Shown here piece after piece: positions 1 to 59,770 of a stretch of 59,770 nucleotides of DNA. The stretch covers positions 1 through 59,770 of the forward strand of contig JBGTCF010000146.1 of assembly GCA_041748975.1 (NCBI GenBank). Reading direction: 5' to 3'. A model generated the notes under the pieces. That model was not told the origin of the DNA, made no database searches, and saw only the letters and a program-made list of their open reading frames with translations. Origin of the DNA: Pyrinomonadaceae bacterium. GTDB taxonomy: Bacteria > Acidobacteriota > Blastocatellia > Pyrinomonadales > Pyrinomonadaceae. The number at the start of each line of letters is the position of its first letter. The first letter of the stretch is position 1. The position numbers and the translations under genes were made by a program.

Positions 1-411
1 TCCATGATCTTTCCGATCTACTACAACACATATTTCGATAATCGCCCAGGAAATGCCGGCGGCTCCCCTGACATATTCGGCGGCGGAATGATGGCCGGGG
101 TATCAGCCGAGGAATATGCGCTCGGCAGGAAGTATCTTGATGATCTCGCCGATGCCACCGGAGGCCGGGTCTTTCAACCCGAATCCACTCCCGGCGGGCT
201 TACACGTGCCTTCGAAGGCATCGCCGAAGAACTTCGACGTCAGTACAATATCGGCTATGTTCCCAAAGACGAAGGTACGCGAGGACAGCGAAAATCGATC
301 AAGGTCCGCGTCGAACGCCCGAACCTAATCATTCGATCCCGTGACAGCTACATCGTCGGCGGAGCCCCCGCCTTAACCCAACCTGCGGCAGCCAAACCGA
401 CAAGGGACTGA
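1..411 (+). CDS. C-terminal part of a VWA-domain (VWFA-related) protein; the gene starts upstream of the window
   Basis: Frame is open to the window edge. The C-terminal pattern GRVF..ES..GL..AF..I.EELR.QY.IGY.P......R.I.V.V is typical of acidobacterial VWFA-related proteins (recognised from memory). Confidence 0.55.
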   Translation, partial: SMIFPIYYNTYFDNRPGNAGGSPDIFGGGMMAGVSAEEYALGRKYLDDLADATGGRVFQPESTPGGLTRAFEGIAEELRRQYNIGYVPKDEGTRGQRKSIKVRVERPNLIIRSRDSYIVGGAPALTQPAAAKPTRD

Positions 412-456
412 TCGAAGAGATCCATTCCGGGCAGTGGACTGTGAAAAACGATCGTT

Positions 457-508
457 CCACTTTCCACTTTCCTCTATCCGCTCTCCACTCTCCACTCTCC
501 ACTCTCCG
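457..508. repeat. 7-bp-periodic tandem tract (CCACTTT x2, CCTCTAT, CCGCTCT, CCACTCT x3)
   Basis: Read directly; the heptad register is kept over about 8 units in a convergent intergenic region. Confidence 0.9.
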
Positions 509-660
509 CAAAAAGCGCGTGTTTTTGTCCCGGGTCGGGACAGGAAGTTCGCAATAACTATCGTATTATGACATTTACAGACTTGTACCTTGTACCACCT
601 GTTTTCTGTAGGGTGTGGTGTAATACGATGTAATACAACAGTGGTCGTGGTCAGTCGGCA

Positions 661-705
661 GAACGAAGAACGAACAACGATCCACGATCCACGATCCACG
701 ATCAA
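661..705. repeat. 7-bp-periodic tandem tract (GAACGAA x2, CAACGAT, CCACGAT x3)
   Basis: Read directly. It is the second heptad tract, about 150 bp from the first, in the same intergenic region. Confidence 0.9.
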
Positions 706-904
706 CCCCATTTTTCAAATATAAAAGGCCTAAGATCCAACCTCAAAGACCCCGCACCGCAACAGGCTAACCTACTTTTTATCCTTTCGGGTAGTCCATT
801 TGGGTACTTTGTAGCATTTGGCGTATTTGGCGTGAATTTGCGACAGACATGGCGGTCCGAACCTCGGCGCAACGATCACCAAAAGCCTTGATGCTTATCG
901 CCGA

Positions 905-3583
905 TCATTTGTATTCGACAAAGCCGCTAAGAATGTCGCTGAATTTCTTCGGATTAAATTTCTCAAATCCGACTTGATCGACATAGACGAAGTCATAAAC
1001 GACTTCGGACTGGATCCTATTAATATCTGCACACCATTGTTTGAGGCGTTCCATTTTTGAGGGAACGTCAAGATCGGCATTTCCCTTCGTCTCGACGATG
1101 ATTATCTGCCCGTCGGTCAGTTTCACGATAAAGTCCGGGTAATAATTCGAGATGTTTCCGTCGTCTTTGACGTAGTCCAACTTAAAGTTTACGGCGAGAT
1201 AGTTTTTAGCGAATGAAGCGACTTCGTCGCAGCCGTCCAGAAAGCTCGCGAAAACCAATTCAAAATGGCTGTCGCCCACGACTCTGTTAAAGACGCTCTT
1301 CTTTGGAACTAAATAGCCCTGATCCTTCGTCACGAAAGGTCTTGTTTGACGTAGTTTGATGGTGTCACGAATTTCAGCGTCGCCCTTTTCGCGAATGGTC
1401 AGATCGTTGATAGCTCTTTTGAAATTTTCAATCACCGATTTTGTAGCGGCCAGTTCTGAAAGGTTTCGCAAAGTATTTGGGCTGTCGAGCTCTACCACTT
1501 TCCCGAACAATTCCTGCCCGACAAAATGTTTCACCTTGCCGTAAAGCACATCATAGCCGCTGACGAGCCGCAATTCCTTCATCACCGTTTGCGCAAAATA
1601 TCCGATGACGCTCCGGTAATCCGCAATTCCCGCCGTGTCTAGTATTGTCGTGTGCGTGATCTCTCCGGTCGTAATATCTTTGAAGACAATTTCCCGCTGC
1701 TGCTCTTCGCTGAATTCCTGATAAAGAACTTTCTGATGTCCAAAGCCGGAAACATTCAGTTCCGAAAGATTCTTGTATTCGCGATACACGCGTGGCGTCA
1801 GTATGGGAATTTCTATGTCTAAGGCTTCTATATCCTTCTTATCGTTTTCTTCGTCGACCTCTACCATCAGCGAGTTGGTGCCCGGCGTTCCTTCGCCCAT
1901 TGGTTTGCGTTCGAAATCGACTCCTTCGCTCTGGATAGATTCGACAAAATCCATAAAGGCGTCCGTCCCGATCACACTGACATATTCCTCGGTGTTTCCG
2001 GGATACATTTTTCTAAGGCCGCGACCGAGAGTTTGTTCCGGCAGAATATTGCTTTTCGACGAATAGGCCCGAAGCCCGACTATCGTCGTTACATTCTTTA
2101 CATCCCAACCTTCCTTCAGCATCATTACCGACACAACGGCTTTATAAGGACTTTCCCAACTATCAATATTATTGGCCTGTTCACGAAGCTTTTCTAAAAC
2201 CTCCTTGTTTGCCGAGGAGGCCGCCTCCGAGATCTCGCCGTTATTCTTAGTATGAATAACGAGCACGTGGTCTTTCAGGTCGGAGAAATTTCCTTCGAGA
2301 AATTCCGCGACATCATCGCAATTTCTCGTATCATCGGTCATGACAAAAAGGATTGCTTTCTTTCCCAGCTTCTCGTGTTCTTCGTATGCTTTTCTCCACT
2401 CGATCACGCCGAGGTTTAAATAGTCTGTATATTTTTCCGTAAACTTTGCACTTTGCCGTTCTTGCAACTTTGCGCGGCTTGCCTGATCGGGCAAAACCGG
2501 ATGCTTAACAACGTTCTGATAAATTGCTTCGACAAGGGGATAATCGGAAACGGTTTGGACAAAGATCGCCCCGTTGTTGTGCTTCGGGGTTGCCGTTACA
2601 TCTATCTGTAGCGCGAGTTGGTCTTCCTTTTGCAGCAGTTTATTGTGAATGTCCTGTATAGACTTAAACCACGCCATTTTTGGATCGTGAATATGGTGTG
2701 CTTCGTCATTCAAGATCATCAGTTCGTCGATGTCTCGAACTATCATTCCAAGATCGACCTTTGAATCTGTGGTTGCACCAGTCGGGCGAGGTCCGAGGAA
2801 ATAGTCGGTGGTATCTTCGTCATCAAAAGAAGGAGGAGGATCGTCCCCGGAGTAAACTCGATGAATATTTGTAAGAAAAATATTTCCCGTAGGTCTTACC
2901 ACGCGCACTTCGTCCTGAACGTGGAGGGTCAACTGAAAGTCATCCCGCCAGTTTCGCCCATCGAAACCATTGTCGGGCAAGACCGGATCATCGAAAAATA
3001 TTCTCAGGCCTTGAAAGTCCTTGTAAATACGGTCAAGAACAATGATGTTCGGAGCGATGACAAGGAAGTTACGGGAAAGCTGTGAATCGGCCTCGTAAAG
3101 CTTATGGAAGAAGCTCCATGACAGGGCAAGACTCATAACTTTCGTCTTGCCGGCCCCGGTTGCCATTTTGATTACAAATCTTCGCCAATCTTCATCAAAG
3201 TCGCGACCTCGAAGATTCCCGAACGAATCAAAACGCATCAGATCGAGCTTGTCTTTTACACCGACAACATCAAAAAGATAAATGATCGTTTCCAGAGCTT
3301 CCCGCTGCGCGAAATAATATTGAAACTCGAAGGACGTGCCGTCGGCCTTCGGTAAAAGATGCGGCTCCTTAAACCAGAAGTTCAAGAGACTTTTGCTAGT
3401 TTCTGTGGCTCCGGCGTAGTTTCCCACGCGAAAGTCCTTTACCTTTTTCCGCAGTTGCGGAACGAGTGGCGGCAATAGTTTTTCCATCGACGTTTCCCGC
3501 AGAGTTTCGTCCGCCGGAAACCACCGAATGGAAGGTTCTAAAATCTCGTGAGGTGATTGTGGAAAGTCAGGATGCAGTCCCAT
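905..3583 (-). CDS. res: Type III restriction enzyme Res subunit (SF2 helicase plus C-terminal PD-(D/E)xK nuclease)
   Basis: 892-aa ORF. Walker A-like KMATGAGKTKV, DEAH-like LNDEAHH, and C-terminal YYPDFIV....IIVETKG nuclease motif. It sits downstream of a Mod gene on the same strand. Confidence 0.85.
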   Translation of the reverse strand: MGLHPDFPQSPHEILEPSIRWFPADETLRETSMEKLLPPLVPQLRKKVKDFRVGNYAGATETSKSLLNFWFKEPHLLPKADGTSFEFQYYFAQREALETIIYLFDVVGVKDKLDLMRFDSFGNLRGRDFDEDWRRFVIKMATGAGKTKVMSLALSWSFFHKLYEADSQLSRNFLVIAPNIIVLDRIYKDFQGLRIFFDDPVLPDNGFDGRNWRDDFQLTLHVQDEVRVVRPTGNIFLTNIHRVYSGDDPPPSFDDEDTTDYFLGPRPTGATTDSKVDLGMIVRDIDELMILNDEAHHIHDPKMAWFKSIQDIHNKLLQKEDQLALQIDVTATPKHNNGAIFVQTVSDYPLVEAIYQNVVKHPVLPDQASRAKLQERQSAKFTEKYTDYLNLGVIEWRKAYEEHEKLGKKAILFVMTDDTRNCDDVAEFLEGNFSDLKDHVLVIHTKNNGEISEAASSANKEVLEKLREQANNIDSWESPYKAVVSVMMLKEGWDVKNVTTIVGLRAYSSKSNILPEQTLGRGLRKMYPGNTEEYVSVIGTDAFMDFVESIQSEGVDFERKPMGEGTPGTNSLMVEVDEENDKKDIEALDIEIPILTPRVYREYKNLSELNVSGFGHQKVLYQEFSEEQQREIVFKDITTGEITHTTILDTAGIADYRSVIGYFAQTVMKELRLVSGYDVLYGKVKHFVGQELFGKVVELDSPNTLRNLSELAATKSVIENFKRAINDLTIREKGDAEIRDTIKLRQTRPFVTKDQGYLVPKKSVFNRVVGDSHFELVFASFLDGCDEVASFAKNYLAVNFKLDYVKDDGNISNYYPDFIVKLTDGQIIIVETKGNADLDVPSKMERLKQWCADINRIQSEVVYDFVYVDQVGFEKFNPKKFSDILSGFVEYK

Positions 3584-3618
3584 AAAAAAATTCTTGCCTG
3601 GCGGTTATTAGATTTGAA

Positions 3619-3701
3619 CCCGCGTAGCGGGTATTAGCATAAAGCCACGGGCGACAACCCGTGGGCTCAGCAATTTATCGAGCCATCGCAGTTGGCGACA
3701 G
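3619..3701 (+). repeat. REP-like unit 1 (GC-rich hairpins ACCCGC-GTA-GCGGGT and CCACGGG-N6-CCCGTGG, ending GGCGACAG)
   Basis: About 83 bp, homologous to 4171..4258 (same orientation) and 4292..4380 (inverted). Confidence 0.85.
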
Positions 3702-3705
3702 ACGA

Positions 3706-4158
3706 TCATGTCCATAAATATTTTCGATCAAACCCGACCTCATTCTTTTCGAGCAATCCAATAAACTCTTCCTCAAACGATCTCTTTGTGTGGTGAATCT
3801 TTTGATCGGCAATATACTTCCTCACACCGTTTATCTGCGACGCACTGACTGTAAACGCACCGTACCCATTTTGCCACGCAAAATCTTCCGCCTCTGGAAA
3901 GACTTTGTGCAGCCATCCGGAAGAATTTGCCTTTAGGTCACGCAGCACATCTGACAACGCCTTATCCGGCCTTAGCTTGACCAAAATATGAACATGATCG
4001 TCGACCCCGTTGATCGCCAACACAATACCTCCAAGACCACGGATAATTCCGCCTATATATTCGTACAGACGCTCCTCTCTGTTCGGTGTTATTACCGGAC
4101 GACGATCTTTTGTTGAGAAGACGATGTGGTAAATCAGATTTGTATATGATCTCGGCAT
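3706..4158 (-). CDS. REP-associated tyrosine transposase (RAYT; IS200/IS605 TnpA-like Y1 HUH enzyme)
   Basis: N-terminus YHIVFSTKDRRP, HUH motif DDHVHILV, catalytic Tyr region RKYIADQKIHH. I place the start at the internal Met (ATG 4156..4158) because the longer ORF runs into REP unit 2. Confidence 0.85.
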   Translation of the reverse strand: MPRSYTNLIYHIVFSTKDRRPVITPNREERLYEYIGGIIRGLGGIVLAINGVDDHVHILVKLRPDKALSDVLRDLKANSSGWLHKVFPEAEDFAWQNGYGAFTVSASQINGVRKYIADQKIHHTKRSFEEEFIGLLEKNEVGFDRKYLWT

Positions 4159-4170
4159 ATTGATCTCCAG

Positions 4171-4258
4171 CCCGCGTAGCGGGTTACAGAATAAAGCCAC
4201 GGGTGCAAACCCGTGGGAATAGGCATCACAATTATCGAGCCGTTGTAAACGGCGACAG
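4171..4258 (+). repeat. REP-like unit 2
   Basis: Same hairpin pair and GGCGACAG end as unit 1; lies immediately upstream of the RAYT gene. Confidence 0.85.
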
Positions 4259-4291
4259 CACGTTTTTGACATGGATACCCATCGCTATTGT

Positions 4292-4380
4292 CTGTCGCCC
4301 GCATTCGCGGGCTAGTTATTTCAATTGCGCATTCCCACGGGCTAACGCCCGTGGCTTTATGCTTCCGCCCGCTACGCGGA
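4292..4380 (-). repeat. REP-like unit 3 (inverted copy)
   Basis: Its reverse complement aligns with units 1 and 2 (TCCGCGTAGCGGG...ATAAAGCCACGGG...CCCGTGGGAAT...GGCGACAG). It forms an inverted pair with unit 2. Confidence 0.85.
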
Positions 4381-4402
4381 CTCAAAACTAAACGGGCTAA
4401 AA

Positions 4403-6703
4403 TCAAACATTCACCTCCAAGATCGTCATCGTATCGTTCCCGAATATATCCACGACCTTGACCGCGATCTTTCGTGGGCCTTTTTCGCATTCGTGGAAGA
4501 TGCTTTTTAGTTCTATAGACCTGTCGCGTTTGGTCCGGAAAGATTGCCACTCGTTCTCAAAGATATAATCGCCCGTCCAGACCTCTTCAAAGCTCCCCTC
4601 CTGGACAGGAGGGGTGGCAGCCGCTTCGGCTGACGGGGTGGTTGACTCCCCGGCCGTCGGGACGCGAATGATCTCTCGTTTGCTTTCGAAATTGAAATCG
4701 ACCGACCAGTAGTCGATCCAATCTGTCCATTTTTGGGTTAGCTGCTCGCGGGTAAATTCGCCTTGGGCGTTTTTCGATATCTTTACGATCTGTCCGGCTT
4801 CGACGACGATCTTGCTTCCGGCCTTTTTGTTTGAGGACAAAGCGGCCTCAGCGTTGGCGATGGAATCCTGGGAATAAAAAACGGAGAAATCCGTCAATTC
4901 AACGGCAACGGTTTTGCCTTTGACGTGCGGCTTTACTTCTATAAATGAAACATCATGAAAAACTACCTGATTTTTCTCGACGGCGCGTTTGTCGAAGACC
5001 TCGGCGGGAATATATTTTGGGGCGATGTCTATTCCTTTCTGTCGGGCTTCGGCAAGAATATTCGGAAACAGGCCCATTTCAAATTCAAAGCCGAGAATAT
5101 CGACCCGCGTTATTCGTTTCTGTCTGCATTCGAGGATAACTTCCTCGACAAACAATCTCGTCACGGGAAGATTTATCGGGCCGACCGCGACAAGACGGCC
5201 TGATTTCTTGCCGTGGAATGTCGCAAAGCCGTCTGTCTTCTCCGCCTGATATGCACGGAGAATAAGTTCAAGGAATTTCTCTTCCTTTTGTGCAAGCTGC
5301 CTTTGCTGTTCTTCTTCACGAAGGTTCGGATTGACGCCAATAAAATGCTGACGCTCGTATTTGCCCAAATTCAAAATTTCAAACGCACGATAGTCTTTTC
5401 CAACCGCCTTTAATTCGCGCTGAACGCCGATCATACGCTTTCGCGTAGTGTGAATTGCGAATTTTCCAAGATCGGTGCAGATCCACTTACGTCCGAGTTT
5501 TTCGGCAACTGCCGCCGTTGTTCCGGAGCCACAAAAGAAATCTGCTACGAGGTCGCCGTCAATGGTTGACGCCCCAAGAATGCGTTCAAAAAGACCTTCC
5601 GGTTTCTGCGTTGGATAGCGGGTGTCTTCTTTTGCCTGAGAATTTACACCGCTTATGTCCGTCCAAAGAGACTGGACTGCACGCCCTGCGGAATCTTCCA
5701 TAAATTTTTTGAATCTTGGTACGCCGTCACCACCCGGAGGCCAATAAATTAAGCCTTTCGCATCTAACTCATCCAGTCTGTGTCGGGGATACCGCCAAGC
5801 CCGACTGAAACCGCGCCATTCGTACTCTTTATTTGTTCCTACATGACCAATGAGAGGCGACGGCATAAATCGCTTTCCAGTCTTTTCGTCCACTTTCGAA
5901 TAATATTTGTCGTAATATTCATCAGACAAATCGGTATATTGTGTGTTGAACTCGTAGTTTTCTGTCTTTCCGTAAAAATAAATCGTGTCAGTATGGTGGG
6001 AGAAGTGTTTTGAGGCATTGACACGTGGATTGCCGCGTTGCCAAACGATTTCATTAATAAAATTCTTAGTTCCGAAGACTTCGTCGAGAGCGAGTCTTAT
6101 GTAGCTATTCACCCGCCAATCACAATGCACATAAATACTTCCATCCTCGGCAAGTAGATCACGCATCAGGACGAGGCGTTCGTAGATCATCGCGATAAAT
6201 GAATCGGCACCTTTGCCCCATGTGTCTCGGTAGGCGATCTCCTCCAATATGCCCGGCTTTTTTGTGAACGTGTCGCCGCCGATCTCGATGTCCATCGAAA
6301 AATCAGCGCCGACATCGAATGGCGGGTCGATATAGATCAGCTTTATGCCGCCCTGTTTCTCGATCTTGTCCCGCATCGGGCCGTTCTTCAGGCTGGAAAG
6401 TATCAGCTTGTTATCGCCCCAGATCAGCTTGTTCGTCCAGCCCTTCAACTGCCGCCCGCGTTCGTCAAAAAGATCGAGCTGCGCCTTGGTGTCCTCAGGC
6501 TTTTCTGCCCGCGGCTCGTCCACCTGCTCGATCACCTGAAACGGCAGCACAATATTACAAACCTCGCCCGTCTTTCCGTTCCAAACAAGCTCAACCTCTC
6601 GCTTATCCCCAAAAAGCAAAAAACGATACTTATCAGGCAGAGGTTTGTTAGCCTCAATAAAGCGAATTATTTCTTGTTTTTCGGTATCTGAAAGATTGAT
6701 CAT
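4403..6703 (-). CDS. mod: Type III R-M DNA methyltransferase Mod (N6-adenine/N4-cytosine class, beta motif order)
   Basis: 766-aa ORF. Motif IV LIYIDPPFDVGADF comes before motif I FFCGSGTTAAVAEKLGRKWI. Same strand as res. Confidence 0.85.
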   Translation of the reverse strand: MINLSDTEKQEIIRFIEANKPLPDKYRFLLFGDKREVELVWNGKTGEVCNIVLPFQVIEQVDEPRAEKPEDTKAQLDLFDERGRQLKGWTNKLIWGDNKLILSSLKNGPMRDKIEKQGGIKLIYIDPPFDVGADFSMDIEIGGDTFTKKPGILEEIAYRDTWGKGADSFIAMIYERLVLMRDLLAEDGSIYVHCDWRVNSYIRLALDEVFGTKNFINEIVWQRGNPRVNASKHFSHHTDTIYFYGKTENYEFNTQYTDLSDEYYDKYYSKVDEKTGKRFMPSPLIGHVGTNKEYEWRGFSRAWRYPRHRLDELDAKGLIYWPPGGDGVPRFKKFMEDSAGRAVQSLWTDISGVNSQAKEDTRYPTQKPEGLFERILGASTIDGDLVADFFCGSGTTAAVAEKLGRKWICTDLGKFAIHTTRKRMIGVQRELKAVGKDYRAFEILNLGKYERQHFIGVNPNLREEEQQRQLAQKEEKFLELILRAYQAEKTDGFATFHGKKSGRLVAVGPINLPVTRLFVEEVILECRQKRITRVDILGFEFEMGLFPNILAEARQKGIDIAPKYIPAEVFDKRAVEKNQVVFHDVSFIEVKPHVKGKTVAVELTDFSVFYSQDSIANAEAALSSNKKAGSKIVVEAGQIVKISKNAQGEFTREQLTQKWTDWIDYWSVDFNFESKREIIRVPTAGESTTPSAEAAATPPVQEGSFEEVWTGDYIFENEWQSFRTKRDRSIELKSIFHECEKGPRKIAVKVVDIFGNDTMTILEVNV

Positions 6704-6814
6704 CGTCTTTCGAAATCAAACGGTCGGTTGAGAGTATTCATTCCGGGAAGCAAGGTGAAAAATTTACGAGAACATTAACACAGTTTGCGTAAAAATTATA
6801 CGCGGGTAACTGTT

Positions 6815-6855
6815 CAACGGCGGTTCCTCCGGCGTGGCGTTGATTGGCATGGGTG
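6815..6855 (+). repeat. 41-bp direct repeat, copy 1 (CAACGGCGGTTCCTCCGGCGTGGCGTTGATTGGCATGGGTG)
   Basis: 40 of 41 identical to 7291..7331. Contains the imperfect hairpin ACGGCGG-TTCCT-CCGGCGT. Confidence 0.9.
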
Positions 6856-6861
6856 TTTGGG

Positions 6862-7263
6862 TCAGGCGATGAAGATCAGGAGCACTCCGCAGGGGTCCCA
6901 GACGTGGAATATTTTTTCATCGCCGATCGACTCGATAGCTTTGTCATAGCGGGCATGGGCAAAATCGCCGTTATCGATGACCTCTTTCGCGTGAGCGTGC
7001 CAGGCTTCGATATCGTCGACGTCGAGCTTGATCATGAAGTTTTCGGCCCAATCTTTGTTGTAGTAGTTTTGAAGGCGAAAGATCGCGTTTCCGAGCTGAC
7101 AGTCCTTTGTACCGCCCCAGCCGTCAGTAAGTGTAAAGCCAAGCGCGGCATAGAATCGTTGGGAGATCTCAAAGTTTTCCGACGGAACGTAAACGACTAA
7201 TTCTTTGATGGTTGGCGGCATGGAAAAAAAGCTACCATAATTGGGCGTCGGACGGAAAGGCAC
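6862..7263 (-). CDS. VOC-family (glyoxalase/bleomycin-resistance fold) protein
   Basis: 133-aa ORF with FY.ALGF and small beta-alpha-beta-beta-beta-like repeats. The real start may be the Met at 7221. Confidence 0.6.
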   Translation of the reverse strand: MPFRPTPNYGSFFSMPPTIKELVVYVPSENFEISQRFYAALGFTLTDGWGGTKDCQLGNAIFRLQNYYNKDWAENFMIKLDVDDIEAWHAHAKEVIDNGDFAHARYDKAIESIGDEKIFHVWDPCGVLLIFIA

Positions 7264-7290
7264 AGACTGGAACGCGGGCCTCGCCGCCTA

Positions 7291-7331
7291 CAACGGCGGT
7301 TCCTCCGGCGTGGCGTTGATTGGTATGGGTG
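7291..7331 (+). repeat. 41-bp direct repeat, copy 2
   Basis: See 6815..6855. The two copies bracket the VOC gene exactly. Confidence 0.9.
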
Positions 7332-7422
7332 CAGTTGAATGATTGCCGTGTTCGTAAGCGTCCAGATGGACGCTTGCAGGCGGGAACGCCTGCGTTCCCG
7401 GCCCGCGCTCGACAAAGTTAAT

Positions 7423-7505
7423 GGCACCCAAAGAGGATGCCTTTAACGCGTTCTAAAGATTGGTGATCCGAGCAGGACTCGAACCTGCGACCCAGTGGTT
7501 AAAAG
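7423..7505 (-). other. Truncated tRNA-Lys 3' fragment plus downstream hairpin (att-type direct repeat, island-distal copy)
   Basis: 7454..7505 is 52/52 identical to 59666..59717. 7461..7505 equals the 3' 45 nt of the tRNA, including CCA. 7423..7453 matches 59637..59665 with mismatches and one indel. Confidence 0.9.
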
Positions 7506-7607
7506 TCTCTTTTTAGTGTTCATTTTGGTTACTTTAAGTTGAGTTTCCTATGTTTCCGTTGTATTGCTGTTTAGATGTGTTCGGCTTAGTTATTGACCAA
7601 CAAGTTG

Positions 7608-7632
7608 ATTTGGCGCACGTCTGGCGCACTTA
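7608..7632 (+). promoter_or_regulatory. ATTTGGCGCAC-GT-CTGGCGCACTTA motif, about 100 bp inside the left island end
   Basis: 23 of 25 identical to 59603..59627, same orientation. Contains an internal direct repeat TGGCGCAC x2. Confidence 0.6.
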
Positions 7633-7828
7633 GCCCCTTGGGAGAGTTGATCGAACTAAATGAAATTGTAATAAAATAATCTGCCTCTGATAGAAATAAT
7701 TTCAGTGGATCCGTCTGACCTCAGAACGTGGTGCAAGTATAATCACTTTAGCCAATCCAAACTTGCCCGGCTGCTGGACGTACCGAATGAAGATCGGCCC
7801 GGTACCAACCTAGAAAAGGATACCGCTC

Positions 7829-8333
7829 ATGATTAAGCTTATAGATACCGCCTATCATGAAGCTGCTCATGCCGTCGTCCAATATCGGGCCTCGGGTTGC
7901 CAGCGGTTCTGCTTCCATAATTCCGCAACCGCCTCTTGGCGGTGCTAGAACCCTTGGCTACGTTACCGACTACCTAACAGATAGCAGCTCAGAATAGGAT
8001 TGCGGGGGGAGGGTTCTAAGTTGTTACGCAGGGGCTGCCATCGATCAGAAGCGGAGATGTTTCAACCCGGACTCGTGCGCAAGCGATGACATAGCCGCTG
8101 CTGAAGTTCTGGGCTTGTGGGGATGGGAAGGACAAGAACAATCATTCCGCAATGAGTCCGCCAGGCTTGTCGATCGACACTGGCCGGCGATCGAAGCGGT
8201 AGCGATAGCGTTACTAAAACGCGAACACCTAGATATGACTGAGATCGAGATCATCGCCGATATTGCGGAGAATGTTGACGGAGCAACCTTAGAAGATTTA
8301 GCGCTGTATCGCGAATTAGCCCATACACCGTAA
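7829..8333 (+). pseudogene. Disrupted zinc-metallopeptidase-like gene (HEAAH motif), preceded by an XRE-like HTH remnant
   Basis: ATG at 7829 gives MIKLIDTAYHEAAHAVVQY, then a stop after 39 codons. The reading continues in other frames past a TAG near 7995 into the 8115..8333 ORF. Upstream, 7700..7800 reads ..NHFSQSKLARLLDVP.. with no start codon. Confidence 0.5.
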
Positions 8334-8864
8334 GAAACGATCCCTTTTGGATATCTTGCGAAATGCTCTTAAATGTATGGGACGTTTCGTTAGAAGAAAT
8401 TTGAAAGACGTCGTGCTGCGATGACCTGATGATTACAAATTCTTTTCAGCCAAAGTTCACTGAGTGTCACCAAGTATCATAGGGCCATATTTACGGTACT
8501 TTGCGAACTCGGTTTGCACCCAGTGACACTCTATGTACGCACATGGTTGCTACATTTCTCGCTACATAAGCTATTCTGACGACACTATCAGGTAACAGGA
8601 GGAAAGTCGGGTGAAAAATGAAAAAGGCGGCCGATTGATCCGCCCTAGTATTAACACTAAATCGGGTGCCTAGCGAGAAAGATGCTTCCAAGTCTGATCA
8701 TCAGTTTTCTTATATATTGTGCCGCTCATAATGTGAGAACGCGGACTCGACGCGGCGGTATTTTTCCTGCTCGACACAAACCTTGAAGTGGGTGTATTTC
8801 GATAAGTCTTAGCATTCGTCAAGGAAAACGAACGACTCGTGTAAATCCCAACTGTGGACGTGAA

Positions 8865-10187
8865 ATGAATGCTAATTTCAAAGTCGAGAGGATTTTTATG
8901 CGATTTTGTTTGAACCAGACCTTTGCGATTTATTTGGTATTGATCATCGTAGTCTTTTCGTCAGCTTACTCCAGTTCAGTTTTAACTACTTCGATAGGAG
9001 TGGCGGCCCAAGCCGCTCCGGTCGTAAATTCGGATCCACCCGAATGCGGAGGCTGTTTGTTTTTGGAAGCACCCGCCAATCTGTCGAATAAGCTCGCGAT
9101 CTTTCCAAATAGAACGGCCGTCGAGCGAGTTCGTATTCGCGGCACGGTTTATGAGTCCGACGGAAAAACTCCGGCCAAAAACGTCGTGATGTATTTTTAT
9201 CAGACCGATGAGACAGGTGCTTACTCGAAACGGGGCGACGAGCCTCGTAACAGCTACGCATGGTGGCACGGCAAGCAGCGTGGTTTTCTCAAAACCAACG
9301 AACGAGGCGAATACCAGATCGACACAATCAAACCCGCTCCATATCCGAGCCAGGACGAGCCGGCGCACATTCACGCGGGCGTCCAATCTCCCTCGCAAAA
9401 ACGCGATTACAGCATCGCTGATTTCGTTTTCGCGGACGATAAACTTCTATCGCCTAAATTCTGGGAGAATACGGCCACCTGGTGGCGCAGCATGGGGGTC
9501 TATCAAAATCCGAACTACGGTGGCTTGAATCTTACAAAGAATAATGCCGGGATTTGGGAAGGCAGGCGCGACATAACTCTCTTTGCGGAATATGATCTGC
9601 CGAAGCCGAATTCAGGCCGCGACATTCTAACAGAAAGCCCCGCGTTCGAGCCGCAGCACGCTTGGGGCCCGGATAAAGGCTCGCACGCCTGTCCCATGTG
9701 CAAGTACGGTTATCAACCCGGCGTTTTGTATTGGGTCAATTCGGACGAGAATTGGAATGAAGTTGAGAATTGGGCGAAATGGCTCGAAGCTTTGAGCGTC
9801 GGGCTCGGCGACAAAAATTTCAAGGCCTATCTAATTTACACCAATCCGAAAAAACTAACCGCCGAACAGTTAGAGGCAAAACTGTCAAATTTTGGGCGAA
9901 GTCTGGACTTGAAAAAGATCGCCATCACCTACGTTCCGAGCGTGGATGATAAGCCGACCGAGACTTATCTGAACCAGATCAACCTGGCGACACGAAACAC
10001 ATTCATCGTTTATAACAACCGGAAGATAGCCGATAAGTTCACCAACTTCACACTCACTGAACAGAATGCGGCCTTGCTCGAGAAATCGGTAGAACGAGCC
10101 GACAGGGACAAGGAATTGTTCAAGTCAAGGACTATACGGACGTTTTCGAAGCCGAGGCCCTCAGGTGGGGGGGTAATTAACAACTGA
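8865..10187 (+). CDS. Secreted intradiol-dioxygenase-like domain fused to a Trx-like CPxC domain
   Basis: IRGTVYESDGKTPAKNVVMYFYQTDETGAY....GEYQIDTIKPAPY....AHIHAG resembles the Dioxygenase_C beta-sandwich. It is followed by ACPMCKYGYQPGVLYWVN. Paralog of 25688..27652. N-terminal hydrophobic signal. Confidence 0.6.
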   Translation: MNANFKVERIFMRFCLNQTFAIYLVLIIVVFSSAYSSSVLTTSIGVAAQAAPVVNSDPPECGGCLFLEAPANLSNKLAIFPNRTAVERVRIRGTVYESDGKTPAKNVVMYFYQTDETGAYSKRGDEPRNSYAWWHGKQRGFLKTNERGEYQIDTIKPAPYPSQDEPAHIHAGVQSPSQKRDYSIADFVFADDKLLSPKFWENTATWWRSMGVYQNPNYGGLNLTKNNAGIWEGRRDITLFAEYDLPKPNSGRDILTESPAFEPQHAWGPDKGSHACPMCKYGYQPGVLYWVNSDENWNEVENWAKWLEALSVGLGDKNFKAYLIYTNPKKLTAEQLEAKLSNFGRSLDLKKIAITYVPSVDDKPTETYLNQINLATRNTFIVYNNRKIADKFTNFTLTEQNAALLEKSVERADRDKELFKSRTIRTFSKPRPSGGGVINN

Positions 10188-10334
10188 GGGAGCACTGAAC
10201 AGAACATTGCAATGCTCACAAAATCGGCTTTAACAAATAGACACGGGATAAGGAACTCAATGAAGAAAGCCGACTGATATCTCTATTGAGTAGATTCCCC
10301 TACCTATTGACCGCAACGTTTTGAAGGAATCAAT

Positions 10335-10757
10335 ATGAAAGAAATGAGGTCCGGAAGAGAGCTGCACTTAAGGATTTACGCGGTCGCTGTCACGTTAATT
10401 TCCGGATTGTTGGTGTGGCAACACATCAACATTCCTGACGAACCCGCGCATTTCGAACTCTTGGAAGCTCGAAAAGAATCAGGCTTGCCGACCGAGCGTC
10501 CCCTTATAACGGAGAACGTGTTCGCTAAAAGTGAGTTCGCTGCCCGTGGACTTTTTTTCGGCAAACTCGGAGACGAGGCGAACGTCGTCAAGATATTCGA
10601 TGAAAATGGAAAGCAGCGCCTCACGCTGCAGTTCTCATCGGACGGGCCAGCCAAGCTTGATTTTATGAACGAATCGGGAGAAATCGTTTACAGCTTACCC
10701 GAAGACAAATCGCGAAAAACAGTTCTGCTTGGCGAGAAGGAAGCGATAAATCATTAG
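10335..10757 (+). CDS. Hypothetical membrane-anchored protein (paralog of 28769..29509)
   Basis: One N-terminal TM segment. C-terminal motif RLTLQFSSDGPAKLDFMNESGEIVYSLPED is shared with the 28769 ORF. Confidence 0.5.
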   Translation: MKEMRSGRELHLRIYAVAVTLISGLLVWQHINIPDEPAHFELLEARKESGLPTERPLITENVFAKSEFAARGLFFGKLGDEANVVKIFDENGKQRLTLQFSSDGPAKLDFMNESGEIVYSLPEDKSRKTVLLGEKEAINH

Positions 10758-10842
10758 CAACGCTAAACGCTCCATCGTCATGCAATAGATCCTTCAGCAA
10801 AGTACAAAGCATTTCCCGCCCAGAATTTCACACATACTAACC

Positions 10843-13149
10843 ATGAAGATATCCTCCACACTTGTCCTACTTCTCTTTTCTGTCGTGGGAGCGTTTCCCC
10901 AGGAAGCCCAAAACTTATTAAAAACGTTTCGTGAGCCTGTCACTATACCAAAGGTTACGCCAGCACCCGTAATTGATGGCAAACTCGATGACGAGACATG
11001 GAAACAGGCGGTCGTATTGAAAGATTTGATCCAGGTATCACCGGGCGACCACATACCGGCTTCCAAGCCAACGGAAATCTATATTGGTTACGATGAGAAC
11101 TATTTCTATATTGCTTTCAAGTGTTGGGACGAAACGGACAAGATCCGAGCATCTGTGGTTGAAAGAGATGGTGCCTTTGCTGAGGACAATGTTCGATTTT
11201 GGCTTGACACTTACGGCGACCGACGACGGGCATACGTTTTTGGATCTAATCCCCTCGGCATCCAGCAAGACGGAGTCGAGACGGAGGGGCGAGGTACAGA
11301 TTACAATGTTGACGTCGTATTCGAATCCAAGGGTGTAATTGAGGACTGGGGATGGTCTGTAGAGTTTCGGATCCCGTTCAAATCGATACGGTACGTTGCC
11401 GGTAAAGGCGAATTGTGGGGATTCAATGCCGCCCGTATTATCCATCGTCTGAATAATGAATTTAATTCCTGGGTGCCGCTGGAACGCGGCAACCCCAGTT
11501 TCTTGAGCCAGTTTGGAAAGATCACCGGGCTCGATGAAATCAAAAAAGACCGTACCTTGGAAGTGATACCAACGTTGACCCTTAAACAAACTGGTAAACG
11601 AACAGGCCTAACTCATTTCTCAAACCCGCCGATCGAGCCGGATTTTGGCTTTACGGCGAAGTACAGCATAACGCCGAACATAACACTGGATATGGCTTAC
11701 AACCCAGATTTTGCCGACACCGAAGCAGATGCCCCCGTTGTCGAGGCTAATCAAAGGTTCCCGATCTTTTTCTCGGAGAAGCGCCCCTTTTTTCTTGAAG
11801 GCGTCGATATTTTTCGGACGCCTATCCAAGCTGTATATACGCGGCGGGTCCAGAGTCCCGATATCGCGATAAAACTATCGGGCAAGGCCGGCAAAAACTC
11901 CTTCGGTATTTTCGGCGCTATCGATGATCCGCTTTTCAATCCTTTCGATAAGAAAGCATTTGCGGGAGTTGTTCGGGTAAAACGCGATGTAGGCGAAGAT
12001 TCGGAGATCGGATTTCTGGCTACGGCATATAGTTATCCTCAAAAGAAAAACTACGTCGCCGGTTTTGATGCACGTTGGAAGATCAATAGCAGGTCGACGT
12101 TTACAGGACAGATATTGGGTTCGACATCCCGAAAGCATTTTTATGACCCAAGTGCAGATCAAGCAGTCTACCAAACGGGCAACGGTGCCAGCTACAGCTA
12201 CCAATACTCATTCAGCGCGAAGAACCACAACTGGGGAATAAGTGGGAACAATACGACCGATAAATTTCGAGCGGACATGGGTTTCACAGATAGAACCAAC
12301 TCGATGAATAACTTTGTGTATGGCAGTCTAAGCTCTGAGCCGAAGCCCAGTGCATTCATCATCAGCAAGAACCTACGAACAAGTTTTGTATATCGCAACG
12401 ATTTTTCAGGCCGGTTTAAAAGTTGGGGGGAAAGCCTGAATGGGGGTCTGATCCTTAAGAAAAACTCAGGAATTGGTGGCGGAATCTCTATTGGTCGTGA
12501 AAAGATCTACGAAGATGAATTCGGACCGACGCGAAACGGAATTCGAAACGGGGCATTTTTCGGTGCCCCTGAGCGGGAGGCATTGCAGTTCGGCGCATCG
12601 ACTTATTTTTACAAAGAATTCAGTAAGAGACTTTCGCTCGATACAAACTTTCGTATTTCATTTAATGATTTTGATTTTGATTTTGGAGCGGGCCCAGATT
12701 TTCCGCGTGTCAGCCCGGCTGCACTTGCTTTTGGTCATGAAGCCCCCCGAGACCCGGGGGAGGCAAGAGGCATCTATTTTGGTTTGAAAACAAACTTCAA
12801 TCCGTCCGACAACCTTTCCTTTAAATTCGGATTCGACCGGTCCCAACTCGAGCGGAATGATACTAACCTGTTTGCGTTCAAGTCGAATAACTTTACGCTC
12901 AGGTCGACCTATCAGTTTTCGCAGTATGTAAACGTGAAGGCTCGGATCTATTACGATACGTTGAGTGATGAGATTTTTGGCCAGTATACATTTGCGTGGA
13001 CACCCAGCGTGGGAAAGGCACTGTATATCGGTTACAACGATAATTCGACGTATGGAGGTTACGCTTTCGGCGGGAGGCAACCAGGATACCTTCAAATGGA
13101 CCGAACCTTCTTTATCAAAATGTCATATTTGTTCAGGAAAAGCTTTTGA
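10843..13149 (+). CDS. DUF5916/CBM9-like outer-membrane-type protein
   Basis: 768 aa with a signal peptide, PVIDGKLDDETWKQA (CBM9-like), a long beta-rich region and a C-terminal aromatic residue (..RKSF). Confidence 0.6.
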   Translation: MKISSTLVLLLFSVVGAFPQEAQNLLKTFREPVTIPKVTPAPVIDGKLDDETWKQAVVLKDLIQVSPGDHIPASKPTEIYIGYDENYFYIAFKCWDETDKIRASVVERDGAFAEDNVRFWLDTYGDRRRAYVFGSNPLGIQQDGVETEGRGTDYNVDVVFESKGVIEDWGWSVEFRIPFKSIRYVAGKGELWGFNAARIIHRLNNEFNSWVPLERGNPSFLSQFGKITGLDEIKKDRTLEVIPTLTLKQTGKRTGLTHFSNPPIEPDFGFTAKYSITPNITLDMAYNPDFADTEADAPVVEANQRFPIFFSEKRPFFLEGVDIFRTPIQAVYTRRVQSPDIAIKLSGKAGKNSFGIFGAIDDPLFNPFDKKAFAGVVRVKRDVGEDSEIGFLATAYSYPQKKNYVAGFDARWKINSRSTFTGQILGSTSRKHFYDPSADQAVYQTGNGASYSYQYSFSAKNHNWGISGNNTTDKFRADMGFTDRTNSMNNFVYGSLSSEPKPSAFIISKNLRTSFVYRNDFSGRFKSWGESLNGGLILKKNSGIGGGISIGREKIYEDEFGPTRNGIRNGAFFGAPEREALQFGASTYFYKEFSKRLSLDTNFRISFNDFDFDFGAGPDFPRVSPAALAFGHEAPRDPGEARGIYFGLKTNFNPSDNLSFKFGFDRSQLERNDTNLFAFKSNNFTLRSTYQFSQYVNVKARIYYDTLSDEIFGQYTFAWTPSVGKALYIGYNDNSTYGGYAFGGRQPGYLQMDRTFFIKMSYLFRKSF

Positions 13150-13720
13150 TTAAAAATAGGATCCGAGCCTAAATTTACTATCAAGAATGGCAGCGCCCCT
13201 CATGATCGTTTTTTATGAACCAAGGATGCTTCAACAGATGGGCCATAATCGCATAGGGCAAGGCTAGTACCGTAGGTAAGTAGTTCACGCGTCTTAACAC
13301 GGAAAGAGCGAACTCGAGGTTTTAATAATGAAGGAAGTAATCGACGGGTTCCAGCGGACGGAGTTCAGAACGAAAGATCGATGCATGGCGGAGCAGACGA
13401 TCGAAAAGTACGAAAAACGCGGCGAGGTGGTGGACGTGGACTTTTCAGCCGGTATTACTATGTCGATCTCAAGATCAAGAAGCCGCTCGAGGATCACAGA
13501 TGAAATGGGGTGAAAAGTGCGGAGCCGAACCGGCAGGACGTGGGAAAGGCTCACTCCGCCGATCTTTCAACCGTTGGATCTGAACGCATGCGTGCGAAAA
13601 GCGATGGAAACTGGGTCCATTTACAGAAAAACCGCAACAAGATCACCCGTGATTCAGTTTCGGCTGATTATAGAACTGACCGACACTCAATAGCCTTTCC
13701 TTCCGACTCTTAAGAACGGA

Positions 13721-14563
13721 ATGTGTGAAATTTCAAATTTAAAAATAATGGTAGAAAAGAATATTCCTAGATTTTGGCTTTCATTTTGGTTGATGTGTTT
13801 GATTATTACTGTTTCCGTAGGCAATAGTTTTGGAGCTCCAAGTGCTGCCGACCTTCTCAAAAAGAAGGGCTTTGTATGGAAGACGGTTGTGACAGAACAC
13901 TTGCGCCTGCATTTCGAACCGGGTACTTTGGCAGAAACTCGAATCGAAGACCTAAAGCGTTTTCAGGAAAAAGCCTTTGCAAAGAATTTACAACTGTTGA
14001 AGGTTGACGGTTATTTTTTTCGAACCGATATATTCATTGTTGCTTCACACGAGAAAATGAAACGACTTATCGGAGATCAAACCAATGGGGTCGCCTTTCC
14101 CACCACAAAAGTTGCCTGTTTCATTTTCAGCGAGAAAATTGATGCCTCCGGAGCTCACGAGCTAATGCACGTTATGGCAGGAAATAGTTGGGGGTTAAAA
14201 TTTAAGTCGTGGATCAACGAGGGCTTTGCAACCTATGCCGACGACATTTGGCATGGCTACCAATTACACGATCTGAATAAATATTTACTGCAGGAGAAAA
14301 AGCTAATTCCGCTAGAGAAATTGTTAAATGATTTCTCCAGTCATCCAGATTTGATAAGTTATCCACAAACTGGAAGTTTCGTCAAATACATATATGAACA
14401 ATACGGTGTGGATAAAGTAAAGGAATTATGGAAGGGCGGGACCGTAAAAGGCTTAAATCGAGCGTTGGGAAAAGACATCGTCGTGCTTGAAACGGAATGG
14501 CACAGACGCTTAATGGAAGCCGACGCGACAAGTGTAAAGTACGATCTTTCATCAACGAAATGA
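13721..14563 (+). CDS. Secreted MA-clan zinc metallopeptidase-like protein
   Basis: Signal/TM segment, HExxH (AHELMHVMAG) and a downstream NEGFATYADD glutamate motif. Confidence 0.6.
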   Translation: MCEISNLKIMVEKNIPRFWLSFWLMCLIITVSVGNSFGAPSAADLLKKKGFVWKTVVTEHLRLHFEPGTLAETRIEDLKRFQEKAFAKNLQLLKVDGYFFRTDIFIVASHEKMKRLIGDQTNGVAFPTTKVACFIFSEKIDASGAHELMHVMAGNSWGLKFKSWINEGFATYADDIWHGYQLHDLNKYLLQEKKLIPLEKLLNDFSSHPDLISYPQTGSFVKYIYEQYGVDKVKELWKGGTVKGLNRALGKDIVVLETEWHRRLMEADATSVKYDLSSTK

Positions 14564-15421
14564 GAGGATCAGTATTTTCGGATCCGAGACTTGAGGTTAC
14601 AAGAGATCTTATAAAAACACCGGGTATCTCGACGTAGAAAAGGAGAAAGTCAGAACGTAATCGCGAGGAATTTGCGGCTTGGATTGCCTTCGATATTTAA
14701 ATAAATCATTTTCTCCTGCCTATTCCCATACGAATTATCTCGCGAGATATCGAGGACATTATCAAAATAACGCTCCCGATGAGATGCTGGCGGAGGGCAC
14801 GGGAACGCCCGTCGAGTGTCCTAAATTCCGAAATTTGCACCAGCTTTCCCGGTGCGGGTCGACTAGTTGGGAGGACGCGAGGATGAAGCCATCGGGGTCG
14901 TCGACCAAGCGAAGTGCCGTCTCATCCGATCGAATCTCGATCCTCGATCTGCCGCTACTGGGAAAAGATTTGTCTCAATGGGTTACCCTGTTGGGCCGGA
15001 ATGGGGCCGGCAGTCGCCGAGATAATGCAGGCAAGCCTATCGAGAATGCATGAGGCGTCTAGCACCGCAACGGCCTCAATCGAACCAGGCGAGCCCGAAG
15101 GTTACGAGTGGTTGCGGACATGGATGGATCTTTCGCGGCAGCGTTCCGCTTTGACCGCGGGGGCCCGGTTTTTAATCGGCGAATTACGGAACGCGACTTC
15201 GATGGCCAGTCGTTCGTCCTTTGCATTATCGGGCGGTCGATCCCAGATCAAGCGCAAGCACATCGGGATTTCAGTTCGCGGGGGGGTCTCGATTAGGCGG
15301 GTAACGGCTGAGATGACGTGGGGCGAACCAGCCACACGGATGTTTATATGAAAGAAAAAATGTCAAAAGAAAGCTCGTATTTCGCCCCACGTCCATTGAA
15401 TTGTTGGGTGTGTGTTTGTTT

Positions 15422-16144
15422 TCACGCGCCTTCCTGCCAATGTTCTTCGGTCCACGCATAATGTTCAGGCAAAAATAAACTTACTTCTGCGCTGCTTATG
15501 CCAACACCGCGAAAACCGCTTTCACCTTCTAACTGAATTTCATCTAAACCATCTTGCGGCAATGAAAAATTTAACAGTACTTCTGCAAACGCGACCAGTC
15601 CCGTATCGCTGCCGAAAATCTTTACCTTGTCGCGCTGCTTCCAAGCCTCGTCAGTAAAACTCAATCCCGCAGAGTTAGACACCTCGAAACAAGGTAAATC
15701 TTTCGGTAAAACGCACCTGTCAAAAGGATGTTTGGCTGTCAGTTGCGCGTAATATTTGAAAGCAAGCGGTTGAGTATGATAGCCGGACGGCAATTCATTT
15801 ATGTTCGGCGGAGCATACTCAACAATCAATCTTTTAATTTCGCTGTGCGGATGTGTTATTTCAACTTCTATTTCTGAAACTTGCCGGTGAAAAACAACCG
15901 ACAGAATTAGCAGTCCAAGATTGCGATATGTTTCTTTGCGAGCATAAAACCACAGCAAATCACTTTCAAACCAATTATTGTAATTGGTTTTCGTCTTCAC
16001 AATATACAAATTGCCGCTTGTCATTTCATCCGGCGGCAGTGGCAGATTTTCAGATGACAAAGTGATGCTCTCATATCCCCCGCTTTCGGTAGGAATCTGA
16101 AAAGCTAAGCCTGAATAAATTGTTTGTAAATCACACTCTTTCAT
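15422..16144 (-). CDS. Hypothetical cytoplasmic protein
   Basis: 240-aa ORF with no recognised motif. Confidence 0.4.
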   Translation of the reverse strand: MKECDLQTIYSGLAFQIPTESGGYESITLSSENLPLPPDEMTSGNLYIVKTKTNYNNWFESDLLWFYARKETYRNLGLLILSVVFHRQVSEIEVEITHPHSEIKRLIVEYAPPNINELPSGYHTQPLAFKYYAQLTAKHPFDRCVLPKDLPCFEVSNSAGLSFTDEAWKQRDKVKIFGSDTGLVAFAEVLLNFSLPQDGLDEIQLEGESGFRGVGISSAEVSLFLPEHYAWTEEHWQEGA

Positions 16145-16336
16145 TCAAACAAAAAAGCACCCAGCTACTTCGTAACGCCAACTCCCATGATAATTCTCAA
16201 GTTTCGCGTATTGTCACTGAAAATTCCCTTCAATATCCGGCACAACCAAACTTCCATCGGCGGTTGCTCAGTAATTGTATTTCTCACTCGAATTCTAAGG
16301 GGCGAAAAACGATGCCAAACGGCGCTTCCCCTGAAT

Positions 16337-19240
16337 CTAAAACTGGATCCCAACACTAAAACTCAAGCTTCGGCCAGCGAAGTTCTCTTGGCGGGCTCCG
16401 TTGATGAACGATACGCCGCCGTCGGAGTAGGAAGAGAGGGAGCGAAGGAAGTTCGGCGAAGCCATGTTGCCAATAGGGGTTCCTTTATTGATGATATTTA
16501 GCACATTATTAGCTCGTAGGCTGAGATGCAAGCTCTGTTTTGGAGGAGTTTTCTTTGCCTTATCCTCGTTAAAGCCGAAACTCTTCGATATCGATGCATT
16601 GAATAGGATGAATGAGTTGCCGCGACCTAAGTTACGAGGAATCAGCCGGTCGGATGGCCCAGGCGTTGGATCAAGATAGCCATAGGGCGTCGCGATAACG
16701 CCTGGTTTGGACAGTTCTGTTGCAAACGATGGGCGTTCGTTGTAAAACCCGTCGCCATTGGTGTCACGCCCGGTAGTGATGTTAAACCGCGAGCCGGAAT
16801 TTACGGTAAAATCGGTGCCGACCGAAATCTTTGCGGGAAGTGTCACGAAGAAATATCCGCCGACACTGTGAACTCCGTCAAAAGTGGTCGGGCCGTATTC
16901 CTGACTCAGATCATACGGATCGAAGGAGGAACCGCTGCCACTTGTAATATCGTTTCTGCTGCGTCCGTAGTTGTAACGCACGCTGCCGAAAACCGTTTGC
17001 GACTGAGGAAGATTGAGATTAAGTGAAAATCTGTGGCTCGCGATGCGTCCGGCGGACCGTGTAGCGTAAATGTTGCCGACGTTACCAAACGGACGCACCG
17101 CGGTTGATGGATCTTGCGGGTTAAACGTTCCCGCGAGCGGCGCATTTATATTTTGTGTTACCGATTGTCGGAAGAACTTGCTTCCTGCATAGGTGACGTT
17201 CAGAGAAAATCCTTTTGGCAGACGCTTGGTGACCGTTATGTTGAGCAGCGACTGATACGGCGTGTGAAAACTTTCCTCAACGAACCTCTGAGTACGCGGC
17301 AATGCGAACTGTTCGAGCTCGGCGACGGTCGGAACGTCCGGAAAGGTGTCCAACACATTCGTTTCCGTAATGAGATATTGCGACCGACCGGCGTCGCTCG
17401 CCTGACGGATGCCCAGCGTATTAAATAAGCCGAACCGTGTGTAAAAGATCCCGTATCCGACACTAACACGCGGCAATATCGTCAATGGATTTTGCTTCTC
17501 CTTTGACTTCGGCGTCCAGATCACGCCGATACGCGGAGCAAAGTTGATCGGACTGCTAATGTTCGTCTGGTTCTCGTACCTAACGCCAAAGCTTGCGGCC
17601 AGCGTGTCTGAGATCTTGTAGCTGTTTTGAAAGTAAAGCCCGACATCGTATTGTGAAACCTCGATCTGCGGATCGCCACCCGAGATGGTAAATTGATTCG
17701 CACCGCCGCCCAAGGCCCTGATCTGTTGGCTCGTGTGGCCCAATTGCCTGAATAGTAGCGTGCGCCGATAAGTTTCCAGGCTACTGATCTGTGTTGTGAC
17801 AACATTTCCGTCGCTGCCGACTACAGGCTGGTTATTCGCGTCCAAAACGGGAGCAACGCGTCCGCTGAATGTGTAAGTTCCGCCAAAATCGTTACTGGAA
17901 TTTTGCGAAATACGTTCACCGCGCACGCGAACGCCAAAGCCCATAGCGTAACGCCCCATTTGCCACGTCGTCTCATTGGCTATATCGAAACGAAAGTTAT
18001 CGACACCACTGTTTTGCTGAGAGCCTCCGCCATAGAACGCGTCGAGTACATTGATCGCGTAGTCATCACTGCCGCCGAAACTTTCATTCTTATTATAAGA
18101 TGCAAGGAAGCGAGACTGATTCACCAAATTCGGATTGATCAGATACGTATCCGAGAACTGAAGGTAGTGATTCTGCGACGTAGTATCGTTTGCACGGCTC
18201 GGCAGCGAAAAGCCGCCGGTGTTTTGATTAACAGCATTTCCGATGCCGAACGAGTAATTCAAATAAAGCTTGTGCTTGGGGTTGGGGTCCGCGTTGATGG
18301 TTAAGTTAATATTCTCAGACCGACTCGGCGTCGACAACGTTTGTTTGAATTCGACAGGCTGCAATCCAGCATCAAGTACGGTCGCGTTGATAACAGAGCT
18401 CGAGTCAGCGTTAGTATGGCTGGCATAAAAGCTGAAGTTCGCCTTCTTTCCAAAAAGCGGGCCCGACAAACTGAAGAAGTAGTTCTTCAGCTGATAGGGA
18501 ACCCGTCTGCCGACGAACGGATCCTGCGCGTTCAGACGCGAGTCGGCAAACGAATAGCCGACATAGCCTCGATATTTATTGACATTTGATCTCGTAAAGA
18601 TTTCGATGCCGCCGCCCCACGGCCCGTCATACTGCGCAGAGAAAACATTCTGGTTAACTCTGATTTGCTGGATCATATCCTTTGGCGGGATCTTAGCGCC
18701 CTGCACGCCGTTCACGCTGACAGGCAGATCTTCGCCTGTAACAGCCTGGCCGATCGCTTTGATCTTACGTTCTAGCTCTTCTTGATCATTGGGAAGTCGT
18801 GCGATCTGCTCCCCATTCATTACCGTTGTCGAACCGGATTTTTCGGCTTCGGCAGCATCATTATCTCCAATGTCCACAATCGATTCGATCGGAGCGACAT
18901 CCAACACAGCTTCGAGATCTTCGGTCTCGCCTACTCGAATTTTCACGTCCGCGACGGTGTAATCCTTAAAGCCTGCGGCGACGATCAGTACACGATATTC
19001 GCCTGCAGGTAGCTTGACGATACGCGCAGATCCACGCCGATCGGTTCTCGCCTTCCAGATCTTACTGTCGGGCCCCGAGGTAGTAAGCGCGACCTCCGCA
19101 TCCGCAACGGCCGCACCGAGTTGGTCTGTGATCGACAGCACTAATGTGCCATCATTTTTCTGGGCAAAGATTGAGAGAACAGAGACCAAGATTGAGAGGG
19201 TAATAGCAAGTGAAAATTTCCTGTTCAAATACATAACCAT
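16337..19240 (-). CDS. TonB-dependent receptor-like outer membrane protein with N-terminal CarboxypepD_reg domain
   Basis: 967 aa. Signal peptide, CarboxypepD_reg-like beta-sandwich (..LPAGEYRVLIVAAGFKDY..), plug-like segment, long beta-barrel region and a terminal ..SVGIQF. Confidence 0.8.
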   Translation of the reverse strand: MVMYLNRKFSLAITLSILVSVLSIFAQKNDGTLVLSITDQLGAAVADAEVALTTSGPDSKIWKARTDRRGSARIVKLPAGEYRVLIVAAGFKDYTVADVKIRVGETEDLEAVLDVAPIESIVDIGDNDAAEAEKSGSTTVMNGEQIARLPNDQEELERKIKAIGQAVTGEDLPVSVNGVQGAKIPPKDMIQQIRVNQNVFSAQYDGPWGGGIEIFTRSNVNKYRGYVGYSFADSRLNAQDPFVGRRVPYQLKNYFFSLSGPLFGKKANFSFYASHTNADSSSVINATVLDAGLQPVEFKQTLSTPSRSENINLTINADPNPKHKLYLNYSFGIGNAVNQNTGGFSLPSRANDTTSQNHYLQFSDTYLINPNLVNQSRFLASYNKNESFGGSDDYAINVLDAFYGGGSQQNSGVDNFRFDIANETTWQMGRYAMGFGVRVRGERISQNSSNDFGGTYTFSGRVAPVLDANNQPVVGSDGNVVTTQISSLETYRRTLLFRQLGHTSQQIRALGGGANQFTISGGDPQIEVSQYDVGLYFQNSYKISDTLAASFGVRYENQTNISSPINFAPRIGVIWTPKSKEKQNPLTILPRVSVGYGIFYTRFGLFNTLGIRQASDAGRSQYLITETNVLDTFPDVPTVAELEQFALPRTQRFVEESFHTPYQSLLNITVTKRLPKGFSLNVTYAGSKFFRQSVTQNINAPLAGTFNPQDPSTAVRPFGNVGNIYATRSAGRIASHRFSLNLNLPQSQTVFGSVRYNYGRSRNDITSGSGSSFDPYDLSQEYGPTTFDGVHSVGGYFFVTLPAKISVGTDFTVNSGSRFNITTGRDTNGDGFYNERPSFATELSKPGVIATPYGYLDPTPGPSDRLIPRNLGRGNSFILFNASISKSFGFNEDKAKKTPPKQSLHLSLRANNVLNIINKGTPIGNMASPNFLRSLSSYSDGGVSFINGARQENFAGRSLSFSVGIQF

Positions 19241-19522
19241 CGTGAAAAAACAACAATGTTAGGGCAATACGTTTTGCATCGGGGTTGAAACCTGAGAAAC
19301 TCAAGATGCCGAGTGGCTTTTCTGCAGTTTCGCTCGACTTTGAATCTCAATAGCTTCCCTATAAGAAAATATCGTAAACGTTGAATTTATCTGACTTTGA
19401 AATTAACGTCTTTACCTTGTCCAAAAAGCGAAATTACGTGAGCGGTGCGTTTTTCTTGACGACTCAATCGGTTTCCACGCCTTTAGGGCAACCGAGTTCC
19501 CGAAAATCGGGCAATAAAGTAG

Positions 19523-20080
19523 TTACGCACGTATGTCCCGCTCTTTCCATTCGCTTCGGAGCACTGAATATACCCCCCAGTCGCAGAATCTGCCGTTAAG
19601 GTATTCGACCTCGCGTCGGACGCCTTCAAACGTAAAGCCCAGTCTTTCGGCGACCGCACGGCTCCGGCTATTATCGATATTGCAATTGATCTGAACGCGA
19701 TTAAGCCCGATCTCAGAAAAAAGATATTCGATCAAAACACGCGTGCTCCGGGTAACGATCCCTTTTCCTTCGTGACGATGGTCGACCCAGTACCCGATTG
19801 CTGCGTGTTTATTAGTGATATCGAGATGATGATAACCAAGCGTGCCGATGATTTCACCATCTAGCAATAAAATTGCATTGAAACTTCCATCCTTCGCACG
19901 CGATTCCGCAGTCCGCTGGATCCATTCCGCCGCATGCTTTACCGAAAAATCATCCACGGCCCACGGCATCCATTGCTGCAGACGCGAAAGGTTTTCGCGA
20001 ATCAAACTGTTAACCGCTTCCGCATGATGCAGCTCAGGCAACTCGATCCTGAGGTTTTCATCGATCTCAAGGCTAAACAT
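19523..20080 (-). CDS. GNAT family N-acetyltransferase (RimJ/RimL-like)
   Basis: 185 aa with ..HRHEGKGIVTRSTRVLIEYLF..LNRVQINCNIDNSRSRAVAERLGF. Confidence 0.75.
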   Translation of the reverse strand: MFSLEIDENLRIELPELHHAEAVNSLIRENLSRLQQWMPWAVDDFSVKHAAEWIQRTAESRAKDGSFNAILLLDGEIIGTLGYHHLDITNKHAAIGYWVDHRHEGKGIVTRSTRVLIEYLFSEIGLNRVQINCNIDNSRSRAVAERLGFTFEGVRREVEYLNGRFCDWGVYSVLRSEWKERDIRA

Positions 20081-20167
20081 CGACGGTTAGTGTAACAGTT
20101 CTAGTCGTTTTGATATGTACCGCTTCCCCGTGTTAGCATGCGCCGGGCTGTTCCGTGCTGTTCGCGG

Positions 20168-20716
20168 TTACTTTTTAGAAAGACGAGCAATAGCGTTTGT
20201 CAGATAATCAAGTTCTGGCGAATTGCCATCTTTTCTGATCAAGCCGCCTATTATTTTTGTGTCTATGTTGCCTTGCCTGTCAATAACAATGTGAGTGGGC
20301 ATCGCCAGATTTCCCGTTCCGTCTCCATAAGTCCCGAGAATCAAGTCAGCAGAATTCGCCACAATGTGGTACTTAAAGGGGTGTTCCTTCAGAAAAGTCG
20401 TCAGAACACGTGCTTCGTCCAATGTCGGTGCAATAAATACGACATCCTCGTGTTTGAATTTTTCAACCAACTCGTTAAGTTTCGGTATTTCCGTTAAGCA
20501 AGGCGGACAGCCAGTAAACCAAAAGTTAAGAACGACAATCTTTCCGCGCAAAGACGCAAGTTCGAACTTTTTACCGTCTAGAGACGTCAAGTTAAATGCC
20601 GGCGCAGGAGATTTGGTTTGAGGCGTAAATCTGACTGGCTCGCTTTTCGTCGGTACCGGTCTTATTGTCTTTTCAGTCTGAGCACCTATCGTGAGCGTCA
20701 TCGCAAGCGATGCCAA
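20168..20716 (-). CDS. TlpA-like thiol:disulfide oxidoreductase (redoxin); its 5' signal-peptide segment is out of frame
   Basis: FWFTGCPPCLTEIP CxxC motif. An ATG at 20747 opens a signal peptide homologous to that of the next gene, but a run of 7 T (20733..20739) shifts the frame. Confidence 0.7.
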   Translation of the reverse strand: MASLAMTLTIGAQTEKTIRPVPTKSEPVRFTPQTKSPAPAFNLTSLDGKKFELASLRGKIVVLNFWFTGCPPCLTEIPKLNELVEKFKHEDVVFIAPTLDEARVLTTFLKEHPFKYHIVANSADLILGTYGDGTGNLAMPTHIVIDRQGNIDTKIIGGLIRKDGNSPELDYLTNAIARLSKK

Positions 20717-20768
20717 AATGCCGATTACGCAATTTTTTTATTTTCATATTAGTGTTTTCAAAAATCTG
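20671..20768 (-). repeat. Shared 5' leader/signal-peptide module, copy A
   Basis: Homologous to 22161..22258. 20705..20754 is near-identical to 22195..22243 apart from the T7 versus T6 run. Confidence 0.85.
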
Positions 20769-20886
20769 TCCATCTCGCCATGAACTATCAGGATCGGCGA
20801 GGTGATCTTTTTAGCGGAAAAAAAGGACACAAACTAATTAAAATCGCCGGCCTCACGTCCGTTGAATCGTTGTGCCGCGGCCTCAT

Positions 20887-22236
20887 TTAATCTGGCACGT
20901 TTAACAAATAGCCCTGTTTGAACCGAAGTTTGATGTTTTTCATTTGCTCGAAATTTACCAAAGGATTTCCCTCAAGAACCAAAAAACTCGCTTCGTAGCC
21001 TTCTTTCAAAAAACCGATTTTGCGTTTCGGATACATCATTTGTGGAGTCGTAACGGTTGCTGTGTGCAAAGTAAAAGACGCATCAAAGATATTATTTTTA
21101 ACCCAGTAATTTATCTCCGGCATTAAAGAATCGCGATCCGAGCCGATGGCGAATACAAAACCCGCGTTCGTCAGGGTTCCAATCGTCTTTTTATGAAATT
21201 CTACCGTTTCATTAAATCGAACTGCGTCGAATCTTGGTTGATAATTGTTGCTCGCATCTCGGACGATCGCAAAATCCTCATTGAGCGAGAGTGTCGGAAT
21301 GAGAACGATGTTTCTTTGACGAATCGTTTTTAGCTCTTGTTTGGTAAAGGTAGGCTGCTCCGGTTCTGTGCGCGAAAAGAAATAATTGTAGTGCGGCAGA
21401 TGAGCAAACATATCGGCCCCGATTCTCAAACCGACTTTCAAATCGTCAAAAGTCTCGATGTGCGCCGCAACTCTCAACCCGCTATTGTGAGCCTTTTTTG
21501 TCACGTAAGCCGCTACTTCTTCTGAAATGCTTTTTTGAGCCGAACTGTTATTTTTTACGTCAAACAAATAAATTTTAACGATGTCCGGCCGAGAAGCTAT
21601 ATAGGCGTCCCAATTTTTATCAACGTCTTCGACAGTATCGAAAAACCAGTAGGCCTCTCTCTCGGCTTTCCGGCTGGCTTGAATAATTTTCGTATTTTCC
21701 GGCAACCACCACTCGGCGATGCCCGACGCGCCTCTTTCGTAAGCGAACGCCGGATGCTGTCCCGTTCGAGTAATGCCACCGTTCGCGTATAAAACATCTA
21801 GTGTTTCGGGCGTACTGAAAAGATTGCGGTTAGCGACGACATTTCTCGCGTAATTACCCAAAACCATCACGTACATCGTGCCTTCCTTGATGAACTGCCG
21901 CCGTTGTCCGTCTAATTCAGACGGGATATCAAGTTTGTGGCTGTGAGCTTCAGCAAACGGCGGAATAACGTAGGCATTTCCAAGGTCAATCACCTCATCA
22001 ACCCGCAATGGTTTTTTGCGTGATAAAAGACCATTAACCGAATAAAGGGTCTTACTACGGAAACTCTTCCCATCAAACCACTGACCGTTTGTAAATTGAT
22101 ATGATCTCGGTTTTGGCAGAGATGTTTGAGCGTAGGCTTCTTTGAATAAAGTCGGCGCCCTTTCAGTCTGAGCATGGACAAGGGTTGCTATCGTAAGCGA
22201 TGCCAAAATGCCGATTACGCAATTTTTTATTTTCAT
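20887..22236 (-). CDS. Secreted amidohydrolase-family metal-dependent hydrolase
   Basis: HxH motif (AEAHSH). Signal peptide MKIKNCVIGILASLTIATLVHAQ from the ATG at 22236; the ORF track extends to 22254. Confidence 0.65.
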   Translation of the reverse strand: MKIKNCVIGILASLTIATLVHAQTERAPTLFKEAYAQTSLPKPRSYQFTNGQWFDGKSFRSKTLYSVNGLLSRKKPLRVDEVIDLGNAYVIPPFAEAHSHKLDIPSELDGQRRQFIKEGTMYVMVLGNYARNVVANRNLFSTPETLDVLYANGGITRTGQHPAFAYERGASGIAEWWLPENTKIIQASRKAEREAYWFFDTVEDVDKNWDAYIASRPDIVKIYLFDVKNNSSAQKSISEEVAAYVTKKAHNSGLRVAAHIETFDDLKVGLRIGADMFAHLPHYNYFFSRTEPEQPTFTKQELKTIRQRNIVLIPTLSLNEDFAIVRDASNNYQPRFDAVRFNETVEFHKKTIGTLTNAGFVFAIGSDRDSLMPEINYWVKNNIFDASFTLHTATVTTPQMMYPKRKIGFLKEGYEASFLVLEGNPLVNFEQMKNIKLRFKQGYLLNVPD

Positions 22237-22258
22237 ATTAGTTGCCGCTTTCAAAAAT
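22161..22258 (-). repeat. Shared 5' leader/signal-peptide module, copy B
   Basis: See 20671..20768. Confidence 0.85.
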
Positions 22259-22558
22259 GTAGCTCACAAATCAAAACACCGCACAAGCAAGGTTTGTGAC
22301 AATATTTCTGGACGGCATAGAAAAAACCCCGGTCCGGGAAAAACTCTTCGTTGAATGAACTTTGACGCTCACGTCCACGAGTGTGCAAATCCGGAATATC
22401 TGCTCAGTCCTCGTTGGTCCGGAACAATTTGCTATGGGCAGCTACTATCCCTTTCCCGCTCGGCGAGGCGGAGCCTGGAAAGCTGATCGAATCGATGAAT
22501 ATTGACGACTATGGCAAGGAGATGTTATTCGGTGGCACGGCGTTGAAATGGCTCGACC

Positions 22559-23470
22559 TCACGGAGCGGCGTTTCGGTTAGCTCGCATTGCACGGTATCG
22601 TTCGTGTCGTGCTTCTAGTTCCTTCTGCTCCTGCCGACGAATTTTGTCATTTTTCTCCTTTTCTGCGATGCCTAACGCGAGTGTATCGGGCTTCAAAACG
22701 CTGTCCTTGAAATTTGGATCAGCTGTAGCTGCGACTATTTCCATCCATTTGCCACGGTACCAGACGTATGCATTCTGCACAGACTTTCTGCCTTCGGCTC
22801 GAAGCTCTCCGCAGGAGTTTCTGCCGGTGGCCTTCTTGACGAAAAAGTCTCCCTCGAATTCAACCTTGAGTGTGACGTTTTCACCTTCCTTCAGATACCA
22901 ATAATCGCTGGCCACCATATTCTCGACCTTGCCCCCGCATCTCCCACGGGTCGGCAATGCATTGAAATACTTGTTAGGGACGCTGTGTGCGGTTGGGCGT
23001 CCGGTATATCCATCGATAGACGTGTGACCTCGGCTAGATATTTCAGCGCCGCCTTCCGAAGTCGTAATAAAGTCTCCGAGGCTTCCTTCCACTTGTGGTT
23101 TGAATTCGTTCGTGAGCCTTATTAGGTCGGGATGCCTGACTTGCCAGTACGCCGCATCCTGATCATAAGCGTATCGAATCCGTTGCGTCAGCGTGGCAGG
23201 GGTCGGTGCATTAACATTGGTCGTAGCTATCTCCTTATTAGGCATAGCGAAGACGAACTTGTAAACCGCGAAAACTCCACCGACCGACAAGAACAAAACG
23301 ATCGCAATGACGGCGGGTGACACATAGTCCTTTGGCAGCGGAATATTCATACGAGCGGGCGTAGCTACCGAGACGGCGGTTTTCATGCTCTTCTTGCAAC
23401 GAAGGCAGACATCGACCGTCGACCAGTTAGCCAATCGGCAGTGTGGACAATTTAGTTTGCTCAGTGGCAT
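22559..23470 (-). CDS. Hypothetical membrane-anchored protein with N-terminal zinc ribbon
   Basis: CPHC...CLRC pair, one TM segment (AVIAIVLFLSVGGVFAVY) and a charged C-terminal helix. Confidence 0.5.
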   Translation of the reverse strand: MPLSKLNCPHCRLANWSTVDVCLRCKKSMKTAVSVATPARMNIPLPKDYVSPAVIAIVLFLSVGGVFAVYKFVFAMPNKEIATTNVNAPTPATLTQRIRYAYDQDAAYWQVRHPDLIRLTNEFKPQVEGSLGDFITTSEGGAEISSRGHTSIDGYTGRPTAHSVPNKYFNALPTRGRCGGKVENMVASDYWYLKEGENVTLKVEFEGDFFVKKATGRNSCGELRAEGRKSVQNAYVWYRGKWMEIVAATADPNFKDSVLKPDTLALGIAEKEKNDKIRRQEQKELEARHERYRAMRANRNAAP

Positions 23471-23537
23471 AAAGAACTTTAGTAAATAGGCTATTCGTTA
23501 GGGAGAAAGATTTAATCGTGTTAGGGCACTGGCCCCG

Positions 23538-23792
23538 CTAAGACAATTCTACAAAAAGTCTTAAACGAAATACAACAAGTTTAATCTCAACAAGCGAAAT
23601 CGATTGGGTCACTGGTACGAACATACACATGCATGTTAAGGCAGACTTTTTGAAAACTCTTGGTTCAATTTCTTCCCCATTGAATTCCTTTGTAAACACG
23701 CAGCTAGTGCCGATGAGGTTACCGTTTTTCTTATGATTCCCTAGCTCCCAAGCAATTAAGGATTGGAATGCACGACCTTTTTTGATTTTCAT
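23538..23792 (-). CDS. Possible small ORF (84 aa) ATGA-coupled to the response regulator
   Basis: Its start overlaps the stop of the LytTR gene (ATGA at 23789..23792). No motif recognised. Confidence 0.25.
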   Translation of the reverse strand: MKIKKGRAFQSLIAWELGNHKKNGNLIGTSCVFTKEFNGEEIEPRVFKKSALTCMCMFVPVTQSISLVEIKLVVFRLRLFVELS

Positions 23793-24505
23793 CTCTTAAA
23801 GAGATTTGGATTTATCCGTTCTAGGAATTGCGCCCGGTAATGTTTGCTAATCGGCAAATGCTTACTTCTCAGTTGCACCTCGTCTTCTTCAATGCTGACG
23901 ATTGCGGTCAACGAAACTAAATATGATTTATGAATGCGGACGAATCGGTCTATTGGCAATTTCTCTTCAATACCTTTCAGAGTTAAATAGGTTACATATC
24001 GTCTATGCTCGGTGTTGATGATCACATAATTCGAAAGTGCTTCAACATACAAAACGTCTGCTAAATTTATCTTTTCCAACTTTTGATCGCATTTAACGAA
24101 AAAGAACTCTGACCCATCGCCTTTTCTTAGGGCCTGATTTCGGAGCTGGTGGAAATCGTTCGCTTTGTTAACGGCCTTCATGAAACGTTCGAAACCGATC
24201 GGCTTGACTAGGTAATCCAGAACGTCGAGTTCAAAGCCTTGTAGAGCGTATTCGGGATAAGCCGTCGTCATCACGGTCATCGGGGGGGATCGCAGGTTCT
24301 TTAGAAAATCTAGTCCTGACATTTTGGGCATTTCAATGTCCAAAAAAAGTAAGTCGATCTTCCAATTGCTCATCATGTTGTTGGCCGCAATCGGGCTTTC
24401 GGCCTCACCGGCGAGAGATAAGAATTCGACATCCTCGATATACTCCCGGAGAACTTTACGGGCCAGCGGTTCATCGTCCACGATCAGGCAGTTCAACTCG
24501 TTCAT
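23789..24505 (-). CDS. LytTR-family response regulator
   Basis: Receiver domain (LIVDDEPLAR...DLLFLDIEMP) plus a C-terminal LytTR DNA-binding domain (..FVRIHKSYLVSL..). Confidence 0.85.
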   Translation of the reverse strand: MNELNCLIVDDEPLARKVLREYIEDVEFLSLAGEAESPIAANNMMSNWKIDLLFLDIEMPKMSGLDFLKNLRSPPMTVMTTAYPEYALQGFELDVLDYLVKPIGFERFMKAVNKANDFHQLRNQALRKGDGSEFFFVKCDQKLEKINLADVLYVEALSNYVIINTEHRRYVTYLTLKGIEEKLPIDRFVRIHKSYLVSLTAIVSIEEDEVQLRSKHLPISKHYRAQFLERINPNLFKR

Positions 24506-25542
24506 AATTGGATTGATTCGATTGTTAACTCGATGCGAAATAGGCTCTCATCCTCAAAGCGGTCGAGTTTGTATTTGCCCGGATAAATCAGTTCCAGACG
24601 TCGCTGGACATTACTAAGGCCGATGCCGCCCGATCCAAACCCGTTCTTCAGGTAAAGATCGGTATTTCGGCCGCCGTCTCGCGTGTTCAGACACCGGAAG
24701 AAAACCGAATCCTGCCGCCCGTCGAGTTCGATCGAAAGATAATTCTCCTTTCGCTCGTGGCTGCTCACGAACTTGAAAGCGTTCTCGACAAAGGGAACAA
24801 GTAAAAGCGGAGCGATCTTATACCCAGACAACCGGCCACCGAGCTTTAAATCAATCTTTACTTTCTCGCTCTTGCGTTCGCGGTGCAGCCGAACAAACGT
24901 TTGCAAATGTTCAATCTCCTTTTCAACATCGATGAAATCAACATTGCATTCATATAACTGGTAACGCAACAAGTCCGAAAACTGAATCAGCAAATTGCGG
25001 GCTTCGACGTTATTTTTGTCAATTCGCCCGTAAATCGAGTTGAGGGAATTAAATAAAAAGTGTGGATTGATCTGTGCCTTTAAGGAGTCGAGTTCGGCTC
25101 TAGTCTTTTCCTTTTCCAGTTCGTTCATCTGCGCTTGCAGAGTGTACCAATCGAACAGCAGTTTCGTCGCAATGCTCATCGCGGTGAAAGCAGTGATGAC
25201 AAAGAAATTGCCGTAAACCAAGTTCTCCCAATTCCAAAACAATTCAGTCAGAAGGCTGTTAGTGAAAGGTTGGATAATGCTCCAACTAACGAAAAGAGTA
25301 ATCGTACCGTTGAGAAGTCCGCAGATCAGGATCGAGACAGCAAATAATTTATATTTTTGGTCCTTAAAGTAGACGGGAATCGCCCGGTAGTGAATAAAGG
25401 TCTCCGTGATAAGAATAAACAACAAGACATTAACCAAGGATGACGGGACGTTCACCCACATATTTGGGAGTGCCCAGCGGTAGAAGACGACGAGAAACAG
25501 GAAACAAACCAACCAGTATGCAATTTTGATCGTTCTATACAT
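24502..25542 (-). CDS. LytS-type sensor histidine kinase
   Basis: Multiple N-terminal TM helices, His_kinase motif LKAQINPHFLFNSLNSI and an ATPase region. 4-nt overlap with the regulator. Confidence 0.85.
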   Translation of the reverse strand: MYRTIKIAYWLVCFLFLVVFYRWALPNMWVNVPSSLVNVLLFILITETFIHYRAIPVYFKDQKYKLFAVSILICGLLNGTITLFVSWSIIQPFTNSLLTELFWNWENLVYGNFFVITAFTAMSIATKLLFDWYTLQAQMNELEKEKTRAELDSLKAQINPHFLFNSLNSIYGRIDKNNVEARNLLIQFSDLLRYQLYECNVDFIDVEKEIEHLQTFVRLHRERKSEKVKIDLKLGGRLSGYKIAPLLLVPFVENAFKFVSSHERKENYLSIELDGRQDSVFFRCLNTRDGGRNTDLYLKNGFGSGGIGLSNVQRRLELIYPGKYKLDRFEDESLFRIELTIESIQL

Positions 25543-25687
25543 TAAGAAACAATCTTATCCTAGAACATTGTTTCATCCTCAAAATTTACGTCAAACGTCA
25601 TGGTTTCTTGACATTGCGAACATTTGGTCAAGAAAACTTGCTGGATCGCGTAATTAGTATTCGATTAGCCACGAATACTTATAAGCT

Positions 25688-27652
25688 TTGAATTGGGCAA
25701 AACCCCCAATTGGACCCTGGAGATTAGAAGTGAAAACTGCGTCTATAATTTTAATAATCAATATATTTTTTCTGTTTCTGAATGCTGAGACCTGTCAGAC
25801 CAAGACATCAACCGAGAGCCCCGCGGGCGTCGGGGAACAAAATTCGGATTCGCCGCGACAAAATGGCGGTCCTCCTTCTTGCGCTTGCTGCGTCTTTGAC
25901 GAAGCCCCGCCGGATTTGTGGCGACGGGCGAAAATCGCTCCCGACGCAGAAACTGGCCAACGCCTGACGATCAGGGGTGTTGTTTATGAATCAGACGGCG
26001 TAACTCCCGCCAGAGACGTTTCGATGTATTTCTACCAAACGGATGCAAAAGGCATTTATGCCAGACGCGGCGATGAAAACCAAGGCGGTTTCGCTAGATG
26101 GCACGGATCGATTCGGGGCTGGCTCAAGACAGGCGAGCGTGGCGAATACGAGATTGACACGATTAGGCCCGCTCCTTACTCGACGCGAACCGAACCGGCG
26201 CGAATTCATGTAGTTCTCAAAGCTCCCTCGCAAAAGAACTGTTATAGCATTCCCGATTTCGTTTTCAAGGATGACCCTCTCCTGAAAAAGAATTTTTTCG
26301 CCCAGAACGCTGCGTACTACGAAGACCTTGGCGTTACGACGGACAAAGATTACGCGGGCTTGGAACTGAAAAAGGGGCGCGATATTGCTTGGTTGGGGAC
26401 CCGCGACATCAGGCTACACAAAGAGTACGATCTGCCCAAAATGAGATCCGGTCGAGCTATCGGGGAAAGTAGCCCCGCTTTCGATCCTCAGCATGTTTGG
26501 GGACCGGACAAAGGCAGTCGGGCCTGTCCGATGTGCGTTTATGGTAATCGCCAGGGCGTTTTGTTTTGGCTCAATTCCGACTCAGATTGGGTAAATGCGA
26601 AAAAACTGGCCAAATTTTTGGACGAAGAAAGCGACCGGCGTGGTGCGGCAAAATTTAAACCCTATTTAATTTATACGAATCCGCAAGGTAAACCGATTGC
26701 CGAGGTTGAAGAAACGCTTATTTCGTTCGCCAAAGAACTAAATTTGAAGAACATTGCCGTTACTTATGTTCCATCGCCGACGGATTCTAAGACTGCGGGA
26801 CTGAACGAGATCAACCCTTCACTCAAGAACACGCTTATTCTATATAAAAAACGGAAAGTATTCGATAAGTTTGTCGAGTTTGAGGCGAGTGAAAACAATT
26901 TAAAATTGTTGGCCAATGCGGTGAACCGAGCTGAGAGCACCGTCCCCCTCGAAATTATACGCAAAATTCATTTAGTACCGATCCAATATACGTGGGACAT
27001 GATTCTAATCAAATCGACGATAAACGGCGTGGAACGAAAGGCGTTAATTGACACAGGATCGCCTGTGCCCGTGCAAATTTCCTCAGCTCTCGCCGCCAGC
27101 CTCAATTCAAGCGAAAAGACAAACAGACGTATTCAGAACCTAGTTCTCGGCGAATACGAACGCAGAAACGTTAGGTTCGAAATTTCAGAAAACCGAGTCC
27201 GTGAAGTTTCAAAAACTCTTGGCATACCGGTTGACGCAATTTTCGGTTGGGAGTTTCTCTCGCAAAACCACTTTGCCGTGGACTACAAAAATCAGACGAT
27301 TCGCATCAGTGAGGCCTCTATTGATTTGGGTAAAGCCAAAATGCAGTTTAATTTCTCGACAGTTAATAAAATTCCAGTTGTGGAAGGGCTTTTCGGACAA
27401 GAACAGGCCAAACTACTCGTCGACACAAGTTCGCCGGTTTCTAAGCTCGATGCGCATTTTGGCGGCTCGTACACCGAGAAAAGCGTCACGCGGGAAGTCA
27501 ATATTGAAGGCTATAAAATACCAACTCTTTGGCAAATGGGTGACTCGGATGACAAGAGAGCTTCCGGTTTTGATGCGGTGGTCGGAAATAATTTGCTCAG
27601 CAATCATATCGTTTATTTCGACACGAAGAACAACCTGCTTTATTTTTATTGA
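25688..27652 (+). CDS. Secreted dioxygenase-like + Trx-like CPxC + tandem retropepsin-like aspartic protease fusion
   Basis: The first ~430 aa are paralogous to 8865..10187 (IRGVVYESDGVTPARDVSMYFYQTDAKGIY, ACPMCVYGN). The C-terminal ~220 aa carry two DTG/DTS motifs (ALIDTGSPV, LLVDTSSPV). The start may be the GTG at 25730. Confidence 0.6.
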   Translation: MNWAKPPIGPWRLEVKTASIILIINIFFLFLNAETCQTKTSTESPAGVGEQNSDSPRQNGGPPSCACCVFDEAPPDLWRRAKIAPDAETGQRLTIRGVVYESDGVTPARDVSMYFYQTDAKGIYARRGDENQGGFARWHGSIRGWLKTGERGEYEIDTIRPAPYSTRTEPARIHVVLKAPSQKNCYSIPDFVFKDDPLLKKNFFAQNAAYYEDLGVTTDKDYAGLELKKGRDIAWLGTRDIRLHKEYDLPKMRSGRAIGESSPAFDPQHVWGPDKGSRACPMCVYGNRQGVLFWLNSDSDWVNAKKLAKFLDEESDRRGAAKFKPYLIYTNPQGKPIAEVEETLISFAKELNLKNIAVTYVPSPTDSKTAGLNEINPSLKNTLILYKKRKVFDKFVEFEASENNLKLLANAVNRAESTVPLEIIRKIHLVPIQYTWDMILIKSTINGVERKALIDTGSPVPVQISSALAASLNSSEKTNRRIQNLVLGEYERRNVRFEISENRVREVSKTLGIPVDAIFGWEFLSQNHFAVDYKNQTIRISEASIDLGKAKMQFNFSTVNKIPVVEGLFGQEQAKLLVDTSSPVSKLDAHFGGSYTEKSVTREVNIEGYKIPTLWQMGDSDDKRASGFDAVVGNNLLSNHIVYFDTKNNLLYFY

Positions 27653-27801
27653 TTGTGAAATTCGGGAACAAAGGAAGGGATATGTCTGAGATAAAAGATC
27701 TGGGATTGACTGCTGTCACGATTTGTCACGAATTCTGGATTAGTGGTGTTCTATCTTTAGGAATCTGATTTCGCTTATTACATATAGGAGACGAACATTT
27801 T

Positions 27802-28644
27802 ATGTGCATCGGGGATGATTGTAATTACGACGTCATTGATCGAAGGTCCTTTTTGATCGGTGCGACGGCTAGTCTTGCAGGTCTCGCCGCACTGCAAGGG
27901 CAAGGGGTGGATGCGCAAACCAAACAGCCGGAGACGCGGGTCCTGGATGACCCTGGATATCAGTCGGGTAAAGTGACCTTCAAACATAACGGCGTTGATA
28001 CGATCGACGGCTATTTGGCTCGTCCGAAGGGTAGCGGCGTTTATCCCGCGGTAATTGTTATTGCCGGGAATGTGATTACCGAAGAATACATCCCGAACAC
28101 TTGCGCGGCATTAGCACTCGGCGGCTTTGTCGGGCTTGCTCCAAACATTTTCCACACATTGCCGGAATCAGCTAAGACGCCAGAGGAACGCCTCAAAGCT
28201 CTCGCGGACCATACCGACGACGATGTTCTGCTTGATATCCAGGCCGGAGTCGATTATCTGCGAACACAAACATTTGTCAAGGAAGGAGGAATTGGAAGCC
28301 TTGGATTTTGTTACGGCGGAAGGCTTGCAATGCTTCATGGCGCTCGATCACGCGAGGTAGATGCGGTAGTTCCTTTTCATCCGGCGGCCGTTACCGCGAA
28401 AGAAATTAGTAGGCTCAGGTCGCCTGTCCAGGTTCATAGCGGAACCGCCGATCGGGCTGTCCCCGTTAGTCGGATACGTGAGCTTGAGAACATACTAAAG
28501 GCCCAATCGACGCCCAACGAATTGCATTTGTACGAAGGGGCTGACCACGGCTTTCTCGCTTACACTCGCCCGCAATACAATCCGGACGCGGCGAGGCTAT
28601 CCTGGACACGCACCCTGCAGTTCTTGCGCAGGTCTCTAAAGTAA
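27802..28644 (+). CDS. Dienelactone hydrolase family protein with Tat-like signal
   Basis: RRSFLIGATASLAGLAAL twin-arginine signal; alpha/beta hydrolase with nucleophile context GFCYGG and C-terminal ADHGF. Confidence 0.75.
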   Translation: MCIGDDCNYDVIDRRSFLIGATASLAGLAALQGQGVDAQTKQPETRVLDDPGYQSGKVTFKHNGVDTIDGYLARPKGSGVYPAVIVIAGNVITEEYIPNTCAALALGGFVGLAPNIFHTLPESAKTPEERLKALADHTDDDVLLDIQAGVDYLRTQTFVKEGGIGSLGFCYGGRLAMLHGARSREVDAVVPFHPAAVTAKEISRLRSPVQVHSGTADRAVPVSRIRELENILKAQSTPNELHLYEGADHGFLAYTRPQYNPDAARLSWTRTLQFLRRSLK

Positions 28645-28768
28645 CATTTCCGGCCACACACGGCCGGCGCGAATTCAAGATCAGGTTTTGGTTGACAATT
28701 AGAAACTTTTGACACTTTTCTGCGGTTTCGCCGTGCAGTACCGGAGACCGATTCTAAAAGGATGACAA

Positions 28769-29509
28769 ATGGAAACAAAACTTGAAAAAGAAGTCCGCTT
28801 TTTGAAAATTTACGCTCTCACCGCCACGCTTTTATGTGCCGTATTCGTGTTGACGGCGTTTACCTCGCAAACTAGGAACCAGAAGTTTACGGAAATCGAT
28901 GTCGAGCGTATTAACATCGTCGAGAAAGATGGCAAACTCCGAATGGTCATTTCCAATCAGGAACGGCAGCATCCAGGCATTGTTAACGGCAAGGTCATCA
29001 AACGTGACGGGCCGAGAGCGCCAGGGATGATCTTCTTTAATCATCTTGGCGATGAGATGGGCGGGTTGGTGTTCGGCGAGAATGGCGGAAACGGTCATTT
29101 CGGAACGCTGACTTGGGATAAAGTCCGAAACGACCAGACTATCGGGTTCCGACACCTGGAAAGCAACAACGGCACCTATCAATCCGGTTTGGAGATGTGG
29201 CAGCAGCCGAATATTCCGAGCGACGTGATGCTCGCTAAGCGGGAAGACGCCCTAAAAATCAGGGACGAGACTCTGCGCAAAGCTGCCCTTCAGACCCTAA
29301 TAGACAACGACGAAATGACGACGAATCGTCTCTTCCTGGGGAAGCGCCGTGACAACTCAAATGAGTTGTTGATGGCCGACATTAAAGGCAGGCCGCGCAT
29401 CCGGCTTCAAGTCGCGCCGGATGGGACGCCAAAGCTCGAATTCCTTGACGAAGCCGGAAAGGTCGTTTACAAACTGCCGGAAGACGGTAAATCAGACAAA
29501 AAACAATAA
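28769..29509 (+). CDS. Hypothetical membrane-anchored protein (longer paralog of 10335..10757)
   Basis: N-terminal TM segment. C-terminal RIRLQVAPDGTPKLEFLDEAGKVVYKLPED matches the 10335 ORF. Confidence 0.5.
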   Translation: METKLEKEVRFLKIYALTATLLCAVFVLTAFTSQTRNQKFTEIDVERINIVEKDGKLRMVISNQERQHPGIVNGKVIKRDGPRAPGMIFFNHLGDEMGGLVFGENGGNGHFGTLTWDKVRNDQTIGFRHLESNNGTYQSGLEMWQQPNIPSDVMLAKREDALKIRDETLRKAALQTLIDNDEMTTNRLFLGKRRDNSNELLMADIKGRPRIRLQVAPDGTPKLEFLDEAGKVVYKLPEDGKSDKKQ

Positions 29510-29532
29510 TTCCTTCGAGGACACTTAAAAAA

Positions 29533-30708
29533 ATGATAATCACCGGTTATTGGAGGGCTATCTCCATTTCCTATCTGATAAGCATCTTTGTATTGCAGGG
29601 GACTATTTGGGCACAACAGCCGACGAAGAGTACAAGCCGGCCATGCAGCCGGGACGCGATTGTTGCTATAGTGCATGAAGAGATGGACGCTACCCTTAAC
29701 GGGGCAACTATTCCTGGAGTCGCGCTTTCTGTTTATATGCCAACGCGGTTTGCTAAACCGATTTCGACTGCTTATGGATGGTCTGACTTCGATCGACGGC
29801 GTCCAATGAAGACATCAGATCGGATGCTCGCCGGAAGCATAGGCAAGACTTTCTATGCTGCAGCAGCCTTAAAATTGGTTGACCTTGGCAAGCTAGATCT
29901 TGACCGGACGATCGTATACTACCTTCCCGAAGGAAATATACCGTCGGCAGAAAAGGTGACAGTCCGAATGCTGCTTTCGCATCGAAGCGGGTATGGCGAA
30001 TACGACGAAACGTTTATGCGGGACCTGATAAGTGACCGAACACGAGTTCGAACCCTTTCCGATTGGGTCGGTCCGATAAGGCGAAAACCTCCAGGCGAAA
30101 CCGGTTCGTTTCGCTACAGTGATATTAATTTTGTTATCCTCGCCCACATCATTGATCGTGTTTCGGGGAGTTCCGCTACCGATTTCATTCGTACTGAGTT
30201 CCTATCCCCATACCGCCTTAATCAGACCTCCGCGTCCGACCGACGGGAGATAGCTGGTTTGATAGCAGGATATGCGGGGCCCGGCAATTTCTTTGGCGGC
30301 GATTCGATGATCGATTCAGGAAAGCTGATATATAATCCTCAATTCGAATCTGGCGGCGGCGGCTATGTTTCCAACGCTACGGATCTTGCTCGTTGGATTA
30401 CCCTCTTTGGAACATCCACTGTTTTTTCACGGTCTCGCTGGATCGAAGCGTCGACTGCAACGAATAAAGATGAAAAGACCGGCAAAGGCTATGGCCTGGG
30501 AATTCATATTGACGATACGCCTGCTGGAATAGCTTATGGCCACAGTGGTTATATCCCTGGCTACATCAGTTGGGCTCGCTGGTACGAGAAGCCCTCCGTC
30601 GCGATCGCCATTCAGACAAATACGAGTGATAACGAACGTTTGAAATGGGACGGGTACGAGATCAGCGACACTATCGCTTTGAAGATTGGAAATCGTTGTA
30701 ACGAGTGA
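29533..30708 (+). CDS. Serine hydrolase (beta-lactamase/PBP4* family)
   Basis: SxxK motif (GSIGKTF), YxN-like region and a C-terminal HSGYIPGY. Confidence 0.75.
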   Translation: MIITGYWRAISISYLISIFVLQGTIWAQQPTKSTSRPCSRDAIVAIVHEEMDATLNGATIPGVALSVYMPTRFAKPISTAYGWSDFDRRRPMKTSDRMLAGSIGKTFYAAAALKLVDLGKLDLDRTIVYYLPEGNIPSAEKVTVRMLLSHRSGYGEYDETFMRDLISDRTRVRTLSDWVGPIRRKPPGETGSFRYSDINFVILAHIIDRVSGSSATDFIRTEFLSPYRLNQTSASDRREIAGLIAGYAGPGNFFGGDSMIDSGKLIYNPQFESGGGGYVSNATDLARWITLFGTSTVFSRSRWIEASTATNKDEKTGKGYGLGIHIDDTPAGIAYGHSGYIPGYISWARWYEKPSVAIAIQTNTSDNERLKWDGYEISDTIALKIGNRCNE

Positions 30709-30741
30709 CGGCAGCTTGTACACGAAATTGTCAAAAACTGT

Positions 30742-31161
30742 ATGCAATTCAATACTGCCATTCTTTTTTTACTTTTCTCCTTTGCTCCTACGTTTGGTCA
30801 GCAAGTGCAAAAAGGTCAAACTCAACCCAACTTCAAAACAGCCCCCGCTCAATCGACGAGCAAAAGTCTCCCTCGTTTTATGAAGGGTTACGAGTTATAC
30901 AGTTGGCAAACTCGCGGCCAGTGGTATTTTTCATTGATTGTTGGGACTAATCGCGAGAAGTCATACCATGAGATTACTTCGCGTAAAGTTCGAGTGAAAG
31001 GAATTGAAAGACTTAAAAAAAGGTTGGACCAATTGCCGAGAGGTGAGGAAATAAATTGGTCAACCCATCGCAAGTGGACAGCGGAGCTGTTGCCGCAAGC
31101 CATCGCTAACGAGATTGTCGCCTACTGCCAGCGGCAAGGATTAATTTTAAGGTTGATTTAG
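30742..31161 (+). CDS. Hypothetical secreted protein
   Basis: 139 aa with a signal-like N-terminus; no motif recognised. Confidence 0.4.
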   Translation: MQFNTAILFLLFSFAPTFGQQVQKGQTQPNFKTAPAQSTSKSLPRFMKGYELYSWQTRGQWYFSLIVGTNREKSYHEITSRKVRVKGIERLKKRLDQLPRGEEINWSTHRKWTAELLPQAIANEIVAYCQRQGLILRLI

Positions 31162-31485
31162 GTGTCGAACCGCGCCGAACAACTTATTGGACATTGGCAC
31201 AAAACAGCGACATCTTAAAGTTGATCTCCCGCTAGAAGCACATATTCAATGTGCGTTTTGCACTGAGCTAGACAGCCGTTGTTGCGGTCATTTTGCTAGC
31301 GATTTGCCAATAGCAAGAATTCATCGGTCCTTGTCAAGAAAAAAGAGTATCTTGTGTAAATTTTAACTGGACAAATAAGGTCGTTGATACGATGATAGGC
31401 TTGAATCGTTTCATTAGCATAATCTAGGTGGTCAAACATTTTTTGGCCGCCTTCCTTTTCAGTAGCACCTGTACAACTTACGGGG

Positions 31486-34400
31486 GTGACTGTAAAAACT
31501 TTTATTATGAGAAAAATGGGTCGTCCGGACTTTTTATCGCGAATATCAAATCGTGCATTACTGATCGTGTTTCTGCTCGGGATGTTTTTTTTGAGTAAGG
31601 ATATCGTTGCCGCAATAGCCACGGAAGTAGTTTCGGGGATGGGGACGGAAAGCGCGTTTATTATGAAAGCTGCAAAGGTCGATATAAGCAGTGGAACGGT
31701 ATCCGACTCGTCGGGCCCGCTAAGCCCGACGACGGTTTTCACTAATGCTACTTCGATCAATATTCCTGATGACGCCGTAAATGGGGCGACCTCGACAATT
31801 GCAGTTTCAGGAATGTCGGGACCGATTTCCTCGCTTAAGGTGACTCTCAATAATCTAACAGTGCCTCGCCCACAAAATATGAATTTCCTCTTACAGGGGC
31901 CGGGCGGTCAGAAATATGTTTTCCTATCCGATGCAGGAGGTCAGAATTCGGGGTCGGCAACTTCGAATGTGACAATGACCTTCGACGATGCCAGCGGGAA
32001 TGTTATACCGCAACTTGTAAATACGCCCTTTACTACGGGTACATTCAGACCTGTTGATTATGATGTGAGTGTTCCATTTCCTACCGTTGCCACACCTTAT
32101 CAAAATGCTGCGCCTTTCGGATCAGCTACATTCGGTTCGGTTTTTGGGGGTTTGTCGGGCGCAAGCGTCAATGGCAATTGGATACTGCATATGTTCGATG
32201 ATGCAGCTACGTTAGTGGGGCCTAATACTCTTGCAGGCGGATGGTCTCTGGATATTGTCACAACACCAGCGGCGGCACCGACGACGACGGTTCTGTCTTC
32301 TTCAATTAATCCGTCATTTACCAATCAGGCAATCAATCTGACCGCAACCGTAAGCAGCAGCACGACGGTCAATACAGGGTTGGTTAATTTTGTTGATAAT
32401 ACGACCAGCACAACTCTATGCGGCAGCATTGCTGTCAACGGAAGCGGCGTTGCAACTTGTAATGTTCCAGCCAATACGCTGACGGAGCGAATTCATCAGA
32501 TCACGGCGACGTATGTCGGAAACCCGACGTTTGCGACCAGCAACAGTAGTATCAATCAGGAAGTAAACAATCCTACGCAAATTTCCGGCACGATGTTTAC
32601 TAATCCAGGCACGATCGTCGTCAGCGATACGAGCGGAGTTCTGAGTGTGCCGTATCCCTCGAACATCTTTGTTTCCGGATTGAGCGGAACGATCTCCAAA
32701 GTCACGGTGTCGCTGTTAGGCACAAATATTCCTGAGACCGGCGATCTCGACTTTTTACTGGTAGGACCCGGTGGACAAAGATATGTATTCTGGTCTGACG
32801 CGGGCGGCGGCGCTTCGCCTTCGACCGGAACATTTATACTTGACGATACGGCGGCAACCCAACTTCCTTCGAGCGGTTCGATCGTCGCCGGAACTTACCG
32901 ACCGACAGATTACATTGTCGAATCAGATGTTTTCCCCGCGCCAGCGCCAGCCGGACCTTACAGCACCGCATCACCGACCGGCGGATCAACTTTTGCATCG
33001 GTTTTCGGCGGCGCGGCACCGAACGGAAAGTGGAGTTTATATGCTACGGACGATGCCGGAAGCGCCGGACTTACTTCGAGCATTAACGGTTGGAGCTTGA
33101 CGTTCACAACGAGCGGCGATGCGCCGACAACCACTGTTTTGACATCAACTCCGAATCCGTCGACCACGGCGCAAGCCATTTTATTTACTGCGAACGTCAC
33201 CAGCACGAGTACCGTAAACTCAGGATCGGTTACCTTCCGTCGCGGTGCAACAATTTTATGTAATGCCGTTCCGGTCAATGGAAGCGGTGTGGCGACATGC
33301 AACGTAACGGCAGGCACAATACCGCAGGGCACACACGTCATTACGGCGGATTACAACGGCTCGCCGGGACAATTTAATATCAGTAACGGCACGACCACGC
33401 AGCAGGTTAACAGTCCGACGGTGGTGACGTGTCTTAATTTCGCTAATAACGGCGGCCTCACGGTCTCCAACGCGACCACACTCGGAAATCCGTACCCGTC
33501 GAATATCATCGTATCGGGTTTGACCGGCACGATCTCAAAAGTTACGTTGACAATGAATATCGGCAGCGCGCTGACTCCAGACCACAATGACCTTCTGCTC
33601 GTTGGGCCTGGCGGTCAGACATTCCTCTTTATGGGAGACGCGGGCGGCAATTTCGACATTATCAATCAGACCATTACGCTCGATGACGCGGCGGCAACGG
33701 CGCTACCTGACAACGCCCTGATAACCAGCGGAACATATCGTCCGGGTTCTTATACGGGCGATCCCGATGTCTTCCCGGCCCCAGCTCCCGCAGCACCTTA
33801 TAATCCGGCGGCCCCCGAAGGCGCGGGAACGTTTGCAATGTTTAACGGCATCAGCCCGAACGGAACGTGGCAGCTTTTCGCGGTTGAGGACGCCGGCGAC
33901 GCGGCGGACACCATCATTAACAACTGGAGCCTGACGTTTACGCTTGCTCCGACGGCGACGACGACTGCTGTTACTTCGTCGGTTGATCCTGCGGTTTTCG
34001 GGCAGCCCGTCACATTTACAGCGACGGTTGCGACTGGTGGTTTCGGAACTCCGACAGGAAACGTCCAATTCTTTGACGGAGCAACACCCATCGGCGGTCC
34101 GGTAGTATTGAATGGTTCGGGCGTAGCATCATTGGTTGTTTCCAATCTTTCGGCTGGAAATCACACGATTTCCGCGCAGTATTCGGGAGCAGCAACCGCA
34201 TGTGACGTCTCTTTTGTTCCCAGCACGGGAAGCATGATAGGCAATCCGCAAGTTGTGAACAAAGCCAGCACAACCACAACGATTACGGGCCAGTCGGCTG
34301 ACCCGACCGATCCAGGAGAGTCTTTCACAGTTTTTTATACTGTTGACGTCAATTCACCCGGAGCGGGGACGCCAACCGGCAATGTCACAGTTTCGGACGG

Positions 34401-37400
34401 CGTAAATAACTGCGTGGGGACTGTCGCTGCGGGACAATGCAGTTTGGCTCTGAACACTTCCGGGGCCCGCACTTTGACGGCGACTTATGGAAACGACGCG
34501 AACTTTATCGGCAGCATATCGGCCGGGGTATCTCATACAGTAACGCAGCCTGATACGGATCCGCCGGACACGACGATCACCGCAAATCCAACTGATCCGA
34601 GCGGACCGAACGTCAGCTTTAGCTTCACCGGTACAGATGCTGGAAGCGGTATTGCCTCTTTTGAATGCGATTTGGATGGCGGCGGATTTTCTGCTTGCAC
34701 AAGTTCTAAGTCATATACTAGCTTGACTCAGGGAAGCCATACTTTCATGGTTCGGACGATTGATAATGCGAACAACGTTGATTCGACTCCCGCCTCTTTC
34801 AGTTGGAGTGTCGATGCGACTCCGCCTGCCACGACCATTGACACTAGCCCGTCTGATCCTTCAAATAGTGCAAATGCGAGCTTTACCTTTAGCGGAACCG
34901 ACACTGGCGGTAGCACTGTCGCTTCGTTTGAATGCCAACTCGACGGCGGCGGCTTTTCTGCCTGCACCGCTCCGCAGAATTATACGGGTTTGAGTGACGG
35001 CAGTCATGTCTTCGAGGTCAGAGCGATTGATGGCGTGGGTAATGTAGATGCTACACCTGCTTCATATACGTGGTTAGTGGATATGATCGCGCCTGATACG
35101 ACGATCACAGCCAACCCGACTGATCCATCCAACAGCAGTTCGGCTTCCTTCAGCTTTACCGGAAGTGACATCGGAGGCTCAGGTGTTGCTTCATTCGAAT
35201 GCGATCTGGACGGCCAAGGTTTTGCTGCCTGCACGACAGGGCAAACTTTCAACAGTCTTTCGGAGGGCTCTCACACCTTTATGGTGCGTGCGATTGATAA
35301 TGCCGGTAACACTGACGCGACTCCGGCTTCCTACACATGGGTAGTGGATACGGTCCCGCCCGACACGACGATCGACAGCAACCCCGCGGATCCGACCAAC
35401 AACAATTCGGCTATTTTCACTTTCAGCGGAACTGATACCGGCGGAACGGGCGTTGCGTCTTTCGAATGCAAACTCGATGTCGGCAGTTTTGCGGTCTGCA
35501 CGTCGCCGCAGAACTTCGCCGGGTTGACCGACGGCAGTCATACATTCCAAGTGCGCGCTATCGACGGTGCCGGAAACGTCGATCCGACACCGGCAAGCTC
35601 CACTTGGATGATCGACACGACACCGCCTGCCGCACCTGTTGTCCTCTCGCCGCCGAATAATTCGGCAACGAGCGACTCCACCCCCACCATTACCGGCACG
35701 GCGGAGGCAAATAGTACCCTCACCATTTTCATCGACGGTTCCTCGGCGGGGACGACTACCGCAGACGGTAGTGGTAACTGGGCGTTTACTGCAGCGATCT
35801 TAAGCGAAGGCTCACATACGGTTAGAGCACGAGCAACTGATGCTGTTGGTAATACAAGCTTCGATTCGAACACTAACACGTTTACGGTCGACACTGTCCA
35901 TCCAACAGTAATAAGTACAACCCCTGTCCAGGGAGCGGTCGGCGTCGATCGTAACGGCAATATCACGCTCAACTTCTCGGAGACTGTAAATATCGCGGCT
36001 GCCGGAATTATCCTGAATTGCGGCTCTGCCGAGGCATTCTCACCGACGCTCCCGCAGAACGGAGTTAATTCTATTGTCATTAATCCCGACAACCCGCTTC
36101 CCTCGGGTGCTGTTTGCACCGTGACAGGCGTATCTACGAATATTGCCGACGCTGCTGGCAACCAGCTCGATGGGGACAGCAATGGCTCGGCCGGACCAAA
36201 CTTCGTGTTGACCTTCACGGTGTGCACTGTCGATCCAGTCGTAACAACCAATGCCGACAGTGGGTTGGGAACCCTGCGCGAGGCGGTGCAGATCGCCTGT
36301 GAGGGCAGCACGATCACGTTCGATATGAATACGGTGGTGAGCCCGATCGGGCTTAGCTCGGGTCAAGTTGTGATCGATAAGAACCTGACCATTCAGGGTC
36401 CGGGGGCTGATGTGCTGACAGTTGAGAACACGGCAGCACCGAGTCCGACAAGCCGGATCTTCATAGTGAACAGTGGGGTAACGGCAAGCATCTCCGGTAT
36501 GACCGTCACGGGCGGCAATACGACGACCTCCGACGGAGGGGGCATCAGCAACTTGGGTACGCTGACGCTTTTGAATATGGTGATCGCCGATAATGATGCC
36601 GGTGCTACCAATGCCAATGGCGGAGGAGGTATAGCCAATCAGGGTACGCTGACGCTCACATCGAGCACGATAAGCGGCAACACCGCGATGGGAGGCGGAG
36701 GCGGGCTCCTGATGGTCAACGGCGGCACGGTTAACATAACCGGAAGCACGTTCAGCGGAAATACATCATCGGGCGGCGGAGCGATCCTATCACAGGCGAT
36801 CGATACGGCTGCGAATATAACCATCACGAATTCGACGATCAGCGGCAACACAGCGACGCCGTGTCCGGGATTGTGGAACCTGGGAGCGATGGCGACGGCC
36901 ACATTGACGTCGAATACGATCACCGACAACACTGGTACCGGCGGAGGGGTCTGTGCGGCAGGACCGACGACGATCCGAAATACGATCGTGGCGGCTAATG
37001 TAAACAACGCGACCGAACCGGATGTCAGCGGTGCGTTCACCTCGCAAGGATATAACCTGATCGGGAATGTCGGAACGGCAACGGGCTTTACGGCGACCGG
37101 TGACCAGACGGGCACGGGAGGTGCAGGAGTCCTAAATCCGCAGCTCGGTTCATTACAGAACAACGGCGGGCCGACGGAGACTCATGCTTTGGCACCAACA
37201 TCACCCGCGGTCGATAAAGGCTCGGCATTCGGGCTGACGAGGGACCAGAGAGGATCGGTGAGGCCGTTCGATATTTCGGGGATAGCGCCGGCGACTGGCG
37301 GCGACAACTCCGACATCGGAGCATACGAGCTGAACACGGTGCCGACAACTACAACGCTTACATCGAGCGGAAGCCCGTCGGTATTTGGGCAGACGGTGAC

Positions 37401-40400
37401 GTTCACGGCGACGGTTGCGACCGATCCGGCGAGTGCGACGGTGGTGACGGGGAACGTGGATTTCTCTGACAACGGCAGCCCGATCGCGAGCTGTCAGAAC
37501 GTGGCACTCGTATCTAACCAGGCACAATGCGTGATCTCGACTCTCTCGGTGGGGCCGCACACGATCCTCGCGGAGTTCGACGAGAACCTTCCGTTTCTTG
37601 CAAGCTCGGAAACCATCCCACACCAGGTCAATAAGGCCGATACGACGACGACTGTAGGTTCGTCAGCGAACCCGTCGGTGTTCGGCCAGAGCGTGACATT
37701 CACGGCGACGGTTGCGGCCGCGCCACCGGGAGGGGGAGTTCCGACGGGAACGGCAACTTTCACGATAGACGGTAATCCAACTTGTGTGAACGTAGCTCTG
37801 GACGGCGCGGGCCAGGCGACATGCACGCCTGCCGGGCCGCTCTCGGTTGGCAATCATCCGGTTTCGGTCTCATACAGCGGCGGCACGAATCATAATGCAA
37901 GCTCGGGCTCACTCGCGGGCGGCCAGACGGTGAACAAGGCCGACACGGCAATCCAGATCACGGGCGACACACCGGATCCGACGCTTGTAGGCGAGCCTTA
38001 CACGGTGACGTGGAATGTTTCGATCGTGCCTCCGGGTGCGGGAACGCTGACAGGAACGGTAACGGTAACTGACGGGACGGACAGCTGTACTGCACCTGTG
38101 GCGGTCGGATTCTGCACGCTAACGTCGACGACTGTGGGAGTAAAGGACCTCGTTGCCACATACTCAGGCGACGGGAACTTCAACGCGAGCACATCGGCCG
38201 CGGTTCAGCATACATCAGCGATAAGGATCTCGGGGACGATAAGACAAGCACCGGCGATGACCCCGCTACCCGGGGCGACGGTTAATCTGTTCCGGCACCC
38301 GGATGACAGCCCGATGATGTCGACGATCTCTGATTCCAATGGGAACTATCAGTTCGTGGGGCCCTTCACGGGCACGTATACGGTAACGGTGGCAGGTCCG
38401 ATACCCGGAAAATTCTATGATCCGACCTCTCGGACCTTCGCTAATGTGGGAACAGAGCACATCTCCGGAGTGGACTTCATTGCCTACGATTCGATCACCG
38501 AGGCTCCCCGCAAGCTGAAAGTGGTCTCGCAGTCGGCTCTGCCTGGAGATTTAGTGCAAATGCCGATCGTTCTGACCGCCCTGGGGAACGAGACCGAATT
38601 ATCCTTCTTTATCGAATACAACCCGGCAATATACAGCGGCGTTCCCCTGGTAGAGTGCGGTACGGACGCGGGCGTAAGCTGCGGGCTGACCATCGTGCAG
38701 GGGTCGGGAAATGTAGGTATCACGGTGACCCCGCAGGCGGGGACGTTCGCGGCCGGTGAGAGGGAGGTGGTCAGACTTACCTTCCAGACCAAGCTGAGTG
38801 CGAGCGGGAGTACGCCGATCACGATCCGCCACCTTCCGGGAACTCCGCTGGTACCGGGAACTCCGCTTATCAAGGACGCTCTGAACGACCCGCTGCTGGT
38901 AGATGTGATAGACGGAGCGATCTTCTTCCAGAATACTCCGCCGCCCCCTAACTACAGGAATGTGGCATTGGCGGCTAACGGGGGTGTGGCCTCGGCCTCG
39001 ACCGAGCTGAGCCCTGCGGCTACGGCGAACGACGGGGTGAGGAGCTGGGCCGTGACGGGAGCCTGGAAGGATAGTACGCCGGATGCCTTCCCAGATTGGC
39101 TTCAGATCGACTTCAACGGATCGAAGTCCATCGACCAGATAAAGGTGATAGGGGTAAGGGACGACTATCTCACCGTAGCTGATCCGACACCAGGCATGAC
39201 TTCGACTCTATATACGAACGTCGACTTTGACGTGCAGTATTGGACGGGGTCGACATGGGCCAACGTTCCCGGCGGAGGCATCACGGGTAACAATTTGGTG
39301 ATCAGAAGGCTGTTGTTTTCGCCGGTCACAACCTCTCGTATCCGTGTCAGCGTCAACCACTCCCTTCAGAGCTACAGCCGAATAGTCGAGCTGGAAGCCT
39401 ATGGCGTAGATGCGGGCGCCTCGACGCCTACCCCTACGGCAACACCGACGGCGACTCCGACGGCGACGCCAACCGCGACACCGACGGCCACACCGACAGC
39501 AACGCCGACGGCGACTCCAACATCGACACCGACGGCAACGCCGACCGCTACCCCACCGGTGACCCCGCGTGTCAATTACGCGCTGGCGTCGAGTGGAGGC
39601 ATCGCGACGGGATCGACAGAGCTAGGCCCCGCGTCCAATGCGAACAACGGGTTCCGTAATTGGGCCCAGGGTAATGCATGGAAAGATAATACTCCGAGCG
39701 CGTTTCCGGACACGCTTACGGTGGAATTCAACGGTACTAAGACCATAGACGAGATATCGATCTTTGCCGTGAGGGACGATTTCACAAATACACAGGACCC
39801 CGACCTGACAACGACCACTACTCAATATTCGCTGATCGATTTCGATGTCGAGTATTGGAACGGTTCGGCTTGGGTACCCGCGACCGGCGGTATGGTGCGT
39901 GGAAACAATAAGGCTTGGGTGCAGCTCACCTTCGGGTCAATCGCAACGACGCGGATAAGGGTGGTTGTGCTTAATGCCGCCTTGGACGGCTTTAGCAGAA
40001 TCGTCGAACTGGAAGCATGGGGCGGCGGAGCGGGTCCGTCTCCGACGCCGACTGCGACGCCTGTCGTGCGTACCAATCATGCACGGGCCGTCAATGGCGG
40101 AACCGCGGTCGGCTCTACCGAACTCAACCCGGCGGCAAACGCCATCGACGGCAGCCGAGTCTGGGCCGCCGGCGGTGCATGGAAGGACGCAAACCCATTC
40201 GGCTATCCGGACGACCTTCAGGTGAATTTCAACAACGTGAAGACGATCGATGAGATATCAGTATACATGGTGCTTGACGACTTTATGAGCACGACGACGC
40301 CCACCACAGCGACCGCTGCCAGTTTGTATTTGAATACTAACTTCGACATACAGTACTGGGACGGTGCGAACTGGGTGACGGTTACAGGCGGAACTGTGAC

Positions 40401-40542
40401 AGGGAACGATAAGGCCCTGGTCACGCGGATTTTCGCCCCGATCTCGACCTCACGAATACGAGTCGTAGTGCACTTGGGGGCTCCGGATGGTTATAGCCGA
40501 ATAGTCGAACTCGAAGCGTGGGGGAATGGGCCTCCGTCATGA
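31486..40542 (+). CDS. Giant (about 3018 aa) mosaic cell-surface protein
   Basis: One uninterrupted ORF. Modules in order: 3 proprotein-convertase P-domain-like modules (..LLVGPGGQ.YVF.SDAGG..), Ig-like repeats, 4 tandem ~90-aa repeats, an SbsA/Big_5-like domain, a right-handed beta-helix (..DSGLGTLREAV.., approx 36220..37330), more Ig-like repeats, CarboxypepD_reg, a cohesin-like module, and 3 discoidin (F5/8 type C)-like modules joined by PT linkers. The start codon is uncertain (GTG 31486, ATG 31507 or 31516). Confidence 0.85.
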   Translation: MTVKTFIMRKMGRPDFLSRISNRALLIVFLLGMFFLSKDIVAAIATEVVSGMGTESAFIMKAAKVDISSGTVSDSSGPLSPTTVFTNATSINIPDDAVNGATSTIAVSGMSGPISSLKVTLNNLTVPRPQNMNFLLQGPGGQKYVFLSDAGGQNSGSATSNVTMTFDDASGNVIPQLVNTPFTTGTFRPVDYDVSVPFPTVATPYQNAAPFGSATFGSVFGGLSGASVNGNWILHMFDDAATLVGPNTLAGGWSLDIVTTPAAAPTTTVLSSSINPSFTNQAINLTATVSSSTTVNTGLVNFVDNTTSTTLCGSIAVNGSGVATCNVPANTLTERIHQITATYVGNPTFATSNSSINQEVNNPTQISGTMFTNPGTIVVSDTSGVLSVPYPSNIFVSGLSGTISKVTVSLLGTNIPETGDLDFLLVGPGGQRYVFWSDAGGGASPSTGTFILDDTAATQLPSSGSIVAGTYRPTDYIVESDVFPAPAPAGPYSTASPTGGSTFASVFGGAAPNGKWSLYATDDAGSAGLTSSINGWSLTFTTSGDAPTTTVLTSTPNPSTTAQAILFTANVTSTSTVNSGSVTFRRGATILCNAVPVNGSGVATCNVTAGTIPQGTHVITADYNGSPGQFNISNGTTTQQVNSPTVVTCLNFANNGGLTVSNATTLGNPYPSNIIVSGLTGTISKVTLTMNIGSALTPDHNDLLLVGPGGQTFLFMGDAGGNFDIINQTITLDDAAATALPDNALITSGTYRPGSYTGDPDVFPAPAPAAPYNPAAPEGAGTFAMFNGISPNGTWQLFAVEDAGDAADTIINNWSLTFTLAPTATTTAVTSSVDPAVFGQPVTFTATVATGGFGTPTGNVQFFDGATPIGGPVVLNGSGVASLVVSNLSAGNHTISAQYSGAATACDVSFVPSTGSMIGNPQVVNKASTTTTITGQSADPTDPGESFTVFYTVDVNSPGAGTPTGNVTVSDGVNNCVGTVAAGQCSLALNTSGARTLTATYGNDANFIGSISAGVSHTVTQPDTDPPDTTITANPTDPSGPNVSFSFTGTDAGSGIASFECDLDGGGFSACTSSKSYTSLTQGSHTFMVRTIDNANNVDSTPASFSWSVDATPPATTIDTSPSDPSNSANASFTFSGTDTGGSTVASFECQLDGGGFSACTAPQNYTGLSDGSHVFEVRAIDGVGNVDATPASYTWLVDMIAPDTTITANPTDPSNSSSASFSFTGSDIGGSGVASFECDLDGQGFAACTTGQTFNSLSEGSHTFMVRAIDNAGNTDATPASYTWVVDTVPPDTTIDSNPADPTNNNSAIFTFSGTDTGGTGVASFECKLDVGSFAVCTSPQNFAGLTDGSHTFQVRAIDGAGNVDPTPASSTWMIDTTPPAAPVVLSPPNNSATSDSTPTITGTAEANSTLTIFIDGSSAGTTTADGSGNWAFTAAILSEGSHTVRARATDAVGNTSFDSNTNTFTVDTVHPTVISTTPVQGAVGVDRNGNITLNFSETVNIAAAGIILNCGSAEAFSPTLPQNGVNSIVINPDNPLPSGAVCTVTGVSTNIADAAGNQLDGDSNGSAGPNFVLTFTVCTVDPVVTTNADSGLGTLREAVQIACEGSTITFDMNTVVSPIGLSSGQVVIDKNLTIQGPGADVLTVENTAAPSPTSRIFIVNSGVTASISGMTVTGGNTTTSDGGGISNLGTLTLLNMVIADNDAGATNANGGGGIANQGTLTLTSSTISGNTAMGGGGGLLMVNGGTVNITGSTFSGNTSSGGGAILSQAIDTAANITITNSTISGNTATPCPGLWNLGAMATATLTSNTITDNTGTGGGVCAAGPTTIRNTIVAANVNNATEPDVSGAFTSQGYNLIGNVGTATGFTATGDQTGTGGAGVLNPQLGSLQNNGGPTETHALAPTSPAVDKGSAFGLTRDQRGSVRPFDISGIAPATGGDNSDIGAYELNTVPTTTTLTSSGSPSVFGQTVTFTATVATDPASATVVTGNVDFSDNGSPIASCQNVALVSNQAQCVISTLSVGPHTILAEFDENLPFLASSETIPHQVNKADTTTTVGSSANPSVFGQSVTFTATVAAAPPGGGVPTGTATFTIDGNPTCVNVALDGAGQATCTPAGPLSVGNHPVSVSYSGGTNHNASSGSLAGGQTVNKADTAIQITGDTPDPTLVGEPYTVTWNVSIVPPGAGTLTGTVTVTDGTDSCTAPVAVGFCTLTSTTVGVKDLVATYSGDGNFNASTSAAVQHTSAIRISGTIRQAPAMTPLPGATVNLFRHPDDSPMMSTISDSNGNYQFVGPFTGTYTVTVAGPIPGKFYDPTSRTFANVGTEHISGVDFIAYDSITEAPRKLKVVSQSALPGDLVQMPIVLTALGNETELSFFIEYNPAIYSGVPLVECGTDAGVSCGLTIVQGSGNVGITVTPQAGTFAAGEREVVRLTFQTKLSASGSTPITIRHLPGTPLVPGTPLIKDALNDPLLVDVIDGAIFFQNTPPPPNYRNVALAANGGVASASTELSPAATANDGVRSWAVTGAWKDSTPDAFPDWLQIDFNGSKSIDQIKVIGVRDDYLTVADPTPGMTSTLYTNVDFDVQYWTGSTWANVPGGGITGNNLVIRRLLFSPVTTSRIRVSVNHSLQSYSRIVELEAYGVDAGASTPTPTATPTATPTATPTATPTATPTATPTATPTSTPTATPTATPPVTPRVNYALASSGGIATGSTELGPASNANNGFRNWAQGNAWKDNTPSAFPDTLTVEFNGTKTIDEISIFAVRDDFTNTQDPDLTTTTTQYSLIDFDVEYWNGSAWVPATGGMVRGNNKAWVQLTFGSIATTRIRVVVLNAALDGFSRIVELEAWGGGAGPSPTPTATPVVRTNHARAVNGGTAVGSTELNPAANAIDGSRVWAAGGAWKDANPFGYPDDLQVNFNNVKTIDEISVYMVLDDFMSTTTPTTATAASLYLNTNFDIQYWDGANWVTVTGGTVTGNDKALVTRIFAPISTSRIRVVVHLGAPDGYSRIVELEAWGNGPPS
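34552..35625 (+). repeat. Four tandem ~270-bp (about 90 aa) coding repeats inside the giant gene (approximate bounds)
   Basis: Repeated unit DTTI..NP.DPSN....F.F.G.D.GG.G.ASFEC.LDGGGF..CT....Y..L..GSHTF.VRAID..GN.D.TPAS..W.VD. Confidence 0.85.
39421..39566 (+). repeat. Imperfect 12-bp tandem repeat encoding a (PTAT)n linker
   Basis: Translates to TPTPTATPTATPTATPTATPTATPTATPTATPTSTPTATPTATPP. Confidence 0.9.
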
Positions 40543-40628
40543 TCCATCTAATAAAGACCTGATCATTCAACGAACGAGGGACGGCCCCGCGGGCGAGACC
40601 AGGATCGCGCAGGGCGGCAGCATCTCGG

Positions 40629-40943
40629 ATGCCGAGGCAAAGGAGCTTGAAGCAGCCTACGTCTCGGGCACGGTCGATCAACGGTGCGAACACCCCGAGC
40701 GTCAGCATCTCGGGAAGAGTGCTGACCCCAGCAGGAGGCGGGCTCCGCAACGCACAGGTGACCATCACCGACGCCGCCGGCACCCGACGCACCGTACTCA
40801 CAAGCTACTACCAGTTCGACGCAGTGGCCACGGGTCGGCAGTACCGCCTAAGCGTCTCATCCAGACGCTACCGCTTCGCCAACCGCACCGTCGAGATTTC
40901 AGCAGACGTCAGGTGCTGGGACTCGGGCCAATGTTACCGATGA
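40629..40943 (+). pseudogene. Orphan CarboxypepD_reg-like C-terminal fragment (probable gene remnant)
   Basis: ..VSISGRVLTPAGGGLRNAQVTITDAAGTRRTVLTS.YQFDAVATGRQYRLSVSSRRYRFANRTVEI.. with no credible N-terminus. It ends where the AT-rich phage-like module begins. Confidence 0.45.
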
Positions 40944-41010
40944 CTTCTGACATATTAGCGACAGCATATTATACGGTGAAATATATTAGACACTCTGATA
41001 TACTTTCTCT

Positions 41011-41745
41011 ATGATTTATGGCCCTGCGAACATTGCGGAATCAGCTAGGCCGAAACGGACCACAACGGGCCGGAAGTGCAGTGTTTGCACCCACTCAGGG
41101 GTGGCGACCATCAATAAAGCTATATACGATGGCAAGTCGTTTCGTGGCATTTCGTTAAACTACGGGATGAGCAACATGAGCGTGTCCCGACACGCCGAGA
41201 ACTGCCTCAAACTGGATCTACAGGCATTGCTCAAGGAGGGAAAGGTCAGTAAGGCCATTGATGTTTACGAGGAGTTCTGTGAACAGCTTGCCTTTGTAAA
41301 GAAGGCTCGTGCCGCCGCCGAAAAGTGGATGGTAGACCCCACCGACGACGAGGCTTTCAGTGTCGATCCAAGAGCCACAGAGGTCGCGGTCGTCTATTAC
41401 GATTCCTTGGTGACTGACGCACAGGGCAACCCCACCCGCCAGAAGGCGTCCCTACAAGAGTTACTAGACCGGATCGGCGGTGGTAGATACCAGGTTCGCG
41501 ATCACACCATCCGGACCATTGATCTGCGTGAATACGCTCTAAAAACGATAGACAAGTGTGATCTCACCATCGCCCAGTTCGCAAAGTTGAGCGGAGCCTA
41601 TACGAAAGATAAAGGTAACCCAGCCACCGTTAGAGAGATTGCCGAAGAAGTGACCGCAAAGCTCGTTGCTCGGGGGTGGACGGAAGAAAAAGCCCGGGCA
41701 TTTACCGCTCAGAACTATCCCGACATCTCGGATGCTGTCCATTGA
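41011..41745 (+). CDS. Putative small terminase / DNA-binding protein (Zn-ribbon plus HTH N-terminus)
   Basis: CSVC....I......G.SFRGIS..YGMS..SVSRHAENC; lies immediately upstream of, and overlaps, TerL. Confidence 0.45.
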   Translation: MIYGPANIAESARPKRTTTGRKCSVCTHSGVATINKAIYDGKSFRGISLNYGMSNMSVSRHAENCLKLDLQALLKEGKVSKAIDVYEEFCEQLAFVKKARAAAEKWMVDPTDDEAFSVDPRATEVAVVYYDSLVTDAQGNPTRQKASLQELLDRIGGGRYQVRDHTIRTIDLREYALKTIDKCDLTIAQFAKLSGAYTKDKGNPATVREIAEEVTAKLVARGWTEEKARAFTAQNYPDISDAVH

Positions 41746-43684
41746 CGAACAAGAATACGCTGAAGCAATAGCGATCGCTACGGAGATCGAGCGGCAGCGG
41801 GACTTCGTAAACCAGACCGCGATCGTCTCGCCCTACGTTGGACACGAGTGGGCCGCGCATTACTTTCCTCAACAGTTCAACCGTCCGTTCGCAGCATACC
41901 AGAAACAATTTTGGGAATGGGGATGGAACATTGAATCGACCGGCTATGTTCGCCCTCGCATTGAGTGCCAGCCCCGAGGCGTTGGTAAATCCACCAATGC
42001 GGAGGCATGGGTGACCTCGCTGATCGCCCGAAAAAAACGGCGCATGATCGGCTACGTGTCTCTGGAGGAAGACAAGGCTGGTAAGCATTTTGATTCCATC
42101 AAAGCACTGCTTGAGACACCCGCCCTTCTCAGGGACTATCCGCACTGCAGGCCCAAAGTTCAGAAATTACGTAATATGGCTGCCCAGTGGTCGAGGGAGG
42201 CGATCGTTACGGCCTCGGACGCAATGGTGGTGCCTCTCTCACTTCAGGGCAGTTCCCGCGGCTGGAAGTCCCCGATCGGCACGAGGTTCGACGTGATCGT
42301 TCTGGACGACATCGATAAGCTAGGCATGAGCCCTCAGTTCGTGAAGAAGCTCATTGAACTGCTAAAAGGCGAGATCCTTGCCGCGGGTAACGATGACACT
42401 GTTGTGCTGATGCCCCAAAATCTTATATACCGTGACTCTATCTGTTCGCAGATCCTAGATCACCGAGCAGACATACTGTCGGATCGTATCTTCTGCGGTC
42501 CGTACCCCCTGCTTACCCGTTATGATGCCGAAAAGGTCGATATTCCAGGGGACCACAGCAACGCCAAGGAATGGGTGATCACCAACGGCGAGGCATACGA
42601 CCCAGCGATATCGGTTGAGTATGCCAATAAGTTACTCAATAAGTTCGGCAAAGCTACGTTCGATCGTGAGTGTCAACAGGATGTGAAAAAGGTCGAAGAG
42701 GACAGGGACTTCCGGGAATGGGATGAGGTGTTCCACGTCATTACATACTCCGAGTTCAAAGAGTTCTTCGATCGATATGCGGTAAACGTCTGGAGCGATT
42801 CTCGCCGACATCCGATCATACCCTCAAACTGGAATGTCGGCCTTGGACTCGACTGGGGCACTACGATCGCACACCCAACCGCGGTCGCCGCTATCGCCCG
42901 TCCGAATCAGTCCGCGCCGCTCAATGACTGCTTCTTTGCCTTCACTGAGGTCATACTGCCTGCATTCCCTCACAACATAGGTGAGGACGTGCCTCTGGTC
43001 AGCCCTGGCCGCGTGGCATCGGCCCTCAAGATGGCGTTGGCAGAATGGAATGTGGGCGATCACCAGATCAAGCAGCACCTGATGAGCCACGAAGCCAGTG
43101 CTGCACTCAACACGATGCGAATGGATCTGGCGGATGACCTCAAGACCTTCTTTAACAAGTGGAGGCCGAAGAGAGGCTCGGGTGTGCCTCAGGTACAGAA
43201 CCTGCTGGAGATCGATCACTCCAAAGATCACCCCTTCCGTGCCGGGATCATCGGTCGGCCGAGATTTTACATGGTTGTGCCGGACGAACAGGGGGAACTG
43301 CTGCTTGGTGAGATGGGAAACCGTTACGTGGCTCAGCCGACGAACTACAAGGGGCTTGTCCGAGCCCGATATGAGCTTCCGCTGTACAGCCATCAGAATA
43401 GTGGCCAAAGCAAAACTGATGATGACTACGTAGATGCTCTGCTTGGTCTAATGAACGTATTCGGGGTATACAGCGAACCCCTCTCACCCGCCGAGGAACG
43501 GGAGAACCTTGTGCCGCCTAGCCTTCGCCTTTCAGCGATCGAGAGAAGATCTGATTCGCAACCCGCAGAGCTAACTAGCCGCCAGATACAAACCAACAAC
43601 GCCTATGCTGCTCTGGGGGCCAGGTTGGCCCGCCGGCAAGAAGAAGCAGATGAAGGAGACGCGAGCGGCTACTTTAGTCTGTGA
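41732..43684 (+). CDS. terL: Phage terminase large subunit
   Basis: Walker A QPRGVGKST, Walker B FDVIVLDDID, RNaseH-like nuclease motifs GLDWGTT and DDDYVDALLG. I place the start at the internal ATG (MLSIDEQ..); the ORF track starts at 41666. Confidence 0.8.
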   Translation: MLSIDEQEYAEAIAIATEIERQRDFVNQTAIVSPYVGHEWAAHYFPQQFNRPFAAYQKQFWEWGWNIESTGYVRPRIECQPRGVGKSTNAEAWVTSLIARKKRRMIGYVSLEEDKAGKHFDSIKALLETPALLRDYPHCRPKVQKLRNMAAQWSREAIVTASDAMVVPLSLQGSSRGWKSPIGTRFDVIVLDDIDKLGMSPQFVKKLIELLKGEILAAGNDDTVVLMPQNLIYRDSICSQILDHRADILSDRIFCGPYPLLTRYDAEKVDIPGDHSNAKEWVITNGEAYDPAISVEYANKLLNKFGKATFDRECQQDVKKVEEDRDFREWDEVFHVITYSEFKEFFDRYAVNVWSDSRRHPIIPSNWNVGLGLDWGTTIAHPTAVAAIARPNQSAPLNDCFFAFTEVILPAFPHNIGEDVPLVSPGRVASALKMALAEWNVGDHQIKQHLMSHEASAALNTMRMDLADDLKTFFNKWRPKRGSGVPQVQNLLEIDHSKDHPFRAGIIGRPRFYMVVPDEQGELLLGEMGNRYVAQPTNYKGLVRARYELPLYSHQNSGQSKTDDDYVDALLGLMNVFGVYSEPLSPAEERENLVPPSLRLSAIERRSDSQPAELTSRQIQTNNAYAALGARLARRQEEADEGDASGYFSL

Positions 43685-43871
43685 TCTGCTCCCGCTCCTG
43701 AACTGGCGATGATTCCGGTGAGTTCACTAACTCCTTTTCAGACTCGTTCAGAAAACCCTCGTACGCTTGGCGAAATAGCTCGCGTAATTCTTGATTGGGG
43801 GTGTACGCTGGCAGATATTCGCGGCCACAACAGATTATCTCGGGTTGGTCGGTTTCCTTTAGGTCTTCCAT
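43674..43871 (-). CDS. Hypothetical small acidic protein
   Basis: 65-aa ORF only. Confidence 0.25.
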   Translation of the reverse strand: MEDLKETDQPEIICCGREYLPAYTPNQELRELFRQAYEGFLNESEKELVNSPESSPVQEREQITD

Positions 43872-43991
43872 TTCTTTCTCGATCTCGCAAAAACAGGTTT
43901 TTCACGTATACACGATGAGGTCATTGATAAGATGCGCGATCTAGCTCGTTTCGGGTGTCTAATGAACATCTACTCCCGACAACAAGCAAAT

Positions 43992-44023
43992 AGCGTGGTC
44001 GAGTCTCCCACACCTCGACCACG
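43992..44023. terminator. Perfect 11-bp stem-loop GCGTGGTCGAG-N10-CTCGACCACGC
   Basis: Read directly. It lies in the non-coding gap after the terminase genes. The trailing sequence is only weakly T-rich, so terminator function is uncertain. Confidence 0.4.
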
Positions 44024-44118
44024 CCTTAGTATTTGCAGAAATTGAGACAGGGCGCCTCAAATCCCTAGAAAAATATAATCCTAAAAGCTCCCAATCTCAA
44101 GTCTCGAATTCAGAATAA

Positions 44119-44475
44119 GTGCACATGAAGGGGCATCGAGTTATGGATTATACTGCTGGACAGATGTCGCGTTATGTTTATGACAAACTGACCGTCGCGT
44201 GTCTTGAGCCAAAACACCACCGGCCCCATGAGATTCGAGAGGCTGTCGAATATCTAAAGACAATAGACCAGACGAGATTTACCGGCCTACGGGCCGAAGT
44301 AGACACTAGAGCCGGTCCTTACTTATTGCGGGCAATTGTTTTAATACCCCTGTCAGACATTATTGGCAAAACTCCGAAACAGGCCTGGGAAATTTTCGCT
44401 TCCGGCGCTGATGAGCAACGCGAGAGTTTATGGAAAAGCACTTGGCAGCCGCAGATCCAAAAGCAGATAGCGTGA
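44119..44475 (+). CDS. Hypothetical protein
   Basis: 118-aa ORF only. Confidence 0.3.
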   Translation: MHMKGHRVMDYTAGQMSRYVYDKLTVACLEPKHHRPHEIREAVEYLKTIDQTRFTGLRAEVDTRAGPYLLRAIVLIPLSDIIGKTPKQAWEIFASGADEQRESLWKSTWQPQIQKQIA

Positions 44476-44641
44476 TCCCGGCTCCGCGAAACCGCGCTAT
44501 CTTCTTGGCACCCTAATATCAAGACGGGCCATCCATACCGCTAAGAGCTTTTACTGACCGCAGTCTGTAGGCTGATTGCCCCGGAGATTGGTATCGCTTA
44601 TTGAGGCTTGAGAATCGCTACAAAACTTAGGTTGATGATTG

Positions 44642-44661
44642 TTAACCATTGGGTCGCAAGG
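44642..44661 (+). other. Degenerate tRNA-Lys-like segment in inverted orientation, about 100 bp past the integrase stop
   Basis: TTAACCATTGGGTCGCA matches the tRNA-Lys sense sequence TTAACCACTGGGTCGCA at 16 of 17 positions (complement of 59698..59714). Confidence 0.6.
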
Positions 44662-44762
44662 CACCGATTGTCGTCGAAACCTTTGGTTTAGAATGGGTTA
44701 GGCATACTCGGCATCGTACTTAAAGGGCCCGCGTGTGCCGGGCGGGCGCCATCCGTCGGATT

Positions 44763-45959
44763 CTAGGTCGCAAACATCAGTTTTTCGATCTGATCGGTAG
44801 CATCGGTCTGCATGGCTGGTAGGACATGTGAATAGGTGTCTAGGGTCAAAACAATCGAAGCATGTCCGAGGCGTTCCGATACTATCTTAGGATTTATCCC
44901 TTTCGAAAGCAGGAGCGTAGCCATTGTATGACGCAGATCATACAATCTAATTGTTTTCAATTCCGGCTTCTTATCTGTTCGATCTTCGTTTTCCTTCCTG
45001 ATCTTCTCATTTGCTAACCTTATGACCTTCTTAAAGTGCCTCCGATAGAAATTCTGGTGTTGGATCGGGGTGCCTATAACCGACGGGAATACAAGGTCGT
45101 AGTCTTGATATACATCATTGATCTTCATTCTCGATTCCAGTTGCTTGACGCGGTGCACTTTCAAGGCGGCTAGTGACGTCTTCGAAAGCGGAATGCTTCG
45201 CCGACTCTGTTTTGTCTTCGGCTCCTCGAAAGCGAATCCGCCGCCCTTGAGCGGAACGACAGATCGGCGGACGGACAAACGGGAATTGTCAAAGTCTATA
45301 TCCTTCCACTGGAGGCCAAGATACTCCTCCGGCCTCATACCCGTCTCGATGGCTAGTAGGAAGGCCGGATAATACTGATCGGTTTTTGCCGCTTCGAGGA
45401 ATATGGCAGTCTCCAAGGCGGTAAAATACATCATCTCCTTCTTCTCAATTCGTGGGAGTTCGCAAAGATCGCAGGGATTTTGAAAGACCATTTTCATCCT
45501 CACGGCCCACTCTAATGCCGGGGAAAGAACGTTATGGACGTGGCGGACAGTTTTTGCAGAATAACCTGCTTTGACCATGCCGTTATACATCTTCTGAATT
45601 TCGTATGCTTGGAGATCGCAGAGCCGGGTCAAACCAATTTGCTTTCTGACATGGCATCTCAACAGAGATTTATAACCCTCAAACGTCCGACTTCGGAGTT
45701 TATTCTTAGCAACATCCTCCAGCCAGCTATCTAGAAATTGGTCTAGAGGCATCGAGGCCGGGTCAACAAATATGCCTAGATCTTTTTCGCGTAGCTTTGC
45801 AGTCAAGAATTTCTGAGCGTCCTTCTTCGTGCCGTGAATGGTCTTACCGAAGTACTTCCGTTTGCCGCTTGCATCCCGGCCAAGAAAGATCCGCACCAAC
45901 CACGTATCCTCCATTACTGAGCCATTTCGACGTTTTTGTTTCCGTATTTGTCCCGCCAT
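44763..45959 (-). CDS. int: Tyrosine site-specific integrase
   Basis: 398 aa with catalytic-residue contexts ETGMRPEE (R), LRHTMAT (HxxR), GHASI and DTYSH (Y). Confidence 0.9.
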   Translation of the reverse strand: MAGQIRKQKRRNGSVMEDTWLVRIFLGRDASGKRKYFGKTIHGTKKDAQKFLTAKLREKDLGIFVDPASMPLDQFLDSWLEDVAKNKLRSRTFEGYKSLLRCHVRKQIGLTRLCDLQAYEIQKMYNGMVKAGYSAKTVRHVHNVLSPALEWAVRMKMVFQNPCDLCELPRIEKKEMMYFTALETAIFLEAAKTDQYYPAFLLAIETGMRPEEYLGLQWKDIDFDNSRLSVRRSVVPLKGGGFAFEEPKTKQSRRSIPLSKTSLAALKVHRVKQLESRMKINDVYQDYDLVFPSVIGTPIQHQNFYRRHFKKVIRLANEKIRKENEDRTDKKPELKTIRLYDLRHTMATLLLSKGINPKIVSERLGHASIVLTLDTYSHVLPAMQTDATDQIEKLMFAT

Positions 45960-46077
45960 TTTTCCTCCAATGAGTACATGTCTTCTGAATTAACTATATA
46001 ATTCTTTCTAGTCTTTAGCAAGCGGTTCTATACAATTGTTTATAGAGTTTCACCTGCGGTTTTGTTATTCTCTTGTT

Positions 46078-46266
46078 ATGGGACTAATTACCGTAACCGA
46101 GGCCGCTGATCGACTTCAAATTTCGGTTCCAAGGGTTCATCAGCTCATCCAGTCAGGAAGGCTGCCCGCTCATAAGTTTGGTTCGCAATATGCAATAAAG
46201 GAATCTGATCTCAAGCTCGTCGAGAATCGTAAGCCTGGTCGTCCATCAAAGGTCCCGCGTGGGTGA
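46078..46266 (+). CDS. xis: Excisionase-family HTH DNA-binding protein
   Basis: ITVTEAADRLQISVPRVHQLIQSGRLPAHKFG; divergent from int. Confidence 0.7.
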   Translation: MGLITVTEAADRLQISVPRVHQLIQSGRLPAHKFGSQYAIKESDLKLVENRKPGRPSKVPRG

Positions 46267-46647
46267 CAATCGGTTTTTCGTTTTGGCCATCTGTCGGACG
46301 TACCTTACTCGCTCCAATAAATTAACGTCCTTGTTCTTGATCCAATAGCCAAGAGGAAAGATTTTGGCAAGTTCGCATGTGCTGCGATACATATACGCGA
46401 AGTAAGCGATCCGGTCGTTCTCCACTAAGTCTTTCATGACGGCATCGAATTCTTCTGCATTATCACGATCAACTTTGTCTAATTTCCTCCTCACCTCCAG
46501 GTATAGCTCCTCATAATCGTCCGGATTTATATAAGCGTCGTCCAAGGACGATCTCCACTGATCGGCGAGCAACTTCCAATCCTCCGTCGTAATAAACGTA
46601 TGGTTGGACTTCCATATTCGATCGACCCTGTTACGCATCCTGCTCAC
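46246..46647 (-). CDS. Hypothetical protein
   Basis: 133-aa ORF; 4-nt overlap with the upstream gene. Confidence 0.4.
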   Translation of the reverse strand: MSRMRNRVDRIWKSNHTFITTEDWKLLADQWRSSLDDAYINPDDYEELYLEVRRKLDKVDRDNAEEFDAVMKDLVENDRIAYFAYMYRSTCELAKIFPLGYWIKNKDVNLLERVRYVRQMAKTKNRLSPTRDL

Positions 46648-47027
46648 GGCGTCTTCTCCTTGGCAGTCACAGTCGCCTCAAGATATTCGAGCCTGTTTTC
46701 AATATCCAGAACCTCCATGCCCCGAATCGCTTGCTCCAGAACGATTTGAGCCGCCCGGATTTCCGCGGCTGGGTTTTCGCAGGTTAGATTTTTTTCGAGC
46801 GCATCGATGGCCTGAAAAGAGAGGCTCTGGATCTTGGCTATGGTGTTTTCTAGGATTCCCCGTCTTGCTTTTCGATATTCAGCTAGGAAAACCTCTGTTT
46901 GCATCCAGCGCCAGTATGTTTTTACAGCGACCTTTGCCTTCCGGCATGCTTCGTCGATTGTCCGCTCAGTCAGCAAAAGCGGGATCAATTTCTCTTGTTT
47001 TGTAGAAATCTCGCTAGAACTTTTCAT
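46644..47027 (-). CDS. Putative HTH DNA-binding protein
   Basis: N-terminal LLLTERTIDEACRKAKVAVKTYWRWM resembles phage regulatory/terS-type HTHs. Confidence 0.35.
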   Translation of the reverse strand: MKSSSEISTKQEKLIPLLLTERTIDEACRKAKVAVKTYWRWMQTEVFLAEYRKARRGILENTIAKIQSLSFQAIDALEKNLTCENPAAEIRAAQIVLEQAIRGMEVLDIENRLEYLEATVTAKEKTP

Positions 47028-47073
47028 ATCTTTCTATTTCTTTTATCTTTATCGACCCCGTCATGTTTCTGGG

Positions 47074-47107
47074 TTTCTAGGTACACGTATATACGAATAC
47101 CTAGAAA
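47074..47107. promoter_or_regulatory. 34-bp near-perfect palindrome TTTCTAGGTA-CA-CGTATATACG-AA-TACCTAGAAA
   Basis: Read directly; lies between the primase-helicase stop and the next gene's start. Confidence 0.6.
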
Positions 47108-47123
47108 ACCTGGAAACCGAGCT

Positions 47124-48929
47124 TTACTCCTCAACATCACTAAGGACTTCGTAGACATACGGTTTCCCCCGCTTACCCTCCCCTTCTCGACCAATTTTGG
47201 CTTCATCAACCAATTCCCTCAGAGCTTTCGCCAGAATACCGTGATTGAATCCCTCGATCCGCTCTTTGATTACCTTCTCCTCCAGCTTTTCGTCCGGCGA
47301 AAAGACCTCTAAAATCGCAGACTTCGCTTTCGCTCGGGTTAGGTGACTCAGATCGCCCATTCCCCTTATTATGCCGGTATCGTTGTCCAATTCGACTACG
47401 GTTTCTGGCATATCCTCACCGTACCTCTGCGTCGTCATCAACGTTCGTCGACCGTCTTTCTTTCTCATTTGAATATGACAGTCAACTGACCCAAAAAGAG
47501 CTGTAGAGCCTAATAAAGCGTCGCCTCCGGTCCGGTCCATTTTCGAGTCGTGATGCAAAGCGAGTATATGGCATCCGCTTCTGCGGGCGAGATCGATAAA
47601 TGGCTCAAGTCCTCTGGACATGGATCCGTAATCATTAAAATCGCGAACCCGTAATACTCTGGACAACGGATCGATAATCACGAGGATCGGTTGATACTCT
47701 GCTATCGCTAGTTCGAGTTCTTTTATCGCTTCTTCCGGGGTCGCCCCAGTGTGTATGTAAATGTCGTCGCAATTCTGGTCCATACGCTCGAAATGGTTAC
47801 GAACCTCCGAGCGTTTTTCTTCGAGGCAAAGGTATAACACCGGTCCTTTCGAAGTCGGACGGTCGAGGAACGCCGATCCAGAGGCAACAGAAACTGTGAG
47901 ATTTCGTGCCACGGTTGATTTGCCGACCTTTGGCTTTGCCGAGCAAAGTGAGAACCCCCCACACGGAAGGGTTCTGTCCCATACAAACGAAATTTCCTCA
48001 GCCGGCTCATTTAGTAACTCGTTAAGCGTTGTGAAATGGAATTTTGAGGTGATGATCGCCGCCCCAGCAACGTTAGGCTTCCAAGGATCGGCGCGTTGGA
48101 CCAGATCCATTAGATCATCTGCCGTTCCACCATTTTCAATGAAACCACTAACATCCCCTTTATCCGGCAGACCCGGAAGGTTTACGATCAGCGTCTCTTT
48201 CGTAATACCATTCAAAGATTCCGCAACGCTCGCCGAATGGTCGAGGCCCGCGCCGTCATTATCAGGCAGGATGACAACGACCTTGCCCTCGAACCATCGA
48301 TTGAACTTCGACTTCCACTTCCCCGCTCCGAACGGGTTACACGTACCGGTTAGACCAACGCTTCGTAGAGTTTCAACATCTTTCTCTCCCTCGACAATGT
48401 AAATCAAATCAGATTTGACCACCTCTGGTAGGTTATAAGGAATCAACTCGACACCCTTCAAGTTATAGATCCATCCGTCTGCCTTCGGGGCCTCGCCCTC
48501 ATGCTGCCGTCGTTTGGCGACGAAATCCTTGTCCTCGCTGCCGTCGCGATATGTCAATTTTAGCCTCACAATCGTGTAAACCGGGTCACCCCGCACATCC
48601 AAGTAGTGGTAATCGGCAACCGGCTCCTTCGAAATGGGTGCACCTCTCTCTGACTTAGCTTTTTTGAAAGCGTTCTTCGACGAATGGGACGATCCGTCCT
48701 GTCGCGCCGTAGCAATCTCGTACCCTGTATTGCCCGAGAGACTTGGACGTATGGCGTTTATCACTTCTTCATAAGTGCAACCCGCATGACAATGAAGGAG
48801 CAATATACCGCCCTTCTCAGTAATACTTAATGAAGGGTTCCGATCGTCGTGGGCCGGACACAGCGCCATGTACCCATGCCCGTTCTTCTTCACTCGCTCG
48901 AGGCGGATCAAGACTTCCTGGAGATTCAT
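47124..48929 (-). CDS. Primase-helicase (CHC2 zinc finger + Toprim + RecA/RepA-like P-loop ATPase)
   Basis: CPAHDDRNPSLSI...HCHAGC, Toprim IVEGEKDVETL / ILPDNDGAGL, Walker A AKPKVGKST, Walker B LVIIDPLSRV. The start at 48929 has a GGAGGTG RBS and an ATGA overlap with the upstream ORF. Confidence 0.85.
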   Translation of the reverse strand: MNLQEVLIRLERVKKNGHGYMALCPAHDDRNPSLSITEKGGILLLHCHAGCTYEEVINAIRPSLSGNTGYEIATARQDGSSHSSKNAFKKAKSERGAPISKEPVADYHYLDVRGDPVYTIVRLKLTYRDGSEDKDFVAKRRQHEGEAPKADGWIYNLKGVELIPYNLPEVVKSDLIYIVEGEKDVETLRSVGLTGTCNPFGAGKWKSKFNRWFEGKVVVILPDNDGAGLDHSASVAESLNGITKETLIVNLPGLPDKGDVSGFIENGGTADDLMDLVQRADPWKPNVAGAAIITSKFHFTTLNELLNEPAEEISFVWDRTLPCGGFSLCSAKPKVGKSTVARNLTVSVASGSAFLDRPTSKGPVLYLCLEEKRSEVRNHFERMDQNCDDIYIHTGATPEEAIKELELAIAEYQPILVIIDPLSRVLRVRDFNDYGSMSRGLEPFIDLARRSGCHILALHHDSKMDRTGGDALLGSTALFGSVDCHIQMRKKDGRRTLMTTQRYGEDMPETVVELDNDTGIIRGMGDLSHLTRAKAKSAILEVFSPDEKLEEKVIKERIEGFNHGILAKALRELVDEAKIGREGEGKRGKPYVYEVLSDVEE

Positions 48930-49447
48930 GCCCACCTCCTGAGATGTATGCCAATGTTCTGGAGAACTCGCTCGATCAAACGTTCCGCAGCCTTCGCGTC
49001 GAGTGAAAGCACTAGTTGGAGGCAATCTTTGCAGATCACCGGGCACGATGTTAGGCGATCGAAACCGACCGGCGAATTACAGCGGTAGCAGCGGAACAAA
49101 CGAATGACCCTGTTTCGCCGCGGTTCCGGGTTCTTTTCTTCGTTCGTGCGCTCCGTGCTTTTTTCAGTTCGTCGGGTGAAAAGACAGTCCGAGCACCGTG
49201 GCGTCGCCTTTCCTCGCAGTTCATAGGTCCGCTTCACTTGCCTTCTGCACTTATCGCACCGTATCGAAGGGGCCTCTCCCTCGGGCTTGTATTCGTGTGA
49301 TATAATCAGCGTTGTTAGACCTTTGATCTGTGAGTTCATTTCGGGGTTTGATCCGGTGCCGAAGCTCGAATCTTCGGCACTTTCTTTATCTGTATTCCAA
49401 AAATCTTTGTTACTTTTCATCCTGTTCTCCTCCTTGAAGGTTTCCAC
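48926..49447 (-). CDS. Cys-rich (double zinc-ribbon-like) hypothetical protein
   Basis: CDKC...CSDC and CYRC...CKDC pairs; translationally coupled to the primase. Confidence 0.45.
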   Translation of the reverse strand: METFKEENRMKSNKDFWNTDKESAEDSSFGTGSNPEMNSQIKGLTTLIISHEYKPEGEAPSIRCDKCRRQVKRTYELRGKATPRCSDCLFTRRTEKSTERTNEEKNPEPRRNRVIRLFRCYRCNSPVGFDRLTSCPVICKDCLQLVLSLDAKAAERLIERVLQNIGIHLRRWA

Positions 49448-49610
49448 CTTCTTCGAGCCATCGCGTTACTGCGTTTTTCGAAAATCTGTATTGCCGTTCA
49501 CCTAGACGTATTACCGGGAGCAGCCCTCTTCGAGCCAGTTCGTAAACACGTTGCCGGTCAACTCGCAACAATTCAGCCACCTCATCTGCTACCAAAATAG
49601 ACTTGTCCAT
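49410..49610 (-). CDS. Excisionase/MerR-like HTH DNA-binding protein
   Basis: VADEVAELLRVDRQRVYELARRGLLPVIRLGERQYRF; RBS GGAGGTG before the ATG at 49610. Confidence 0.65.
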   Translation of the reverse strand: MDKSILVADEVAELLRVDRQRVYELARRGLLPVIRLGERQYRFSKNAVTRWLEEGGNLQGGEQDEK

Positions 49611-49769
49611 TTCAATCACCTCCCAAAAAAAAGAGTCCGGTACGAGAATTCCTCGTCCGGACTCAAGATCGCCTATCCAAAATGGAAGCGTCAAAAGATT
49701 TTTTTGAATATTCGTAAAAACGCCTGGCTAATTCGGAAGATGCAAAACCGGTCTTTGCTCATTCCACCT

Positions 49770-50924
49770 CTAAGTGCATTGTTTTCTGTTACTTACATTT
49801 TTTCCTTGCCCAAAATATTTCTTCATTGTCGAATAGGCAATTTCCGGAAACTCGAGCAAATGGATCGCATGGCTCATTGCAAATGCCTCGGGCTTTTCTT
49901 CGGCTGACAATCTCCGAAAATCGCTTGCTTGGCCTTCCCATGCATTGACTGCTTTATTCCAAAGGGCGGTGGGGGCAGTTATAAGGTCAGTCTCAGATCG
50001 CAACCACTGGTTTATCCGATAGTCAAAATCCTTGTCAACAAGTTCCTTGTGAGCAAATGTCCAAAGTGGCTGCCCATCTTTGTGACGCAGTCCATCCACC
50101 TTGTCGTGGAATTCCCGTTTCCGATCATCTGTCCACACAAACTTCTCAGTTGTTCGGCGGCCACCTCTTTTTATCCCGAGCCTTTCATTAGAGAAGCGTC
50201 TTCCGTGCCGGAAAAAAGTGTCCATAATCTTTCCAAAAAACTCGCGGTCCATTGTTTCACCCATGGTATCCCTTATCATCCCTTCGCTCGCCATTATTCC
50301 CTCCATCAGCATACGGCCCGTAATTTCAACAATGATACTAGGTGTCGCCCGCTCGATTTGCGACCTTACGTTGTCTTCAAAACGTTCGACCGAATCATAA
50401 AATCGCTCTCGCGTCAGGTCATTCTGAACAACCCGATCAATCTCGGCCTCAGCCGCTCGGAGACCAGCCGGCCCTAGGTCGGGTTCTTTCGCAGGAATTA
50501 TTAAGCAATCCATGACTTGATCGAGGTTATAAAGAGGCTCTTCGTCAAGGACATTCTCTATAAGGTCCACCGCGATCCGATACCGGATAGCAAGGAGGAT
50601 GCCCGAAGCCTTTATGCCGATGATAGCCAATAACCTCAGTTCGATTTGACTTGCCCAAAGTAGGATCGAGACGGCGCGGCATAGGATCATAAGTCCCCTA
50701 ATTGGCTCTTCGCGAAAGACTTCTATCCGAACTTCGGAAAAAAACTCTAAATTAGCGATAACAGAAATGAAAAGGCTGGAATCAGTTTCGGCAGCCGGTA
50801 ATGTCTCTGGATCGCATTTAAGACGTTCGGGCCAATTACTGGTTATCTGTAGTATTATGTCGACAATACGCGCCTTTAACTCCGGTTCGGAGAGACAGCT
50901 TAGATCATCGTAGATGAGGTACAT
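49770..50924 (-). CDS. Hypothetical 384-aa protein, no recognisable motif
   Basis: Long ORF co-oriented with the replication module, lying at its junction with the Type I R-M operon. Confidence 0.5.
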   Translation of the reverse strand: MYLIYDDLSCLSEPELKARIVDIILQITSNWPERLKCDPETLPAAETDSSLFISVIANLEFFSEVRIEVFREEPIRGLMILCRAVSILLWASQIELRLLAIIGIKASGILLAIRYRIAVDLIENVLDEEPLYNLDQVMDCLIIPAKEPDLGPAGLRAAEAEIDRVVQNDLTRERFYDSVERFEDNVRSQIERATPSIIVEITGRMLMEGIMASEGMIRDTMGETMDREFFGKIMDTFFRHGRRFSNERLGIKRGGRRTTEKFVWTDDRKREFHDKVDGLRHKDGQPLWTFAHKELVDKDFDYRINQWLRSETDLITAPTALWNKAVNAWEGQASDFRRLSAEEKPEAFAMSHAIHLLEFPEIAYSTMKKYFGQGKNVSNRKQCT

Positions 50925-51143
50925 AACCTTTGAAGTTCAAGACAAATAAACTACAATCAACTCAAAATATCACAGCCTTAGTCGCAATACCTGGTTTGCT
51001 GTAACCATTTTGGTTCTTTCACACATACGAGCGACACGAATGAAACTCGAGAATCTCCTACCAAATACAACCCTGCGGGGCATAGTCCCGGCCTTCGATG
51101 GGAACGGGGCTTTACAGTAAATGAACAATACCCAGCACTTAAT

Positions 51144-52616
51144 ATGATCACAGGCGAACTCAAGGCTCAGGTTGATGCTGTTTGGAATGCCTTTGCGGCC
51201 GGTGGAATATCCAATCCACTTGAAGTCATTGAGCAGGTAACTTTTCTGCTGTTTATTAAGCGGCTCGACGATCTCCATACGGCGAAGGAAAAGAAGGCGA
51301 ATTCTCTGAAGCGTGAGATCGAAAAGCCCATATTTGGGTCGGATCAACAAGATTATCGATGGTCGCGGTTTAAGAATCTTGAGGCTGGCAAGATGTTCTC
51401 GACGGTAGCTGATGGTGTGTTTCCGTTTATCAAGACCTTTTCGGGCGACGAGACGACGTATGCGGCGTTTATGAAGGAGGCGCGGTTGTCGATACCAACG
51501 GCTGGGCTGTTGACTAAGGTTGTCGATCTGATCGATCAGATCCCAATGGACGACCGCGACACCAAAGGCGATGTTTACGAGTATATGCTTGGCAAGATCG
51601 CGTCGGCGGGCCGTAACGGGCAGTTTCGCACGCCGCGGCATATCATCAAGCTGATGGTCGAGATGGTCGCTCCTAAGCCGACGGATGTTGTTTGCGATCC
51701 GGCGTGCGGTACTGGTGGCTTCCTGGTTGCGGTGAACGAATACCTCCGCGATCACCATAAGGAAATATTCCAGGACAATGCGCTGACGGAACATTTCTAT
51801 AAGCGGCTGTTCAACGGATTCGATTTTGATAATACGATGCTGCGGATCGGGAGTATGAATATGATGCTCCACGGAATCGACAACCCGAATATCCGCTACA
51901 AAGATTCTCTCGCAGAGGAACACTCGGCTGACGATTCGCGGTATTCGCTGATCCTCGCAAATCCGCCGTTCGCCGGGTCGCTCGATGCCGACATAACGGC
52001 AAAAGACCTGCAAAAGGTCGTCAAGACAAAAAAGACCGAACTGCTCTTTCTCGCGTTGTTTCTAAAGCTGCTCAAAACCGGCGGACGTGCGGCGGTCATT
52101 GTGCCGGACGGCGTTTTGTTCGGTTCGTCTAATGCTCATAAATCGCTGCGGCAAATTCTGGTCGATGAGCAAAAACTGGACGGCATTATCTCGATGCCGT
52201 CGGGTGTTTTCAAACCCTACGCCGGTGTCTCGACCGCCATTCTGCTGTTTACGAAGACTAATTCCGGCGGCACGGACAATGTCTGGTTCTACGACATGAA
52301 GGCCGACGGCCTCTCGCTCGATGACAAACGCAGCGAGCTTGATGGCTCAAAGCACGAAACCAACAATTTGCCGGACATTCTAGCTCGCTGGCACAATCGG
52401 GCTGCTGAAGTTGTACGCTCAAGGACGGATCAGTCGTTACTCGTTCCAAAATCTGAGATAGCCGCGAATGATTACGATCTGAGTATAAATCGCTATAAGG
52501 AAGTTCAATACGATGAGTTCGAACATGCTTCACCGACACAGATATTAGCGGAACTCGATCAATTGGAAAATGAGATTCAGGCGGATTTGAAAGCATTGAG
52601 GGCGATGATCGGATGA
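51144..52616 (+). CDS. hsdM: Type I R-M methyltransferase subunit HsdM
   Basis: N-terminal HsdM_N-like helix bundle, motif I DPACGTGGFL, motif IV LANPPFAGS. Confidence 0.9.
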   Translation: MITGELKAQVDAVWNAFAAGGISNPLEVIEQVTFLLFIKRLDDLHTAKEKKANSLKREIEKPIFGSDQQDYRWSRFKNLEAGKMFSTVADGVFPFIKTFSGDETTYAAFMKEARLSIPTAGLLTKVVDLIDQIPMDDRDTKGDVYEYMLGKIASAGRNGQFRTPRHIIKLMVEMVAPKPTDVVCDPACGTGGFLVAVNEYLRDHHKEIFQDNALTEHFYKRLFNGFDFDNTMLRIGSMNMMLHGIDNPNIRYKDSLAEEHSADDSRYSLILANPPFAGSLDADITAKDLQKVVKTKKTELLFLALFLKLLKTGGRAAVIVPDGVLFGSSNAHKSLRQILVDEQKLDGIISMPSGVFKPYAGVSTAILLFTKTNSGGTDNVWFYDMKADGLSLDDKRSELDGSKHETNNLPDILARWHNRAAEVVRSRTDQSLLVPKSEIAANDYDLSINRYKEVQYDEFEHASPTQILAELDQLENEIQADLKALRAMIG

Positions 52617-53887
52617 TTTCTGACTTCCCATTAGTTCGAATCGGAAATATTGTCGATGCTATTTCGACATGCAATCCGAGCACTCTAAAAACGACGTCAT
52701 CTTTTGAGTACGTGGATATAAGCTCTATCAATCGAGATAGCAAGCAAATTGAAGGAACGACAGTCATCCCCGTCAATGACGCCCCGAGCCGTGCGCGTCA
52801 AATAATTAAGTCTCATGACATATTAGTTTCTACTGTCCGACCTAATCTCAATGCTGTCGCTCAGGTGCCGCCCCGTCTTAACGATCAAATAGCTTCAACG
52901 GGATTCACCGTTCTTAGACCGCAAAAATTGCACCTTGATGACCGATACCTCTTTCATTGGGTAAAATCGCCCGCTTTCGTTTCGCATCTCTCGAAAGAAG
53001 CAACGGGTGCGAGCTATCCAGCGGTTAGCGACAAGATTGTGAAGGATACGAGCATTCCGTTGCCGCCGTTGGGCGAGCAAAAGCGGATCGCGGAGGTTTT
53101 GGATAAAGCGGACGCTCTCCGCCAAAAACGCCGCCGCGCCCTGCAAAAACTCGACACGCTTCTCCAATCCGTCTTCCTCGAAATGTTCGGCGACCCAGTT
53201 AGGAATCCGAAAGGTTGGGATACTCGCACTCTTCCCGAGCTAATTCTTCCGGGTAAGAACTCCTTAAAACGTGGACCATTTGGCGGTACATTGAAAAAAG
53301 AAATTTTTGTCGATTCGGGGTACTTGGTATACGAACAATATCACGCGCTTAATAATGATTATTCATTCGGTCGGTATTTCATCACTGAAGAGAAGTACAA
53401 GGAACTCATCGGCTTTAGCGTCAAGCCAAATGACATAATAATTAGCTGTTCTGGAGTATATCTCGGAAAACTCTCAATAGTTCCTGACGGGGCAAAACCT
53501 GGAATCATAAACCAAGCACTCCTCAAGGTTTCCCTTGATCAAGAAAAAATGAAGACAGTTGTGTTTGCATACATCTTCGGAAGTTCTCAATTCAAGAGAA
53601 AGTATTTTCCATCAAATCGTGGAGTGGCAATACCAAACCTACCACCAATGGATGTTATGAAGAAGATTGGATTCATTACGCCGCCTCTTGAGATTCAGCA
53701 AAAGTTTGCCGACAACGTTAATAGAATCTACGCGATAAAGAAACGATATGAAATCGGAACGACAAGTCTAGAGAATTTGTTTTCGTCCATTCGGAATAGA
53801 GCATTCAAAGGCGAACTATTTGAAACGAGTATGCCCTCGGTAGGATTCGAACCTGAAAACGCATGGCAACAAACTTTGCATTCCTAA
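52613..53887 (+). CDS. hsdS: Type I R-M specificity subunit HsdS
   Basis: Two TRD halves separated by conserved helices (LPPLGEQKRIAEVLDKADAL... and PPLEIQQKFADNVNRIY...). ATGA overlap with hsdM. Confidence 0.9.
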   Translation: MISDFPLVRIGNIVDAISTCNPSTLKTTSSFEYVDISSINRDSKQIEGTTVIPVNDAPSRARQIIKSHDILVSTVRPNLNAVAQVPPRLNDQIASTGFTVLRPQKLHLDDRYLFHWVKSPAFVSHLSKEATGASYPAVSDKIVKDTSIPLPPLGEQKRIAEVLDKADALRQKRRRALQKLDTLLQSVFLEMFGDPVRNPKGWDTRTLPELILPGKNSLKRGPFGGTLKKEIFVDSGYLVYEQYHALNNDYSFGRYFITEEKYKELIGFSVKPNDIIISCSGVYLGKLSIVPDGAKPGIINQALLKVSLDQEKMKTVVFAYIFGSSQFKRKYFPSNRGVAIPNLPPMDVMKKIGFITPPLEIQQKFADNVNRIYAIKKRYEIGTTSLENLFSSIRNRAFKGELFETSMPSVGFEPENAWQQTLHS

Positions 53888-53980
53888 CGAATTGTGCAAC
53901 CGAAACCTACGAAGGAGGCATCTTTTCACTTGCCTAAATTGTAGGATGTAAGCTACATTTAGTTAAAGTGATCATGATTG

Positions 53981-54301
53981 ATGAAAGTTCAGTACTACGT
54001 CACGGCAGAAGGCAAAGAGCCATTTACGAAGTGGTTAGGTCGCCTGAGAGACAAGGTTGCTCACGCTGCGATCCTTACGAGGATTGCTCGGATCAAACTT
54101 AATCTTCCTGGCGATCACAGGTCCGTCGGGGGTGGTGTGTATGAATTTCGAGTCGATGTTGGGGCCGGATATCGGGTTTACTTCGCCCAGTCCGGTAAAG
54201 AGGTTGTTTTGCTTTTGTGCGGCGGGGATAAAGATTCCCAGGACGCAGATATCGTAAAAGCCAAAGAATATTGGAAGGATTATAAGAAAGCAAACGAGTA
54301 A
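53981..54301 (+). CDS. higB: HigB/RelE-superfamily toxin (addiction-module killer type)
   Basis: ..EPFTKWL..L.D.....I..RI.R..L.. GD.RSVGGGVYEFRVDVGAGYRVYF...G..VVLLLCGGDKDSQ..DI..A. Confidence 0.75.
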   Translation: MKVQYYVTAEGKEPFTKWLGRLRDKVAHAAILTRIARIKLNLPGDHRSVGGGVYEFRVDVGAGYRVYFAQSGKEVVLLLCGGDKDSQDADIVKAKEYWKDYKKANE

Positions 54302-54310
54302 AGGAGCTAC

Positions 54311-54802
54311 GTGGCGGCAAAAAAGAAACAAGAACGAGTACGTGATTTCGACGATTATTTGGTTAAGGCTCTGAAAGATCCTGAATTGGCCAGCGAATAT
54401 TTAAATGCTGCGATGGCTGACGGGGACATCCGCGTTTTTCTGATGGCACTTGGCGATGTTGCGAAGGCGGTAGGCATGTCCAAGATTGCCGCGGCAACTG
54501 AGCTTGACCGTGCAAATATATACCGAGCGGTGTCGGATGCCGGCAATCCGTTGATAAGCACTGTCGCAGCAATACTGGACACGATCGGACTTCGATTAAC
54601 CACCGAACTTATCCATAAAGAAGTTTCAGTTATCGAACCTCCTTCAAGAGTCCTAGCTTTTGAAACGCGGGCCGGAATGCAAGCGGCTTTTCAACCGATC
54701 GGCGGTGTTTACGAGGCTCCGGGGATCGAAGTAAACGAGTATGGTCTGCAGGTTCCGTCAACGGCACCAGCCGCTAATCAAGAATTAGCTTTAGCCGCAT
54801 GA
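54311..54802 (+). CDS. higA: HigA-type antitoxin (addiction-module antidote HTH) with a C-terminal extension of about 60 aa
   Basis: ..DPELASEYLNAA..DGD...FL.ALGDVAKA.GMSKIA..T.L.R.N.YRA.S..GNP...T..A.L...GLRL; it then continues about 60 aa beyond the usual end. GTG start. Confidence 0.7.
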   Translation: MAAKKKQERVRDFDDYLVKALKDPELASEYLNAAMADGDIRVFLMALGDVAKAVGMSKIAAATELDRANIYRAVSDAGNPLISTVAAILDTIGLRLTTELIHKEVSVIEPPSRVLAFETRAGMQAAFQPIGGVYEAPGIEVNEYGLQVPSTAPAANQELALAA

Positions 54803-54819
54803 TAAACGCTTAAACGACT

Positions 54820-55329
54820 ATGGGACAAAGTCCGTTAGCAATCAAGAAATATTTCCTTCAATCTCTGAATTTTCATTTGAAAACAGGGTTTGAATTTGGG
54901 CAGGTTGCGGCCGCTCCCGAGACGGTAATGCCGAATGTCCAAGTGTCTGTTCAATACGCGCAAGATCCACAGGAACCGCTCGAATGGCGCGTGGTTCTTG
55001 ATATCAAAGGCGGAACTGATGTTGAGCCTTTTCCATATACTTTCGACGCAGCTTTCGCTGGTTTTTTTCGCGTTGCTGACAACTACCCTCTGGAGCAGCG
55101 AGTGCTTCTTGTTCAGGTAAACGCTCCGTCGATCCTTTATGCTGCAGCACGAGAGTTTCTTTCCATAGTCACGGCTCGATCGCCGTATCCGCCGATATTG
55201 CTCGGATCGGTGTCGTTTGTGCCCGATCCACCTTCGGATACAACTAAGCCGGTAGCTGCCAAAAAAGCGAAGCCGAAGATTACAAAGAAACCGGCCCTAA
55301 AGAAGCCGGTGAATAAGGCTAAGAAATAA
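54820..55329 (+). CDS. SecB-like chaperone with a Lys/Pro-rich basic tail
   Basis: VNAPSILYAAAREFLSIVTARSPYPPILLGSVSF parallels the E. coli SecB segment [32 protein letters not shown]. The tail is KPVAAKKAKPKITKKPALKKPVNKAKK. Confidence 0.7.
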   Translation: MGQSPLAIKKYFLQSLNFHLKTGFEFGQVAAAPETVMPNVQVSVQYAQDPQEPLEWRVVLDIKGGTDVEPFPYTFDAAFAGFFRVADNYPLEQRVLLVQVNAPSILYAAAREFLSIVTARSPYPPILLGSVSFVPDPPSDTTKPVAAKKAKPKITKKPALKKPVNKAKK

Positions 55330-55371
55330 TCCCGACACTGATTAGGAAAACTCGAGCACTGGCGGTTATAA

Positions 55372-58300
55372 ATGCCCACAAACTTCGCATTCTTAAAAAA
55401 TGAATGGCAGGAGATCTATTCGACTGCCATTAAAGCCGAAAGTCTGGCCAATACCGATCCGGGCACGGCCTGCTTTCACGCGCGCCGGACGCTTGAACTT
55501 GTCGTTAATTGGATCTACACGTATGACGAAGAACTGACACAGCCATACGACAATCAGCTAAGCACTAAACTTCTCGATAACGGTTTTAAGGACAACACTC
55601 CGCCGGGCGTGTTTACCAAAATGATCTTTATCAAGAATATCGGCAACAAAGCCGTTCACTCTAACAAGGTTATTTCGACCGGAGACGCCGTTCAGACCGT
55701 CCGCGAACTCTTTCACATCCTCTATTGGATGGCCCGCAGCTACACGCAGGGCGACGCTTCGCAGTTTGACGGCGTTGAGTTTGTAGAGGCAAATGTCCCG
55801 GGCAGACAGGTGTCGATCCCCGTCAATACATTCAACCAGCTCAAGGCCGTTTATGAAGACACAAAAGCAAAGGCCGCCGAGGAAGCCGAAAAGCAAAAAC
55901 AACAAGCTCTCGTCGAACCAACGATCGATGCTGAACTCGAACGTCTCCGCAAACAGGTCGCTGCCGCCAAGCGTAAAAACGAGCAGCATCCGGATACGCA
56001 CAACTACTCCGAGGCCGACACCCGCAAACACATAATCGACCTGCTGCTAACCGAAGCCGGCTGGACGATCGGCCAAAACGTAACCGTCGAACTCGAAGTC
56101 GCCGGAATGCCGAATAACGAAGGCGTCGGGTATGTCGATTACGTCCTTTTCGGCGCCGACGGCAAGCCACTGGCTGTTATCGAGGCAAAGAAGACGGCAG
56201 TTGATGCCTATGTCGGCAAACAGCAGGCAAAGCTCTACGCCGATTGCATCGAGGCAAAATATGGCCGTCGTCCGGTTATCTTCTACACGAACGGCTATGA
56301 GATCCACCTGTGGGATGACACCAACTATCCGCCGAGACTGGTCCAGGGATTTTACACCCGAGACGAACTCGACCTGATGATCCAACGCCGCGAAATGCGG
56401 CTGCCACTTCGTGATAATGACATAAATACCGACATCGTCGGACGCCATTACCAGACCCGGGCTATCACCCGAATGGCCGAGAATTTTACGGCAAATCGTC
56501 GAAAGGGTTTGCTCGTAATGGTTACCGGAGCCGGTAAGACCCGTACAGTGATTGCTCTCTGTGATCTGCTGCAGCGTGCAGGTTGGGTAAAGCGCGTTTT
56601 GTTCCTCGCCGATCGAGTGGCACTCGTGAAACAAGCATCGAATGCGTTCAAAGCGCACCTGCCAAACTCAAATCCGGTAAATCTGCTAAACGATCGCGGT
56701 GCGACCGGCAGCCGTGTCTTCCTAAGTACATATCCAACGATGATGAACCTCATCAACGAAATGGACGGCGACGAACGGCGTTTCGGAATCGGTTATTTTG
56801 ACCTTGTGGTCGTTGACGAAGCTCATCGTTCGATCTATCAGAAATATAAGGCAATATTCGAGTATTTTGATTCGTTTCTTGTTGGTCTGACAGCAACGCC
56901 CAAGGGCGAGGTCGATAAAAACACGTATCAGATGTTCGACCTCCAAACAGGCGTTCCAACCGACGCTTACGACCTGGACGAAGCGGTCGCGGATAAGTTC
57001 CTCGTGCCTTCCGTGAATATCAGCGTGCCCACTCGGTTCATCCGCGAGGGGATTAGCTACGAGAACCTATCCGAAGAAGAAAAGACCCAATGGGACGAGA
57101 TCGAGTGGAACGAAGACGGCGAAGCGCCTGATCACATTGATCCGGCCGCACTCAACAACTGGCTTTTTAACCGCGACACGGTCGACAAGGTTCTCAAATT
57201 CCTGATGGAAGCCGGCCTCAAAGTCGAAGGCGGCGACAAACTCGGCAAGACAATAATCTTTGCAAAAAACCGCCGCCATGCCGCCATGATCGTCGAGCGA
57301 TTTGACGCAAACTATCCTCATTTGAGAGGCCAGTTTGCCGCTGCGATCGACTACAAAACAACTTACGCTCAAAAGCTGTTAGACGATTTCTCGACTGAAT
57401 CGAAAAATCCTCAGATCGCGGTTTCCATCGATATGCTAGACACGGGCATTGATATTCCAGAAATCGTTAATCTCGTATTTTTCAAAGCCGTTAGGTCCAA
57501 AACAAAATTCACGCAGATGATCGGGCGAGGAACACGGTTGCGGCCAGATCTGTTCGGTCTCGGGCAAGATAAAGAGTTTTTCTACATTTTTGATTACTGT
57601 CAGAATTTCGAGTATTTCAATCAGCGTGTGACTGAGGTCGATTCGGCCTCGCAGGCTTCGCTGACGGCAAAGATCTTCGGCAAGCGGGTCGAACTAATCG
57701 ACACGATCCGGCAAATGACTGAAAGATCTGACGAACTCGCCAAAATGGATCAGACTCTGACTGAAACTCTTCAATTGACCATCGAGGCGATCAATATGGA
57801 GAACTTCGTAGTGCGTCCGCATCGCCGCGAGGTCGAGAAGTTTCGAGATCAAAAAGCCTGGGAAAAGCTCGATGCTGAAAAATATTATGAATTGACGAAG
57901 ATCGTCGCCGCTCTCCCGACCGAATTGGATTCCGAAGACGAAACGGCGAAACGGTTCGACCTGCTGATGTTCAAGTTGATGCTGACGATCCTCAGTCCGC
58001 ACCGCGATTACGACAAATTACGTGATCAAGTGATGGAGATCGCAAACCGCCTCGAAGAAAAGGACAATTTGCCGATGGTGCACGAGCAGATCGAGCTTAT
58101 TCAGGAACTTCAGCGGGACGAATATTGGCGGGATGTGTCCGTTCCGACGCTCGAACAGGTTAGGAAGAAAATTCGGCTTCTGGTCCAGTTTATCGACCCG
58201 ACACAACGGCAGATCATTTACACCGACTTCGAGGACGAACTAAGTTCTCCCGACGAGATCGTCTACGGCCCGTCTGCAACCGGTCTGACGCGGTACAAGA

Positions 58301-58755
58301 CTAAAGTCCTGCACTTCCTTAAAAATGAAGAAAACAATATCGTTCTGCAAAAGCTCAAGCGAAACAAACAGATCACGCCGAGTGACATTCGCGAATTAGA
58401 ACGAATCTTGTTCGAATCCGGCGAACTCGGAACCCGTGAAGATTTTGAACAGGCGTTCGGAAAGCAAGAAAAACTCGGCCTTTTCATCCGCAGCCTGATC
58501 GGCCTCGACCGCCACGAAGCGAAGCTCGTCTTCGCCGACTTCCTCGACGGCCAGCGATACAATTCAAATCAGATCGAATTCGTAAATCTGATAATCGACT
58601 ACGTCACAAAAAACGGTGCGATGGATCCCGCGATGCTATATGAATCTCCTTACACCGACTACAACCCAAACGGCGTAAACGGCGTATTCTCCGATGGTGA
58701 AGCTGGGAAGATCGTTGAACTACTCGATGAAATTCGCTTAAATGCGGCTGCCTGA
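55372..58755 (+). CDS. hsdR: Type I restriction enzyme HsdR with an N-terminal DUF4145-like extension
   Basis: 1127 aa. N-terminal ~130 aa are DUF4145-like (..FHARRTLELVVNW...IGNKAVHS), followed by a coiled coil. Then a PD-(D/E)xK N-domain (EADTRK...YVDYVL....AVIEAKK), helicase motifs VTGAGKTRT and VVDEAHRS, and an EcoEI_R_C-like C-terminus. Confidence 0.9.
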   Translation: MPTNFAFLKNEWQEIYSTAIKAESLANTDPGTACFHARRTLELVVNWIYTYDEELTQPYDNQLSTKLLDNGFKDNTPPGVFTKMIFIKNIGNKAVHSNKVISTGDAVQTVRELFHILYWMARSYTQGDASQFDGVEFVEANVPGRQVSIPVNTFNQLKAVYEDTKAKAAEEAEKQKQQALVEPTIDAELERLRKQVAAAKRKNEQHPDTHNYSEADTRKHIIDLLLTEAGWTIGQNVTVELEVAGMPNNEGVGYVDYVLFGADGKPLAVIEAKKTAVDAYVGKQQAKLYADCIEAKYGRRPVIFYTNGYEIHLWDDTNYPPRLVQGFYTRDELDLMIQRREMRLPLRDNDINTDIVGRHYQTRAITRMAENFTANRRKGLLVMVTGAGKTRTVIALCDLLQRAGWVKRVLFLADRVALVKQASNAFKAHLPNSNPVNLLNDRGATGSRVFLSTYPTMMNLINEMDGDERRFGIGYFDLVVVDEAHRSIYQKYKAIFEYFDSFLVGLTATPKGEVDKNTYQMFDLQTGVPTDAYDLDEAVADKFLVPSVNISVPTRFIREGISYENLSEEEKTQWDEIEWNEDGEAPDHIDPAALNNWLFNRDTVDKVLKFLMEAGLKVEGGDKLGKTIIFAKNRRHAAMIVERFDANYPHLRGQFAAAIDYKTTYAQKLLDDFSTESKNPQIAVSIDMLDTGIDIPEIVNLVFFKAVRSKTKFTQMIGRGTRLRPDLFGLGQDKEFFYIFDYCQNFEYFNQRVTEVDSASQASLTAKIFGKRVELIDTIRQMTERSDELAKMDQTLTETLQLTIEAINMENFVVRPHRREVEKFRDQKAWEKLDAEKYYELTKIVAALPTELDSEDETAKRFDLLMFKLMLTILSPHRDYDKLRDQVMEIANRLEEKDNLPMVHEQIELIQELQRDEYWRDVSVPTLEQVRKKIRLLVQFIDPTQRQIIYTDFEDELSSPDEIVYGPSATGLTRYKTKVLHFLKNEENNIVLQKLKRNKQITPSDIRELERILFESGELGTREDFEQAFGKQEKLGLFIRSLIGLDRHEAKLVFADFLDGQRYNSNQIEFVNLIIDYVTKNGAMDPAMLYESPYTDYNPNGVNGVFSDGEAGKIVELLDEIRLNAAA

Positions 58756-58827
58756 TCTTAGACAATTTCCGAACACTAAAATCACAAACCGAGGCTTTGA
58801 AACTGAATAAGAAGGGAAACTAGGTTT

Positions 58828-58857
58828 TCTAGGTACGCATAATAGCTTCTACCTGGA
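58828..58857. promoter_or_regulatory. Imperfect palindrome TCTAGGTA-N14-TACCTGGA related to 47074..47107
   Basis: Shares TTCTAGGTAC and the same 14-nt spacer length as the 47.1-kb palindrome; one arm mismatch. Confidence 0.4.
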
Positions 58858-59013
58858 TACCCAGAATTCTTTTTCAAGCCTTTTGGCAAAAATCGATTCT
58901 CATATATTCTGAAATATGAGAGGCCTAATGCTATGTAAGACTTGGTTTGACGCCAGGTATCACCGTAAGCATTGGGCCTTTTAGCGCCTATTTTAAGGAG
59001 GACTACGAATCAA

Positions 59014-59547
59014 ATGACAAATAGCCAGACCGAGAACGCAGAAATACTGCCTCTCAAAATGTTTGCTAAGTTAGAAGACGCAATCGCGATCGCCGCCCAG
59101 GCTCACAAAGGCCAAGTCGACAAAGCCGGCGGCGAGTACATAATGCACCCTCTCAGGATGATGATGCGAATGGAAACTGAAGATTCAAAGATCGCAGCCG
59201 TCCTTCACGATGTTGTCGAGGATAGCAAACCTGAAGACAAATGGACCATCGGACGTCTCGCCGGTGTGGGATTCTCAAATGAGGTTCTTGAGGCAGTTGC
59301 GTGTCTGACAAAAGCCGACGGTGAGCCCTACGAAGATTTTATCGACCGGGCTGCATCCAATCCGATCGCACTGCAGGTAAAGATCGCCGATCTCGAAGAC
59401 AACATGAACCTGCTAAGGCTCAATCATATTCGTCCAAAGGATCTTGAGCGGCTCGAAAAGTATCATCGGTCGTGGAAAACCCTCAAACAGCTTTCGGATA
59501 AGATCATACCCGAGAAAAGAAGCGGTGATCTAAACAAATATGCATAG
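59014..59547 (+). CDS. Stand-alone HD-domain protein of the RelA/SpoT hydrolase type (small alarmone hydrolase-like)
   Basis: AHKGQVDKAGGEYIMHPLRM and AAVLHDVVEDS motifs. AAGGAGG RBS 12 nt before the ATG at 59014; the ORF track begins at a TTG at 58972. Confidence 0.7.
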   Translation: MTNSQTENAEILPLKMFAKLEDAIAIAAQAHKGQVDKAGGEYIMHPLRMMMRMETEDSKIAAVLHDVVEDSKPEDKWTIGRLAGVGFSNEVLEAVACLTKADGEPYEDFIDRAASNPIALQVKIADLEDNMNLLRLNHIRPKDLERLEKYHRSWKTLKQLSDKIIPEKRSGDLNKYA

Positions 59548-59602
59548 CATGAAAATAGTCTATGTAGATATGGATAACCCCTCAAAAGCCCGGGGATTTA
59601 AA

Positions 59603-59627
59603 ATTTGGCGCACACCTGGCGCACTTA
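59603..59627 (+). promoter_or_regulatory. ATTTGGCGCAC-AC-CTGGCGCACTTA motif just inside the right island end
   Basis: 23 of 25 identical to 7608..7632, same orientation; 39 bp from the repeat core. Confidence 0.6.
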
Positions 59628-59655
59628 AAAGAAAAAGGCACCCAGATAGGATGCC
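59627..59655 (-). terminator. Rho-independent terminator of tRNA-Lys
   Basis: On the minus strand: GGCATCC-TATCT-GGGTGCC followed by TTTTTCTTTT. Confidence 0.7.
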
Positions 59656-59717
59656 TTAACTGTTGTAAAGATTGGTGATCCGAGCAGGACTCGAACCTGC
59701 GACCCAGTGGTTAAAAG
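59637..59717 (-). other. att-type direct repeat, tRNA-proximal copy
   Basis: 59666..59717 is identical to 7454..7505; 59637..59665 is homologous to 7423..7453. Confidence 0.9.
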
Positions 59718-59748
59718 CCACTTGCTCTACCGACTGAGCTATCGGACC
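59673..59748 (-). tRNA. tRNA-Lys (anticodon UUU), 76 nt with encoded CCA
   Basis: Folded by hand. Acceptor GGTCCGA/TCGGATC (one G-U), D arm GCTC/GAGC, anticodon arm AGTGG-CTTTTAA-CCACT, T arm GCAGG-TTCGAGT-CCTGC, discriminator A, CCA. Confidence 0.95.
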
Positions 59749-59770
59749 ACAAGCGATAATCTTACAATGC

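Follow-up and report, generated by a model that had tools for sequence, protein, structure and literature searches.

A composite island between tRNA-Lys(UUU) attachment sites in a Pyrinomonadaceae contig

The window analysed here, a 59,770-nt metagenome contig of a Pyrinomonadaceae bacterium, contains about 52 kb of DNA enclosed between two copies of a 52-bp repeat. The two ends prove to be true att sites (attL and attR) of a family of integrase-AlpA-primase elements, and the island is composite in its make-up. The original prediction had left a choice between one very large island and tandem or accreted elements, an internal att copy having been lost. The latter fitted best, since two decayed internal att sites (44639-44751, inverted, and 8423-8566, of the tRNA-Thr type), at least three composition classes and a truncated prophage block were found. 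The island probably arose by accretion and recombination of related elements and was rearranged later. It is an ordinary, known kind of structure.

Table 1. Coordinates, strand and supporting evidence of the features in the window.
Feature	Position	Strand	Evidence or remark
Terminator-type hairpin downstream of the tRNA fragment, distal (chromosome-side) flank of attL	7423..7453	-	fold -17.1 kcal/mol, z = -4.6
Left repeat copy, attL core	7454..7505	-	exact identity to 59666-59717
P' arm with paired motif TGGCGCAC-GT-CTGGCGCAC at 7611-7632 (+106 from core)	7506..7640	+	motif search
Decayed genes: small HTH ORF and frameshifted HEXXH metallopeptidase-like gene	7705..8333	+	short broken ORFs only
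Fossil half att, tRNA-Thr(UGU)-type relative	8423..8566	+	match to L038 att junction
Host-like accessory block	8865..31161	.	Pfam
Giant Ig-like / F5/8 type C surface protein gene, 3018 aa	31486..40542	+	Pfam; GC 56-60%
Truncated prophage packaging block: 162-aa and 244-aa proteins, large-terminase-like protein	40526..43684	+	PHROG
Fossil P arm and core, directly downstream of integrase, inverted vs tRNA	44639..44751	-	alignment with canonical integrase-to-tRNA spacers
Tyrosine integrase	44763..45959	-	PF00589 and PF14659; PHROG 1, 2e-75
Conserved element module, six genes	46246..50924	-	Pfam and PHROG
133-aa protein	within 46246..50924	-	element module
TerS-like protein	46644-47027	-	element module
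Primase-helicase	47124-49046	-	element module
173-aa protein	within 46246..50924	-	element module
AlpA/HTH_17, excisionase-like	49410-49694	-	element module
384-aa protein	within 46246..50924	-	element module
Type I restriction-modification hsdM, hsdS, hsdR and nested module	51144..58755	+	Pfam, PADLOC
Gp49-toxin / HI1420-antitoxin / SecB-like chaperone module	53978-55329	+	nested between hsdS and hsdR
RelA/SpoT-type HD gene (small alarmone hydrolase-like)	59014..59547	+	HD_4, TIGR00691
P arm: paired motif 59606-59627 and tRNA terminator hairpin supplied by element	59597..59665	+	fold z = -4.7; L024 match
Right repeat copy, attR core, within intact tRNA	59666..59717	-	exact match to 7454..7505
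Intact tRNA-Lys(UUU) gene	59673..59748	-	ARAGORN (ttt) and Rfam RF00005, 73.3 bits

Attachment sites at the two ends

ARAGORN and Rfam agreed on a single tRNA-Lys(ttt) call and, as the original prediction had claimed, its 3' end recurs exactly at the left. The two copies are identical at 52/52 nt and the exact match stops there on either side; the repeat consists of the 3' 45 nt of the tRNA (59673..59717, from the anticodon loop) and 7 nt downstream. The weaker homology announced beyond the repeat was recovered as a gapped similarity of 88.8% over 98 nt (7414..7511 vs 59628..59723, E = 1.6e-29). This match passes through two hairpins, both of which fold significantly better than shuffled sequences (z = -4.6 and -4.7). 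The left stem-loop agrees with the right-hand hairpin at 17/19 positions, and a U-tract follows the latter. Being perfect, the identity of the outer repeats would also fit one recent integration of an already composite circle.

At the right end, the P arm is 83% identical to positions 11130-11286 of the related locus L024, and the match begins right after the stop codon of the L024 integrase. A second repeat, TGGCGCAC-NN-CTGGCGCACTTA, missing from the list of the original prediction, was found only at 7611..7632 and 59606..59627 (none expected in 100 shuffles), and the left P' arm and the right end carry the same motif variant (GGCGCAC). A tandem pair of 6-9-mers is present at +106 to +136 from the core in five P' arms of the family: window 7506-7640, the Thr-type fossil of the window, L030, L038 and L040.

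In 21 related loci, the integrase gene is followed by a paired motif (TTGGCAC.C-N-.GGCAC.C), a terminator hairpin and a tRNA 3' end. A tRNA on the opposite strand, beginning 71-123 nt past the integrase stop, was seen in L024, in L026 and in 19 loci out of the 33 best from metagenomes (L028-L060, integrase identity 38-68%). The targets are tRNA-Lys(UUU) in the clade of 66-68% identity, whose members on informative contigs (L024, L030, L031 and L028) are the closest relatives, and Thr, Arg, Ala, Met, Cys or His in others. Together with the family-typical arms at both ends, this supports the 52-bp repeat as the att signature of a tyrosine integrase inserting at the tRNA 3' end, as had been proposed. 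L030 is a complete canonical element with its P' arm motif at about +110 from the core, resembling window 7506-7640; it is the one relative with both P' and P arms in view, about 10 kb apart, and its att ends are of different tRNA types within one locus.

The repeat copies mark the attL and attR of a tRNA-Lys(UUU)-specific tyrosine integrase, and the family to which this integrase belongs consists of small integrase-AlpA-primase elements of about 10 kb. Strand exchange in this family is proposed to occur in the anticodon loop, and the integrating element would supply a new tRNA 3' half and terminator.

Chimeric metagenome assembly at the repeated tRNA/att sequence could also have created the left repeat copy or the adjacent joins. 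The window is a metagenome contig which ends 53 nt past the right repeat, near-identical att modules of related elements coexist in such samples (e.g. L036-L038), and the mismatched L030 att ends could mean a chimera. However, the window is reproduced with 100% identity at 44.5-46.8, 10.7-20.7 and 57.1-59.7 kb by the independent Logan contigs L001, L002, L003 and L110. Furthermore, L110 (k=31, run SRR28170472), which corresponds to 57130..59695, ends exactly 30 nt (k-1) inside the right repeat, which is what two different left contexts of the 52-mer among the reads would produce. With the specific P' arm at the left end and the motif variant shared with the right end, an artefact appears very improbable.

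The inverted integrase module and the fossil att sites

The sole integrase of the window is located 13.7 kb away from the tRNA-Lys gene and its orientation is inverted with respect to all 21 relatives. The gene order of its module is also found upstream of the integrase in L024, L030, L035 and L044, the order 384aa-HTH_17-x-primase-(TerS)-integrase being common to the window and its relatives. The gene inventory of the original prediction was right: an integrase, AlpA/HTH_17, primase-helicase, TerS-like and TerL-like proteins and a type I restriction-modification system with its nested module were identified. As one correction, a type III restriction-modification system falls outside the bracket, in a left flank of accessory DNA which also includes IS200 and gene fragments. 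The accessory nature of this flank, which blurs the position of the chromosomal boundary, was counted against the composite reading.

The family paired motif occurs once per relative locus, directly after the integrase. Three occurrences were detected in the whole window, one of them beside the integrase. At this fossil att, GGCGCCCGCCCGGCACAC is present at 44733-44750 and CCTTGCGACCCAATGGTTAA at 44639-44658. Counted from the integrase stop, the core fragment occupies +105 to +121, in agreement with the L024 spacing, and matches the L024-type tRNA-Lys at 19/20 positions, a score equalled by 20/20000 shuffles (p about 0.001). The same fossil was independently assembled in L001. No recognisable inverted repeats or flanking direct repeat were found in the window around the module inversion, and a candidate repeat at 51.0 kb was not significant; this lack of repeats that would explain the inversion was counted against the composite reading.

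Near the left end, the Thr-type fossil comprises an 18-nt anticodon-arm fragment (8423-8440) and a P' arm with a paired GCTACAT motif at +109. It is 71% identical to the L038 att junction (E = 4.6e-12), and none of 20000 shuffles equalled its 18/18 match to the tRNA-Thr 3' half. In the neighbouring metallopeptidase-like gene, 'AYHEAAHAVV' is separated from the C-terminal part, and no Pfam match was obtained for the fragment (7705..8333).

A single coherent 52-kb island, produced by one integration and with 'fossils' due to chance similarity, would account for the perfect repeat and the well-preserved matching arms at both ends. It would also agree with the absence of an intact internal copy of the 52-bp core between the outer repeats, which counts against the composite reading, as in-situ tandem accretion would be expected to leave one. 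This simple explanation is nevertheless disfavoured, and we hold it to be improbable: the integrase-side fossil combines the family motif, canonical spacing and the core match, the Thr-type fossil matches L038, the module is inverted, and the composition is heterogeneous with a truncated terminase block.

Composition and gene content of the island

The composition profiling suggested in the original prediction distinguished at least three classes, with 31.5-44.5 kb outlying. This compositionally foreign segment terminates in the truncated prophage terminase block. The giant gene is an outlier (delta* 97-137 vs every other block), and so is the packaging block. The large-terminase-like protein matched the large terminase subunit family PHROG 38 (7e-16). 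Both the 244-aa protein (31% identity) and TerL (71%) have syntenic counterparts in IMG/VR UViG_3300018481_000046, whose genes after TerL are missing from the window.

The host-like block agrees in composition with the left flank and the right-hand cargo (delta* 15-53). Its Pfam matches include two dioxygenase-like secreted proteins, DUF5916/CBM9, peptidase MA and a TonB-type outer-membrane barrel, as well as GNAT, peroxiredoxin, amidohydrolase, a LytTR two-component pair, dienelactone hydrolase and a beta-lactamase-fold protein; no housekeeping or mobility genes were found by Pfam in 8865..31161. Neither an empty tRNA-Lys site nor a close relative was found, the best genome match having 68% amino-acid identity, without synteny.

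These properties allow another explanation, in which mobile DNA is limited to 44.6-59.7 kb, the prophage remnant and the short fossils of 7.5-8.6 kb (about 15-20 kb in all) and the block of 8.8-31.4 kb is native chromosome, lying between att sites via rearrangements between related elements. The block equals the left flank in dinucleotide and tetranucleotide usage (delta* 27-39, compositionally indistinguishable) and contains ordinary acidobacterial accessory genes without mobility functions, which was counted against the composite reading. In addition, the elements of relatives look small, as in L030, the inverted integrase module shows that rearrangement took place, and the L030 att ends differ in tRNA type. 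However, the block starts about 300 nt past the P' arm at 8441-8566, at the place occupied by cargo in relatives, and is found, relative to both P' arms, on the side of the element, where native DNA would require deletions removing a tRNA 5' half. The left flank, taken as the 'host' reference, is itself likely acquired. As the orthologues of the block lack synteny in the nearest genomes, it does not belong to a conserved chromosomal core. Retention of native DNA therefore seems unlikely to us; a foreign origin may extend to the roughly 23 kb of host-like genes and to the 52 kb as a whole.

The right-hand cargo is devoted to defence. PADLOC identified MTase_I (2e-192) and REase_I (8e-175), and the SecB-like protein matches PD-T4-9_C. 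For the alarmone-hydrolase-like product, the HD_4 and TIGR00691 matches are both under the curated cut-offs; the exact protein is also encoded by L110. A palindrome 5' of this gene (58822-58866) also occurs in the integrase module at 47067-47111 (inverted repeats I1/I3). Cargo is placed between integrase and P arm also in L028, L046 and L108.

Proposed history and comparison with known systems

The mosaic consists of a distal P' arm with decayed genes, a fossil half att of a tRNA-Thr-type relative, about 23 kb of host-like accessory genes at the cargo position of relatives, and a foreign 13-kb segment (giant adhesin-like gene and truncated prophage terminase block). These are joined to the conserved module with integrase, inverted and keeping its own decayed P arm and core, and to defence/counter-defence cargo next to the intact P arm. 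As the most economical history, we infer repeated site-specific accretion and recombination among related elements, then at least one inversion and several deletions.

In tRNA-linked islands and prophages, a tyrosine integrase inserts at the tRNA 3' half, in the anticodon-loop class. Williams is said to have classified tRNA-linked insertion sites in 2002, this class included. Like the classical islands, the window has an intact tRNA at one end and a 3' repeat from the anticodon loop at the other, an element-supplied new 3' half with terminator, a tyrosine integrase and an AlpA-like excision factor. Unlike them, it has a distant, inverted integrase with its own decayed att, internal fossil att sites of two tRNA specificities and a host in the phylum Acidobacteriota.

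PICI and P4-like phage satellites (about 10 kb) carry integrase, AlpA, primase-replicase, small terminase and defence cargo (de Sousa et al. 2023, PMC10085698). The integrase - TerS-like - primase-helicase - AlpA module of the window has the same content, L030 is of similar size, and restriction-modification or other defence genes occupy fixed cargo positions. In contrast with these satellites, the window showed no recognisable genes for capsid morphogenesis, Psu/Delta/Sid or other hijacking functions, and no helper phage is known for its element. Integrase, AlpA and primase alone form an ambiguous 'Type C' signature in a text that does not mention Acidobacteria (PMC10085698). Satellite membership is therefore not established.

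Islands in Dehalococcoides are described as site-specific at the single-copy ssrA gene (PMC3146451). They share with the window site-specific insertion at a small stable-RNA gene, an environmental non-model phylum and niche-specific cargo, and differ in target gene, integrase family and cargo.

Decayed integrase-less elements (CIMEs) are known to accrete at att sites (review by Guedon et al. 2017, PMC5704250). Similarly, several generations of related elements are seen at one tRNA, and integrase-less cargo blocks are bordered by att-derived sequences; unlike in CIME accretion, the internal att sites of the window are degenerate, one being inverted, and conjugation or mobilisation genes are absent from its island. 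A composite whose outer att sites are intact could be mobile as a whole.

Integrase homologues numbered 6598 at E <= 1e-30, and those named by source were labelled Blastocatellia, Pyrinomonadaceae, Aridibacter, Chloracidobacterium or Acidobacteriota. The integrase-AlpA-primase element family is abundant and widespread in Blastocatellia/Pyrinomonadaceae (Acidobacteriota). With outer attL and attR, integrase and AlpA all intact in the window, excision of the entire block may in principle still be possible.

The tRNA-Lys repeat and its attachment arms

The sole tRNA gene of the window, a tRNA-Lys(UUU) on the minus strand (59673-59748), was identified by ARAGORN and by Rfam (73.3 bits). The original prediction of a perfect 52-bp direct repeat of its 3' end was borne out: positions 7454-7505 and 59666-59717 agree at 52/52 nt, with no extension of the exact match on either side, and the repeat comprises 45 nt of the tRNA 3' part, from the anticodon loop, plus 7 nt downstream. 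The weaker homology that had been described beyond the repeat, into the terminator hairpin, was recovered as a gapped alignment of 98 nt (7414-7511 versus 59628-59723; 88.8% identity, E = 1.6e-29), in which two hairpins fold well above shuffled sequence (z = -4.6 and -4.7). As independent Logan contigs agree with the window, an assembly artefact is unlikely. One of these contigs, L110 (k=31, run SRR28170472), matches 57130-59695 at 100%, and its end falls exactly 30 nt inside the right repeat, as expected of a unitig if the reads contain the 52-mer in two left contexts.

The window integrase has thousands of homologues, and those with a named source come from Blastocatellia, Pyrinomonadaceae, Aridibacter and Chloracidobacterium; the relatives found in IMG/VR were all distant (<=36% identity). 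Opposite-strand tRNAs start 71-123 nt past the integrase stop in loci L024 and L026 and in 19 of the best 33 metagenome loci. The target is tRNA-Lys(UUU) in the clade that is 66-68% identical to the window integrase (L024, L030 and L031, and L028, which has a 1.4-kb insert between integrase and tRNA), and a Thr, Arg, Ala, Met, Cys or His tRNA in more distant clades. The contig of the closest homologue (L108, 75% identity) ends short of the att site. In the relatives, the spacer between integrase and tRNA always contains the paired motif TTGGCAC(A/T)C-N3-(T/A)(A/T)GGCAC(A/T)C, found once per locus, and then a terminator hairpin. In locus L029 (3134-3400), the arm motif 3' of a 68%-identical integrase is interrupted after TTTGGCA by an apparent transposase gene (IS insertion).

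On the 5' side of the integrase, the family order is (cargo)-384aa-like-HTH_17-x-primase-(TerS-like)-integrase, as found in the window, L024, L030, L035 and L044. L030 is a complete canonical unit of ~10 kb. On its left side (L030 1120-1360, MWVX01000016.1), a terminator comes first, then 45 nt of a tRNA and a P' arm (the element end distal to the tRNA), whose motif stands ~110 nt from the core. These 45 nt are the 3' end of a tRNA-Arg(TCG), though the element abuts tRNA-Lys, and the two att ends thus differ in tRNA type; this would reflect an att fossil inside the element or a chimeric metagenome contig. In L024, L045 and L057, a search of the 10 kb 5' of the integrase gene found no direct repeats. 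In L038 (2100-2400) and L040 (4292-4600), the integrase is followed by the P arm (the element end beside the tRNA), the tRNA 3' half and then non-tRNA DNA, that is, the P' arm. Such attP-type junctions come from tandem arrays or excised circles, a hint that those samples contain active related elements.

Both ends of the ~52-kb bracket between the repeat copies were recognized as arms of this type. On the right, the alignment with L024 begins directly past the integrase stop codon of that locus. On the left, the family's P' arm carries its tandem motif pair at about +105 to +135 from the core, and the window conforms, with an offset of +106 (+111 to +123 in L030, +109 in L038 and +129 to +136 in L040). 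The paired motif was also considered as native sequence downstream of tRNA-Lys; this was rejected, the motif following the integrase stop whatever the tRNA target and occurring on P' arms too. Since the arms at both ends are typical of the family, the 52-bp repeat is probably the product of integration by the window's own integrase family, which lends support to the proposed tyrosine-integrase insertion into the tRNA 3' end. From the att anatomy and established knowledge of tyrosine integrases, the element side would have supplied the new 3' half of the tRNA and its U-tract terminator.

Two features depart from the canonical unit. The bracket measures 52 kb, against ~10 kb from P' to P arm in L030, and in place of the usual succession of integrase stop, motif, hairpin and tRNA (~120 nt), an HD gene, not the integrase, precedes the P arm and tRNA (59597-59748).

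The inverted integrase module and the internal att fossils

A distance of 13.7 kb separates the integrase from the tRNA. The gene is directed away from the tRNA, and its whole module is inverted relative to 21/21 relatives. Immediately past the integrase stop, a decayed P arm with its core was found in inverted orientation (44639-44751). Its motif, GGCGCCCGCCCGGCACAC, brings the motif pairs of the window to a total of three. The core fossil, CCTTGCGACCCAATGGTTAA, stands at +105 to +121 from the integrase stop, with the same spacing as in L024, and agrees with the L024-type tRNA-Lys at 19/20 positions, a score equalled by only 20/20000 shuffles. Furthermore, the junction between integrase and decayed arm is present in an independent Logan contig. 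The 30 nt expected as T-arm and acceptor stem beside this fossil are unalignable. The possibility of a decayed tRNA gene at 44.6 kb was rejected, since the sequence lacks both a T-arm and a fold resembling that of a tRNA, and neither ARAGORN nor Rfam reported one. A search for a second Lys core or a direct repeat bounding the module returned only the inverted 17-20-nt fossil; the match of TAACCATT at 51.0 kb, tried as such a repeat, was not significant (p about 0.33).

A second fossil, at 8423-8566, is 71% identical to the att junction of L038 (E = 4.6e-12). Its first part matches the tRNA-Thr(UGU) anticodon arm at 18/18 nt, and the second is a P' arm that has a paired motif of its own at +109. 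Fossil att sites of two tRNA specificities (Lys and Thr) are kept inside the island. When accretion (CIME) was examined, one of the two internal fossils proved to be inverted and one of another tRNA type, and an intact inner Lys core was absent.

Both fossils (44639-44751 and 8423-8440) retain only the stretch from variable loop to anticodon loop, ~18 nt, plus the arm, T-arm and acceptor being unrecognisable. The retained ~18 nt are presumed to be the integrase core site; simple uniform decay does not account for this pattern. It is decidedly improbable, in our judgement, that the fossils record tRNA-target switching, by a swap of integrase and attP that left the old half-site behind, or that some elements land on resident att relics instead of the tRNA itself. 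The tRNA-Arg fossil in L030, an element at tRNA-Lys, would be a parallel case.

Interior DNA and origin of the island

Features of the window and its bracketed DNA
Feature	Position	Strand	Content or basis
Left flank, outside the bracket	1-7453		Type III restriction-modification, VOC/glyoxalase-like gene, gene fragments
IS200-type transposase	3706-4272		Between mod and res of the type III system (905-6703)
P' arm	7506-7640		Paired motif TGGCGCAC-GT-CTGGCGCAC, same variant as at the right end
Broken ORFs only	7506-8400		Small HTH, frameshifted HEXXH peptidase-like gene
Accessory genes	8865-31161		Secreted and envelope-type; LytTR two-component pair
Giant gene	31486-40542		3018-aa Ig-like/F5/8C protein
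Terminase block	40526-43684		Two proteins and large-terminase-like protein
Integrase module	44763-50924	minus	Integrase, 133-aa, TerS-like, primase-helicase, 173-aa, AlpA/HTH_17, 384-aa protein
Tyrosine integrase	44763-45959		Inside the bracket; 66-68% homologues on informative contigs abut tRNA-Lys(UUU)
Type I restriction-modification	51144-58755		hsdM, hsdS, hsdR
Toxin-antitoxin-chaperone	53978-55329		Gp49/HigB-like toxin, HI1420/HigA-like antitoxin, SecB-like chaperone; nested between hsdS and hsdR
HD gene	59014-59547		Small RelA/SpoT-type HD protein (alarmone-hydrolase-like); last gene ahead of the P arm
P arm, terminator and core	59597-59751		Alignment with L024, 83%

Composition was compared by dinucleotide and tetranucleotide usage, the other blocks of the window, including the left flank, serving as reference. 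Three classes emerged: one of similar blocks, namely the left flank, 8.8-31.4 kb and 51-59.6 kb (delta* 15-53 among them); the integrase module, which is intermediate (63-88); and 31.5-44.5 kb, a strong outlier (97-137) and the only clear one.

An IMG/VR contig shares synteny with the terminase block (31% identity for the 244-aa protein and 71% for TerL) but continues past TerL with genes that the window lacks; the block is a truncated prophage remnant. TerL had no match among sequenced phages, and the proteins at 40.5-44.5 kb other than the terminase, like the 384-aa protein of the integrase module, had none in PADLOC, NCBIfam and Pfam. The giant Ig-like gene may have arrived together with the prophage fragment. 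The 3018-aa gene and the terminase block overlap by 17 nt and are both GC-rich (53-60%) outliers, although they differ from each other as well (delta* 97).

Among the accessory genes, a dioxygenase-like secreted protein and its small neighbour are each duplicated between 8865-10757 and 25688-29509 (50% and 36% identity). Homologues of the dioxygenase-like protein adjoin a LytTR histidine-kinase/response-regulator pair in Bacteroidota MAGs too (loci L006, L008 and L009). A conserved functional module of this protein and the LytTR pair is suggested.

In the relatives, the cargo between integrase and P arm comprises a kinase-TPR protein (L046), a DUF4238 protein (L108) or an unassigned protein (L028). 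Once the inversion is allowed for, the block of restriction-modification, toxin-antitoxin-chaperone and HD genes occupies this same slot. Its SecB-like chaperone matches the PADLOC model PD-T4-9_C. In addition, the HD gene is preceded by a 45-nt palindrome, TTTCTAGGTA-N-TACCTAGAAA (58822-58866), a second copy of which lies between the TerS-like and primase genes (47067-47111); common regulation through a putative shared operator is suggested.

In the left flank, the VOC/glyoxalase-like gene (6862-7221, minus strand) lies between 37-nt direct repeats (6818-6855 and 7294-7331) with one mismatch. A truncated ORF, which ends in ...AYNGGSSGVALIGMG, has its 3' end within the repeat; the gene thus resembles a cassette whose insertion duplicated a long target.

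The 23-kb host-like block at 8.8-31.4 kb may be cargo, since it starts ~300 nt after a P' arm and lies on the element side of both P' arms, in the cargo position of the relatives. A composition equal to that of the flank and the absence of mobility genes would also be expected of native chromosome trapped by rearrangement, but the same placement beyond the P' arms speaks against such an origin, which we consider rather improbable.

A composite island with its anchor at tRNA-Lys, formed from several related elements and a prophage fragment, is the reading with the best support. The original prediction had offered one very large island or tandem/accreted elements; it is the composite form that stood, on the evidence of two internal att fossils, three compositional classes and a truncated prophage. 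Site-specific accretion or recombination, which is well documented for integrative elements (PMC5704250), would have joined these parts, and the joined elements would then have been reshaped by inversion and deletions. The exactness of the outer repeats, with no inner core left intact, leans towards one recent integration of an already composite circle, although the parts may instead have been assembled in this genome.

When genome contigs were scanned for an empty site with the left-edge gene as query, only relatives of <=77% amino-acid identity were found, with no nearby tRNA; the best matches are Pyrinomonadaceae and Chloracidobacterium MAGs (68-77% identity), in which synteny does not go past one neighbouring gene. 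By exact-protein look-up, the integrase, GNAT and HD (ATG start) proteins were matched, all on Logan contigs too short to reveal an empty site; for HD (TTG start), mod, the dioxygenase-like protein, hsdR and VOC with either start, there was no entry.

Relation to known elements and significance

The island would function as classical tRNA-linked islands and prophages do, with the intact tRNA at one boundary, the repeat of its 3' part at the other and a cognate integrase inside; the exceptions are the adjacency of the integrase and a demonstrated empty site. Its conserved module resembles PICI/P4-like satellites in content (integrase, AlpA, primase and TerS-like) and in defence cargo. No capsid-hijacking genes were recognised among the window genes and no helper phage is known; the signature of integrase, AlpA and primase alone is ambiguous (PMC10085698), and the text of that article makes no mention of Acidobacteria. 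For these reasons, the island was not filed as a phage satellite. Pfam scans of all major ORFs revealed no relaxase, coupling protein or type IV secretion domains; without conjugation genes, it is neither an ICE nor an IME.

The integrase-AlpA-primase elements of Blastocatellia form an abundant and apparently undescribed family, in which the arm motif is universal and seven or more tRNA species serve as targets. If att relics did act as landing pads, such islands would be self-extending platforms that capture defence and host genes. The general concepts are unchanged, tRNA-bracketed composite islands being already well known; for a soil phylum that has been little studied, the window illustrates in detail how tRNA-anchored elements accumulate, rearrange and carry defence systems.

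What the first reader, a model, noticed from the sequence alone, without database searches (positions are those of the whole stretch)
53978..55329. Tripartite toxin-antitoxin-chaperone (HigB / HigA with C-terminal extension / SecB-like) cassette inserted between hsdS and hsdR of a Type I R-M operon
Three co-oriented, tightly spaced genes sit between hsdS (ends 53887) and hsdR (starts 55372).

- A RelE/HigB-type killer protein.
- A HigA-type HTH antidote whose sequence continues ~60 aa beyond the usual domain end.
- A protein with the SecB signature segment.

This matches the TAC arrangement described for Mycobacterium tuberculosis Rv1955-Rv1957, where a SecB-like chaperone stabilises the antitoxin through a C-terminal chaperone-addiction extension. 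Here it is nested inside a restriction operon on a mobile element. That suggests a combined defence/addiction unit, or coupling of hsdR expression to TAC transcription. I am not aware of TAC-in-Type-I-R-M being described.
Basis: partly seen in the sequence, partly recalled or inferred. Interest (0 to 1): 0.72.

Follow-up and report, generated by a model that had tools for sequence, protein, structure and literature searches.

The report
Toxin-antitoxin-chaperone cassette inside restriction operon
Three small genes between the specificity and nuclease genes of a Type I restriction system form a toxin-antitoxin-chaperone module of a known kind, and finding such modules repeatedly just after hsdS in unrelated bacteria suggests, without proving, that they travel or work together with restriction systems.

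Summary
Three co-oriented genes lie between hsdS (ends 53887) and hsdR (starts 55372):
- a HigB1/Gp49-type RelE-fold toxin (53981-54301);
- an HI1420-type HTH antitoxin (54311-54802) with a ~63-aa tail ending ELALAA;
- a SecB-fold protein (54820-55329).

HMM hits, AlphaFold models and Foldseek place the toxin closest to M. tuberculosis HigB1, the TAC toxin. They place the third protein with SecB and Rv1957. Close two-gene relatives of the toxin have short antitoxins and no chaperone. By sequence and structure prediction this is therefore a TAC module.

The cassette carries its own conserved promoter/operator, and no terminator separates it from hsdR.

The nesting recurs. TAC follows hsdS in 7 of 10 informative loci of this cassette type, across several Type I families. 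A HicAB-SecB TAC sits between hsdS and hsdR of another family. In plasmid relatives of the same restriction family the slot is empty or holds other cargo. hsdS plus TAC form one hypervariable block between conserved hsdM and hsdR.

The most likely function is chaperone-gated abortive infection or addiction backing up restriction. This is inferred, not shown. The six TAC papers I read do not mention this nesting, but my targeted literature searches failed, so prior description is not excluded. I rate it a new variant of known kinds, of moderate interest.

The parts
51144..52616 (+). hsdM, the Type I methyltransferase subunit. It is the conserved left frame of the operon.
   Evidence: Pfam N6_Mtase 1.5e-67 plus HsdM_N. 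PADLOC MTase_I 2e-192, full length. 77% aa identity to L001. DNA similarity to L001 ends exactly at 52616.
52613..53887 (+). hsdS, the specificity subunit with two target-recognition domains. It is part of the hypervariable block.
   Evidence: Pfam Methylase_S, two stretches. PADLOC Specificity_I 7e-77. Only 35-47% identical to HsdS of L001/L006, whereas HsdM and HsdR are 77-82% identical.
53919..53973 (+). Conserved upstream block of the cassette. It contains a putative -35 TTGCCT (53930-53935), an 18-nt spacer and a putative -10 TACATT (53954-53959). An inverted repeat TGTAG (53940-53944) / CTACA (53953-53957) lies inside it and is the likely antitoxin operator.
   Evidence: The alignment of eight loci, including non-RM contexts, shows invariant TTGC...TGTAG..T.TA..CTACA.TT. 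Imperfect palindromes were found at the same place in L001, L006 and L017. Promoter and operator function is inferred; the strict consensus scan did not call this site.
53981..54301 (+). Toxin of the HigB1/Gp49 (HI1419) type, with a RelE fold. It is a probable ribosome-dependent mRNA endonuclease.
   Evidence: TIGR02683 6.8e-35 and Pfam Gp49. AF2 model pLDDT 91.6. Best Foldseek hits are Mtb HigB1 7nbu/7awk with TM 0.75-0.78, including the C-terminal helix. The profile hits HigB1 at E 0.015 over the full length. R47, E55, R57 and R65 align with HigB-TAC K58, E66, R68 and R77 (PMC9098466).
54311..54610 (+). Antitoxin residues 1-100: the HI1420-type HTH DNA-binding and toxin-neutralising domain.
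   Evidence: PF21716 2.8e-19 over residues 17-98. In 4283 homologues the match to the query ends at about residues 97-125.
54611..54802 (+). Antitoxin residues 101-163 plus the stop codon. This is a C-terminal extension, the putative chaperone-addiction (ChAD) region, ending ...NQELALAA, which resembles an LAA-type ClpXP tag.
   Evidence: The extension is absent from the bipartite relatives L039 (119 aa) and L040 (111 aa), which lack a chaperone. It is present (158-173 aa) in all chaperone-linked relatives. Its sequence is poorly conserved apart from FE(T/A) and the E-x-A-x-(A/T/S)-A end. LAA ends of TAC antitoxins are described in PMC11618068. Chaperone binding was not tested.
54820..55221 (+). 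SecB-like chaperone core, residues 1-134.
   Evidence: Pfam SecB 1.4e-10. The clade profile hits H. influenzae SecB at 2.9e-9. The AF2 model has four strands plus a long helix. Foldseek matches SecB at 1.5e-7 and Rv1957+ChAD (5mtw) at 2.7e-6. PADLOC PD-T4-9_C (CmdC) 1.9e-5.
55222..55329 (+). Lys/Pro-rich basic tail of the chaperone, residues 135-169 plus the stop codon. Its function is unknown.
   Evidence: 12 Lys in 35 residues; pI 10.5 against 5.0 for the core. A basic tail is present in all 17 clade members. pLDDT is below 50.
55372..58755 (+). hsdR, an EcoAI/EcoEI-like Type I restriction subunit with an N-terminal DUF4145 domain. It is the conserved right frame of the operon.
   Evidence: Pfam ResIII, EcoEI_R_C, HSDR_N and DUF4145. 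NCBIfam PRK11448 1.6e-84. PADLOC REase_I 8e-175. 78-80% identical to L001/L006, with DNA similarity resuming exactly at 55372. No terminator-like site lies between 55329 and 55372.
44763..45959 (-). Tyrosine integrase at the far end of the putative integrative element that carries the operon.
   Evidence: Pfam Phage_integrase 1e-22 plus Phage_int_SAM_3.
47124..49046 (-). Primase/AAA_25 replication protein of the element.
   Evidence: Pfam AAA_25 1.4e-25 and CHC2 zinc finger. It is homologous to the gene upstream of the RM-TAC operon in L006.
59673..59748 (-). tRNA-Lys(UUU), the probable integration target bounding the element.
   Evidence: ARAGORN. No exact direct repeat of its 3' end was found near the integrase.

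Best explanation
Positions 53919-55329 hold a self-contained tripartite toxin-antitoxin-chaperone (TAC) module with its own promoter and operator. It sits in the variable hsdS-hsdR junction of an intact Type I (EcoAI/EcoEI-like) restriction-modification operon, on a tRNA-Lys-associated integrative element.

Inferred mechanism, by homology to characterised TACs:
1. The HTH antitoxin binds and neutralises the HigB1-type ribosome-dependent mRNase, and represses the TGTAG-N8-CTACA operator.
2. The antitoxin's ~63-aa tail makes it unstable and ends in an LAA-type ClpXP tag.
3. A tetramer of the SecB-like chaperone binds that tail and shields it.
4. When the chaperone is titrated away, the antitoxin is degraded. 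The most likely competitors are newly made phage structural proteins, as for lambda gpV with HigBAC and T4 Gp23 with CmdTAC.
5. The freed toxin cleaves mRNA at the ribosomal A site and translation stops. The result is abortive infection.

The same circuit makes the cassette addictive, so it also stabilises the island and its hsd genes. TAC therefore acts as a second layer behind restriction.

Because no terminator follows the chaperone gene, hsdR is probably co-transcribed, at least partly from the TAC promoter.

What is shown: gene content, folds, the co-occurrence of tail and chaperone, the conserved upstream element, and the recurrent position after hsdS. What is inferred: toxicity, chaperone dependence, the trigger, ClpXP involvement and co-transcription.
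For: Identity of the three proteins:
- HMM hits are above curated cut-offs.
- The toxin model (pLDDT 91.6) best matches Mtb HigB1, at TM 0.75-0.78.
- The residues aligned with HigB-TAC E66, R68 and R77 are invariant in the family, and the position aligned with K58 is basic in the window (R47). These four were within 4 Å of the mRNA; the K58A, R68A and R77A substitutions abolished toxicity (PMC9098466).
- The chaperone model matches SecB and the Rv1957-ChAD complex. It also matches PADLOC CmdC.

Chaperone addiction:
- All nine chaperone-linked antitoxins are 158-173 aa.
- The two bipartite relatives, whose toxins are 79% and 67% identical to the window's, have antitoxins of 119 and 111 aa and no SecB gene.
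- The tail ends ELALAA. LAA ends are reported for CmdA and other TAC antitoxins and act as ClpXP tags (PMC11618068). HigA1 has a C-terminal ClpX degron (PMC8165232).

Autonomy: the upstream block is conserved in eight loci, whatever the context.

Defence role by analogy: HigBAC, CmdTAC and MqsRAC defend against phages, with the chaperone acting as sensor (bioRxiv 10.1101/2024.02.24.581848; PMC11618068; PMC9519451).

Context:
- TAC follows hsdS directly in the window, L041, L001, L006, L005, L017 and L031.
- HicAB-SecB sits between hsdS and hsdR in L010.
- Neighbours include GmrSD (L017), an SLFN/AlbA_2 ATPase (L005) and a PIN-domain TA (L018).

No terminator-like site lies between the chaperone gene and hsdR in the window or in L006.
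Against: - No experiment exists for this cassette or any close relative.
- The toxin match to HigB1 is distant (22% identity, profile E 0.015). The equivalent of catalytic K95 cannot be placed with confidence.
- The tail shows no sequence similarity to the Mtb ChAD. This is expected, since ChADs are not conserved (PMC5105189), but it means chaperone binding is not verified.
- An 'AA' C-terminus is also common in short HI1420 antitoxins (26% against 39%). The degron-like end is therefore not specific to TAC versions.
- The putative promoter scores only 8 of 12 against consensus, and the scan did not call it.
- The position after hsdS could reflect a recombination hotspot with no functional link. 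Three of ten informative loci of this cassette type are not next to RM genes (L007, L020, L029).
- The host phylum is not established, and sigma-70 rules may not apply.
Confidence: 0.7

Rival explanations
1. The cassette is purely an addiction (post-segregational killing) module. Its only effect is to stabilise the integrative element and the hsd operon, and it does not sense phage.
For: It lies on an integrase/primase element next to a tRNA gene. Related cassettes ride on other small integrase islands, L007 and L029. TAC modules were first described in genomic islands, prophages and plasmids (PMC3581621).
Against: Every TAC tested for phage defence so far (CmdTAC, MqsRAC, HigBAC) gave protection (PMC9519451; PMC11618068; bioRxiv 10.1101/2024.02.24.581848). 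Its neighbours are defence genes: Type I RM, GmrSD and SLFN-like ATPase genes. Addiction and defence are not mutually exclusive.
Confidence: 0.2
2. The cassette is a stress-responsive growth regulator, as first proposed for M. tuberculosis TAC. Accumulating unfolded or unexported host proteins titrate the chaperone and transiently activate the toxin. Under this reading the restriction context is incidental.
For: This is the model proposed for Rv1955-57 (PMC3581621; PMC8165232). Some related TACs sit among housekeeping genes: L011 next to secG, and L032-34.
Against: The HI1419/HI1420-type cassettes are mostly in RM operons or on mobile islands (7 of 10 directly after hsdS). In the window's chaperone, two of the three acidic residues that contact SecA are replaced (Ec D20 to S15, E24 to H19), and the tail is basic rather than acidic (PMC6377645). 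This argues against a link to protein export.
Confidence: 0.1
3. There is functional coupling with the restriction enzyme. TAC guards or regulates the Type I system in the manner of PrrC with EcoprrI. For example, it could be triggered when phage anti-restriction factors hit the enzyme, when ClpXP is engaged in degrading HsdR, or it could control hsdR transcription from its autoregulated promoter.
For: The position immediately after hsdS recurs in at least four different Type I families, and with two unrelated TA pairs, HI1419/1420 and HicAB. The gaps to hsdR are 22-42 bp without a terminator. From my own knowledge: PrrC occupies the same slot in the prr locus, and ClpXP mediates restriction alleviation for Type IA and IB HsdR.
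Against: In L005, L017 and L031 no hsdR follows the cassette, so feeding transcription into hsdR is not a conserved feature. The same slot in related RM operons holds unrelated cargo or nothing, which fits a generic insertion or recombination hotspot. No physical or genetic interaction has been tested.
Confidence: 0.15
4. The third gene is the host's housekeeping SecB, lying by chance next to an ordinary HigBA-type pair.
For: By sequence profile the clade is closer to canonical SecB (2.9e-9) than to Rv1957, which gave no profile hit.
Against: The T-A-C order with 9-17 bp gaps is conserved in more than ten loci. The gene lies on a mobile island inside an RM operon. The extended antitoxin and the SecB gene co-occur, and both are absent from the bipartite relatives. 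The basic tail replaces the acidic tail of canonical SecB (my own knowledge), which is involved in contacts with SecA.
Confidence: 0.02

Closest known systems
M. tuberculosis TAC, HigB1-HigA1-SecB^TA (Rv1955-Rv1956-Rv1957)
   Same: - Same gene order, T-A-C.
- The toxin is in the same Pfam family (Gp49, PF05973), and HigB1 is the best structural match, including the extra C-terminal helix.
- The chaperone has the SecB fold and matches 5mtw.
- The antitoxin is an HTH protein with a C-terminal extension that ends in an acidic-then-aliphatic degron-like sequence (PMC8165232).
   Different: - The antitoxin's HTH domain belongs to the HI1420 family (PF21716), not the XRE/HTH_3 type.
- The tail shows no sequence similarity to the Mtb ChAD.
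- Toxin identity is only 22%.
- The chaperone has a Lys-rich basic tail.
- The Mtb locus lies in an 81-kb island with other TAs (PMC3581621), not inside an RM operon.
E. coli anti-phage TACs: HigBAC (NT1F31), CmdTAC (PD-T4-9, ECOR22) and MqsRAC (C496_10)
   Same: - Same tripartite logic.
- The chaperone is homologous to CmdC (PADLOC 1.9e-5).
- The antitoxin ends in LAA, like CmdA.
- These systems provide the mechanistic model used here: the chaperone acts as phage-protein sensor, and ClpP-dependent loss of the antitoxin follows.
   Different: - HigBAC (NT1F31) and the CmdTAC of Mets et al. (E. coli O112ab:H26) are prophage-encoded; I did not establish the context of ECOR22 CmdTAC or of MqsRAC. 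The toxin and antitoxin families differ (CmdT is an ADP-ribosyltransferase, MqsR a different RNase).
- None of the papers read places them inside a Type I operon.
Bipartite HI1419/HI1420 (TIGR02683/TIGR02684) toxin-antitoxin pairs
   Same: - The toxin is 79% (L039) and 67% (L040) identical.
- The antitoxin N-terminal domain is about 60% identical.
- The upstream operator region is the same.
   Different: - The bipartite antitoxins stop about 10-20 residues after the HTH domain.
- No chaperone gene follows.
- Both examples lie among housekeeping genes.
Accessory genes nested in Type I R-M operons, such as prrC between hsdS and hsdR of the E. coli prr locus and the rlo genes of Campylobacter hsd loci (from my own knowledge; not retrieved here)
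   Same: A suicide or dormancy effector sits in the hsdS-hsdR junction of a Type I operon. In plasmid relatives of this RM family the same junction carries other cargo: a DUF262/DUF1524 GmrSD-like gene, XisH/XisI-like genes, and DUF2569.
   Different: PrrC is a single anticodon nuclease kept latent by the restriction enzyme itself. Here the effector has its own antitoxin and chaperone, and no interaction with the Hsd proteins is indicated.

Membership tests
Toxin-antitoxin-chaperone (TAC) systems | A tricistronic, co-oriented toxin - antitoxin - SecB-like chaperone arrangement with short intergenic gaps | tested here: met
   The gaps are 9 and 17 bp. The same order is found in more than ten related loci.
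Toxin-antitoxin-chaperone (TAC) systems | The third protein is a SecB homologue with the SecB fold | tested here: met
   Pfam SecB 1.4e-10, above the cut-off. The profile hits SecB 1fx3 at 2.9e-9. AF2 plus Foldseek matches SecB at 1.5e-7 and Rv1957 (5mtw) at 2.7e-6.
Toxin-antitoxin-chaperone (TAC) systems | The antitoxin carries a C-terminal extension that is absent from two-component homologues | tested here: met
   The HTH domain ends at about residue 98-100 of 163. Bipartite relatives have antitoxins of 111-119 aa and no chaperone, while chaperone-linked ones are 158-173 aa. Among the top 150 family representatives, 76 have fewer than 25 residues after the domain and 59 have 40 or more.
Toxin-antitoxin-chaperone (TAC) systems | The antitoxin's C-terminus carries a ClpXP-type degron (LAA or aliphatic end) | tested here: met
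   The antitoxin ends ELALAA. Relatives end AYAA, ASAA, AFTA and ALSA. The feature is described in PMC11618068 and PMC8165232. One caveat: 26% of short family members also end in AA.
Toxin-antitoxin-chaperone (TAC) systems | The chaperone binds the extension and is required for toxin neutralisation (chaperone addiction) | not testable with these tools
   This needs co-expression and binding assays.
Toxin-antitoxin-chaperone (TAC) systems | The toxin is toxic and is neutralised by the cognate antitoxin | not testable with these tools
   There is only indirect support. The residues aligned with HigB-TAC E66, R68 and R77 are invariant in the family, and the position aligned with K58 is basic in the window (R47). 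The K58A, R68A and R77A substitutions abolished toxicity (PMC9098466).
HigB1/Gp49 (PF05973) RelE-fold ribosome-dependent mRNases | Family HMM match and RelE/BECR fold | tested here: met
   Pfam Gp49 at 26 bits against a 23.9-bit cut-off, and TIGR02683 6.8e-35. Foldseek's top hits are HigB1 at TM 0.75-0.78, followed by HigB2, RelE and YoeB.
HigB1/Gp49 (PF05973) RelE-fold ribosome-dependent mRNases | A complete catalytic set equivalent to HigB-TAC R68, R77 and K95 | tested here: inconclusive
   R57 and R65 align with R68 and R77. The K95 equivalent is ambiguous: the invariant K84 lies 2-3 positions away in the HMMER alignment.
Canonical export chaperone SecB | Acidic SecA-binding cluster (Ec D20, E24, E77) and an acidic C-terminal tail | tested here: not met
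   The aligned residues in the window protein are S15, H19 and D76 (cluster as defined in PMC6377645). The tail is Lys-rich with pI 10.5. NCBIfam SecB equivalog scores are 20-44 bits against cut-offs of 103-181.
Type I restriction-modification system (EcoAI/EcoEI-like) | Full-length hsdM, hsdS and hsdR in one co-oriented cluster | tested here: met
   HsdR carries ResIII, Helicase_C and EcoEI_R_C. NCBIfam EcoAI-family and PRK11448 scores are below the equivalog cut-offs, so subtype IB is only approximate.

The most novel reading that the evidence does not exclude
hsdS and TAC form a single exchangeable hypervariable block inside Type I operons, and the TAC is functionally wired to the restriction enzyme in a PrrC-like 'guard' arrangement. 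The chaperone-gated toxin would fire when restriction is bypassed or inhibited. Possible triggers are phage anti-restriction proteins, phage structural proteins made after escape, or diversion of ClpXP during restriction alleviation. Derepression of the TAC promoter would at the same time boost hsdR transcription. This would be a conserved two-layer immune operon, not a chance insertion.
Probability: 0.15. Interest if true: 0.75.

Novelty: new variant of a known kind. Interest (0 to 1): 0.5.

Why it matters
TAC modules were recently shown to be phage sensors. Type I restriction operons are long known to harbour suicide effectors such as PrrC.

A TAC that recurs immediately after hsdS would link the two themes. 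It does so across several Type I families and with two unrelated toxin-antitoxin pairs, and it varies together with hsdS between conserved hsdM and hsdR. The arrangement points to layered immunity, restriction first and abortive infection second, exchanged as one block.

It also offers a natural series for studying how chaperone addiction is gained or lost. The bipartite relatives have toxins 79% and 67% identical to the TAC toxin.

If the cassette is merely cargo in a recombination hotspot, the finding still adds a well-defined, uncultured-lineage TAC subfamily (HI1419/HI1420 plus a SecB with a basic tail) to the catalogue. It would then not be conceptually new.

Tried and rejected
- **Single-sequence PDB searches.** Searches with the three proteins gave nothing meaningful; the weak KaiA hit for the chaperone is spurious. 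Profiles were needed.
- **Eight-sequence toxin profile.** It found no PDB match.
- **Antitoxin profile.** It gave only a non-significant hit to S. pneumoniae HigA (E 0.39).
- **Chaperone tblastn against plasmids and phages.** This found one canonical SecB and nothing else, so annotated collections hold no close relative.
- **Genome-collection scan.** Only two loci were returned.
- **Strict promoter and terminator scans.** They did not call the conserved upstream element, and overall hit counts equal shuffled expectation. Promoter assignment therefore rests on conservation alone.
- **Search for an att direct repeat.** An exact-match search between the tRNA-Lys end and the integrase side found none of 12 nt or more.
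- **'Whole cassette is mosaic' idea.** I first thought the window toxin had been swapped in from a bipartite TA. L041 then showed a close full TAC relative (T 83%, A 79%, C 68%) after hsdS. The better statement is that two divergent TAC alleles occupy the same RM frame.
- **LAA degron as a TAC-specific mark.** This was weakened because short family members also often end in AA.
- **Coincident coordinates in L039.** These were checked and dismissed; there is no DNA similarity outside the TA genes.
- **Targeted literature searches.** Searches for TA or TAC genes inside hsd operons failed repeatedly with time-outs; an attempt to open one such paper directly also timed out. The state of prior description rests on six papers read and on memory.


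Full report
**1. What is in the sequence**

The window contains three co-oriented ORFs between hsdS (52613-53887) and hsdR (55372-58755).
- 53978/53981-54301 (107/106 aa). Homologues all begin MKV, so the ATG at 53981 is the likelier start.
- 54311-54802 (163 aa), with a GTG start preceded by AAGGAG.
- 54820-55329 (169 aa).

The gaps are 93 bp (hsdS to T), 9 bp, 17 bp, and 42 bp (C to hsdR).

hsdM (51144-52616), hsdS and hsdR all match full-length Type I models. HsdR has ResIII/helicase, EcoEI_R_C and an N-terminal DUF4145 domain, which makes it EcoAI/EcoEI-like. The restriction system looks intact.

The operon lies on what looks like an integrative element:
- a tyrosine integrase (44763-45959);
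- a small HTH protein (46644-47027);
- a primase/AAA_25 gene (47124-49046);
- an HTH_17 excisionase-like gene (49410-49694);
- an unknown 384-aa gene;
- the operon itself;
- an HD-domain ORF;
- tRNA-Lys (59673-59748).

I found no exact att repeat.

**2. Identity of the three proteins**

*Toxin.*
- It matches TIGR02683 (upstrm_HI1419, RelE/ParE family) at 6.8e-35 and Pfam Gp49 above threshold. Gp49 is the Pfam family that contains M. tuberculosis HigB1 (PMC11980606).
- A 58-sequence profile has HigB1 (7nbu/7awk) as its best PDB hit, over the full length, at E 0.015.
- The AlphaFold model (pLDDT 91.6) has HigB1 as its two best Foldseek matches (TM 0.75-0.78), ahead of HigB2, RelE and YoeB.
- The model includes a long C-terminal helix. 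In HigB-TAC the C-terminal helix α3 contacts the P-site tRNA (PMC9098466).
- E55, R57 and R65 are invariant in the family, and R47 is basic. They align with HigB-TAC E66, R68, R77 and K58. All four lie within 4 Å of the mRNA in the ribosome-bound structure; alanine substitution of K58, R68 and R77 abolished toxicity (PMC9098466).
- The equivalent of K95 is ambiguous; K84 is the candidate.

*Antitoxin.*
- PF21716/TIGR02684 (dnstrm_HI1420) matches residues 17-98 only.
- An exhaustive search found 4283 relatives. Their matches to the query end at about residue 100-125.
- Of the top 150 representatives, 76 end within 25 residues of the domain and 59 carry extensions of 40 residues or more.

*Third protein.*
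- It matches Pfam SecB at 1.4e-10.
- The clade profile hits H. influenzae and E. coli SecB.
- The model has four strands and a long helix.
- Foldseek returns SecB structures, followed by Rv1957 bound to the ChAD peptide.
- PADLOC matches the CmdTAC chaperone.

The third protein is not a canonical export SecB.
- NCBIfam equivalog scores are far below cut-off.
- Two of the three acidic SecA-contact residues are replaced: S15 and H19 stand in for Ec D20 and E24 (PMC6377645).
- Residues 135-169 form a Lys/Pro-rich tail with pI 10.5. The tail is basic in all 17 clade members.

**3. Is the antitoxin tail a chaperone-addiction region?**

The best evidence is comparative.
- The window toxin's near relatives at 79% and 67% identity (L039, L040) belong to ordinary two-gene modules among housekeeping genes. 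Their antitoxins are 119 and 111 aa, and no SecB gene follows.
- Every relative that has the SecB gene has an antitoxin of 158-173 aa. Extension and chaperone thus appear and disappear together.

The tail is poorly conserved apart from an FE(T/A) motif and the extreme C-terminus (ELALAA, EFAYAA, ELASAA, ELAFTA, ELALSA). Poor conservation is expected for ChADs (PMC5105189).

The LAA end matches the ClpXP tag noted for CmdA 'and other TAC antitoxins' (PMC11618068) and the ClpX degron of HigA1 (PMC8165232). There is a caveat: 26% of short family members also end in AA. The degron-like end is therefore a family trait retained in the TAC versions, not a TAC-specific mark.

Binding and dependence could not be tested here.

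**4. The cassette is autonomous**

The roughly 55 bp upstream of the toxin gene are conserved in eight loci, whatever lies further upstream. The conserved sequence is CATCTTTTnACTTGCnnnnnTTGTAGnnTnTAnnCTACAnTT. In the window it reads as follows:
- a -35-like TTGCCT (53930-53935);
- an 18-nt spacer;
- a -10-like TACATT (53954-53959);
- an inverted repeat TGTAG/CTACA (53940-53957) overlapping the spacer and the -10.

This is the classic layout of an antitoxin-repressed promoter. It is inferred from conservation only; the consensus scan did not call it.

No terminator-like site separates the chaperone gene from hsdR in the window or in L006, and the gaps are 22-42 bp. hsdR is therefore probably transcribed by read-through from hsdMS and from the TAC promoter.

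**5. The nesting is recurrent**

I surveyed loci encoding relatives of the chaperone.

For HI1419/HI1420-type TACs with usable upstream sequence, the cassette directly follows a co-oriented hsdS in seven loci:
- the window;
- L041, the closest relative (T 83%, A 79% with the same APAANQELALAA end);
- L001;
- L006;
- L005, arranged hsdM-hsdS-TAC-SLFN/AlbA_2, with Tn7-like genes nearby;
- L017, arranged hsdR-hsdM-hsdS-TAC-GmrSD;
- L031.

It does not follow hsdS in L007/L013 (an integrase island in a Pyrinomonadales MAG), L020, or L029/L030 (an integrase island with a second SecB gene).

A TAC with an unrelated TA pair, HicA-HicB-SecB, sits between hsdS and hsdR of a different Type I family in L010.

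More distant TACs are not in RM operons:
- Gp49/HTH_3 types (L011, L027, L032-34);
- a PARP-like toxin type (L014);
- a DUF4258/MqsA type (L019).

Four of the seven positives share one RM family and may descend from a single event. The others use different hsd gene orders or families, so several independent associations are likely.

**6. The slot and the variable block**

In plasmid relatives of the same RM family (HsdR 46-51% identical), the hsdS-hsdR junction varies:
- empty, with overlapping genes, in Cryobacterium pA26BH1;
- a hypothetical gene plus a DUF262/DUF1524 GmrSD-like gene in Ruegeria TM1040;
- XisH/XisI-like genes in Leptolyngbya, which also has a PIN-domain pair between hsdM and hsdS;
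- a DUF2569 gene in Acinetobacter.

The junction is thus a general cargo slot.

Among the window, L001 and L006, identities are as follows:

| Protein | Window vs L001/L006 | L001 vs L006 |
|---|---|---|
| HsdM | 77% (L001 only) | not compared |
| HsdR | 78-80% | 82% |
| HsdS | 35-47% | 32% |
| Toxin | 52-53% | 80% |
| Antitoxin | 46-50% | 63% |
| Chaperone | 51-55% | 68% |

DNA similarity to L001 stops exactly at the hsdM stop (52616) and resumes exactly at the hsdR start (55372). hsdS plus TAC therefore behave as one hypervariable block in a conserved frame. Two divergent TAC alleles occupy that frame: the window/L041 type and the L001/L006 type.

**7. Most likely function**

Three TACs have been characterised experimentally:
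- HigBAC, whose chaperone is titrated by lambda gpV (bioRxiv 10.1101/2024.02.24.581848);
- CmdTAC, in which T4 capsid protein displaces the antitoxin and ClpP degrades it (PMC11618068);
- MqsRAC (PMC9519451).

By homology with these, I consider chaperone-gated abortive infection the best explanation, with addiction of the island as an inherent by-product.

Rivals are pure addiction, a stress-response role as proposed for Mtb, and a direct PrrC-like functional coupling to the restriction enzyme. The last is the most novel reading. The recurrent position after hsdS and the read-through into hsdR are compatible with it. The absence of hsdR downstream in three loci, and the unrelated cargo in the same slot, argue for a hotspot instead.

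**8. Comparison and novelty**

By architecture and by every testable feature, the cassette is a TAC. It is not an orthologue of Rv1955-57: the antitoxin family differs, the tail is unrelated, and toxin identity is 22%.

TACs, their mobility and their defence role are known. Suicide effectors nested in Type I operons are also known; the PrrC and rlo examples come from my own knowledge and were not retrieved here.

Three things appear to be undescribed:
- the recurrent TAC-after-hsdS arrangement;
- its co-variation with hsdS;
- this HI1419/HI1420 TAC subfamily with a basic-tailed SecB.

Six TAC papers searched for 'hsd' or 'restriction-modification' gave no relevant mention. My targeted literature searches all timed out, as did one attempt to open a paper directly. 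Novelty is therefore provisional.

I rate the finding as a new variant of known kinds, with interest 0.5. It is a solid, well-supported annotation with a modestly surprising and testable genomic association, but it does not reveal a new mechanism.

Noticed in passing
window 55222-55326 (chaperone residues 135-169): The SecB-like chaperone has a Lys/Pro-rich tail (12 Lys in 35 residues, pI 10.5). The tail is basic in all 17 clade members, whereas canonical SecB has an acidic tail. It could bind nucleic acid or the ribosome. Its function is unknown.
   Followed up: partly
window 52617-55371 compared with L001 and L006: DNA similarity to related operons stops exactly at the hsdM stop codon and resumes exactly at the hsdR start codon. 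hsdS plus TAC thus form one hypervariable block: HsdM and HsdR are 77-82% identical, against 35-55% for HsdS, T, A and C.
   Followed up: partly
L039 8001-8677 and L040 5529-6159: The toxin's near relatives (79% and 67% identity) are ordinary two-gene modules with antitoxins of 119 and 111 aa and no chaperone, set among housekeeping genes. Together with the TAC versions they form a natural series for gain or loss of chaperone addiction.
   Followed up: partly
L010 893-9208: A HicA-HicB-SecB TAC lies between hsdS and hsdR of a different Type I family (HsdR with T1R_D3-like/T1RH-like_C domains). This appears to be an independent case of the same nesting.
   Followed up: partly
L029 329-2574 and L030 242-2487: Two SecB-like genes lie in tandem, the first at the contig edge and the second in a complete TAC. 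They sit on a small integrase/Phage_CRI/HTH_17 island.
   Followed up: no
L014 5972-7462; L019 5925-7513: Two distant TAC variants turned up. One is a PARP-like (CmdT-like) toxin with an unknown antitoxin and SecB, in a Chthoniobacteraceae MAG. The other is a DUF4258 toxin with a 245-aa MqsA-like antitoxin and SecB.
   Followed up: no
L041 2-1097: In the closest relative of the window cassette, hsdS is split into two ORFs (179 aa partial and 140 aa). This may be a frameshift, a phase-variable or disrupted specificity gene, or an assembly error.
   Followed up: no
window 905-6703 (- strand): A second restriction system is present: a ResIII helicase-type gene (905-3583) and an N6_N4 DNA methylase (4403-6703). 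It looks like a Type III R-M pair.
   Followed up: no
window 31486-40542 (+ strand): A 3018-aa ORF carries many bacterial Ig-like repeats (Big_3_5 x7, Big_13, Big_5) and F5/8 type C domains. It is a giant surface or adhesin-like protein.
   Followed up: no
window 58972-59547: An HD-domain ORF (weak HD_4/HD hits) lies between hsdR and tRNA-Lys, at the edge of the element. Its role is unknown.
   Followed up: no
window 49770-50924 (- strand) and L006 2874-3962: A 384-aa gene with no family match lies immediately upstream of hsdM, on the opposite strand. A gene of similar size (362 aa) holds the same position in L006, so it may be a conserved island component.
   Followed up: no
HI1420 antitoxin family (P0044-P0193): Many family members, short or extended, end in an -AA C-terminus, often preceded by an acidic residue (E-S-L-A-A and similar). 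This suggests ClpXP lability across the whole family.
   Followed up: partly
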